A stretch of DNA of 63,980 nucleotides, the filler included, from Reclinomonas americana ATCC 50394 (Eukaryota): the NCBI GenBank assembly GCA_048213135.1. It is 9 parts of 6 records of this genome, joined end to end, with 100 filler letters (N's around TTAATTAATTAA, not from the genome) between each part and the next. Parts side by side here need not be neighbours in the genome. Positions count along the whole stretch, not along the records: positions 1 to 7,332 come from PS015417.1; positions 7,433 to 14,579 come from PS015418.1; positions 14,680 to 24,378 come from PS015418.1; positions 24,479 to 29,533 come from PS015419.1; positions 29,634 to 46,230 come from PS015419.1; positions 46,331 to 51,413 come from PS015420.1; positions 51,514 to 59,965 come from PS015420.1; positions 60,066 to 62,742 come from PS015424.1; 1 more part is not named here. One strand, 5' to 3'. The notes beneath the pieces were generated by a model. That model saw only the letters and a list, made by a program, of their open reading frames with translations, did not search any database and was not told where the DNA came from. Positions 1-63,980 of the stretch are shown one piece after another (position 1 is the first letter of the stretch; each line of letters begins with the position of its first letter). The translations under genes and the position numbers were made by a program.

Positions 1-766
1 GCAAGGCATCAAAATAGGCCTCGGGAACGACAAACGGATTTCCCTATTGAGCACTGTCAGCTTCCTAGTGAACGACAGCATTGGCAACACAAACACACAC
101 ACACACACAACTCTTGTGTCGCCCGCCATCTCGAACGGCACCACAAACGTGAAGAACTCTTGCGGATCCAGCATCTGGCACACTTCGTGTGGAATCGAGT
201 CGCCTGCACAATCGAAACATGAGCACCATCATCTCTCTGAACTTTAAGCAGCACCATCCTCACCATGCGTGGGCACCAGCGGCTTGTCCCACTTGCTGAG
301 GTGGGGATTCACGCCGGCCTGCACCAAGTGCTCCTCCAACGCCGCGTAGTACGTGTTGTACGGCGCCAGATGGAGGCCGCGGCAGGAGGGTGCCACCACC
401 GGGTACAGATTGACACCTACGTAGGCCACCGAGTCGAGCACGTTGCTGAAGGAGGCGCCACGACATGGCGCCAGCAGCTGGATCTTCTCCGAGTGCTCGA
501 CCGACAGTGCGCCGCTGACCGGTCCGAGCACGATCGTGCATCGTCGGCAGCCGAAAATGGACACCGATCTGGGGTATGAGGAAAAGGAGGGGTTGGGCAA
601 AGAAGAGACTTGACTCGCGCCCTCTCACCATCTCCATGGTGCACACCTTGTGCTCTCAGAGGATCTGCTTCGTTCTTTTTCTCTGTCTCCTCTCTTGTTT
701 TCTGCTTGGCTTCACTTTACTCCACTCTGCTGGTTGTTGATTACCTCCAGACAAACTAGCGTAGAC

Positions 767-807
<41 letters not shown>

Positions 808-908
808 NNNNNNNNNNNNNNNNNNNNNNNNNNNNNNNNNNNNNNNNNNNNNNNNNNNNNNNNNNNNNNNNNNNNNNNNCCCTACGACAAACTAACGTAC
901 GTACGACG

Positions 909-945
<37 letters not shown>

Positions 946-3900
946 CACCCTCTGTCTTCCACGCATTCTCTTGCAATTATGTTCACATATTATTAGCTGC
1001 TTGTTGTTTCTTCTGCTCCTTTTTTCCTCGTTGCCTCCCGCTACCACACAGACAAACACACTGTCTCTCACTCGCACAGAAGACTCACGTTTTCCTCAAT
1101 TCCATCACTGTACCCCTATCGCTTCTCTCGCACAGGAACACAACTGTCTTCTTCTCTCACTTCTTCACTGTCTATCTGCTTGCATGTTTCTGCTCTTCCC
1201 TTTCTTTCTCCTTCAGCTTGTCGCTCTCTATTACAGACAAACACGCTGCGTTTGTCACTTGCGCAGGAGATTCACTCTTCTTATCATTTCCGTCTGTCTG
1301 CCCATCTCGCATACGTTCACATCGCCTTCTGTTCTCACATGCTTCGTTCCCTTCTTGATCGTGTCAGTTTGTGTGTTCCAGCTGGTCCCTTTTTCCACTC
1401 TCCTCTCTCTCTCCCTGTCGCTCTCTATCTCACATAATCTCACCTCGTCTATAATTCTATGTTTTCATCTCATCCTCAGTTCAATCTCGATATCGCTTCT
1501 GCATTTTCTTTCCCTTTCCCCCTTCCCCCTTCCCCTTCACCCCTTCCCCCCCTTTCCCCTCCTCCCTCCTCACCGCAGCGGTCCCAGCAGATAAATGTAA
1601 CACGACGTGGCACCAAAAATGCGCACATCCACATTGGCCAAATCGTCGGCCGACGCCGTGCGCAGAATGGTGGTCTTTGACAGATTGGTGAGCGACAAGA
1701 GACCCGCAGTGACCGTGGCCTTGTGTGTTGGTGGCTCCATTGGTCTCCACGAGCAGCCGGTGAGCGCAGAGTTGAGGGCACGCTGCGACGTGTGCCGGGT
1801 GGTGAGCATTTCCCACGTGCGACTCCTCACAGATTGCCCTCTCACCTCGACAGCGGCAGTGGAACAGGGAAGTGGTGGCAGTGCGTGTCGCAGCGGGTGT
1901 CCACGATCGCCGTTCTGGAGAATGAACTCCAGGTTGCGTACCGAGGCCTCGTCAATCTGCAGGAATCGCAGTCACTAACAAAAAAAGTGCAATCTCGATC
2001 AGTATTACAATGTAAAACTGCACCTGGTCCGTCGCGCCATTGGCCAGCAGCAGGAACTCATGCAGACTGCGCTGAATGTACGAACGGAAACTGTCGCCGA
2101 GTGTCGACTGCAGTGGTGCGATGTGAGAACGATGGCACGCGACGACGGCGGCGGCAACTGTGATGGGTGTGGAACCTTTTGTGCAAAGGCGGCACTCTTG
2201 CTTGGTGAGTGTGAGAGTGGTGAGCTTGCGCCCGACGGTGACGGCTCGCTGCTGTCCTGTGCATTCGGCCATCTGCGGAGGAGAAGCGTAAGATGCCTTG
2301 ATGAAAAAATGATGCTCTCTGCACGTAGGACAGACGCAACGTGGCATCCATGTGTTGCCGCGGGCTGCGCGTTGTGGAGCGCACAAACAGCTGGCAACCG
2401 AGGAACAGGGCGAACTTTTCTTTTGGTGCCGCGCGATACTTTTCAAAGTCATCGACTGCGGACGATTGATCGATTGATCAGCACCGACGCGCACCGTGGC
2501 GAAAATAAAAAGAACGCAACTTTCGCCGGCTTCCCGTGCTCCTAGTTCCTCCCGCGTGCGCAACACAAACTCTTCCGACGGAGCGCCCTCCAGCATCAAA
2601 AACAACTCAAACAGACTGGCCAACAGCAGTAAATGAGGGGCAGGACGGACGAGTGCGAGAGGAAACGGGAGGAGACGCAACACTCGCGCCTGGCTCTCCG
2701 ACAGTCGCAGTGACTCTGCAGCAGTCTCCATCCATTCCCAGAATCTGCGGGGCGGATCAGCAGCAGAGCGACGCAGCGAAGCACAGGAGGAGGAAGCACA
2801 GCAGAGCGACGAAGCGAAGCACAGCAGAGCGAAGAAGTGAAGCACAGCAGAGCGAAGAAGTGAAGCACAGCAGAGCGAAGAAGCGAAGCGCAGCAGAGCG
2901 ACGCAGCGAAGCGCAGCAGAGCGACGAAGCGAAGCACAGCAGAGCGATGCAGCGAAGCACAGCAGAGCGATGCAGTGAAGCACGGCAGAGCGAAGAAGCG
3001 AAGCACAGCAAAGCGAAGAAGCGAAGCACAGCAGAGCGAAGAAGCGAAGCACAGCAGAGCGATGCAGCGAAGCACAGCAGAGCGATGCAGTGAAGCACGG
3101 CAGAGCGAAGAAGCGAAGCACAGCAGAGCGAATAAGCAAAGCGCAGCAGAGCGAAGAAGCGAAGCACAGCAGAGCGACGAAGCGAAGCACAGCAGAGCGA
3201 CGCAGCGAAGCACAGCAGAGCGACGCAGCAAAGCACAGCGATGCAGCGAGGCACAGCACAGCGATGCAGCGAGGCACAGCAGAGCGATGCAGCGAGGCAC
3301 AGCAGAGCGACGCAGCGAAGCACAGCAGAGCGATGCAGCGAGGCACAGCAGAGCGACGCAGCGAAGCACAGCAGAGCGACGAAGCGAAGCAAGACAGAGC
3401 GATGCAGCGAAGCACGGCAGAGCGACGCAGCGAAGCACAGCAGAGCGACGAAGCGAAGCAAGACAGAGCGATGCAGCGAAGCACGGCAGAACAACACGCA
3501 AGAAAGTACAGAAGCTGCGAAACATCCCAGCAATTCATCTCGTCCACCCTCCACTGTGCACGCAACTGCAGCTCCGGTGGCCACTCCGCCACCAACCGCA
3601 GCAACGCCGCAAAGTTGTACGTCGGCGGCAACGCAATGTGCAACAGACCACACTCGAACACTGCCGAGCGCACGACAACCTCCGCCTGTGACGACGCAGA
3701 AGCTGTGCCTCCCGTGGCTGTGGAAGACGACGATGATGATGATCCGCCAGAGGAGCCGAGCTTGCCGCCCTGCAGATGCGATTGACAAGTGGTGTGAGAG
3801 AGAGAGAGAGGGTGAAGATGTGCAAGGATGTGATCGATGTCTTGCTGGAATGAAAGAGTGAGATGCGTGTTGAAGTGTGCGAGTGAGTGTGTGTGTGGAA

Positions 3901-4010
3901 CTGGGGGTGAGAGAAGTTCGTGAATGAGACAAGACGAGCAGATTGAAGAGGGACTGTTACTGCATGTGCAACACAAAGCGTGTGTCTGTGCGGGCGTGTA
4001 TGTGTGTGTA

Positions 4011-4041
<31 letters not shown>

Positions 4042-4339
4042 GAGAAGAGAACGATATTGAGATAGATGATGCAACACACGTGTGCATTTGTGTCTGCTTG
4101 CGATTACAGACAGCAGGCAGCGAGTCTGAGTGTGTGTGTGTGCGAGTGAGAGTGTGTGTGAGAGAGAGAGACTCAACTCGTCCACCACCAGCCGACGAAA
4201 AGGCACCACTACTCGCACTCACAGTAGAGCTGCCTCCACGACTTCCAGCACCAGCAGCAGAAGAACCACCTCCACTGCCAGTGCCACCAGCAGTAGCAGC
4301 AGGCGTGCTGCTCACGTTCCCAGTGCGTCGAGTGGCCAT
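1..4339 (-). CDS. TBCCD1: TBCC domain-containing protein 1 (multi-exon; 3' end runs off the window)
   Basis: ATG at 4339 (MATRRTG...). Spliced exons give VVVRSAVFECGLLHIALPP, FWEWMETAAESLRLSESQARVLFELF, VRIFGATSCYIYLLGPLR|SVSIFGCRRCTIVLGPV, LAPYNTYYAALEEHL...WDKP and QMLDPQEFFTFVVPFEMAGDTR|GNPFVVPEAY, colinear with the TBCCD1 family as I recall it. Confidence 0.88.
2760..3490. repeat. 23-bp minisatellite (about 31 degenerate copies) inside a TBCCD1 intron
   Basis: Unit GCACAGCAGAGCGA(C/T/A)G(C/A)AGCGAA repeated head to tail. On the minus strand it lies between a GTACTT donor and a CCGCAG acceptor. Confidence 0.95.
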
Positions 4340-5465
4340 GGCGCGAAAAAACGACAGAGAAACAAAACAAACTTTCTTGTGCGTGTGACTGTGTTTCGAC
4401 AATCGCTCTCTCTTTCTCTCTGTCTTGTAGTGTTGCTGTTGCGCTGATACACACAAGAGCGCGCGCGATGTGACGATGCACCGTTTGCGCGAGCAGGTGC
4501 ATTTGTCTGCGATTGGCCTCGATTTTACATAATTGCGGCCGATCGGCAGCGGCAACAACAGCAGCTTTACTAATTCAAGCAGCAGCACAACTGCATGATA
4601 ATCACCATCTTGAGTGAGCACCAGAGGCGAAGACTTTCCGGAAAACAATATCATGAATTCGAATTCGAAATGCGCATGCGTGCTGTTTCATGCCGGCGTT
4701 TCTGCAACAACAACAACAACACCATGCTACTCCATGCAGCACCGCAGCTGCGAAATAATCAGCATCTCAAGCGAGCGCCCGAAGCACAAACTTTTCGGGA
4801 AAGTTTGAAAGAATGCGAATTCGAAATGTCACAGCTGGCGTTACTGTAACGTGGACACGTAGAACGATGAGGTTGCGTTCGATAGGCAGGTGTTATTCAA
4901 CTGCCGTTGCGGCCCGCAGGTGTGAACTCCTCGAAAAACGGAAAACACTTCCAGTTGAATTCGTAAATTCATCACCAAGCGGATCCAACAGCCCTGGAAT
5001 CCTTTCCCGGCAATTGCCTTGCCACTTCTACTATATTCATATCGCACAATAGCACTCCGTACGGCCATCTTTTCTTTGGAATTCAAGAAGCAGCTGCAGT
5101 TGCGTTTTCATGCATATGATCATGCAAAATGCAAATGTCGGCGTTGCGAGCTGCGATTCACCGGGAAGCCGCTACGTCCGCGTATGCCAACCCAATGTAC
5201 AATGCTCTACACTGCACAGGAGCCTCGCAGTTTTCTGACTTCGACGGTCGCCGTCCACGGATCCGCACAACGTCGACGTCGTTGAATTCAACTCTTCAGC
5301 GCACACCGCCATCAACGCACGCACGCACACACAGCGCACACCACCACAACCAGAAAACGCCAAACCAATCCACGCACTCCATTCCACGCACAAGGCGGAC
5401 ACGGAACGTCGACAAATTACAAAACACGCACACACACACGCAAGCATACGCACAACGCACACACA

Positions 5466-5930
5466 ATGGCCAGCACTCGCAAAGCCGAAGGTCAGTGCCA
5501 CACACACAAACACACACACACTCTCACACACACACAATGCAAAAATTACGAATGTGCTCGGCGGCTCCCCCTCTCTCACTCTCTCACACTCTCACACATA
5601 ACACACACACAGGCTTTGCCAAGCTCATTGGACCCGACTTTGAGTACCTGGTGCAGCGCATGAGCATCACCTTTGGGCGGTTTCCTGCAGCAGCAGCAGC
5701 CGCGGCCGCAGCTGCTGCCGCCAAGTCGCCTCCTTCCGGGGATGTGGGCGCAGGAGCAGTGTCTTCTTCTTCGTCGTCATCCTCCTCCGACTCTGTGGAT
5801 GTGTATGTGGGACGCGACAAGAAGCTGTCGCGGAAGCACGGGAGGATCTACTATGATGTGGAACAGAGGCGATGGATGGTGCAAGTGATTGGTCGCAATG
5901 GGTTGTGTGTCGATGGGAAGGAGTTGAGTG
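5466..5930 (+). CDS. FHA-domain protein (FoxK/Fkh1/FHA1 type), 5' exons; 3' end unresolved
   Basis: MASTRKAE|GFAKLIGPDFEYLVQRMSITFGR...VDVYVGRDKKLSRKHGRIYYD...WMVQVIGRNGLCVDG contains the FHA GR, SRxH and GxNG motifs. GT-AG intron at 5491-5612. Confidence 0.85.
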
Positions 5931-6149
5931 TGGCGGGCACAGGGGGAGGGTGCAGGGGGAGGGAGAGAGAGAGCAAGAAGGAAAAGCGTGTGAGAGGGAT
6001 GAATGAGAACTCAGAGAGAACGTGTCTGTGCGTCTGTCTACCTAAGTCTTTATGCACCAGGGAGTAGCTGCAAGCAGTGTGTGAGTGTGAGTGTGTGAGG
6101 CTGTGTGTCTCTATCGCTCGCTCCACTCGGAGATTTGCTCGTGATTAGT

Positions 6150-6391
6150 GTCGCTGTGCGGGTTTGCTTCGTCGTGCCGCCTTCTCCCGCGCACGAAGCA
6201 GTTTGAGAGATGTTGCACAACTCACTCTCTCTCTCTCTACACGTTATGGGGTCCTTCGATCTGTTCTGTGCGTGTGCGTGGATATGTCTGTTTCTCTCGC
6301 TTGCATCGCTCGGAGTTTTGCATGCGCTGTGCGGGTTGCTTCCACTTGCCGCCCTCTCGCGCGCACGAAGCAGTTTGAGAGATTGCACAGC

Positions 6392-6429
<38 letters not shown>

Positions 6430-6608
6430 CTCGTACGACGAACCGTACCGTACGTCGTCGTCGTCTGTTGTCGTGTCGCGTGTCGTCGTCGGTCGTAGTA
6501 CGTANNNNNNNNNNNNNNNNNNNNGCGCGTCGTTGTCGGGTTCGGGTCGTTCCTACCTTCGTCCGCCCGTCCTCGCGCGCACGAAGACAGTTGTAGAGAT
6601 TGTCACAC

Positions 6609-6643
<35 letters not shown>

Positions 6644-6810
6644 ACATTGCGGAGAAACCCTCGGTCTGCGATCTGTGTTCTGTGCGTGTGCGCGTGATAT
6701 GTCTGTCTCTCTCGTTTGCATCTCTCAGAGATTTACATGCGCTGTGCGGGTTGCTTCGTCGTGCCGCCCTCCCGCGCGAAGCAGTTTGAGAGAAGTTGCA
6801 CAGCTCACTC
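6150..6810. repeat. Degenerate tandem repeats (three or more copies)
   Basis: GCTGTGCGGGTT...CGCGC(AC)GAAGCAGTTTGAGAGA..TTGCACA.CTCACTCT recurs near 6153, 6326 and 6741. Confidence 0.75.
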
Positions 6811-7376
6811 TTTCTCTCTTGCTTTCTGCAAATGAGGCAGCCTTTCTCTCTCGCATGCTTCTCGTGCTTGCACGTTCCCTGCTTTGCAGCCACCAGCAGC
6901 TTGAGAGAGGTGGCTTTTTTGTTCTGCCAGTTCTGGCAGTGGAAGAGAGAGAGAGACACACGTGATAGGCGCTCTTGAACTTCCCGTTTGCACCTTGATA
7001 ACAGAGAGAACTTGTTTACGAGAGAACGCTCTGTGCTTTTCATACAGGCAGACTCGAGCGAAGAAAGTGATCGTTACAGACGTGCCAGGAAACGCAGTCT
7101 ATCTTGCTCATCTTCCCGAAACACTCTTTGTCTCCATTGTGTTTTCCTTTCGCTCTTTCTTCCTGTGTTCCTTCTCCTGAGAGTGGGAGTGCGTGTGCGC
7201 GCGCGTGCTTCGTACATGCGCCATCTCACTTGCGTGATTTCTCACTTGCGCGATTTATCCGTAGCTGTCGTGTTCTCTTTGCCATTTCAAACTCTCTCGT
7301 TTTCATCTCGCGCACCTTTGTTCCCTTTCGTTNNNNNNNNNNNNNNNNNNNNNNNNNNNNNNNNNNNNNNNNNNNN

Positions 7377-7388
7377 TTAATTAATTAA
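7377..7388. other. Scaffolding linker TTAATTAATTAA between N runs (also at 14624, 24423, 29578, 46275, 51458, 60010 and 62787)
   Basis: Identical 12-mer with stop codons in all six frames, always embedded in N runs; an assembly artefact. Confidence 0.97.
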
Positions 7389-8074
7389 NNNNNNNNNNNN
7401 NNNNNNNNNNNNNNNNNNNNNNNNNNNNNNNNGGGGAAGGGGAAGGGGGGAGAAGGGGGGAAAAGTGGAAAGTGAGATCGACGGCGAGAGCAGAGCGACC
7501 TGAGAAAGACATCATGGAGAGACCGGGAGAAGGAAACCAGATAAAGAAGTAACAGAGCCAAGTTGGAATGACTCAATTGCTTCCCATTCTACAAGGTGAA
7601 CAGCTCGAGACTCCATACCAAGTCGCCGAGAACGGCAGCAAAGGGTCAGGAGACTGCATACGCGGTGCGGCACCGCCTGCACCGGACACATAACGCGGCA
7701 GTGGCGGCAGAGGTTCAGGCACCGGCAGCAATCGGAACGTGCCTGCACCACCAGCCTCCGCACCACCCGCACCGACAGGGCCCCGTTCGAGAGAGCGAGA
7801 GAAGAACAGAGCCAAGTTAAACACATTCCATTCCTAGAGGAACTGAGAGAGTTGGCGTGTGCAACGAGAAGATGAAGTGCTTGTGCTTCTACCTCACCGC
7901 GACAGGGAGAAGCGAGAGCAATGAGCAAAACTGAGAGATGCAACACTTCTCCTTTTCGCAGAGAGCGGGAGAGTGTGAACAAAGAAAGGAGGGAGGCCCT
8001 AACTCACTGCGACAGAAGAGCAGAGCGAACTGAGAAATACTTCACTCCCATCCCTCGCCCCTCTCCCTCTCCAC

Positions 8075-10094
8075 CTACCAGCATTCCATCCGACACAGCA
8101 AAATTGAGCGACGACGGCGTATGAATGTCACACTCCGCCTGCAGTGTCATGACGCGGATAATGGTCTGACGCAGTGCCGTACACATTTGCACACTGGTAA
8201 ACTCGGCAGTATCGAGGTCCTGTGGATGGCAGCCAGTGTTAGCAAATGAGAGCGCTTTTTCTTTCTTGTCCAACTCCTCTTTCTTTTTCTCTCTCTCTTT
8301 CTCTCTTTCGCCTCTATTCCCTTCCTCTCTCCCCCCTTCTCTCTCTTTCCCTTTCCCTTTGCCTTCCCACAAACCATGTTGGGGTCGCCCACCACTTCGC
8401 TCAACAAAATCTCCACAAACAGGCCAAACACATGCTCCGTGTCGGTGGTGCCCTCGATCTGCGACCAGATGCGCTCGCTCAGCATCGACAGCAGCTTGCG
8501 TCGAATGTGCGAAAAGCCCGCCACCGAGCCGTTGTGCATAAACGTCAGCACGCCCATGCGGAACGGGTGGCAGTTGGTGATGATCGGGAGGCCGGTGGTG
8601 GCGGCTCGTACGTGTGCGAGCACCGTGTTGGCTGCGAAGGGGAATTCGAAGGGAGGTGAGTGGGGAGGGAGGAGGCGCAAGGCACAGGGTACGGAGGCGC
8701 ATGCGATGAAAGGCAGTGGAGTGCGAGAAAGTGAGCGCTGGCAATCCAAGGGAGGACAAGGCGCAATGAAACGTAGCGATGAGGAAGAGAAACGGTGCAT
8801 GACTGGGTAGTGGAGCAACGGTAAACGTGGAGGGTGCAGATTGGCAGAAGTGGTGGGAGATGAAGAAGAGAAATGGCGAAGGGATGTTGAAGAGACCGGC
8901 GATGGCATAAAGGTTGTGAAGAAGGCACATTGCAAACATGGTGGCACAGAGAGGCGAAGGATAAAGAAGCGCAGAGTGCATAGATCGCAGCGTACAGAGA
9001 AGAGAGCGACAAGGCTTGCAAGCGGCAGAAGTTGTGAGCGCAAGGGCAGCGATGAAGGAAGCAGGGCATGGTAACTGCGAGTTTGGAGAGTGCAGATCTG
9101 AGCGTCCGCACCCTCCAGTACAAGCTAACGGGAGTGGCGAAGACAAGGCGCAATGAAAGGAAGCGATGAGGAAGAGAAATGGTGCGCATGCACGACTGGG
9201 TAGTGGAGCAACGGTAAACGGTTGGCAGAAGTGGTGGGGAGATGAAGAAGAGAAATGGCGAAGGCTACGCGAGCAATGTTGAAGAGAAAGGCGATGGCAT
9301 AGCAATGCTGAGTAAAGATGGCGCAGTGCAAATCATGGCAGCACAGAGCGGCGAAGGATAAAGAAGCGAAGAGTGGATAGGTCGCAGCGAACTGCAAGTG
9401 GCAGAAACTGTGAGTGCTGAGATGTGCGCAGCAATGGAGAAGAGGAGCAGACGAGTTTGGAGGGTGCAGATCTATGCGACTGCGAGATACAGTGCAGTGC
9501 AATCTAACGACGAGGAAGCGAGGGGCGTCAATGACAGCAAGGCGCAATGAAAGGAAGAGAAGAGCTGTGTATAGTACGTCCACGATGAGCACCGATCGCA
9601 CAAAAAAAGCACAGCGAATATGCGACGACCCAGACGGGCNNNNNNNNNNNNNNNNNNNNGTTGATGGCGTGATTGCGTTTGGAGAAGGAGGGGTCGGTGG
9701 CATCGACGCCGGGCGCGTAGATCTCCATGTGTCTCGACTGTGAGACGAGCGAGTTGGTCGGGCGAGTCAGCAGGGTGCAAACGGCGATGCGGTGGCCTGC
9801 AAAGGGGAGTGAGTGATTTGAGTGATCGTTGAGATTCAGAGATTCGACGATGCGTGACATTGTAGACACGTGTGGTGAAGAGCAGGGAGTGAGTGAGGCG
9901 TGAGAGAGAGAGAGAGGGGAGAGGGAAGAGAGATAGTGTGTGAGAGTGTGTGTGGGAGAGAGAGAGAGATACAGAGAAATCGACCGTTGAAAAACGATTG
10001 GGCGCGAATTGAGTGTGTGTGCGCGCGTGAATGAGAGTGAGAGAGCGAGTGTAGGAGGGCGTGACGTACCGCGATAGATGAGCCAACGGCACAT
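8075..10094 (-). CDS. Class II glutamine amidotransferase (DUG3/EgtC/YafJ family); 3' exons not located
   Basis: Starts MCRWLIYRG (Ntn catalytic Cys2), followed by LLTRPTNSLVSQS, AHVRAAT, NCHPF, FMHNG, IEGTTDTEH and SSLNFAVSDG. Confidence 0.9.
8750..9565. repeat. Degenerate intronic tandem duplication, period about 390 bp
   Basis: CAAGGCGCAATGAAA.G.AG... recurs at about 8757, 9144 and 9538. The first two copies also share GACTGGGTAGTGGAGCAACGGTAAACG. Confidence 0.7.
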
Positions 10095-10160
10095 GATTGG
10101 CGGTGTGAGAGAGAAACGACGGAAGAGAGGGTGAATTGGATTGACCGCTGCGATTTTGGT

Positions 10161-10255
10161 TTCTCGAATGTTCGAATCCGCAACTTTCCAACAAACGAAG
10201 TTACCCTCTTACAGCTGCTGACATGGATGCTTGCGACCTGCAGAATATGACACTC
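10161..10255. repeat. Degenerate direct repeat, left copy (partner at 14393-14520)
   Basis: TTCTCGAATGTTCGAATCCGCAACTT..ACAAACGAAG..CAGCTGCTGACATGGATGCTTGC..AATATGACACT. Confidence 0.7.
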
Positions 10256-10377
10256 AGACCATCTGAGCTGCATCTGCAAACCACAGACTCGGCGTCGGCA
10301 CAAGTGTTTTCATTGACCGTCGCACCCCTCACCACTCACAAGTGACCACACTCTCACTGTGTTGTCAGCACTCCAAC

Positions 10378-13300
10378 TCACAATATGCCATCAGGGGTGA
10401 CAGCAACAGACGTCACCACGACGCTGTATCCCTCAAATCGACGTACTTCTTCTCCGCTCGCCGCAGACCACGCGCTCATTCGGGCTGTCTTGTCATAACT
10501 ACCACTTAAAGAATGACAGTGTAGACAGCTGCAGGCCCGACTATCGGCCTCCTTGGCCATTTCACGCCTGTCACATCCGCTCCTCTGAAATCCGCCTCCC
10601 TCGCATATGTCATGCACACATTCACCCCTCTCAAATCCGCTCCCTCACTCGCACACCCGACAAATCTCGCCCACTGAACGACACTTGCGCCACACATAGC
10701 ACCGTCGCCGCATTCGCTGCGGCCGTCACCAATCGCTCTTCATCAACCTCTCGAGACATCTCAATCACCTCCCACAGTCTCGCTTGCAACGCAGGAGATC
10801 GACGCACCACCTCGGCCATTTGTTCCACCAACGATGGTCGATCATTCAGCAGTCGCACTGCCAACACATGCTGCTGCACATCTTCTATCGTCAATCTCCT
10901 CTTCTCATCCCACGTCTCCCACGCAAACACATGCCGTGCCACAAAGTGTTCCAGCAACGACAGATGCACAAATCCCCACTGCGTCGTGCCATACCGTCGC
11001 ACAATCGGACAGCACACGCGCGCATGCTGGCTCTTGTGGCCGAGGAACTTGTCAAATGGCCCCTCTTCCATCGGCCGGCGATCGAGTGGCGCACCACCAA
11101 AGTCCGCTCCATCATCTCCATCGTCGGCCGACCGACTATCCGTCACAGACACACGCACCACGTTTCTCTCGTGCATCAACCGTGCCAGTCCCTCACAGAA
11201 TGCCAGACACGTTTCCTCGCTTGGAACACAATCCGCGCCAAGGCGCCTCTGCTTTTCTCGCTCCCGCTCAATCCACTGTCGAATAAATCGGTCAAACACA
11301 TCGCGGCGAGTCGGCCGCTGCACGCCACTCGCGACCAACTCCGGCAACGCACGGGCCACCACTGCCAGCAGGAACGGATTCGTCACCAGTGCATCCAGTC
11401 CATGCACACTCTTCAGTACACGAATGTACTCCTCGGCAGTCAACCATCTTACTTCACCGTCATCGTCATCATCACCACCCACATGCACCAGTCGCTCAAA
11501 GTACTCCTCAATCTGCTCCTTGTTGAACGGTGCAATGTGTCGCTCCGTCAACTGTTGCATGCACAACTGTCCGCGTGTATCCACGGGAGCAAAGAGATGT
11601 CGATACTGCGTCACTCCACCCAGTACTGTCAGTGCATAATCGCCTCGGCAGGTGATAATCACCTTCACATCTCGACATACATCAAGTTGGCACACGGTAA
11701 AGAGATTCGCGTGCGCCTGACAATGCACCTCATCGTACCCGTCAAGCAATAACAGCAACGGCTCATCCTTCAGCCGTCGTACATCCGACTTACTGAGACC
11801 CATGTCGGGTGACAGTCGCCCCAGTGACTTTTCCAACAGTTGCTGGTCGACATTACGCAGTGCAACAAGTGGCACACGCACCGGTATTCGTCGCCGACTC
11901 GCTCGAGAATGCTGCCACTGTCGCCACGCTCGCCCAGCCAGCACCGACATGGTGGTGGTCTTGCCAATCCCACTGTCTCCAAACAGCACCAGTACACGGT
12001 GGGCCGTGTTGGCATCGGAGAGGAAGGCATCGACCTCCGTCAACAGATGTGTCATCTTGTCACTCGAAGAGACATCGCGCTCACAAGAGCACAGCAGCGG
12101 CACATACATCTGCATGTTCTCCCGCACACCCTCGTCAAGTTGGAAGAACGAGAGCTCACGCATGACCAATGCATGCAATCGATCTTCATACGTGCTGATG
12201 ACATGGTGGACGTTACGAGCCTCGCAAATACGAGCAGAGAATCGAGCACGCTCGTCATCCGCCAGCTGCAGTCGGGTGAGAACAGCAAGGAAGAGGCCGT
12301 CGTTGCCTACGTAATGCTGCACTGTGGCCTCCGTCGGCGCAGACGAACTGTATAATAACCAGTTCAGTTTCTCTCTCAACTGGTTCAGACCCTTCCATTC
12401 GTCAGCATCGTCAATCAGCAGCAGATTGTGACCGCCATCCAGTACAAAGCCGCCAAACAGCAGGATCGATACCAAGGCCGTCACGTCGAATGCAGCACAC
12501 GAGGGATCGCAGGTGGAGTCGACGTCAAACGCCGCACGCCAAGCCACCACTGCAGACTGCCCCTCCTTGAATAGAATGACATGCCCGGGATGAAGCGGAG
12601 CATGTAAGTCGTACCACGCCCCGATCGCCACTGGATGCATACACAATGGAGGCGTCCATACGTCGGGAGTCCACGCCCGCACATCAAAGTCGGGATGGTC
12701 GCGACTGAACTGTGCCAGCACGCGTTGACAGCGCAGACGCACAGCATCAACCACCACCTCAAAGGCCATGTTGATGCGCTGCGAGTTGATCATGCTGCGT
12801 GAACACACACACACGCACACACATACACAGAGAGAGAGAGAGGCGTAGTCAGCAAGGAGTGATGCGGAGTGATGCAGAAAGCAAGAAATTGGCAACGTTG
12901 CCGGCAAGGAACAACCCGAGTCTCTCGATCAATTTTGAGGGTGAGTCGCACAGAGGATTACATCCTACACACACAGATACACACCTCTCACTTCCGCTTC
13001 CGCTCCTTCGACTCGACTCGGGCACCAAGCCCGGCGTCGCGCGCACGACGAGACGAGTAGAGGAGTTGATGCCCAGATCCGTCAGTTCCAATACGGCAGC
13101 CTTTGCAATATTGTACGCCACCGGCTTCTCCACACCCACAATCTCCATCTGCCCGTCTCCACTCTTCTCGCGCAGCAAACGAGTGGCCTCGCACAGCAAG
13201 TCGGAGAGGAAAGACGCGGGTGACATGCCCTTCACCGCCACCGACAGCGATGAATCATGCGTCACACTCACGGGGACGGAAAACTGTGCGTTTAGGCAGT

Positions 13301-24597: not shown

Positions 24598-24984
24598 CCT
24601 CTTCAATCTCCTTTGGAGTGGCGCTCTCCTCGACGCCGAGCACACGCCGTGCCTCTGCGGGAGTCATGCGTCGCACACCACGTGCGAGGTTCGCCACGCC
24701 GCCGCCTGTGCAACAGAGACAGTGAGTGAGTGATGTCCATGAGCACTCTTTCTTTCTCTCCCTCCGTCTCTCTCTCTCTCTCGTGTGCAAGCGCGCAACT
24801 TGCTTGTGCCTCCTTGTAGGCGGAGAACACGGCGCGACCGAGCACCGCAGCACCGCTGATCAGCAGCTGCGTCACCATGCGAACAACTCCGGGATTCTGC
24901 ACAGTGAGAGAGAGAGAGAGAGTGAGTGTGTGTGAGTGTGTGAGAGTGAGAGTGTGTGTGAGAGCAGCGACGACGTACCACCAT
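24598..24984 (-). CDS. PAM16: Mitochondrial import motor subunit Pam16/Tim16 (3' exon lost in the gap)
   Basis: MV|NPGVVRMVTQLLISGAAVLGRAVFSAYKEAQA|SGGVANLARGVRRMTPAEARRVLGVEESATPKEIEE shows the typical GRAF..AY..A and MT..EA..ILGV motifs. Confidence 0.88.
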
Positions 24985-25101
24985 CGTGTAGTGATTGTGT
25001 CAGTGATTCGTTGATTGTGGTGGACGATCGAGTCACACGCGCTTCTCTTGGTTGGCCTCTCTTGCACTGCACGCACCCCTGTGAGAGTTCATAACGCACT
25101 C

Positions 25102-25478
25102 ATGGGCCACACAAAAGCCGGTTTCAACGCTGGTAAGCACGGCCCTCGTCTCTTTCTGCAGGAGAGAGGTGCGACATGAGAGCGTACTGACACACACGCT
25201 CTCTCTCTGTGTGTATACACACACAGCCTACGAGGGCATGAACGCCTTCCGTGAGAACTACCACCTCACCTTCCGCCTGCTGCGACCGCGCAATGTGGTG
25301 CGCGTGGCACTCTTTGGTGTCGCCGTGCCCGTCGCCATCTATCACCTCTCAAAGAGCGAGCAGGTGCGTGTGTGCATGCGTGCGTGCAAGGAGACACACA
25401 CACTGTGGGTGCTCACTCTTGTTGTGTGTGCAGGCAACACAAGAAAAGGCCAAGGGCACAAACCGCCCAGTGATGTAA
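25102..25478 (+). CDS. NDUFB4: Complex I accessory subunit B15/NDUFB4-like (3 exons, about 70 aa)
   Basis: MGHTKAGFNA|AYEGMNAFRENYHLTFRLLRPRNVVRVALFGVAVPVAIYHLSKSEQ|ATQEKAKGTNRPVM*. The REN...FR..RN...FG..P pattern and single TM helix fit the family. Confidence 0.75.
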
Positions 25479-26050
25479 ACCACAGACACGTGCTGCTGCT
25501 GTTGCTGCTGATGATGATGAAGGAGAATGAATGAGAGGGAGGCAGTGTGTGTGTGTCAAGGAGACGTCGCCACGCAGCGCGGTCGTCCTGCACATTGTTT
25601 TCTCTTCGTTTTGTTGTTTGATTGTCAATGAGCAGGCGCACAGTGTTGCTGCGACAAGCAGGCGCACTGTTGGCGCTCAATGCGGCACTCGCTGTGTGGG
25701 TGGCGCCTGAGATCAAGTGGCTCGTGCAGAATGCACCCGAGTGGGAGCGCGTTGTTGCGTCTTTCACACACACATGTGTGTGTGCATTCCTCTCTGCTGT
25801 TGCTGACGAGGATTGGGGCAGCGCATGGATGGGCACTATGAGCGCATGGCGACGCAGTTGCAAGAGACAGTGACGGCAGAGGGAGCAGCAGAGGAGGCGA
25901 TTCCATCGGCAGAGGCAATGGCAATCATGCGTGCGGCACATGCATCACCACCACCAGCAACAACACCGACGAGATGACTCCTTCGCTGCGAGTGTACGTG
26001 TAGATGCCAAACAGAAACTCTCTTTTTTTTTCACTCTCTTCTTCGATTTT

Positions 26051-27806
26051 TCATCTATGGAGGAGGCCATTGTCGTGTGGCAACAGCGCCACCTCCAGGA
26101 GCATTGTTTGTCGCTCGCTGTGGGGTGCAGCGGGCGGTGCGTGTGCGTCGGTCGCCCTGCGGCGGTCGTCAATGGGCGAAATGCTCACATCGAATAACTG
26201 CGATGTGCGGTGGTCGCCACTGAGAGCCGTCAGGCTCACGTAGTTCACGTGGATGCTATCCTCGTGTCCGCTGGCCGCGCGCGCTAGCGCCGCCTCCAGC
26301 ACGTGTAGGCACTCGGGTTGTGGTCGGAGCACGTCCAGCAACGGCGAGAAGCGATGGTTGACCGACAACTGTGCGCCACGCACGCATCCATCAGTGCGAC
26401 AAGTGACGAGTGGTGCGAGTGTGGAACGGATGCTCACCGATCGCAAGAGCCCGAGTGGATCGTCTTGCCATGTCGCGGCCACCGATGCGTCACTCAGCAG
26501 CCGCAACGCCTCAATGTTGCAGTCAATCACCAGGTACGGCGCATGCTGGCTCACAGTGAAGATCGGCACGGCGGAAAAGTTGCGCAGCGCATTCAACAGC
26601 GCCGCCTCCTCGTCCGACACGTCACGCTCCGTGTCGCCACCGTCGCTCTCCGCCACTCGAGCCGCCAGCTGCTCCAGGTCCGGCCGCGCCATTGCCACCG
26701 AGGTGATCATGCCAGACGACTGTGCAAGAGAGACATTCGTCAGCATCGCGCTGACCGGCATTGATTGCTGTGCCCGTGCTCACCTGCACGGTGGGGCAGA
26801 TGATGCCGCCAGCTGGCAGGCCAGTGTATGGGTCGTGGAAACCGGCAATGCCCGATACACGATCCTCGCCCATGAGCATGTCGTTGGGACCCTGTGTGTG
26901 CGAAGAGAGGGAGAGAGAGAGAGAGAGAAGATGTGAGCGCAACAAGACACGCAGTCCAGAGGGATATGGATCGCACCCATTGCCGGAACACTTCGGCGAC
27001 CATAACACTGGTGCTGCTGCGCTTGCCAAGCGCGAAATCGGCCATCAGATGCAACAAAACATCTGAGAAGCCGGGAGGCGATACGGCCGCCAGCGGGCGA
27101 CCGCGCATGAACGAGTCGTCGGGCATGCCGAAAATGTCGACCATGCGCTGGCTCAACTGCACCACGCAAAACACAGAGTCAGGCCACGTGACCGACGCCC
27201 TGCGCACAGATTACATGCACACGAAACTCCCATGACGTGCCCGTCGATGGTCACCAGCATAATGACCTCGGGTGCCGCGTCAATGGCAGCCCGAAACACC
27301 GACGCCGGCAACTCGCCATGCCGTGCATGTGGTGCTCGGGTGAGTTGCGGCGATGACGGTGGAGTGCCGCCGGCGCCCAAGGCCTGTGTGCGTGACACGC
27401 ACGCAAATTGAGCTCTGTATCTACACCACTGACACACATGCAGGCAAGCACGACTCACTCTGGTGGGCCACGTGAAGGCGCCAGCGCTCGCCGCCGGCGT
27501 TGGAGTGTAGAACAACACCAATAATCGTCGCTGGTCGCCCGGTGCCGTCACCGTGATCAGCGACGGCTCAAACCGCACGATCCGCAACCAGCGCGCAAAC
27601 TCCTCGGTTGTCAGTGGTGCATGTTCACCCTCACTGCAGCGGGGGGGAGGCATGTGAGCGAGGGGGAAGAAGAAGAAAACCGAGACATTCGCCTTTTCGA
27701 GAATGTGCACCTGGAATATCGTGCACTCGCGGCTGCGGTGGTGGTGGTGGTGGCGGTGACAGTTGTGGATGTCGCTGCTGCGTCTCTCGTCGGTACAGCG
27801 TGCCAT
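26051..27806 (-). CDS. Multi-exon protein with PAS-like segments; ends uncertain
   Basis: VFRAAIDAAPEVIMLVTIDGHVM..LSQRMVDIFG..MRGRPL and LRNFSAVPIFTVSQ..VIDCNIEALRLL resemble PAS-domain starts. Confidence 0.45.
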
Positions 27807-28753
27807 CGTGGTGGTTGGTCGTGTGCCGAAAACGGTGGCTGGGAATCATGTGACGTGAGCAAACAGCAGCAACCAGTCAGCAACACAACAACACGCATAT
27901 GCATGCAACTCTCTTGTCGGTGAGCGGTTGGCGACCAGACACCATGGCAGTGGTGGCGCGCGATGAAGGCGGCGGCACGACATACATGACGGTCTGTGTG
28001 CCGAATACGAACACGCGCGTTTAGTAGGTGAACACTCGAACACACAAGACGGTGGGAAGAGGGAGAAGGAGAGGGAGAAAGAGAGAAAGGGAGATACAGG
28101 CGAAGAGGGGGACAGGCAATAGAACAGCAGAGAATAACAGCATGATTGCAAGCTGTTCGTCAATGGACACCGCCAATCGCCACAAACGGGGTTAAACAGT
28201 AAGGAAAACAACATGCAGTGCAACACAACACGAATACGGCAGCTAACAACGACGGACAAGCACGACTGGCGTATGCGTGTGTGTGTGTGTGTGTGCCAAT
28301 GTGTCAGAGACAGTGACGGAGAACCCGTGCGCGCCGCGACATGTCTGAGTGTTCGAATTCATAGGTGTGGAAAGAAGAAAGGGAAACGCCCAGAAACAGT
28401 GTGGTATTCCAATCGATGACGTCTATCCATGTGCGTGTGTGTGCATGTGCAACTGCCTCGTGTCTAACTCATACAGGTGAGCGCCTATCACTCCGCGCGC
28501 CGAGGAGCACGTGTGCGTTTCTCGACAAAAGACTCACGCTTGCCAATTATGGTGGTGGTGGTGTGGCATCTCGCGAGCTCGGGTGCGCGCTGTTGTGCCC
28601 CAACGAAATCACCAATACGCGTGTCTGCTTCTGTGTCACACACATCACACACCACCAATGTGCCCATCCACAGAGAGAAGGAACAAAAAATAGAGTGGTG
28701 ACGGTGTTTCGTCATCAGAGAGATACAGGTGCGGTTGTTCTGTGAATCTCTCC

Positions 28754-29533
28754 TCACAAACCTGCGACTGCTGCAGCTGCTGGAGCTGCTGCTGCTGCTG
28801 TTGTTGTACATATCTCCACAGTGGCTCGGGAGGCGCCGACGCCGAAGGCGAGGAGGAGTCTGTGCGGCCTCGACACAATAAACACCACAATACTAATGAT
28901 GATGCCATCGATGACGCACACACACGCACACAAACCCGAGTGCACAGAGGCAGTCGCTCGGCGCTCACCGCCATCCACCTCGCCAGCACCCTCGTCACAC
29001 TCGACCTCGGTTTCGTCGTCGTCCATGGTGGCATCCGACGAAACCTCATCAACACCTCCCCTCCTTGCTCTCCTCGTCTGCGACACTGCATGCACTGCGG
29101 CTGCTGCTGCTGCTGGGGGTGGTGATGGTGGAGGACGACGACGACGACGACGATGAGAGTGTGGAAGGAGTGGTGATGATGATGATGAAGGCGGCAGTGG
29201 TTGTGGTTGTGGTGGGGACGACGCATCCTTGTTGCGCCCGCGTCGCACTCGGAATGTGGTCCTGCCGTTCTCCACCTTGAGCAGATCGCCACAGTCGTGG
29301 AACTGGTACTCAGAGGAGGCAGCAACGGCGGCGGCGGCGGCGGCAGCGGCGGCGGCAGCAGCAGAACCGCTGAGAGTGGTGGTGCCAGTCATTGCGGATA
29401 CCGGCTTGCGCAATCGCTTGGATCGTAGTGGAGGTGTGGGTGGAGGTGGTGGTGATGGTGCCAGAGGAACAGCCGGCAACGCCTCTCTGTCAAAGGACGA
29501 CAGCGGCGGTGGTGACGGTGGTGGCGGTGATGT
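28754..29533 (-). CDS. Low-complexity (Ala/Pro/Ser-rich) protein fragment; 5' end in the gap
   Basis: Long open frame with trinucleotide-repeat codons; includes EYQFHDCGDLLKVENGRTTFRVRRGR. Confidence 0.45.
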   Translation of the reverse strand, partial: TSPPPPSPPPLSSFDREALPAVPLAPSPPPPPTPPLRSKRLRKPVSAMTGTTTLSGSAAAAAAAAAAAAVAASSEYQFHDCGDLLKVENGRTTFRVRRGRNKDASSPPQPQPLPPSSSSSPLLPHSHRRRRRRPPPSPPPAAAAAAVHAVSQTRRARRGGVDEVSSDATMDDDETEVECDEGAGEVDGGERRATASVHSGLCACVCVIDGIIISIVVFIVSRPHRLLLAFGVGASRATVEICTTTAAAAAPAAAAVAGL

Positions 29534-29651
29534 NNNNNNNNNNNNNNNNNNNNNNNNNNNNNNNNNNNNNNNNNNNNTTAATTAATTAANNNNNNNNNNN
29601 NNNNNNNNNNNNNNNNNNNNNNNNNNNNNNNNNCTTATGTCTTGTCCTCGC

Positions 29652-29697
<46 letters not shown>

Positions 29698-29711
29698 TTA
29701 ATTGTTGTGTA

Positions 29712-31116
29712 GAGCCGTGGGCCGGCGATGTGTTTGCTCATCCCACCCTGCTGGTGCCTGGAGTGGCCGACCGTGAGCGACTGGCGCCGTTCTACGATGT
29801 CGTCGTCAAGGCCATTCGCGAGGTGGGGAGTGAAAGATCAGTAGTTATTGTGCTCACTCGTGTGCTGACCGTGCTGTTCAGGTCGACGAGCATCACTTGG
29901 TGCAGATTGAGGTGTGCAATTCAAATCCCTCGTTCAGATCTTTTCTGTTCCCTCACTGCGAATGCACACAGGCTGGTCTGCAAGTGGGACCTCGCTGACT
30001 GCGTGATCGTCCAGTTCGTTGCCTTACATTGCGTGTGCCACATAGTAACCTGGGACGACATTACTGTTGGCTTCGAGCACGTTCCCGTCAGCAACGACTA
30101 TGCCAACCGCACGTGCGTGCACAAACCTCTTTTCCCCCGTCAATCTGTCTGCTCACCGTCGCCGTGGCTGCAGGGCGCTATCCATCCATTTCTACATTCC
30201 GCCACAGTTCTCACTGGAGGAGCAACTCAGCTCGCACTACCGAGTTGCGCTACAGTTTTTGTTTGCCAATCCCACCATGCACTTTCCTGTCGCTAACGTG
30301 GTGGGTAACCATGGTCAGGATGTCGAGCGCATTGGCGGCGGATGGATGCTCACCGAGTTCAGCATCCCGTCGCCAGCCGATGCCAAGTCTCTGGCTGAGT
30401 TCGACAAGGTGCGTCCACCGTTTCACCCTCATTCCCTTCTAGGTCAATGTTGAATATTTTTCCAGACGTGCAACGCTGCCGACGCGCGCGCGCTGAGCTG
30501 GATTGGCTGGGAGTTGTGTTCCTTGTTGCTCACCTGCAGCAAGGAAGGAGACGTTCTCACCCCCTCTCCCTCTCGCTCCCGCCAGGTACAAGCGGTTCCG
30601 CAACAACAAGACCGGCTGGGCGGATCCGTTCTGGAACGCCGACGGCTCGCGTAACGAGGTGATGATCAAGGCCGCATCGCGCACCTACGCTCGTGCAGTG
30701 GCCGGCCACATCGAGGACATGAGCTTTGACTCGTTGCGTGAAACAGAAAGTGCATCGCGCCGAGTCGCACGAATTCACTTTCTCCACTTCCTTTCTTGCA
30801 GGAAAACCGGCGACTTTGTGCTCAAGTTGCGTCGTTCTGCAGCGGTCAGCTCCAGTCGCAGGCACTCACCAACTCTACCCTTCTCTTCTCCCCCTGTAGG
30901 TTCACCGTGCAGCCGCCCAACGAGTGTCGCTCGTCGGTCACCGAGATCTTCGCGTCGGTCCGTCACTGGTACACCTCCGGCATGCCGAAGGTCACCGTGT
31001 CGCCGGCCAACGCCGCCACCATCACCCAGTCGGCCTTCAGCGACTCCATTATGCTGACCACGAGCTCGTCGGTCAAGCCAGGCACCCTCATCACGGTGAC
31101 CATCAAGGCGGCATAA
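29712..31116 (+). CDS. GH5 endoglycoceramidase-like glycosidase, C-terminal half (5' part in the gap)
   Basis: EPWAGD (acid/base Glu), AIRE|VDEHHL, SIHFY, MLTEF (nucleophile Glu), SWIGWE|YK and SRTYARAVAG. TAA ends at 31116. Confidence 0.88.
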
Positions 31117-31163
31117 AAGCACTGTTCGTTGTCCTTTGTCGTCCCTTTCTTCATTGTCTATCG

Positions 31164-34100
31164 ATGGATGACTACCTCGCGGAGATCCAACGCGGCCTCC
31201 AACAAGCCGTGTTCGCCCAGGCCAACGCCTCTGATCGCGATGCACAGTCATCCGCGTCGTCGCCATTCCCGCGCAATCCCTTCTTTGCACTCGCCAAGTA
31301 TCTCCTCAGTGCCGATGCCGCGTTGCGTGTCCACGCACACACACACACACACACGCTCACTCGAGAGTGACTACGGTGTGTAGCTTGACACTCCAGCTCG
31401 CCAACGCAGTGCCCTGATGCGCCAACACTCGCAAAACAACCCGTGGGAACCCGATCGCAACCGCCAATCCACGCGCCTCAATCCCACCTCCGACTTGTCG
31501 CACTTCCCAGGTCTCTCTCTCTCACACACACAGACACACACCGCACCCACTCTCCTCATGTCGCTAACCAAGTCGCTTTTGTGAAGACTCGGATGCGTGT
31601 GGGTTCGCACCACTGAATGCTCTCCTCAGTCGCATGGTGTGTGTCTTCCACGGGCTCAGTGAGGGCGAGGGAGTGTGGCGTGAGCCTGATCGTTGACCGC
31701 ACAGCATGTGCGATGCTTGAAAACGGTGCTGGGCGACCTGCTTCCGGCGGACCTTGTCACGGAGACGCTCGATGGATCGCTCTCCGCTGTTCCGCACAGT
31801 TGTTCCTGTTGTCGGTCTTTTGTGGTCACCCTTCCCACTCAGCATCCTGCAGAACGTACGGCGAGTGGTGGTTCCGGCGGGCGATGTTCTGCTCGGCAAC
31901 AGCGTGCTGCCGGTGGTGTCGACAGTGGACGTGCATGTGGTGCGGATGGCGATGTGAGCTTGCTGGTGGACCGTGTGCTCATCATGATCGTGCAGTTGTA
32001 TCGGGTGGAGACGGCCGATGTTGGTACAGCAGTGGAGGTGTTTGCGCTCAACGTGGCGGCCGATCTGACCGCCATCAGCGCCGAGATGTTGTTGCACGGT
32101 ATTGCCTCACTCGTCGAATGATTGCCACCGTGACGCTGCGGTTTCTCACTATTGCGCGCAAAGGTCTTTTCCTCACCGACAGCTCTGGTTCGGTCCTGCA
32201 CTGGGGTCGCATCGCCGTCACCGCAGCCAGTGACGAAGAGATGGTGGCGGCCATTGAGACCGCACTGCAGAGCACGGAGGCGCGCCGCATTGATGCCGAG
32301 GTGAGGTCGATCGTGATTGCTCATGTGTGTGCATTGCCATTCGTTGCTCACTTGCCGTGCCACAGTTCATGGGCCGGCTGCCGGTGACGGGGCGTGCAAA
32401 GCTCGCTGCGAGTGACTGTCGACTGCGGCTGCATTTCGCGCTGGTGCACGCTGAGCGTGGCAATCGGTTCGTGTGTTGAATGCAACGTACTTCGCTGTTG
32501 AGCCATTCAGTCTCACTTTGTAATGCAGCGAGACGAGCTACGAGGCGCAGCCGTGCTTACCGCTGCGAGAGGGCATGTTTTTGAGTGCAAACGATGCGTC
32601 GTGGTACGAGCGTTTGCATGCCGGCAGATCGGATCGCACCAAGACAAGCGCCGTGTTGCGTGTGCTGTCGCAGTGAAGAAAGCGTGCAGTTCTCATTTGA
32701 TGTTCTCGCACAGTGTCATGCATCGCGCCGCGGTGATTCAGGAGGCCGAAGTGCACGTGAATGTGTTTGGAACGCTCGTGCACGCGTTGATGGTGGCCGC
32801 CTACAGCGAGAGCTGGAACGCCGTGCGTACACTGCAGCGAGTGCTCTCCTCGGCGGCCGCCGGATTGCATCACTGTCAGCAGTTGGCCTCTGCGATTGCA
32901 GACTTGCTGCAGGATGTGCAGGTTGGGCACTGGTAGCCACCATGCGCCACTTAAGTCTTCATGTAGTGCTGACCGCAGTGGTTGCAAAAACAGGATGAGC
33001 TGACTGACTTTGACGACATTGTGGGAACGGCACACTCGCTGTTGCGTCAGTGTGGCGAATCGCTGGAGATCATCGGTCGACAGGCACTGCTGCCATTCGA
33101 GTGCAATCAGCAGGTGATCCCGCTGCTGTTGGCACGGCATGCGGCTGTGGACCTGGCCTCGGCCGGGCGAGACACTGCCTCGGTGTTGGTGAGAGAGTCT
33201 TCACATGCAACGCATGCCACCGTTACTTTCCCCCTTTCCTTATGCACCGCGATGAGCAGCTGGCACTTGGCGATTTCATCGGGTGTTTGCACGCCGCAAC
33301 AAACTCAACTCTGCTGTCGCAAATCTACGCTGTTCCCACTGTGCGTACGTGGTTGGGGTCACTCTTGAATCCCACAGCCTCGGTGACTTCGCCAGTGGCG
33401 TCGACGGTCGACGGCCTATTTGCGGCATGGTCATCGTTGAGCGTGGACATGCCGGAGGATGTTGAGTACGAGGGTGGTGGAGACGTGAGCGAGGATGCTC
33501 GAAGGCGCGACGAAATGTCGGAGCATTTGGTCGGCGTTGTGTCCCCGGCCGCTCTCAGTTGCATGCACTACGCCATCGAGACGCGTCTGGAGGAGACACT
33601 GGCCGCGGTGATGGAGGAGGCGGCCGAGAGTCGCGTGCAGCGCAACAGCTTCAACGTGACGTGCGAGCTGCTGGTGCATCGCGGCATCCGGTTAGTTGCT
33701 GCTGCGGTAGTGCTCTCCGACCTCGGCGTGCTTCTCACGTTATTGCTCTGCATCGTGGGCAGGCTGGCGGCAGAAAAGGTCGGGCTGAATCGGGTGCACG
33801 GGCGAGTGGAGGGAACCACGAACCTGTGGTTCTCGCAGGCCGGTGGCGAGGATAGGACAAGGTGCAGCGTTTATGTTGCAATGCTTGTGCCTCCCTCGGT
33901 CAAGTGATTTGCATCAACGCAGGTTGTACGGTCGATGGAGTGTGCTCTCGCAGGTGGACACGGCGAGTTTTGTTGGTACGCTCGCCAAGTTGGGGCTTGT
34001 GGTCACGTCACTGGATGTGTCGTCTATTCCGGAGGTGTGTGCCACGATGTTATCCTTTAGCGTGGGATCGCTCATGTGATGTGATACTTGGGTGGTGGGG

Positions 34101-35526
34101 TGCAACAGTGCGTCTCGGTGTGCGGCATTCCGATTTCTAGTGCACTGCAACTGTCGCGCTCCGCCGCTTGCGTTCAAGTGCGCGAAGACTGCTTTGGTAT
34201 GCACGTCTTCTCACAATAGCGAGCTTTTACTCTCTCATGCTCACATGCGTCGACACGCGCAGTTGACGAGTTTGAATGGTCGGCCGTCGTCGCAGTTCTC
34301 GTGTCCTTTGTCAGAGTATTGCAACAACAGTCGACACAGTACGCCGTGACAGGTAACTGATCATCCCTCTCGCAGTCCCTTGTGCCGCACGCAGCTCAGC
34401 AGGCAGTGCTTGTGTGCAGATGTGACGGCTGGCGATCGTGTATTTGAGTGGGAGAGTGCAGATGACGACAGTCTTGCCGCCGACGTGCAGGCCGGCCTCG
34501 AGGAATTCGGTCACGTCTGCATTGTGGTTTGTAGTCTCAGTTCCATGCTTGTGCTGCTGATGCTGCTGCAGATGCATCGCACTCAACTTCTACGTGGTGT
34601 CTGGCAGGGCGTGGTGCTGCTGGATGGGCAGTTGGTGGTGCCCTTTGAGCGACGCCTGTACATTCACAACACGGCCGAGTCGGCACCCGCTGAGATGCCG
34701 ATGCGTGGACACGAGCTGTGGTCGACTGGCCTGGTGCACTGGACGCCCGAAGCTAGCACGGTGGTGCATCAGCGGACGCCTGTCGACAGTGCTCGTCTGC
34801 TCTCTCCGTTGCGTGCCGATTGTCAATAGCCGTGACTGGCAGAGATTGTCCTCACTTCCTCTTCCGTACGCAGGCTGCGCTCGCTGCTGGCGCGCAGCAT
34901 GGAACGCGACGGCGCACAACGGATGGCCGCAGTAGCCTCGGTGGCCATTGGCTGTTGCGCCGAGGAGTCAGGCAATGAGAGCGATAACGCGACATTAGCG
35001 TTGGCTCTGCGCCGCTTCTTCATGTCGCCAGCCGGTGCCTTTCTGCGACTCGAGACGCAGTGTCAGTCCCTCGTCGCTGCCTTGCGACAGCACAGTATCT
35101 TGTCGTCGGTAAGGCATACGAACACGGAGAGGGAGATAAGTTTCTACTTTTGATGACACTGATCGACGGTCGCAGAAAATCACACGACAGCAATTCCTCG
35201 ATCACTGCGTCCAGCAGCTGGCGCCGCTTCGCCGTGGCGAAGCGGTGTCTGGCCTGTTCATGCGCAGTTCTTGGTCGGCATTGCACAGTTGCGTTCCCGC
35301 GTCTTTTGAGTTTGGAGCTGCCCGCGTGGCTCATCCGCACACAACAGCGAGCTGCGCGACGCTGCGCAGCATGCACAAGGATGGTCGCGTGAAACACGCG
35401 AGATCAGCGGAACTCACAGAGGCTCTAACGCGCCTCGCCTCCGCACTGACGCTGCAGCGACTGTTGTGGGATCGACTGGCGTACGAGGTGCTGGTGGAGC
35501 AGCCGAATCGCGGACTGCTCTCATAG
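31164..35526 (+). CDS. Large multi-exon uncharacterised protein with an N-terminal Dpy-30/RIIa-like motif
   Basis: MDDYLAEIQRGLQQAVF...PRNPFFALAKYLL is followed by many GT-AG-bounded coding exons; ends ...QPNRGLLS*. Family not recognised. Confidence 0.5.
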
Positions 35527-35599
35527 TAAACAACTACTGACTGTGCTCGCGGTTAGTGGTAAACCTAGTGTTCTGCGTATGCGCCTCTTATTGTGTGCC

Positions 35600-38545
35600 T
35601 CACACGGAGAACAGTCGCACGCTCTGCTGCGGTAGCGCCAGGAACTTGGCCTGCAGCTCCTTGCCGTTCACGAGCAGCGTGGTGGGATTCTGCACGCGGA
35701 CCGACGGGAATTCGAAATGCTGCGCACGGAATGAGTGAGCAGCGCTGGCGCGAACCACTGCGACCAGGCAAGCAAGCAATCGCAACTTGTTCCTGGGCCT
35801 CGAAGTTCTGCAGAAACAAGTGCGGCTGGCGAATCACCAAAACATCTCCGTCGTGGATGGCCCGCGGCGCAATGTTGTAAATGGAGAGCGCAAATCGTTG
35901 CCCCGTTGAGTCCGCCGCCACATACGTCCTGCAAAAAACAGTCTGTCAGTCACACACACACACATTGACACACTGCACGTTATTCTTGCGCAACAGAGGA
36001 GCCGACGTCTCGTCCGACGCCAACCGCACAATTCCACACGCCAAAATGCCGTCGGCAGCTGCCGCACTCCTGCTGCTGCTCCCGTCGGCACCACCGGCGA
36101 GGAGCGTCTCGACAGTCACGGCTGCAGCGCCACCGTCGCGATGCGCCTTCTCCACTGCTTCCCGGGCCTTCCGAGGCTTGAGGTGACCCTGGACGCGCAC
36201 CAACACGTCAGCGCACTCTCATCATTGCAACAGCACCCGACATCACGACGACGGCTGAACCTTTTTCAAAACCAGCTCCTTTAGTGCGCTGAGAAACGCG
36301 CCCGTCCGCTCCAGCTCGTGCGCCGCCTCAGTGAACAGAGGATCCAATTCGAGAGCGCGCGAGAAATGGCGAATGGCATCAGCGTAGTTCTCCATGTGCC
36401 GACACACCTCGGCGCAGTTGAAGTACACATCTGGATCGCTGTCGGTGGGAGGTTTCGATAGCTGGCGGCGCACGAGTGAGCTCGTGGAAGCAGAACGTAC
36501 TCTGTGTGTGTGTGTGCCGCTGACTCACCGCCTGACCAAACGCCTTGAGTGCCGTCACCAGGTCCTTCAGATCGTGCGACACCACCATGTAGTACGACAG
36601 CGAGGCGGTTCCCAGTGCGGCCCATGAGGGTCCATCATCCACGTTGACTGCGATGGCCTTGCGAGCCAGCTGCACACTCTCGGCGACGGCATCGTTCTCC
36701 CGCGGAGTCCCTGCACGCACGCCGTCGTGCGTGAGAGCGATGCACATCGCATGCTGTTTGGGCCGCGGTCACCTCACCTCTCGCGGCGATGCGCATCACT
36801 CGTGACAACTCGCGCTGTGCGGTCTGGTTCGCGGCATCCTGTGTGAAAAGCAAGCTGTTTAGCACACAGCCTGGAAGCAAGAGAGAAACACGCGACAAGC
36901 GATCGACCTTTTCCAGCGCGGTGCGAAAGCACGTCTGCGCCGACTCCAAGTCGCCCTTTTTCCACATGCAGTGCCCCAGTGTGTTCCACGCCGCCACCAG
37001 TTCCGGATCCAGTCGCACCTGTGGTGGAGAAAGCAATGAGCAAGAGGGAGAGAGAGAGAGACGGGGAGAGAGAGAGAGCGTTTCATGCACACAACTGCCT
37101 TGGACAGGTGCGCCAGGCATTGNNNNNNNNNNNNNNNNNNNNNNNNNNNNNNNNNNNNNNNNNNNNNNNNNNNNNNNNNNNNNNNNNNNNNNNNNNNNNN
37201 NNNNNNNNNNNNNNNNNNNNNNNNNNNNNNNNNNNNNNNNNNNNNNNNNNNNNNNNNNNNNNNNNNNNNNNNNNNNNNNNNNNNNNNNNNNNNNNNNNNN
37301 NNNNNNNNNNNNNNNNNNNNNNNNNNNNNNNNNNNNNNNNNNNNNNNNNNNNNNNNNNNNNNNNNNNNNNNNNNNNNNNNCTCTGAAAAGCTCGGCAACA
37401 CATCCAACGCCCGACCCTTCAGGAACTCCACATACGCCACATCCTTGGCCGCCGCCCCTGCAATGCAAAAATAACACACAAATGAGACTCGAGGTCACGC
37501 GCTCTCATCAATGCACACACACACAAAGAGAGAGAGAGAGAGAGAGAGTGTGTGTGTGTGCGTGTGTGTGTGTGCACACGCACCGACAAGCTCATCCGGT
37601 AGCCGACTCATCACCGCACGCACTCGCTCACTCAACGCCTGCTCCGCCGACACCACCGACGCACGTCGCTGCCCTGCGCCTTTACCCGCCTCCTGCTCTC
37701 CTCCTCCACTTCCACTCTCCTGCTCATGGTCGCCCTNNNNNNNNNNNNNNNNNNNNNNNNNNNNNNNNNNNNNNNNNNNNNNNNNNNNNNNNNNNNNNNN
37801 NNNNNNNNNNNNNNNNNNNNNNNNNNNNNNNNNNNNNNNNNNNNNNNNNNNNNNNNNNNNNNNNNNNNNNNNNNNNNNNNNNNNNNNNNNNNNNNNNNNN
37901 NNNNNNNNNNNNNNNNNNNNNNNNNNNNNNNNNNNNNNNNNNNNNNNNNNNNNNNNNNNNNNNNNNNNNNNNNNNNNNNNNNNNNNNNNNNNNNNNNNNN
38001 NNNNNNNNNNNNNNNNNNNNNNNNNNNNNNNNNNNNNNNNNNNNNNNNNNNNNNNNNNNNNNNNNNNNNNNNNNNNNNNNNNNNNNNNNNNNNNNNNNNN
38101 NNNNNNNNNNNNNNNNNNNNNNNNNNNNNNNNNNNNNNNNNNNNNNNNNNNNNNNNNNNNNNNNNNNNNNNNNNNNNNNNNNNNNNNNNNNNNNNNNNNN
38201 NNNNNNNNNNNNNNNNNNNNNNNNNNNNNNNNNNNNNNNNNNNNNNNNNNNNNNNNNNNNNNNNNNNNNNNNNNNNNNNNNNNNNNNNNNNNNNNNNNNN
38301 NNNNNNNNNNNNNNNNNNNNNNNNNNNNNNNNNNNNNNNNNNNNNNNNNNNNNNNNNNNNNNNNNNNNNNNNNNNNNNNNNNNNNNNNNNNNNNNNNNNN
38401 NNNNNNNNNNNNNNNNNNNNNNNNCCTGCGCGACATGCTGCTGCCGCCGCCACTCGCCCTCCAACGCATACCGCTCAAGCTCGTCCACCAGCTGCGTCTC
38501 TGCAACCCACGTCGATGTCGACGAAGACGACGCCGATGATGCCAT
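35600..38545 (-). CDS. TTC5: Tetratricopeptide repeat protein 5 (TPRs plus C-terminal OB fold)
   Basis: FLKGRALDV, LSKAV|RLDPELVAAWNTLGHCMWKKGD, RELSRVMR, DGPSWAALGTA, DPDVYFN..YADAIRHFSRALELDP, FALSIYN and FPSVRVQNPTTLLVNGK. Confidence 0.92.
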
Positions 38546-38631
38546 CCGCTCACACTACAACACCCGCGCAAAACAAAGAAAAGCGCGCGAAAATTTGTGT
38601 AAACTCCAAATTTTGTTTACGTTCGTGTGTG

Positions 38632-41600
38632 ATGGCCACGAGCGTTTCTGCCGGTGCGAACAGCGATGGAGGGTGTGAGTGGATGGAGCAGCTTACACAT
38701 CGCAATCGGATTGTGCGAGAGGCGGCACTGGGCAAGCTGCAGCGACATGTGACTGCAGCTGCGCAGGAGAGACAAGTCGGTGTGTGCGCACGTGTTGTTA
38801 CATGTAGACGCCTGTCACTGAGCTGCGTTGGGTGATGTAGATACGCTGGTGCGTCTGGAGGAGCACATCTTGTCGCTGATTCGATCGCATTCGGTGTGGG
38901 AGGCCATGAGCTCGGGGTTTTATGCGGCACAGGTCTCCTTCCAGTCCGTCTCTCTTGTCTTCGTGTGTGCTGTTGTCTCATGTGTGTGTGTGTGTGTGTC
39001 GAGGAAGGCGCTCATTGAGACGCGGCTGTCGTCGAGCGAGTTCCGCGCGGCGGTGTTGGAGGCGTGTCTCGGCGATTTGGAGCACCCCGAGGTGCGCGTC
39101 AGGTGCGATGTTTGCGACTGTGAGGGAGGGAGAGGAGGAGGTCGCTGATCGCTCACCACAACTACGCACGTGTAGGCTGTCGATCGCCGAGGCTCTGTAC
39201 GCACTGACTCTTGTCGATGGGCTGTCCGTGTTTCTTCCCGTGCGAGAGTTGCGTGTCGTCCGTCGCCGAGGAGAAAGCTCTCACACAGTGATCGCGACCG
39301 ACTCTCACGTGCCGCGCCACAACGCAGAGTGCTGGAGGAGTGCATCATGAGCAACTATCACCGGTCGGTGGGGACGGTGAGTGGCGACGCAGAGGATTCG
39401 GTCGGTGATTCGGGTCGTGTGTCGCCGTCGGTGAGTCTTCTGTGCGCCCTGCCCCCACTCCCCACTCTCTGACTCACCATGTGGATGTGCGCGATACAGG
39501 CTCCGCCATTGTCACCGCGCAGCACGGCACTGGGAGTGAAGCGAGTGGATGTGCTGGTGGGTCACCGACGTGCGCTGTGTAACTCTCGCATCGTTCCTGC
39601 TGTCTCACGAGAATCGTCGTGGTGTCGCAGCATGACACAGAGGGCTGGAAGTCGTTGGAGACGTGCATGAAGGCCCTGCAGCGCATCTGCGAAGCTCTCG
39701 GCCCGGAGCTGTTTGCCGAAATCGCCAACCCCGAGTTCGTGCAGTTTGTGTTGGACACCCTGACGCACACCAATCGGTTTGTGCGCGAGACGGGCTTCTT
39801 CACGTGCGCCTCGTTTGCGCGACTGGCCAGCGTCGAGTTTCTGGAGAGGTGTGTTGCGCGCTTGTTCTGTTCTCTCTCCTCGACCGCTGATGTATGTGTG
39901 TGTGTCTGTGTGCAGCATTGCTGAACAGTTGTCCAAGTCGCTGGCGCGTGGCTTGGCCGACAATTGGAGTCAAGTGCGCTTTGGTTTGTTTGCGTACGTT
40001 GGTAGCTTGTTGCATCGCATGGGGGGTGTTGACGGCACGCATACTGCAGCGTCCAGTGTGGCCACACGCGAATTCTTCACCAAGATTGTCGACGATCGCG
40101 AGCCGTACCTGCCGACTCTGGTGCCACCAATGTGTCTCAATCGGTACTATGTGGCGGAGGGAGTGCGGCGATACTCGCAGGAGACATGGCAGCGTGTCAT
40201 GGGAGACACCGGGCGCACCATCGTGGCCCGCTTCATCTCGCAGGTGGTCGACTTTTACATTGCGCAGACGGAGGCCGAGAATCATGCCGTCCGCGAGGTA
40301 CTTGGCTCCAAGAAACAGTGCTCGTTGCGCTTTCGTTGACTGTGGATGTGCGTGTGTAGGCAGCGTGTCAGTGCATCGCCGAGTTGGCTCGCCGTGTGGA
40401 TCGGGAGGTGTGTGCTCTGTATCTTTTACCTGCGTGATCGTCGAGCTGCTGACACGCGGTTGGCGCTGCGAGTAGGCGGTCAGTCCGTATGTGCCGCGTC
40501 TACTCGACGCCTTGATTGTGTGTTTCCGCGACGACAGCTGGCCCGTGCGAGATGCGGCTTGTCTCGGTGAGCGCGCGTGCGATGTTCTTCCCTGCACGAG
40601 CTCTGATTTATGATTAACTGTCTCGCGCAGCGTGTGGATATTTTGTGGAGTCGTTCCCGGAGGAGTCGCGCGGCGAGTTGGACGGACTCTTTGAGGACTG
40701 GTTCAGCCAGCTGTCGGACAGTTGCGTCGCACAAATAAGACGTGCAAGAGGGAGAAGAGGGAGTACTGAGGTCCGTGCGACAGACATTTGGAGTGTGCGC
40801 GAAGACAGTGCGATTGCGCTGGGACGGGTGATGCGTGCGTACGGCAGCGAGGCCGTAACGCGCGTGGTGGAGTATCTGCGGGCGAACTTTGATCGCGTGC
40901 GTGAGCAACCGGATGACTCGGTGAGGTATCGCGGTCTGGCCAACACGACGACATTCGGCGTGGCCTCCACCAAGACTCTGCGTGACAATGATCCGCACAT
41001 TCACACGGATCAGCAGGTGAGACGCAGCAGCAGCGTGTGTCACACAGCGTGGTGCTTGCTCATGGCATCGATGGGCAGGCCTTTTCGTGCGGCTCGTTGG
41101 CTCCGCGTATGCGAAAAGGCAGCAAGACCAAGTCGTCGTGCGGTTGCATGAACTCGTTGTTCACCCGCGAGCGTGAGCCGTGGGAGTACACCGACGGCTG
41201 TGTGTACCTGCTGCGGTGCGTGTGCATTCCTCTCTATGTGCGTGTCGAGTGCTCACCGGCGCGACGTGCAGTGAGTTGGCGGCGCAGGATGTCGACGCTG
41301 CGATTGAGTTCATCCCCAAGCTGTTTGCTGCAGTTGCGTACATCGCACGTTGTTCTTTTTTCCCGGCTACAGCGGTTTCACGCAGCGACGCACTCCACAT
41401 GCAGGCACGAGTGAACAGCTTCACGCACTATTACAACCTGTGGGAGACGGTGTGGAAGCAGCTGCCGACAATCGCCTCGGTGAGTCTGCACCCATTCGCC
41501 ACTGCTAACGCGCACCACGCAACTCACTCGCTCGTGCGGCGCACGCAGCACATTGGCAAGCGTCGATTCAAGAACGAGTTCTTTGACGAGACCGTACAGG

Positions 41601-41782
41601 TGGCCTGCGAGTGCCTCGAGCGCAGCGACAACCCTCTGGCGCTCTCGGCCACCGGCGAAGCTCTCGAGCGTCTGAGTCACCTGATCGGCGCCCGCGTGTT
41701 CTGCAGTCGCCTCGACGATCGCCACCGCGACTGCATCTCCCGTCACGCCGATGTGTGTCACCTCAACGTCGAAGCTCGGTAA
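38632..41782 (+). CDS. Conserved HEAT/ARM-repeat protein
   Basis: HDTEGWKSLETCMKAL, LTHTNRFVRETG, GLADNWSQVR, MCLNRYYVAEGVR, ENHAVREAAC, DDSWPVRDAAC and LSDNIWSVRED are HEAT-repeat signatures. Confidence 0.85.
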
Positions 41783-41829
41783 AAAACAATCTTGAAGAAG
41801 AGTTGTCCTCTCCACGACGATCAGTCATC

Positions 41830-43073
41830 ATGGGCGCGCAGGGGAGCAAAGTGCAGCCACTCGTCAACCCCGCTCTCGTGTCTCGCGAGCTGACAGAGGA
41901 ACAACGAGCAAGGTCACCACCTGTGCGCGTGTGTGAGGTGGAGATGGAGGCTTACTTGCTTTACGTGCAGATTTAATGAGCTCTTTACAACGCTGGCGGG
42001 CAAGTCAAACAAATCAGTTGCGCCTTCTGTCTCTTGAGAGAGTGCGGGAGACTCGCGAACTCTCACACACAGGCACACACAGATCACAAAACAAGCATTC
42101 CTTGATCATGTGGCCGAGATCTCAACATCCGACTCACTCGCCGCGTTTCGTCTTCTCTCACTCACTCACATTCACTCCACGCAGTCACACTCACTCAACT
42201 GTGTGTGTGTTGCGCACATAGGTGGGAGAACCTGTTCCGAGTTCTCGATGTTGGTCTGTTGTTGTTGGTGTGTCCTTTCTTTGTGTCGAGCTCTCAACTG
42301 CGCACACAGATGGCAACGGATCGCTTGATCGAGACGAGTTTCTGTGCGGGTGAGCTTACAGTGAGAGCCATGCTACGTGCGCATGGGTGTGTTGACACGC
42401 GATGGCGCACAGGTGCATTGTAACGTCGGCGAATGGACTGCAAGAGGAGAAACTCCGAGCGCTCTTCAAGGTTATCTTGCTGGCGAGTGTTCTCTGCATG
42501 CGTGCGACTCATATGTGCGTGGTAGATGGTGGACTTGAATGGCGACGGGCATGTGACGCGAGAAGAGGCGACCACGGTGTGGCGATCGATTATCGTCACG
42601 ACGCAGGTGCGCGGCGTTTTGCTGTGCCTCACTTGTCTCACGAGTTTTTTCATCTCTCTCTCTCTCTGTGCAAATGCAGTTTGCAGGGTTGATGGTCCTC
42701 GCCAAGCAGTACGAGCAGCACGATGCCGAGGAGCTGCTGGAACTCGGACGCCAGTATCTACGCACCAACGAGGTGAGTCCGATCTCGTCTACTGCTGGTG
42801 CAGCAGTAGTAGGTGGTGAAAGCAATCGCCGTCATGCAGCTCAAGCTCGAATGCTACGTGGCCGAGGTGGTGAATGCGTGCTTTGAGGAGCTGGACGAGG
42901 ATGGCGACAATGAGGTAGCACGCTGCACGCCTGCTCGTTTCCTCGCGGCGGTGTACTGTACGCTCACATCGTCGACTCCAGATTTCAGAAAGCGAGTGGA
43001 TGTCGCAGCTGCACTCGCCGAAAGCATCGTCGGCGCCGCAAGTGTGGCTCTCCATCTTGCAGGTCTTGTGTAG
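41830..43073 (+). CDS. N-myristoylated EF-hand calcium sensor (NCS/calcineurin B-like)
   Basis: MGAQGS start; LFRVLDV|DGNGSLDRDEF; EEKLRALFK|MVDLNGDGHVTREE; FEELDEDGDNE. Confidence 0.85.
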
Positions 43074-43397
43074 CAGCTTTCCTTTTCCACAGCCTCGCTG
43101 TCTCTCACACTGCTAGCACGCGCAGCCCGGAGCCGACGTTATCAATCCCGAAGCTCTGGTCGATTTCGCACAGGGTTTCTTCGAGGGCGCCTTCGGCCGT
43201 GCTCAAGCCGTCGAGTGTGGACTGCAGTAATAAGGAGTGTACACAACAAATGCCGTCAAGTGCACCGGTGAAACATGGCCACAAATTCAACTTATCTGAT
43301 GCATGAGCGTGTGAAGTTGAGCGACAAGCTCAAAGGACGACTCGCGCACCGCCGCGATCTGACCACAGACAAACACAGTGAGAGAGACAAGCTCGAG

Positions 43398-45719
43398 ATG
43401 GCGGTCTGTGCGAGTGGTGCTCACTGGCCTCACACGCAACGCGCTCACTCACTCGCTGCTGTCATTCTTGTGTGTGCGTGTGTGTGTTCGTGTGTGGAGC
43501 AGGATAAACGCTCTCCGTATCCCGCGGGCACCTACGCGCCCTCTGCACCCTCTGCGCCTCCGCCTTACTCGGCGTATCCCAGCGCATCCACGCATCCAGT
43601 GGCACCGCCGCCACCCTATGCTGTTGCGTGAGAAGTGATGACGTGTGAGAAACAAGCACAGAGACGCACAGACACACACATTGAGAGCGAGAGTTAGAGA
43701 GAGAGAGAGAGAGAGGTGTGTGCGTCACTGTGCGTGTGAGAATCCATCTTTTATTGTCTGCTCACATCATCATCATTATCACATGTCCGCGCGCAGGATG
43801 CTCCTCCGCCTTACAGCAAGGGCGCAGCCTCGGCTCCTCCACCGCCAGCCTACTATGGTGCTGGTGCGGCCTTTGCTCATCACTCAGCGTCTGTGTTGCT
43901 CTTCTCTCGTGCGCCTCATTCACATGATAGTAGGCAAGGGTGGCGAGTACGGAGGTGGCTACGGTGGTGGCCCAGGTGGTCCGGGTGGTCCTGGTGGTGC
44001 TGGTGGTGGTGGTGGTGGATATGGCGGGTCGCACAGTGACGACATGCGCTTCACCGACGTCAGGGCGCAGGAGAACTATGATCCTGAGATGGCGCGCAAC
44101 CAGTACGTCGGGGCACATTTGACGCGCGCCAAGAACCGTTGCGTGCGACGAAGGCTGTGCTTGTGTGTGTATCACCTTCTTATCGGTGATCGCAGGCTTC
44201 ATTTTCCGTGTCTATGCGGTGCTCGTGCTGATGCTCACCATTACGACGTCGCTCACCGCCCTGCTCGTCTTCAACGACAGCGCGCGCCAGTGGGCGCAGA
44301 GGAGCGTGCGTCACTCTTTGATGGTGTCAATTGTCGCCGCGTGTGTGTGACTCTGCTGCTCATTCGTGTTGTCGTCGCCGCCGCAGCTGTGGATGCTCAT
44401 CACGTCGTGGGTCGTCAGCATGGTGATCATGTTTGTGCTGTTCTGTGTGCGCAAGAAGGCGCCAATCAACGCCATTCTGCTCTTTGTCTGGGTTGCGTCG
44501 CCGCTCTTTTACAGTGCTTTCTACCGCGCTGGCTGTTGTCGTCTCATCTCACCGCGCTGCATGTCTCGTGTAGACCACTCTGATGTCGTGGTCAGTGGCA
44601 GTGACGTGCAGCTTCTACAATCAGCGCGTCGTGTTTGAGGTGCGCCACGGTTGTGCCTGCTCTCATATGCGTCGGCAAGTGCACTCACGCTTACACACGC
44701 ATTGGCGTCTGTGTGCAGGCCTTTGGTATCACGGCCGGCATCTTCATCACGCTCACCATTTACGTGCTCGTGACCAAGGCGGTGCGTTCTCGACCCTTCT
44801 TCGTCACAGCCAGTCGGCCTCGTCTCACAGGAAAGTTTCGCAGGATTTCCGCTTTCTTGGCGGCTTCCTCTTTGCGGCGCTGTTTGCGCTGGTCTTTGCC
44901 TCGCTGATCCAGGCATGTTGTCTTGCGCGTGTGCGTATATGCGTATGTCACCCTCACTCAACTTGCCCGATGCACGCACACACAGTGGCTGTTCCCGCCG
45001 GCTCCTGGATGGCTCAATATGGTGTTTGCCGTCATTGGTGCCCTCGTGTTCACTGGGTGTGTTTCCCTGATCCTGTCAGGTCGATGTGCTGCGTCGAACC
45101 TGTCGCTGACTTTCAATGTGTGTGCGTGTGTGCGTACAGCTACATGTTGCGTCTCGTGGACAGTCGCACGATGAAATCCCACACTCACGACTCACTCCTA
45201 TTCGTATACCCTTGTTGTCAACGACGCCAGTCTGTACGACACCTCGTGAGTCTTTTTTTGCTTCTCATTCTCCGTTATGTGTCTCCTTTTGACTCACTGT
45301 TCCTCTCTTACAGGATGCTGTTGCGCCGCGACTCCCCACCGGTGTGCTTGACCACTGTGCTTCTCCTACTCATTCCCCCCCTCTTTGTAGGTTGCATACC
45401 TTCTCCAACGATCTGGACGAGTGGGTTCGTGTTCTTTTGCGCCCTGTTTCATTCGCACTCTCCTGCTCACCGCTCATGTACCGCCGTGCAGGTTCTGCCA
45501 GGTCTCTATTGTCGTCCCCGAATCTCTGTCCCTCTCACTTTGCCCCTCGCTCACCTCTAGTCTCTCTGTGTGTATTCCCATGGCACAGCCATCAGCTTGT
45601 TCCTGGACGTTGCGTAATCACGCCGCCGCATTATTTCGCTCTGCAATATCGATCGCTGACTCGCTTCACAGTTCATCAACCTTCTCCTCTTCATCCTGCG
45701 CATCTTTGGTCGCAAGTAA
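43398..45719 (+). CDS. Bax inhibitor-1 / Lifeguard (TMBIM) family membrane protein
   Basis: Pro/Tyr/Gly-rich N-terminus, RFIFRVYAVL, KAPINAILLFVWT, DFRFLGGFL. With microexons included the C-terminus reads FTGYILYDTSMLLHTFSNDLDEWVLPAISLFLDFINLLLFILRIFGRK*. Confidence 0.92.
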
Positions 45720-45918
45720 CCGGCTCCCTTTGCATACGTATGCGCTGCGACAACTGTTCCGCCACCACCGCAGCCGCAGAGCCTTGGCGATGTACATGAA
45801 TGAAAACCGTCACATTTGGCGCGAAAATTGAAGAGCTGCGTAGTCGAAAAAACGATCGATCATCGAGCAGAGTGAGCAGTGGACGTGCTGCTGTGTGTGT
45901 GCGCGCGCGTAAACATCG

Positions 45919-48900
45919 ATGCCGATCCACAAGATCAGCGTGGAGCTCGTCGATGAGATCCTCGGGTGCGGCGAACCGGTTCGCGTGTTGAACCTGTCGC
46001 GCAATCAGATTACGCGCATCGAGAACCTGGAGCCACTCGGCCCCGCACTGCGCGAGCTCGATCTGTCGCTGAACGCCATTGATCGCATCGACAACGTGTC
46101 GCGATTGACGCATTTGCGTGTGCTGCGGCTCGCTGGCAATCGACTGTTACGATCACTCTCTCGCTCTCTCTCTCCTTCATGCGTGTCGACATTCTCTCGC
46201 CCCGTGCTCACTGGCGTCCACAGATCGACGNNNNNNNNNNNNNNNNNNNNNNNNNNNNNNNNNNNNNNNNNNNNTTAATTAATTAANNNNNNNNNNNNNN
46301 NNNNNNNNNNNNNNNNNNNNNNNNNNNNNNGTGTTTTCGGCGCGCAGTTGCTCCAACTGGTCACAGTGAGCAACTGCCACCACAGCCACCCACAACAGCA
46401 ACGACAGCAACAACAGCAGCGCAACTTCAGGATCCGGTGGTGGTGGTGGCGGCGGTGGCGGTGGCGATGGAGGTGGACTGGGCACATCGGCCTGCTTCAG
46501 GCGATGATACAGGCGTTCACCGGGAAGCACCGGCTGCCCGTCGAGTGTCTCGAGCGATGGGAGCATGCTGAGCACTTGCTCTCGATACGACGCCTGCTGC
46601 GCCAGAGGATTGCCGTCGAGCACCAAGTGTCGCAACGACGTGGTCGCCGTCAACGATCGCAACGCGTCCACCGAGCGAATGAGATTGTCAGAGACATCGA
46701 GCGTCTCCAGGTGCGGCAGTGTCTCCAGCTGATCGAGNNNNNNNNNNNNNNNNNNNNNNNNNNNNNNNNNNNNNNNNNNNNNNNNNNNNNNNNNNNNNNN
46801 NNNNNNNNNNNNNNNNNNNNNNNNNNNNNNNNNNNNNNNNNNNNNNNNNNNNNNNNNNNNNNNNNNNNNNNNNNNNNNNNNNNNNNNNNNNNNNNNNNNN
46901 NNNNNNNNNNNNNNNNNNNNNNNNNNNNNNNNNNNNNNNNNNNNNNNNNNNNNNNNNNNNNNNNNNNNNNNNNNNNNNNNNNNNNNNNNNNNNNNNNNNN
47001 NNNNNNNNNNNNNNNNNNNNNNNNNNNNNNNNNNNNNNNNNNNNNNNNNNNNNNNNNNNNNNNNNNNNNNNNNNNNNNNNNNNNNNNNNNNNNNNNNNNN
47101 NNNNNNNNNNNNNNNNNNNNNNNNNNNNNNNNNNNNNNNNNNNNNNNNNNNNNNNNNNNNNNNNNNNNNNNNNNNNNNNNNNNNNNNNNNNNNNNNNNNN
47201 NNNNNNNNNNNNNNNNNNNNNNNNNNNNNNNNNNNNNNNNNNNNNNNNNNNNNNNNNNNNNNNNNNNNNNNNNNNNNNNNNNNNNNNNNNNNNNNNNNNN
47301 NNACGTCTGCGCATGCGAGTGGAGGCGCTCGAATCGGCATCGCGGCAAGCTGACATGCGCTGCGAGGGTCTGGAGTCCATGGTCAGGCGCGCAGAGCATC
47401 ATCAGCGAAATCTGGAGGCGCGCGTGGCCGAGGAAGGGGAGCGATGTCTGCAAGCCGAGAAGGGCGCACGGGCGGCCGAGGAACGTCAGCGGCTGGCGGA
47501 GCAGAATGCACAGCGCACGCAACAGCTGTGCGCCAGTCTGCAGTCAGAACTCGAGATCTACAAGCGCCAGATGGAGCAGGCGTCGTCGACTGCCACCCAT
47601 CTCGAGGGTGCCTTGCAGGAGCGCTTGCGCGATGTGGTACGTCTTGGATAGAGTGAGTGCATGTGCAGCTTGTTTCGCGTCGCTGACAAGCCAGCTGCAG
47701 AACCTGCGCTGGGAAGAGCGGTTACGGGAGACAGAGGTTCAGTACGAGCACAAGCTCGATCGACTTCGTGACGAGCTGGCCGACGAACAAAAGACGGTGT
47801 GTCGAGCGGTGCTCGCTCATGCGCAGGATAAACAGTCACCGCTCACGCGTCACTTGCTTGCAGGTGAAGCACCTGCGGGCGTACTTTGCCAGCCCCGAAT
47901 CGGAGATTGAGGCAGCCAGACGGCGAGTGGCTCCGCGTGTTTCCTTTGCTGCGGCGTCTTCGGTTTGTTCTTCACACTCGCGCTTGTCGTGGGAAGCGAG
48001 TCATGCTCACCGTGGACGGGTATTTGTGCCACAGCCCACGTCCAACAAGACGCTGGCACTGGAGAACGAGTGTGCTCGATTGCGGGAAGAGGTGCAACTG
48101 CTGGAGGTGCAACTGCACGCACTGCAGCACATTGTGCAGACGCAGGAGCGGCAGTTGGTGCACTCGGAGGCACAACAAATGGACGACGATCGCAGTGTGG
48201 TGCATCTGCTGGAAAAGTGAGTGCTCTTCTCTCAGTGTGGAAAGGAAGGCCAGTCTCTCACGCTGCACTGCGGCGCGCTAGGTGGAGAGAAAAGGTCTAC
48301 GCGCTGCTGGTGCAATTGAAGTCAAAGGAGTTGCTGCTGGGCGACAGTCAGCGATCGCACGGAGACGAGGTGCGGTGGATTTGACACAGGTTGCTCACTC
48401 GCCCTCACATACCGACTGTGATGATCACAGGTGACGCGGCTACGTGAGCGAGTCATCGACTTGCAAACGGAGCTGGAGGTGGAGGTCAAGAAGCGAGTGT
48501 CGCTGGAGGCGCAAGTCAAGCGCGATTCACAGGCACTGCAATCGGCTCGCGAGACCGTCACTCGTGCCGAGTTCCGCGAGCAGAAGATGCTGAAGGATGT
48601 GGAGCGGAATGCGGTCGCACTCGCCGAACTGCGTGCGCAACTCGAGCACGCCGGTCAAGTGATGACACAGATGTTGGACTTTATTGGCATGGCACACACC
48701 AAACTCAATGTGCACGCCAAGCGCATCGACTATGCGGATAGCAGGATGCAGATGCTTCGAGGTAAGGCGTCAGGCGCAACTCTCCCTCTGCTGATTGATT
48801 CTCAATCACGATCATCAGACATGTTCCGGAGGCGTGGACTCGGTGCGGTGCCGAGTCGCGAAGGAGCAGGAGCGGGAAGCAGTGGTGGGAGCCGCAGTCC

Positions 48901-50004
48901 CCCGGGAGCGGCCCATACTCGTGACTTGGAGCGAGAAGTGGAGCGACTGACACGCGAACGCGACATGCTGCTGAAACGCGTACAGCGCGATGAATCCGGC
49001 GACGATGTGCGTGCCGCCGCCGCACGAGCAGACCATATCCTTCTTGATCACCCCATCTTATGTGCATGTTTGTGTCTCGCTGCTGCTGGCGTCCTTGACT
49101 CCTCTCTCGTGCACAGCAAAACGAGCTGACACTTCTGCAGCGCGAACTCGTCGGTGTCACCACGGAACTGCAGCAAGTCACTCGTGAGCGTGACCTGGCG
49201 CAGCGAACCGTGGACGAGCGTGAAGAGGAGATTGTGCGACTGCGCACGGCGCTGCAGGTGGAGCGCGCACGAGTGGAGCAATTGCAGTCTCTGTCGGACG
49301 ATGACACAGAGAGGCAGGTGCGACACGCTGTCGCAGCCTACGAGGCCAGCCAGTCGCAGCTGCAGCACGAGCACGACGAATTGAAGCGCGAACACACGCG
49401 TGTGTGTATTGAATTGCGGCAACTCGAACGCGAGTTGGCCAAGGAGAAGAGCCGTGCCATCTCCGAGGAGCGGTGAGTGATGCTTGCTGTAGTGTGTATT
49501 CGTGACCTGATGCTGACATGGGCGCAGAACTCGGCACGAGTATTTTGAGGAGAAGCTGGCGCGCAACGAGGAGGAGATTCGCGCCCTGCGGCGTGAGCGC
49601 AATGCGCTTGTGGTGCGTCACTCGGTCGTCAGTTGTTTTGCCGCTTGAGACTTACGTGCGCGCTTCCACACAGTCCACGATTCGCGAGATGGAAAAGGCA
49701 CAACAACTTGGGCGCAATATCAACACGAGTGCCTCATCGTCCTCCTCACTCGGCAGCATTGGCAATGGTGAGTTTGCACACACCCCAGTGGCTGACTCTG
49801 TGCGTGGACGACTTATGCCTTCTTGTCGTAGGTTCACGACGGCGGCGCGACGATAGTGGTCAGTCGGCGGCCAGTCTCGGTGCGTGCCATCCACTTGTTG
49901 CATGTTTCCCAACTGCAGACTGATAGTCTCTCGCAGCCATGAAGGAGAAGCTGGACGAGCTGTCGGAGATCACATCGGCTCTGTTGCGTGGCGACAGCAG
50001 ATGA
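45919..50004 (+). CDS. SDS22-like LRR plus long coiled-coil protein with a CCHCR1-like motif (46331-46737 lies on an inverted contig)
   Basis: LNLSRNQITRIENLEPL..LDLSLNAIDRIDNV. The inverted piece carries LVLDGNPL..YREQVLSMLPSLETLDG (LRRcap). Later LLEK|WREKVYALLVQLKS and heptad-rich exons follow. Confidence 0.75.
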
Positions 50005-50154
50005 CGGACTGGCGAGTGTAAACAATGTGTGCTTCATGTTTCATTTGTACTTGCTTTGTACTCCTGCGTTAAACCACGGCGTGCACAGCGCCAGCACCCC
50101 CTGTGCGTGTACACACCCACACCATAAACAAAAATGGGGCGAAACAGAGAACTA

Positions 50155-50580
50155 CTACAAGAGTCGGAGGTTGCGAGCGCGGTCTACACGGGCGCGAGTA
50201 AACAGCGCCCGATCGTACTCGCCATTGTTGAAGTCGCTGTCGTCGAACATCGTATCGACAATGGTGCACCCGTCAAAAGCACACCCGAACGACGACGCCA
50301 ATCCAAACGCTTGGAATGACGAGAACTGCACGCACGTAAGTCAGCGCAACGACCTCTGTGTGGCGCAGCGTAACTCTCTCTCCCTCGCACCTTGGCTCCT
50401 GAGAAGCGCACCGAGGTGAGGTTGCTGTGCAAGAATGCCACCCGGCTGTCGCTAGAGGCGTTGAAAAGAATGGTGCACTCAAAGGTGGCGCCGGTGAGAT
50501 CGCACCGCAGGAACGTGGAGGCTCCGAGACTGGCGCCATTGAACGTCGATCGTGTGAGCAGCGAGTCGGCAAACTCGCCC
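50155..50580 (-). CDS. Pentapeptide-repeat C-terminal exons of the BTB-pentapeptide gene
   Basis: GEFADSLLTRSTFNGASLGASTFLRCDLTGATF...VRFSGAK|FSSFQ...ARVDRARNLRLL*. Confidence 0.75.
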
Positions 50581-50687
50581 TACCGCGCACAGCCATTAGC
50601 TACTCGCCGTACGGGAGGGNNNNNNNNNNNNNNNNNNNNNNNNNNNNNNNNNNNACTCACTCATGCGTGTGTGTGATGATGATCAGA

Positions 50688-51390
50688 GGACAGCCCATTT
50701 GCACTGCCTCGCGAACCCGACGGATCATTCTTTGTCGACGCCTGCCCGCTGTGCTTTCGGCATGTACTGGACTACTTGCGACGCGATGGAGTCGATCAGG
50801 AGGCGCTGGTGAGCGGAGCCGCCGGCATCTCGGTGGAGAGATTAACTCGCGAGGCCGAGTTCTTTGGTCTGGAGGGCTTGCAGGAGCAGTTGACGGCGAT
50901 GCAGCGCAGCAAGATGGAGCGCGAGTTTCCGCAGAGCAAGCTGCTGGAGCTGGTGTCGCTCAAGCACGATGTGCAACTGCCGTGCGCCGATCTGCGCCAT
51001 CTGAACTTTGCCTGGCTGAACGTGGAGGGCTCCAAGTTCCAGGAGTCGAACCTGTCGGGCGTCAACTTTACGCGGGCGCACTTGTCGCGTTGTGACTTTA
51101 CAGGCGCCGACTGCAGCGAGTGCTCGATGGTCGATGCCACCATGGCGGGCGCGGTGTTTCGCCAGGTGCGTCTCTGTCACGCCAAGCTCCGAGGTGCAGA
51201 TTTGCGCAACGCTGTGTTTGTCGACTGCGATCTTACGGGAGTGAGTCGTCGCTGCGGTTCCATCTGTGAGAGGGTTGTGACACTCACTCGATCCTCGCAG
51301 GCCGATCTCTCGCAGGCCACGCTGGTCGGCACCTGCTTCTCGAATTGCAACTTGGTGGGCGCCAACCTGGCGCTCTGCAACGTCTCCAAG
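50688..51390 (+). CDS. BTB/POZ plus pentapeptide-repeat protein (KCTD9-like), middle exons on an inverted contig
   Basis: DGSFFVD..FRHVLDYLR..EAEFFGLEGL (BTB), then ADLRHLNF, SNLSGVNF and AKLRGADLRNAVF pentapeptides. Confidence 0.85.
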
Positions 51391-51513
51391 GTGCGTGTGC
51401 GCTCGTGTATTCANNNNNNNNNNNNNNNNNNNNNNNNNNNNNNNNNNNNNNNNNNNNTTAATTAATTAANNNNNNNNNNNNNNNNNNNNNNNNNNNNNNN
51501 NNNNNNNNNNNNN

Positions 51514-51993
51514 CACGTGCTGGTGCACGATGCGCTGGAGGTGGATCATACCATTGAGGAGGTGGTCAGCGTGTTTGCGCGGTACGGCGTCGAGTCGACC
51601 ACCATTCAGCCGCTGGTGGTGCGCGAGGAGGCCGAGCAGTGCCTCACCTGCAAGCCGGGCGCTGGCGAGGGAGCCACGTCGTCGTCATCGGCGGCGGCGA
51701 CGGCGGCGGCCGGGCGCAGAAGTGGCGAAGGGTCGGCGGCCGGTGGCGGCAGCGGGGCATCCGGCTCGATGCATCGGAGTATCGTGCTCAAGTGCCCCGA
51801 CAAGTCGTGCGAAGGCATCCAGTTCCGGGCCGACGTGCCACGCAGTCGATCGGTGGCTTCGTCGGTCTCGGCCGCATCCTCCAGCTCCATGCTGCTGCTG
51901 CCACGCGGTGCCAGTGCCGGCAGTGTGGGGACGGGGTTGACGGGGGCCGGAGGCAGCAGCACAGGCCTGAGCTCGGTGGCCGAGCGGGAATGA
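51514..51993 (+). CDS. Last exon, probably a CDF/ZnT zinc transporter C-terminal domain
   Basis: HVLV...VFARYGVESTTIQP..C..LKCPDKSC resembles the ZnT1-type cytosolic tail. TGA at 51991-51993; AATAAA at 52001. Confidence 0.55.
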   Translation, partial: HVLVHDALEVDHTIEEVVSVFARYGVESTTIQPLVVREEAEQCLTCKPGAGEGATSSSSAAATAAAGRRSGEGSAAGGGSGASGSMHRSIVLKCPDKSCEGIQFRADVPRSRSVASSVSAASSSSMLLLPRGASAGSVGTGLTGAGGSSTGLSSVAERE

Positions 51994-52051
51994 GTGTGTG
52001 AATAAAGGTTGTTCAGGAGATCGGTACCTAGATTCTTTTCAGGCGATGATC

Positions 52052-52124
52052 ATTCCTGTGGCACAGTGGTTAGTGCGTCTGCTTTACGCGCAGAAGGTCC
52101 TGGGTTCGACCCCCAGCAGGAATA
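52052..52124 (+). tRNA. tRNA-Val (anticodon TAC)
   Basis: Acceptor stem ATTCCTG/CAGGAAT, D stem GCAC/GTGC, anticodon arm TCTGC-TTTACGC-GCAGA, T arm CTGGG-TTCGACC-CCCAG, discriminator A. T-run terminator from about 52130. Confidence 0.95.
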
Positions 52125-52297
52125 CCTAATTTTTTCTTTTTCTTTTTTTTTTCTCACTGGCAACGAGTATCCTGCTGTTGCTGTTTGAGCTCACCGCACG
52201 CCGTCATGGCTGGCGAGTGCCGTCTATGCCTCCATCGCCTTCTTGCAATTGTCTATTCGATTTTCATTCACATCAATATCGATTTTTTCTTTTCCTC

Positions 52298-53815
52298 TCA
52301 CTGTCGCTCTCTCGCGATCGCCGGCGCATGGTACTGCAGCGGGAACGGTGGCGGGTACATGGGCACGCCGGCTCCACCCTGCGCGTGCGCCATTGGCACG
52401 TACACGAACGCGCCAGTGGGTGCACGAAAGAGCGCCCACGTCACCGCAGGCTGACTGCTTGCCATCATCATCATCGGACCGGAACCAGAAGCTGCAGGCG
52501 CCGCTCGACTGCGTCCTCCGAATGGCGAACACGGCTGCGGCATGGTGTAGAACGCCGGTCCACTGCCCTCCATCAGCACCGAGATGCGACGCGAGTACGA
52601 TCGCTGTTGCTGTGATGGCTCCGATTCTGCAGCTGACGCCGTGCTCGCCTGCCGGCCGTCGTCGTGATCAATGGCAGGCTCGGTGGACGCGGTCCACGCG
52701 CCGTCTTCGTTGTTGCGTCGCCTCTTGCGCACCTGGCACAGACTGAGCAGCAACTCGACCTCCTCCAGCTGCCGATCGTGTCGCTGCTCTGGATCCACCT
52801 CCACAGTCACACTGCGCTCGCTGTGAGCGCGCTTCGCTGCCGGATTCTTCTTCACGGCGCTGGCCCCGGCTCCGGCTCCCGAACCTCCGGCCCCGCCCTC
52901 TCGCTTCACCACACGAGCGCGGTACACGGGAGCTGCGGCCGTCGCAGCCGTGGCAGTAGCAGCGGCGGTGGGTGACGCCGGCCACGGCTGCGGCTGCTGC
53001 TGTTGCATCATCATTGCCGCGCTTGCGGCAGCCGCCGCAGCCGCTCCACTTGCCACAGGACGCCGCCTCGCTCCGCCACCTCGTGCGCCACCACCACCAC
53101 CACCACCGCCACGACGCACACGGAAGGTGGCACGGGCCATGGGGTTGCTGGTCGATGGCGAGCACACCAGCCGCAGACCAACACACGGCGAGTTGATGTC
53201 GGGCGCCTAAACGCGACGACGACACAGGTAAGAGACACTGGAAAGAGAGAGGCAGAGGCAGATAAAAAACTCACCGACGACGACCGCGACCGCTGATGCC
53301 CACTGTGCGCACGATACTGCTGCTGCTGTGACTGCGGCTGCTGTGACGCATGCTGCATGGCCGCCAGCGCCTCAGCCGCCTCGTGCATCACCGGCGAGTC
53401 CTGCGCCATGGGTGTATTCGGCGGGGCCGCCGGCAACGCCACCTGTGCACCTGCGGCCGCCGACAGCTGAAAGCCGGCAAACTGGCGTCGCTCGGCCAGT
53501 GAGGACGACGAGGAGGAGGCCAGCGATGATCGTTGTCGAAGGAGCACAGCACGTGGGACTGACTCATCGCCGTCGCCAGAGGAGACCGCCGGCGATGATG
53601 CAGTCGCGTGGCTGTTTGGTGGAGAGAGTGTGAGTCGCGTGATCAATGATCCTCTCTTTCCGTCGCAGTCACCTGGAGAGTGCCGGCGGTTTCCGATAGG
53701 CTCCTCCGCTCAACCGCACGCGCTCCTCGTCCTCGTCTTCACTCTCGTACACTCGCATGGAGGCCGGCGATCCGAGACCGCTCATGGGCGATGCAGGCGG
53801 AGATATCAGTGCCAT
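52298..53815 (-). CDS. Low-complexity protein, possibly a nuclear regulator
   Basis: MALISPPASPMS... start with GT-AG introns; Ala/Gln/Ser-rich, with basic patches (KKNPAAKR, RKRRR). Confidence 0.5.
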
Positions 53816-54560
53816 GTTTCTTCCTTCTTTTTCTTGTGTGTTCTCTTCACTCACTCAACTCTCACTCAACTATGCGCAAAATGCAACGTGCAAAAAGGAG
53901 CGCAGCGGTCAACATGAGCAAGCGCGGGGGTGTTTATTGAAAAAACCGCCAAATTGGAGCACAATCCGGCAGAGATTGACAGGATTCGCGCGCGCTCACT
54001 CACACTCTCTCTTTCTCACATGTACGCTTCTCTTTCTCATTATGCGTGTGTGCGGTTGTGCGTTGCTGATCATGTGTCACGGTGAAACGATCGGAAGATC
54101 TCTCATGACACACGTGTGACACTCGCACTCGCACAAGCGAATTGTATTCACTGTCTTCTCTCTGTCTCTCTGTCTCTCTCCTTGTGTGCGCATATAATGC
54201 AGGTGCACCTGTGTGTGAGTTACAGTCGCTCCTGCACTTTTCTCGCTCTCTTATCATGCACTCACTCTCTCTCTCTCGCACATACGCACTCTCTCTCTCA
54301 CACACACGCACACGCACACACACTCTCATTCGCATGCTGCATTGCTTGAGACCACCTGTCATCCGTGCATTGATCAATCACAATTTTCATGGACAACTTC
54401 GTTGTCCACGACAAAGACCGATCGAATCGTCGCCAGTTGGTGGAGCGAAAGCACACACACACCCTCCGCCTTTCCCACTATCAGCCCTTTACCTGCCATT
54501 GTCGTCTTTCTCCCTCGATCTTCTTCGTCTTCGTGAGCCATGCGTCGATCGTCCAGCCAC

Positions 54561-57500
54561 ATGGCTGTTCCTCCGAGTCCACTGTCAGCCGGTGGTGGCG
54601 GTGGTGGTGGCAGCACGCCCGGCGGTGGGAAGCGACCCAAGCGCAACATCACGTTTGGGCCCGATTCCCACACACTGCTCTCGGCCGTGCGACTCAACTT
54701 GCGCAAGGTACGCTTCGCTGTCGGATTGGACATGGAGAGGAGCATCTTTTTCTCTCTCATTTTTGTGAGGGCCTCGCCTTGGCTGCCTCTTCTTTCTCTG
54801 TTCGTGCGTGGGTGCGGTGGAGATCGATTCCCACGAGCGAGAAAAATGCTCACGATGCTCGTTGACTTCTCATGCACCCCGCACTGTGCCTTGTCGTCTT
54901 CGTCGTTCCTGCTGCCCCGCTCGCTCATGCAGCATGCTGTGGAGTGGCCTTCCTTTGTTTGTGTGCGTGTGCTGTTGCTTCGATGTCTGTGTTCCCCTTC
55001 GCGGGAATGATTCCCTCGTGTCGTCCACTGCACCCATCGGCGGTCGCGGTGTTGTGTTTTTTGCCTTTTCGGGGCCATCAGCTGGACGTGCGCATCTTTT
55101 TTCCTTGCATTCTTGGCTGATAAGTATCCGCAGACGGGGCGGCCGCATGCCTGGGACGATGTCGCCACGTACCTGTGCCTGTGCTTGGAGGGAGCGCGCG
55201 ATGAAATTGGTGAGTGCGTGCAGGGTCCAGTTTGTGTGTGCGCTCACCACGTGGACAAGTGTGGGCGGCGGTGGGGAAACTTGGCGTCTATTCGTTTCAC
55301 CGCACCAGAGCAGGGTTGTGGGAAAGTGAGAGAGTGAGCGACTGTTTTGCGCGGTAGAGGGGTTGAGTGGCAGAAGAACCTTTCGCCAGTCGGAGGAACT
55401 CTTGTTGATCACACACTCGCACACACATGGTTGCCGTTCGCGTCTGAGAGGAACGTCAACTGACCCCTGCGAGGATAGATTCGGGCCGGGCGCTGTGCTA
55501 CCTCCGCTGCGTGGTCTTTCTATTTTTCTTTCGTGTGCTTTATTCGTGGACATGGCAGAGAGAAACGCTTTGTCGGGAACCATAACTTGGCGTGTGCAAG
55601 AATGTGTCGGGGAGAATGTGCTCTACGTCGTTTCCATTCTTCACCGCACTCTTGTTTCCCGTGTGGCGATCCGAGCGGTTGCTGACCTCCACGCTAAGGA
55701 GGAGGAGATTTAAGTGCGCAATTGTTTTGCATGTTGTGCTGCTATCATCTCGTGGCGCATCTCCTCTGTTCATTGCACACTACTATTGCCCGTACACTTT
55801 TCTGGTTGCTCTCCTCCTCGCATCCCATCGTCAGTTAGAAAATCGCGACAATTTCTCTCACTGGAATCCATGTCACCCGCAGAGTCGGAGATGCTGCAAA
55901 AGGCGCTTCCGCGAGCCTGGGAACGATACACACTTCGCGACGGTCGGCCGCTGTATCGGAACCGTGACACGGGACGGTGCCAGCTGGAGTGGCCGTCGCA
56001 CGAACACGAGGGGGACCTGTTTCAGGATATCTCGCCACTGGTGACCGACTCGATGAGGATTCCCGTGATCGAGGAACCGGGCTTTGTGATGCTTGGCTCG
56101 TCGACCGTGGATGTGGGGTGAGTGGTGGCGAGGGGAAGAAGAGGGAGGGAGGGAGAAACACACGAACATGTCACCGCCGCACACTTCCAGCATGCAGTTC
56201 CTTCCTTCTTGTTCTGGTTATCACTCCCCGACTTCCTTCATCATCGTGTCGCACTGAGCATGGTTCTCTTCTCCCTGATCCACCGCCACTCTATTCCCTC
56301 CCTTCATTGTGTGCCTGGAGTCATTCCTGCGACTTCATTGTGCGGGGGTAGAGATTCTCCTGGTTTCCAGTCACATTGTTTCTGTTTCCGCGTCGCATCT
56401 CATGTGGAATGCTCCGTGATCTGCAGTCCCCATCGCCCGCTGGTCCGCAGCTCAACGCGCACCTCGCCACCAGCGAATCTCCAACTGCTGCCCGTATCGC
56501 CGTCGCCATCAATTGTGACGGCCACCTTTGCCGACCGCGGTCTGATGCTCGACTGCGGCCCAATGTCGGCCAACGCAGCCGCGCAGATGGTGACTCGCGG
56601 ACCTGAGTTGCCACCACCGATGGCGGGCGGAACGAGTCGCCGCCGACTGTCGTCACGACTCGACGAGTGTGTTGTGGATTCGGACGAGGACTCGCGTCAC
56701 GCTGCGGCGGCGGCAGCAGCCGCGGCCGCCGCAGCTGCCGCTGCTGCCGGGATGCCGTCTCACCTGCAGGGAGGACTACCCATGCACTTGACGCCGCTGC
56801 CGTCGCTACTGCCGGTGGCTGGCCATGGAGTCGACGTGCCGTTGCCGCAGCTGCCGAGTGTTCCCACATTGACGCCGCTGCTGGCGGCGCCACTCAACTT
56901 CCCGCTGCCGCCGCAGTTTGCGAGCATGCAGATGGGCGCCGGCGTACAGCCACCTGCTGCACACCAGTCGGGCGACATGAACGCCTTGCATCTTGCCGCC
57001 GAGATGATCGAGTGGCAGGAGATCCGGAACGCAATGGCTGCCTACCCGGACATGACCGGTCGTTGCGTTCTGACACTCGTCGACGATTCGTCGCAAACAC
57101 ACGCACTCACTTGTTTCGTTTTATCCGCAGAAAAAGTCACGGACTCGATGCCCATCCGCACCCTCTTTCAGCAAGTGTGCTGGCAGCTCGGGTGCACCCC
57201 GTTCCAGGTCGATCGGTGCGCTCGCTGTGTGCGCATCCTCGAGACCGAAGTTGCACTTCCGTTCTGCTTGTGGGGTGCGTGTGCGTGCCGAACCCCACTC
57301 ACTCTCATCTTTCTACTCCAGTTTGGTGTCTCGCGACTCGCCGACCTGCGTGGCAACCAGCTTGCCATGAGCCAGATCCCGCCCGACATGCAGCCGCTGC
57401 TCGCGCCGTACCTGGTCATGGCGTTTGTGGCCTCGTCACGCAACTCGACACCCAACACGTCGGGCGCATCGTCGCCCGCATCGCAGTCGCACCTGCAACA

Positions 57501-57963
57501 GCTGCAGCAGCAACACAGTCAGCATCTCCCGCAGCAGCAGCAGCAGCAGCAGCAACAGGCGGTGTTGCCGTCGATTGCCGACATGCGTGGTAGCGGTGAC
57601 GAGAGTCTCCACGGACAGTCGCTGCCGTCCATGCGACTGCATCCAGACGGCGTCAATGCAGCAGCAGCTGGTGGTGGTGGAAGCAGCAGCCCGGTGCGCA
57701 CTCGACGCAGTGCGCGAAAGCGCCTCGTGACCGACATGGACCCGAACGACGACAGCAGCGGTGTCGCCAACCAGCCGCTGGCCACACCCATCCCAGCCGG
57801 AGCCAACTCGCTGCACAGCACAGCTGCCGCAGCGGCGGCTCTGGAGGGCATGCCACTGACAGGGACCAGCCCCGATGGCGACGAACACAGCAGCACGTCG
57901 AGCCCTTCCGACACCAGTCGCGACTCGCCACTGCGGAAGCGCGAGCGGCGTACTGCTGTATAA
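54561..57963 (+). CDS. WW-domain-containing low-complexity protein
   Basis: LPRAWERYTLRDGRPLYRNRDTGRCQLEWP (~55905-55995) is a divergent WW domain. Ala/Gln-rich C-terminal exons end at TAA 57963. Confidence 0.65.
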
Positions 57964-58141
57964 TGCGCCTACCGAGTAGATGTTGTTACAACAACAACAA
58001 TAGCGAAACGAGCAGCACGGCGAACGTGAGGAAAGATCGCGAGATAGTAGTGTCCTCCGCGTCCTCGCAGCGCTGCGTGTGTCGGTTGTGTTCTTTAGTG
58101 TACAGCGTTCCTCATACACACCTCACGAGTGACAGGAGAAG

Positions 58142-58729
58142 ATGGCAGCAAAGGCGGCGGGAGAAAGCCGCGATGAGGCGGCCTTTCTGCGGCGACTGAC
58201 TGCCTTTGAGACATCACTCACCGCCAATGCGAAAGTAGTCGATGACACGGTGGGCACACACACACACACAAGAGAGAGACAGGGAGGGAGGCGCAGGCAC
58301 ACACATGGAGAGAGACAACTGATGCGACACAAAAGCTCTCACACACACGCGCTGTGTGATGTTGCAGATTACTCTGTTGGGATCGCTGGAGAGCAAGCTG
58401 AGCACGTTGGAGACGCGACTGCAGCCGTTGCATGATGCGATGAATGAGACCTCGTTGATCTATGACAACATTGATGGCGCCATTGCGGAAATCGAAAAGA
58501 CACTGACACAGTTTGAGGAGGCGGCGATGTTGGAGAGCGAGGCCAATCGCGGGTCTGTGTTGCACGCTGTTGCTGCGATGCTTGTGCGTCGTTTGTGTTC
58601 ACTCTCCGCAGTATTCAACCGGATGGCCTGTTGGACTACTTGGAGTTGGTCGATCGTATCGATGACATGCTGGCGTTCTTTAGTGATTATGCGTCGTTCC
58701 GCAGCTCGGATCGCGTGCTGGACGCCTTG
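58142..58729 (+). CDS. EXO70: Exocyst subunit Exo70, N-terminal exons
   Basis: ITLLGSLESKLSTLETRLQPLH...NIDGAIAEIEKTL..GLLDYLELVDRI..FF...FRSSD. Confidence 0.8.
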
Positions 58730-58827
58730 GTTTGTTGCCCGCCTTCTCTGAGTACACACAGTCTCGCCTCTCGCAACCTCACTGCGTGTGCGTGTGTGTG
58801 CGCGCGCNNNNNNNNNNNNNNNNNNNN

Positions 58828-59965
58828 ACATTGGTCGACGCAGTGTGAATGATGCCGTCGGGTGGCAGGCGAATCGTCTGCGCACCAATGGCGCGCGTCA
58901 CGTCAAACAGCAACCGATGACAGATGGTCTGCGTGTCGGCGAGCAGGGAGCGGAAGCGCTCCAGACCCGCATCGGTGGCAATCTGCAACACGCCCTCCAA
59001 CTCGAAGCGCCGCTCGTCGAGGTTTTGCAGAAAATCCAACAGCACAAAGAGGCGATCCGGCAACTTGTCCGACTTGATCACCTGCTCCAGCGTGGCGACA
59101 AAGTGGTCGACCGACGGCCGCAGAATGCGACCCAGCACATCCGCACACTCCAACGACGGGAGAATCAGCTCCGCAATCTCTTGCTCGCTCTGCGGTAGAC
59201 GGAAGTGAGAGGAAGGGAAGGGGGAGAGCGTAGTATGCTGTTCGCCACACACACCTCGATCATCGACACAAAGGTGTGAATGTAGGGGATTGATGCGTGC
59301 GTGCCCTTGTCATATCGCGCGTACTTGGAACTGTGCGGGGAGGGGGGGAAAAGAGTGAATCACCATCACCATGATCCTGCGCGCAAGGAGCACGGAGGGT
59401 ACCTCAAGCCGAGCTCCGAGCGATGAAAGTACGATGTGAGACCGGAGGCAATGCTGCCCACAAACGACGCATCGGTGCGTTCGCTGCCCAGGTCGTCGGT
59501 CTGATCGTCCATTTCACCTGCACTGGCGAGTCTGAGTCGAGAGGCGTGACGGCAGACACAAGCGTGGAAACGCAACTGCGCAAAGTTGGATTCTCAATGT
59601 GTGACGACAGCGCACTGGAGGACGAGTTGCGACGGAATCCGGTGGCTTTCAGGTGCTTCAGCGACCCGAGCAAGTCGGCAGACCGCACCTCGGTGATGAA
59701 CTGCACGCACGCACGTCAATTAAGGCTGGAGTACAACCACACCGCGCTCTCTCGTCGATCACACACCGGCAAGTGGTCTGCGTAATTGGCAAACTCCAGT
59801 CGCCTGGCAATGCCACGCAGCACATCAATTGCCCGATCGGCCAGCCACGGCTGTCCTTGCCGAATGGTGGGATCCACCGACTCACTCGACCGCCGCACCA
59901 CCGTCTCGTACTCCTTGGCGATCGCACGCAACGCAAACTGCTTGCTGTTGCGCTACGAACGACAA
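58828..59965 (-). CDS. EXO70: Exocyst subunit Exo70, central exons (inverted contig)
   Basis: FITEVRSADLLGSL, YARYDKGTH, EQEIAELIL, LFVLLD and LPPDGIIHTASTN (Exo70 PxDGxVH motif). Confidence 0.8.
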
Positions 59966-60065
59966 NNNNNNNNNNNNNNNNNNNNNNNNNNNNNNNNNNN
60001 NNNNNNNNNTTAATTAATTAANNNNNNNNNNNNNNNNNNNNNNNNNNNNNNNNNNNNNNNNNNNN

Positions 60066-61978
60066 CTCTTGAGGCTGTTGAAAGGAAAGTGTGAGGCACC
60101 CTTCACCACGAATAGTCAACAAGAGAGGTGCTGACAGACCTGGCCACGACATCTCGCTCCGCGTGCAGTTGCTGCGACAAGGACGAGCACTCCTTTTGTG
60201 ACGTTCCCAGTGCGCCTTCCAGCTCCACCTTTGCGGCACTCAGAGTCTGCACGGTGCCTTGCGCGGTGGACAGTTCGCTCTTGAGGCTACCGAGCATACG
60301 ACAATGGTCAGCGTCGCGCACGCACGCAGAGCTGCACAGACAACCAGCAGCACACCTGACCACTGTCGCCTGCTCTACACTCAGCTGCTGCGCCAGTGTG
60401 GAACACTGCTGCTTGCTGTCAGTCAGTGCCGCGTCCAGTGCAGCTCCTCGCTGCAACGCTTCGTCCTTGGCGACCATAGTGGACGAGAGCATCTCTCGTG
60501 TCTCCTGCAACGTGGCTTGCAGCCTACGGTAGATGTTAGCCGTGGAGCAGAAATCAGTCAATGTCAGTCATCTACGCACTGTTGTGATTGTGCGCTGCTT
60601 TGTCGCAGCTCCGTATCCAGCTTGCTGTGCGCCGCCTGCGCACTCTCCAACTGACCGTTCAGGCGCTCAACAGAAGCCTTTTCTTCGCCCAGCAGCCGTC
60701 GAAGCCTGGTCGCAAGAACTGTAAGCACATTAACGCCTCCCGCGCATGCATGCAATGGCGCGAGTACGCAACTCCTCCGTCTCCTGCTCGCTCTTGGCGC
60801 GCAGGCTAGTCAAGGCGCCCTCCAGCTGCGTCTTGGCCTCACTCAGAGCCTTGATTTGCGCGGCTTGCCTGTGACACAGATTCAGTCAGTGTTTTAGCAA
60901 CAAACGGGTAGCATTTCAACCACAGTCACTCAACTCGGCGAGCTGAGTGTCCTGCAATTTGCCGCGCTGCTCCAGCTGCGCCGTGTGCTCCTTGAGCTGC
61001 GCATTTTCGCTCGCTGACGCCTCGTTCTGCTGCATCGAGCTCACAAGCTTGGCCGAGGTTCTGCGCGTGTAGAATCACGGGTAAGACACAAAATCGGAGA
61101 GTAAATAAACATGGAGGCACTCAGCGCAACTGTTCAAAGCGTGAGCGCAACGCCGCGATTTCCTCGCCGCGTGCGGCCACTTGCCCTTGCAAACTGCGCG
61201 CAGCACACCAGTTAAGCACCAACATCAATAACAAATATCAGCATGCACTTCTATAGATTTCCTCTTTCCGCAACTCGTGGACCTTGTCGGTGTTCTCCTT
61301 GAGCTGAGCTCGCACCGCTGTCAGCTCGCCGCGCGTCGCCTGCAATTCACCCTCCTGCACGTGCTTGGCGCTGCTGGCGGCATCCAGCTCGCTCTGCAGT
61401 CGCGTACATTCGTGTCGGCTGGCTTCGATGCGCGTCTCGGCGGCGACTAGTGCCGCCTCCTTGGAGGTCAGCACCTCCGACCGCAAATCAAGTGTCATGG
61501 TGAGCTCCTCCACACGCGACTCGGCCGCCTCCAGGCCCTCGGCCAACTCCACGAGCTGCGAATCGCGCTCGGCCAGATTCGCCTGCGCAGCGGCGAGCTC
61601 GTCGGCTCGCGCCTTGAGCGCCGCCGTTGCCTTGCTCAGCTCCTCCTCGGCCTTCTTCAGCTTGTCGCCGGCCGCTTTCGCCGCCTGTTGCGCGTCGGTC
61701 GCTCGCTGCTCGCTCTCCTTGGCACGATCCTCGGCAATCGAGGCTCGTGCCGACAGCTCGCCCACATGCGTCTGCAACGACGCGATCGTCTCCTTCTGGG
61801 ACGACATGGCGGCCTCGCGCCGATGCAGCGTCTCCGCTACCACCTCTGCCATGCGTTTCTGCAATTGCGCGTTGGTCTCCTGTTCGCGAGCGAGGCGCTC
61901 GCGAGTGGCCGCCAGTTCCTGTTGTGCGACTTGCAGCTCGTCTTCCAGTACCTGGCGTTCCTCGTGTACGCCGCGGAC
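60066..61978 (-). CDS. Long coiled-coil protein fragment (golgin/myosin-tail-like)
   Basis: Successive GT-AG-bounded exons rich in E/L/A/Q/K heptads. Both ends lie in gaps. Confidence 0.7.
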
Positions 61979-62621
61979 CTAGGAGGATAGAGGGGAGGGA
62001 GGGGGAAAGGGGAAGTAGGGGAAGGGAGGGGAGAAGGGGAGGAGGAAGGAAGAAGGTGAGCAACAAGGGAGGGAGAGGGAAACAGAGAAAAGAGAGAAAA
62101 CAGGGGAAAGGAGAAGGGCGCAAGAGGGAAAGAAATGAAGAAGACAAAGGAGAAGGGGAAAAAGTAGAAGAGGCAGGAGAAAGGAAACGGAGTGAGCGGG
62201 ACAAATAGAATGGAGGGAGAGGAATGACAGAAGGAGAGAAACGGACATGAAAGGAGGGGAGAATGAAGGGGGCATGAGAAAAAGAGAGAATGAAGACTTC
62301 GGGAACGGAGGAGGCAAAGGATAGGGGCAGAGGAAGAGGAAACCAGCGATTCGAAGGAAGACGAACGCAGATGACGGGAAAGAGAGTGGAAATAAAGAAC
62401 CCACCAACGACGGTGATGACAGACAACATGGAATATATCAAGCAGGAGATAGGAAGTAGATGGCGCCGACAAACAGAGGGGAGAGAGAGAGATATGAAAG
62501 AGAGATGTAGGAAGAGAGAGAACGAGAAACAAGAAAGAGAGACAGAGAGAATGGAAGAGAGACAGAGAGAATGGAAGAGAGCCAGAGAGAATGGAAGAGA
62601 GAGAAAAAGAGAGAGTTAGGA

Positions 62622-62670
<49 letters not shown>

Positions 62671-62893
62671 AGAAGAAGAAGAGAGCGCGTACGACGAACG
62701 AAACGAAACGGAAACGGAAAGGAAACGAAAACGAAGAAGAAGNNNNNNNNNNNNNNNNNNNNNNNNNNNNNNNNNNNNNNNNNNNNTTAATTAATTAANN
62801 NNNNNNNNNNNNNNNNNNNNNNNNNNNNNNNNNNNNNNNNNNAGAGAGAGAGAGAGACGACGACACGACACGACGACACCACACACACGACGT

Positions 62894-62979
<86 letters not shown>

Positions 62980-63029
62980 GAGCACACACACACATGAGTG
63001 CATGCCATCAACCACAGACACACACGCAT

Positions 63030-63939
63030 TTGTGTCATGACACACCGAGGGGAGAGCATTGGCGCAGGCGGGCATCGGGTTCGTCACATCGCCGCACACC
63101 TGCAGCTGATACGTGCGGTCCTCGCCGTCACGAGTGCCGCGCCAGACTGCATGCACACATACACAGTGAGTGAGAGAGAAAGGAGAGAGAGAGAGAGGGA
63201 GAGTGAAGGAGAGAAAGGGGGAGCGAAGAAAGAGAGAGAGAGAGAGAGAAAGAGAGCACACACATGCACACAAACACGCACACACACACACGCACAAAGA
63301 CACACAGGAGGGGGAGAGAGAGTGCAGAGGGAGAGAGAGAGCACACACATGCACACAAACACGCACACGCACGCACGCAGAGAGAGAGAGAGAGAGAAGA
63401 GCAGAGTGAAGAGAGAGGGAGAGAGACGGAGAATGAAGAGAGAGAGAAATGGAGAGATGAGAGAGCACACACAGAGACACAGAGACACGCACGCACACAG
63501 TGAGAGAGGAGAGAGAGGGAGAGAAGAGAGAGAGCACACAAAAGCACACACGCACACACAGAGAGAGAGAGGAGGGGGGGGAGTGCACAGAAAGAGAGAG
63601 AGAAGAGAGAGAGAGAGGAGGGAGAGAGAGAACACACAATGCATGAGTTTCTCCGCTCCTTCTCACTCTCCTCATGTCCACAAAAAAACACGCAACTGTA
63701 CGAGCCGCTCGGGTTGATGGTAGAAGTCAGATCGTACTGAGTCCTGTGCGCGCGCACACATACAAAGAAAGAAGGAGACAGCGTGAGACACTCATAAAGA
63801 GTTAGTGACTCTGACTGCGAGAATGAAACTTTCCGCCATCGGGCGACCACTTGCACGGCCATGTGCGGGCATTGGCGGTGACAGCAGCGCACAGCAGGCA
63901 AAGAGCCAGGGCAGAGAGCAGGAGAGTGAACTTTGACAT
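63030..63939 (-). CDS. Secreted or membrane protein with a mannose-6-phosphate receptor homology (MRH/ATG27-like) domain, 5' exons
   Basis: Signal peptide MSKFTLLLSALALCLLCAAVTA, then C..GGK|TQYDLT...SY|IWRG..TYQLQVCGDV...C. Confidence 0.65.
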
Positions 63940-63980
63940 TTTTTCGTTTCTCACTAGCGACTGGGACAGATTGTGAGCAC

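Follow-up and report, generated by a model that had tools for sequence, protein, structure and literature searches.

GTTGCG introns in Reclinomonas americana: a candidate 5′ splice-site class probably read one base out of register

The window analysed here, a 63,980-nucleotide stretch of Reclinomonas americana ATCC 50394 DNA, raises the question of whether introns may regularly begin with GTTGCG, and how such donors would be recognized. The original prediction placed GTTGCG at the start of about 29 introns. The hexamer is present at 29/29 of these positions, on the predicted strand each time, and the placement was borne out at all testable sites, with 18575 and 18652 ambiguous. The bare hexamer is mildly enriched in the window (86 occurrences on both strands versus 62–73 expected), GTTGCGT is strongly enriched (42 versus 14.5), and so is AGTTGCGT in the raw sequence (18 versus 3.3, 5.5-fold). 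Evidence blind to the donor sequence (spliced alignment, Pfam continuity or paralogue conservation) supports ten GTTGCG sites, and spliced alignment or Pfam continuity placed seven (14894, 18143, 20536, 39248, 40721, 41333 and 35786) exactly at intron starts.

For the MFP and HEAT-repeat genes, we used a donor-neutral protein-to-DNA spliced aligner. Exons of the MFP gene body (15400..20700, plus strand) match Pfam ECH_1, 3HCDH_N and 3HCDH. Its introns include 18143..18208 (plus strand; donor C/GTTGCGTCC, the slash marking the exon–intron boundary; 66 nt; 40/40 homologues) and 20536..20603 (plus; A/GTTGCGTCC; 68 nt; 39/40 homologues), and 37/40 homologues placed a further one, 14833..14894 (minus; A/GTTGCGTTT; TAG acceptor; 62 nt), in the N-terminal piece. 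This piece is inverted within the scaffold. The related GTTGAG donor predicted at 16649 was likewise recovered, as 39/40 homologues agree on the intron 16649..16704 (plus; T/GTTGAGTCA; 56 nt). Eleven ordinary MFP donors (16068, 16162, 16281, 16839, 17738, 17980, 18267, 18409, 18484, 18811 and 20077), all G/GT, are each supported by 38–40 of the 40 homologues. The stretch 18575..18711 (plus) accommodates either two GTTGCG introns, starting at 18575 and 18652 around a 3-nt exon, or one C/GTAAAT intron at 18580-18711; spliced alignment favored the single intron with 39/40 homologues, and by our reading both models yield equal protein length.

The HEAT-repeat gene body (38425..41700, plus) supplied nine ordinary comparison donors (39103, 39849, 39984, 40298, 40408, 40567, 41017, 41216 and 41480), all G/GT and supported by 23–45 of 45 homologues and by 8–10 of the 10 closest. 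Its GTTGCG introns at 40721..40783 (plus; A/GTTGCGTCG; 63 nt) and 41333..41404 (plus; A/GTTGCGTAC; 72 nt) were called with 44/45 homologues (10/10 closest) and 24/45 (8/10 closest), respectively. A third, 39248..39327 (plus; A/GTTGCGTGT; 80 nt), was found with 12/45 homologues; among the 10 closest, five used this donor with the same acceptor and one more with another acceptor. Donor 39248 is also the one used by P0121, the closest homologue, which gives LPVR/EVLEE, gapless in the printed alignment.

These two genes provide the 27 homology-verified introns of this one 64-kb window from which all firm statistics were drawn: six with GTTGCG donors, one with GTTGAG and 20 with others. GTTGCG makes up 6/27 verified donors versus 1.07% of all GT (p = 3.7e-7). 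The predicted dependence on the last exon base held, the last exon base being A, C or T at 7/7 GTTG-type donors and G at 20/20 of the others (Fisher p = 1.1e-6), with 44492, outside the verified set, as the sole claimed GTTGCG donor after G. A non-G base before GTTGCG is unremarkable in itself, because G precedes just 8/86 occurrences in the window; what carries the information is that ordinary donors invariably have G at −1. A occupies −1 in 17/29 claimed versus 14/57 unclaimed GTTGCG (p = 0.004), and T occupies +7, which corresponds to the ordinary +6 T, in 23/29 versus 19/57 (p = 8e-5).

The ordinary class had been described as mainly GTGCG/GTGAG, but proved to be a loose G/GTNNGT, with GTCTGT, GTGTGT and GTTTGT no less frequent than those two forms. 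At +4, ordinary donors carry T 8, A 6, C 5 and G 1 times, whereas the variant is almost always GCG. Variant donors of the forms GTTCTGT and GTTTTGT were not seen, an absence that a simple shift leaves unexplained. Putative ordinary-type donors after a non-G base occur at 45246 (C/GTGAGT), 44306 and 30113 (both C/GTGCGT) and near 63824 (A/GTTTCA), so the −1 rule is possibly not absolute.

A weight matrix was built from the 20 ordinary donors, with the GT columns left out of the scores; the ordinary donors themselves score 5.0 against it. Variant sites score −10.8 bits in their true register and +6.0 bits when slid by one base (+1), with −1.6 and −10.6 bits in registers −1 and +2. The predicted shifted register is partly supported, at the level of sequence, by this fit, confined to the +1 register (+6.0 versus −10.8 bits), by the base preferences at −1 and +7, and by the frequency of the class, 7/27 verified introns. 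We consider that H/GTTGCG(T), less often H/GTTGAG(T), where H is A, C or T and mostly A, probably constitutes a genuine and abundant U2-type GT–AG class, likely read by U1 one base shifted. The sequence itself shows where the junctions lie, how donor class and −1 base go together, and that the variant sites fit the consensus one base over.

An equally real class could also be read with U1 in its usual register, paired to +1G and +2U, while the extra +3 U bulges out (a +2/+3 bulge) and the helix as a whole is not shifted. The two consecutive U's permit either drawing with an equal number of pairs, and PMC4856993 gives the +2/+3 bulge register for 68 human 5′ splice sites. Like the bulged-nucleotide and asymmetric-loop U1 registers described there, the donors studied here would combine a non-canonical donor–U1 alignment with retained GU cleavage, and GUUGCGU could be drawn just as well with a +2/+3 bulge. 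Their −1 preference, however, fits a shift and not a bulge: a −1G would add a pair to the bulged helix, yet G is the rarest base at −1 (1/27 independent sites, the ABM-like donors 21329, 22255 and 23305 counting as one event), and the variant −1 composition (A15 C6 G1 T5) mirrors the A preference at ordinary −2 (A10 C7 G1 T2; chi-square p = 0.72). We regard the bulge as unlikely.

Outside the two verified genes, paralogue alignment and frame reconstruction place GTTGCG at intron 2a of three ABM-like paralogues, at 21329..21403, 22255..22346 and 23305..23370 (all plus), each with the donor A/GTTGCGTGTG. The 21329 donor splits an otherwise in-frame TAG. Next comes a 47-nt exon that is conserved; its codons differing between copies include four with synonymous third-position changes. 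In the TTC5-like gene, the 67-nt intron 35720..35786 (minus; A/GTTGCGATT; local rank 1) is supported by Pfam continuity: residues 1-46 of the upstream exon match positions 37-83 of the TTC5_OB profile and residues 1-28 of the downstream exon match 85-112 (E 1e-6 and 1.5e-6), and the flanking exons align with residues 97-138 and 145-163 of PDB 2xvs_A.

About ten GTTGCG sites (24799, 30733, 30826, 44138, 44492, 45146, 45320 and 45609, and, weaker, 43623 and 30244) are frame-consistent only, having been placed by frame logic and family motifs. The 94-nt, phase 1 intron 24706..24799 (minus; A/GTTGCGCGC) lies in a gene that we liken to PAM16 from family motifs; a Pfam search of its single exons gave no Pam16 match. 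From the exon-2 frame to a (GA)n run, no GT other than 24799 joins both open frames. In the GH5-like gene, the putative 75-nt intron 30244..30318 (plus; A/GTTGCGCTA; local rank 4), read from the sequence, is in frame and stop-free and contains a CTAAC branch-like motif; third codon positions in it are rich in T, which suggests that it is non-coding. The 69-nt intron 30733..30801 (plus; C/GTTGCGTGA) precedes a 24-nt exon, and its donor ranked first locally, paired in the ranking with the acceptor at 30899; the exon upstream weakly matches positions 1-17 of the Pfam Glyco_hydro_5_C profile (E 0.12). The next intron, 30826..30899 (plus; A/GTTGCGTCG; 74 nt; local rank 1), has a pyrimidine tract and a TAG acceptor, and by our reading no phase-2 GT within ~30 nt other than 30826 leads into the downstream frame, which ends in TAA.

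Six further candidates, all on the plus strand, lie in the BI-1/TMBIM-like gene. The weak, putative 174-nt intron 43623..43796 (T/GTTGCGTGAG; local rank 5) falls in the low-complexity N-terminus and has an in-frame TGA after the hexamer. Splicing of 44138..44195 (C/GTTGCGTGCG; 58 nt; local rank 1) would give ...AKN-R-FIFRVY..., and by our frame reading a GTGCGA five bases downstream of 44138 is out of frame with the acceptor at 44195. Removal of the intron 44492..44573 (G/GTTGCGTCG; TAG acceptor; 82 nt; local rank 2), placed by frame reading and comparison with the family, would connect ...LLFVW with the open frame TTLMSWSVAVTCSFYNQRVVFE. A 6-nt exon (45140-45145) precedes 45146..45230 (T/GTTGCGTCT; local rank 1) and a 15-nt exon follows, encoding a YDT motif that we take to be a mark of the BI-1 family. 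Another 6-nt exon (45314-45319) precedes 45320..45390 (T/GTTGCGCCG; TAG acceptor; local rank 1, low score). The last intron, 45609..45671 (C/GTTGCGTAA; 63 nt; local rank 6), placed by frame reading and a family motif, joins ...AISLFLD to FINLLLFILRIFGRK-stop, with an in-frame TAA after the hexamer.

The hexamer is likewise present at the putative donors 2340, 2520, 2681, 42017, 59576, 61130 and 63696. The first three, claimed for the TBCCD1-like gene (2335..2686, minus), hold local ranks 6, 2 and 1. The claimed EXO70-like intron 59518..59576 (minus; A/GTTGCGTTT; ~59 nt; local rank 2) came from frame reading, and its read-through frame is open too.

Could many of these GTTGCG sites not be intron starts at all, but artefacts of frames forced through a fragmented draft with frameshifts, inversions and gaps? 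Small contigs, some pieces inverted, were stitched into the scaffold with stop-codon linkers; for 18575 and 18652 a rival model does equally well; several sites depend on micro-exons of 6-15 nt; and a donor-neutral de novo gene finder, which recovered only three listed donors (16649, 35786 and 40721), chose other donors near several more. The same gene finder also missed most verified ordinary introns. An artefact is nevertheless very unlikely given the ten sites fixed by donor-blind evidence, the 5.5-fold enrichment in raw sequence and a donor-neutral local ranking in which the claimed set and verified donors perform alike: 20/28 claimed GTTGCG sites, 13/20 verified ordinary donors, 22/57 unclaimed GTTGCG and 108/380 random GT came first or second.

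Variant and ordinary introns are similar in median length (66.5 versus 67.5 nt), carry a YTSAY motif near the 3′ end (7/8 versus 19/20) and end in CAG or TAG; the shared length, branch-like motif and YAG end therefore mark both classes as ordinary GT–AG introns. U12-type introns, whose donor is RTATCCTT, also present a second, sharply defined donor motif beside the main one. The GTTGCG introns are not of this type: their donor is a different one, and they share branch-like motif and YAG end with the ordinary introns. If the GTTGCG introns were copies of a single mobile family (an introner) supplying its own terminal sequence, their common terminal heptamer would be accounted for. This origin is disfavored and highly improbable, since they match ordinary introns in length and 3′ signals and do not resemble one another more than ordinary introns do: with 8 nt trimmed from the 5′ end and 4 nt from the 3′ end, mean local scores were 7.1 (variant–variant), 7.7 (ordinary–ordinary) and 7.4 (variant–ordinary).

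How, then, might the shifted donors be read? The ordinary donor is (A)G/GTNNGT with a seemingly obligatory exon-end G; for exons that are unable to supply this G, the first base of the intron, itself a G, would substitute. Early recognition would most likely proceed through base-pairing of the U1 snRNA 5′ end, canonically ACUUACCUG, which may read A-G-U-U-G-C-G-U as AG/(U)UGCGU, one base off and with one mismatch; cleavage would still occur just before the real GU. We infer U1, then U6, as the reader of this register. A dedicated or altered snRNA might instead replace a mismatch-tolerant standard U1, for example a second U1 variant with position 8 pairing U, or a U1 whose 5′ end has co-evolved with GUGCGU/GUUGCGU. 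That the variant class keeps so strictly to its GCG core suggests a complement that is tight and specific; lineage-specific splice signals with co-evolved snRNA are reported in Entamoeba (bioRxiv 10.1101/2022.06.08.495308), and humans have variant U1 genes (PMC3561869). Against this, ordinary donors vary too much at +3/+4 to require a changed U1, and the window offers nothing in its favor: it contains no U1, U5 or U6 snRNA gene, and its Rfam match is one tRNA only. We consider an altered snRNA improbable and retain standard U1 in a shifted register.

The human class of shifted-register sites comprises only a few dozen members. As in those sites, the last exon base here is not G, the intron starts with GUU, the downstream bases fit the consensus only one position over and cleavage would fall at the real GU; the shifted core is GCGU here versus AAGU in human, and, unlike in human, the ordinary class has an invariant −1G (20/20). 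A U1 register shifted by one base has been described for human 5′ splice sites (PMC4856993, citing Roca and Krainer 2009), as one of several non-canonical registers, as compared with 7/27 verified introns here. About a quarter of checkable introns carry GTTGCG after a non-G base and fit only one base off, so shifted recognition, which is described for humans as something special, seems to be routine in this very intron-rich eukaryote. Donors lacking −1G also have a stronger intronic part in the exon-end G/intronic compensation of ordinary eukaryotic donors, the theme of PMC8283771; the donors found here differ in that they do not improve the match within one register but form a second, discrete motif that lies one base over.

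Introns of two genes in the window, the MFP gene and a HEAT-repeat gene, were placed with a protein-to-DNA spliced aligner that admitted any GT-AG intron, allowed GC-AG introns at a fixed penalty and gave no weight to the bases flanking the splice sites. For MFP, whose best homologues are 29–49% identical, we aligned 40 of 120 homologues (the first 40 by id with a length of 640–760 residues). Fourteen introns were placed by 38–40 of these 40 proteins and a fifteenth, on an inverted piece, by 37 of the 40 when their N-terminal 160 residues were aligned; verified exons were as short as 16 and 23 nt. Four of the donors start with GTTG, namely A/GTTGCG at 14894, T/GTTGAG at 16649, C/GTTGCG at 18143 and A/GTTGCG at 20536 (the slash marks the exon–intron junction), and the remaining eleven all carry G as the last exon base (−1). 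All four had been listed in the original prediction, 16649 as a related GTTGAG donor. Two further GTTGCG donors proposed there, 18575 and 18652, were not recovered, since 39 of 40 homologues favored a single intron at 18580–18711 (C/GTAAAT) over that pair; by our own reading, this model yields the same protein length as the two-intron model with its 3-nt exon.

The HEAT-repeat gene (38425–41700, +) has 608 relatives at E ≤ 0.001 in an exhaustive search, and the named HEAT/ARM-repeat relatives come from ticks, stick insects, a sponge and a choanoflagellate. Twelve introns were placed by spliced alignment of 45 proteins, taken from the 65 listed with lengths of 600–760 residues; the ten best-scoring proteins were examined as well. 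The closest homologue, P0121, which belongs to the ten, aligns over its full length at ~60% identity by eye. Three donors read A/GTTGCG: 40721 (44 of 45 homologues), 41333 (24 of 45, and 8 of the 10 best-scoring) and 39248. The last has the least support among the verified donors, being placed by 12 of 45 homologues and by 5 of the 10 best-scoring plus one with another acceptor, and it is gapless in the printed alignment of P0121. The other nine HEAT donors all have G at −1.

Across the 27 introns placed by homology in these two genes, the −1 base was A, C or T in 7 of 7 GTTG-type donors and G in all 20 others (Fisher p = 1.1e-6), in line with the earlier claim that GTTGCG follows a non-G exon base. 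GTTGCG itself accounts for 6 of the 27 donors, whereas 1.07% of GT dinucleotides overall begin this hexamer (p = 3.7e-7). Taken by itself, a non-G base before GTTGCG is unremarkable, because G precedes just 8 of the 86 occurrences of this hexamer on both strands; for GTTG and GT as a whole, the share preceded by G is 14.6% and 18.6%, respectively. Several candidate exceptions, in the form of ordinary donors after a non-G base, were noted: C/GTGAGT at 45246, C/GTGCGT at 44306 (with a rival G/GTGTCA at 44327), C/GTGCGT at 30113 and A/GTTTCA near 63824 (−). The last concerns the MRH-like gene (63744–63824, −), in which the only frame-consistent first intron that could be drawn starts with A/GTTTCA; if real, this donor, neither G-preceded nor GTTGCG, would be an exception to the rule.

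Two other genes contribute junctions fixed on independent grounds. In the TTC5-like gene, the Pfam TTC5_OB profile runs from 37 to 83 in the exon before 35786 and from 85 to 112 after the intron (E ~1e-6 each), and this continuity fixes the A/GTTGCG donor; PDB chain 2xvs_A matched at 97–138 and 145–163, and a PDB search with the upstream exon gave nothing useful. The ABM-like gene is present as a tandem triplicate of a small gene (20950–23760, +), and alignment of the three copies revealed conserved blocks between diverged, indel-rich stretches, with conserved patches also lying within sequence otherwise callable as intron. Exon 2 ends in ...TTCGG(C or G)TA, followed by the conserved GTTGCGTGTG. 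Unspliced read-through would end the protein at a TAG, and splicing of TA/GTTGCG to a conserved 47-nt block gives a frame reading YSMSPGALGSVTFAFI, YGLSPGALGCVTCAFI and YSLSPGALGSATLAFI in the copies before entering the next exon. The block is coding, because four of the codons in which the copies differ change synonymously at the third position, which supports the donors at 21329, 22255 and 23305 as a single evolutionary event. Within this 47-nt exon, all three paralogues carry a consensus-like G/GTGCGC (21417, 22360 and 23384, +), which appears to be unused judging from the synonymous third-position changes downstream of it; a good ordinary motif is by itself insufficient for a donor here.

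The remaining claimed donors were read from open frames or stand as candidates. In the PAM16-like gene, 24799 is the only GT before a (GA)n run that joins both open frames, and in the GH5-like gene, 30733 and 30826 lead via a 24-nt exon into a frame ending in TAA; a homologue search with a GH5-like exon was empty, and a PDB search of the GH5-like exons gave nothing useful. Frame reading of 44138, 44492, 45146, 45320 and 45609 in the BI-1/TMBIM-like gene gives a product with the expected family motifs, which here and in the GH5-like gene we take to be those of the respective families. Donor 44492 is in frame once the TAG at 44573 serves as acceptor. This model includes putative micro-exons at 45140–45145 (6 nt), 45231–45245 (15 nt), 45314–45319 (6 nt), 45492–45501 (10 nt) and 45589–45608 (20 nt), a size that would defeat ordinary gene finders. 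The Pfam Bax1-I profile (99–118, then 120–142) fixes an ordinary G/GTGCGT donor at 44782 in the same gene, and a probable GC-AG intron (CAG/GCATGT ... CACAG) lies at 44913–44985, where the Bax1-I match continues until the upstream exon ends (profile 142). No homologues were found for region 1–120 of the BI-1-like open frame, and Pfam searches with single short exons mostly returned no matches. Frame support is weaker for 43623 and 30244, and the hexamer is present at the candidate donors 2340, 2520, 2681, 42017, 59576, 61130 and 63696. Of the roughly 29 GTTGCG introns originally proposed, those with fixed junctions lie in the MFP, HEAT, TTC5-like and ABM-like genes, 18575 and 18652 were not recovered, and the rest are frame-read or candidate sites.

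GTTGCG is present at all 29 claimed positions. In the window, the bare hexamer is mildly enriched (86 observed on both strands vs. 62–73 expected), GTTGCGT strongly so (42 vs. 14.5), as is AGTTGCGT (18 vs. 3.3), and AGTTGAGT is enriched as well (11 vs. 1.8). Examples of AGTTGAGT occur at 60934 (−), 53859 (−), 53870 (−), 44962 (−) and 5923 (+), and the class may include more GTTGAG donors than the one first listed. We further ranked each donor locally among all GT and GC within 45 nt, using coding potential on both sides together with acceptor, branch and length terms and ignoring the donor sequence. Claimed GTTGCG sites ranked first in 11 of 28 cases and first or second in 20 of 28, verified ordinary donors in 10 and 13 of 20, unclaimed GTTGCG in 8 and 22 of 57, and random GT in 53 and 108 of 380; the ranking of the claimed set resembles that of true donors. 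The AGTTGAGT occurrence at 60934 (−) ranked first locally, and a donor-neutral de novo gene finder called the same site. This finder was rejected as a census, having recovered 5–6 of 14 MFP introns and 7 and 10 of 26 verified introns and miscalled an ABM-like intron (21307 in place of 21329), and its tallies were excluded from the evidence. Together, the sequence comparisons, which bear on splicing indirectly, indicate that GTTGCG-type starts are a real, frequent donor class.

The two classes differ in a manner that a one-base displacement would describe. In the 20 ordinary donors, GT follows AG or CG; position +3 is G in 13 of them, +4 is unconstrained, +5 is G in 16 and +6 is T in 13, a looser pattern than the GTGCG or GTGAG first proposed. 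The variant class is fixed as GTTG, then C (or A), then G; of the 27 independent claimed sites, 21 have T at +7 and 15 have A at −1. A weight matrix that omits the GT columns was derived from the ordinary donors (n = 20), which themselves score 5.0 bits against it. Nine verified variant sites scored −10.8 bits when aligned in the true register and +6.0 bits after a shift of +1 (−1.6 and −10.6 bits after shifts of −1 and +2), and the 27 independent claimed sites scored −10.2 and +5.0 bits, respectively. The variant −1 base (A15 C6 G1 T5) matches the ordinary −2 base (A10 C7 G1 T2; p = 0.72). The shifted fit and this resemblance are what a register shift predicts and agree, at the level of sequence, with the proposal that GTTGCG is an ordinary donor displaced by one base. 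If instead the extra U were bulged out and the register stayed normal, G would be favored at −1, and G is the rarest variant −1 base.

By sequence, the variant introns appear to be of the U2-type GT-AG kind in their terminal bases, frame restoration and branch-like motif. All eight verified variant introns examined start with GT and end in CAG (7) or TAG (1), endings common to both donor classes, and their removal restores a frame collinear with homologues (40 MFP proteins, 45 HEAT proteins and TTC5_OB continuity). Median length is 66.5 nt, compared with 67.5 nt for ordinary introns. Seven of 8 variant introns have a YTSAY motif, presumably the functional branch point, at a distance of 13–25 nt from their 3′ terminus; 19 of 20 ordinary introns carry the motif in their final 45 nt. 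The downstream exon begins with A, A, G, A, A, G or C in the verified variant cases; moving the junction one base downstream would therefore disrupt the frame, so cleavage is placed before GU. U12-type introns have the donor RTATCCTT and the branch TCCTTAAC; this identity was rejected, as the donors are GTTGCG, TCCTTAAC is absent from the printed introns and nothing else is U12-like. An introner or other mobile intron family was likewise rejected, because variant intron bodies are no more alike (mean local score 7.1 for variant–variant pairs) than ordinary ones (7.7).

The way in which the spliceosome defines the precise site of cleavage after the departure of U1 remains a matter of debate. 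The shifted register is known from only a few dozen human sites, and in humans shifted and bulged registers have been studied on a handful of minigenes. From established U1–donor pairing, the U1 5′ end would probably pair, in the shifted register, with A-G-U-U-G-C-G-U as though it were AG/GUGCGU, with one mismatch; the intron's +1G would replace the exon-end G, and later steps would pick the true GU. A plain shift does not explain the near-exclusive GCG core; the mismatch may have to be offset by optimal pairing at all other positions, or a matching snRNA variant may exist. We tentatively consider, at somewhat below even likelihood, a genome-wide two-register donor code in this lineage, in which an exon-end G is effectively obligatory in early recognition, about a quarter of introns supply their own +1G, and U1 (probably also U6) sits one base out of step while catalysis occurs at the true GU, possibly backed by changed U1, U6 or U5 or by U1-C/LUC7-type proteins. 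If true, recognition register and cleavage site would here be uncoupled naturally and on a large scale.

Shifted and bulge U1 registers are described for human 5′ splice sites (PMC4856993). The human shifted-register (Roca–Krainer type) sites resemble those found here in their poor true-register fit, their good +1 fit and a non-G exon end like the consensus −2, and the donor class is probably a variant of a recognition mode already known in humans. In the literature searched, outside of which most subscription journals lie, no title or abstract opening among the matches listed for the motif concerned splicing, and no shifted or non-canonical register class was found for protists or intron-rich organisms. 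An organism that reads much of its intron complement in a shifted register would offer a natural model for cleavage-site choice in which the register is predictable from one exon base. In such a genome, gene finders with a single donor matrix will mis-annotate about a quarter of the introns and many exons of 6–20 nt.

The window (63,980 bases, 55% G+C) is clearly eukaryotic and dense in introns. An Rfam search at gathering thresholds detected no snRNA genes in it, the sole match being one tRNA gene (52052–52124, +). N44-TTAATTAATTAA-N44 linkers, with stop codons in every one of the six frames, join contigs at eight places (7333–7432, 14580–14679, 24379–24478, 29534–29633, 46231–46330, 51414–51513, 59966–60065 and 62743–62842), and further gaps are present; as a pseudo-scaffold, the window may contain cut genes or unrelated neighbors. 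Some genes are split across small gaps into parts on opposite strands, for example the first MFP exons at 14680–15338 (−) and the remainder at 15400–20700 (+), and the EXO70-like N-terminal part at 58356–58731 (+) and its Exo70_C part at 58848–59952 (−). The orientation of small contigs seems arbitrary. A 765-codon open frame at 10634–12928 (−) with a NACHT domain (Pfam E 4e-10) is apparently intronless, unlike its intron-dense neighbors.
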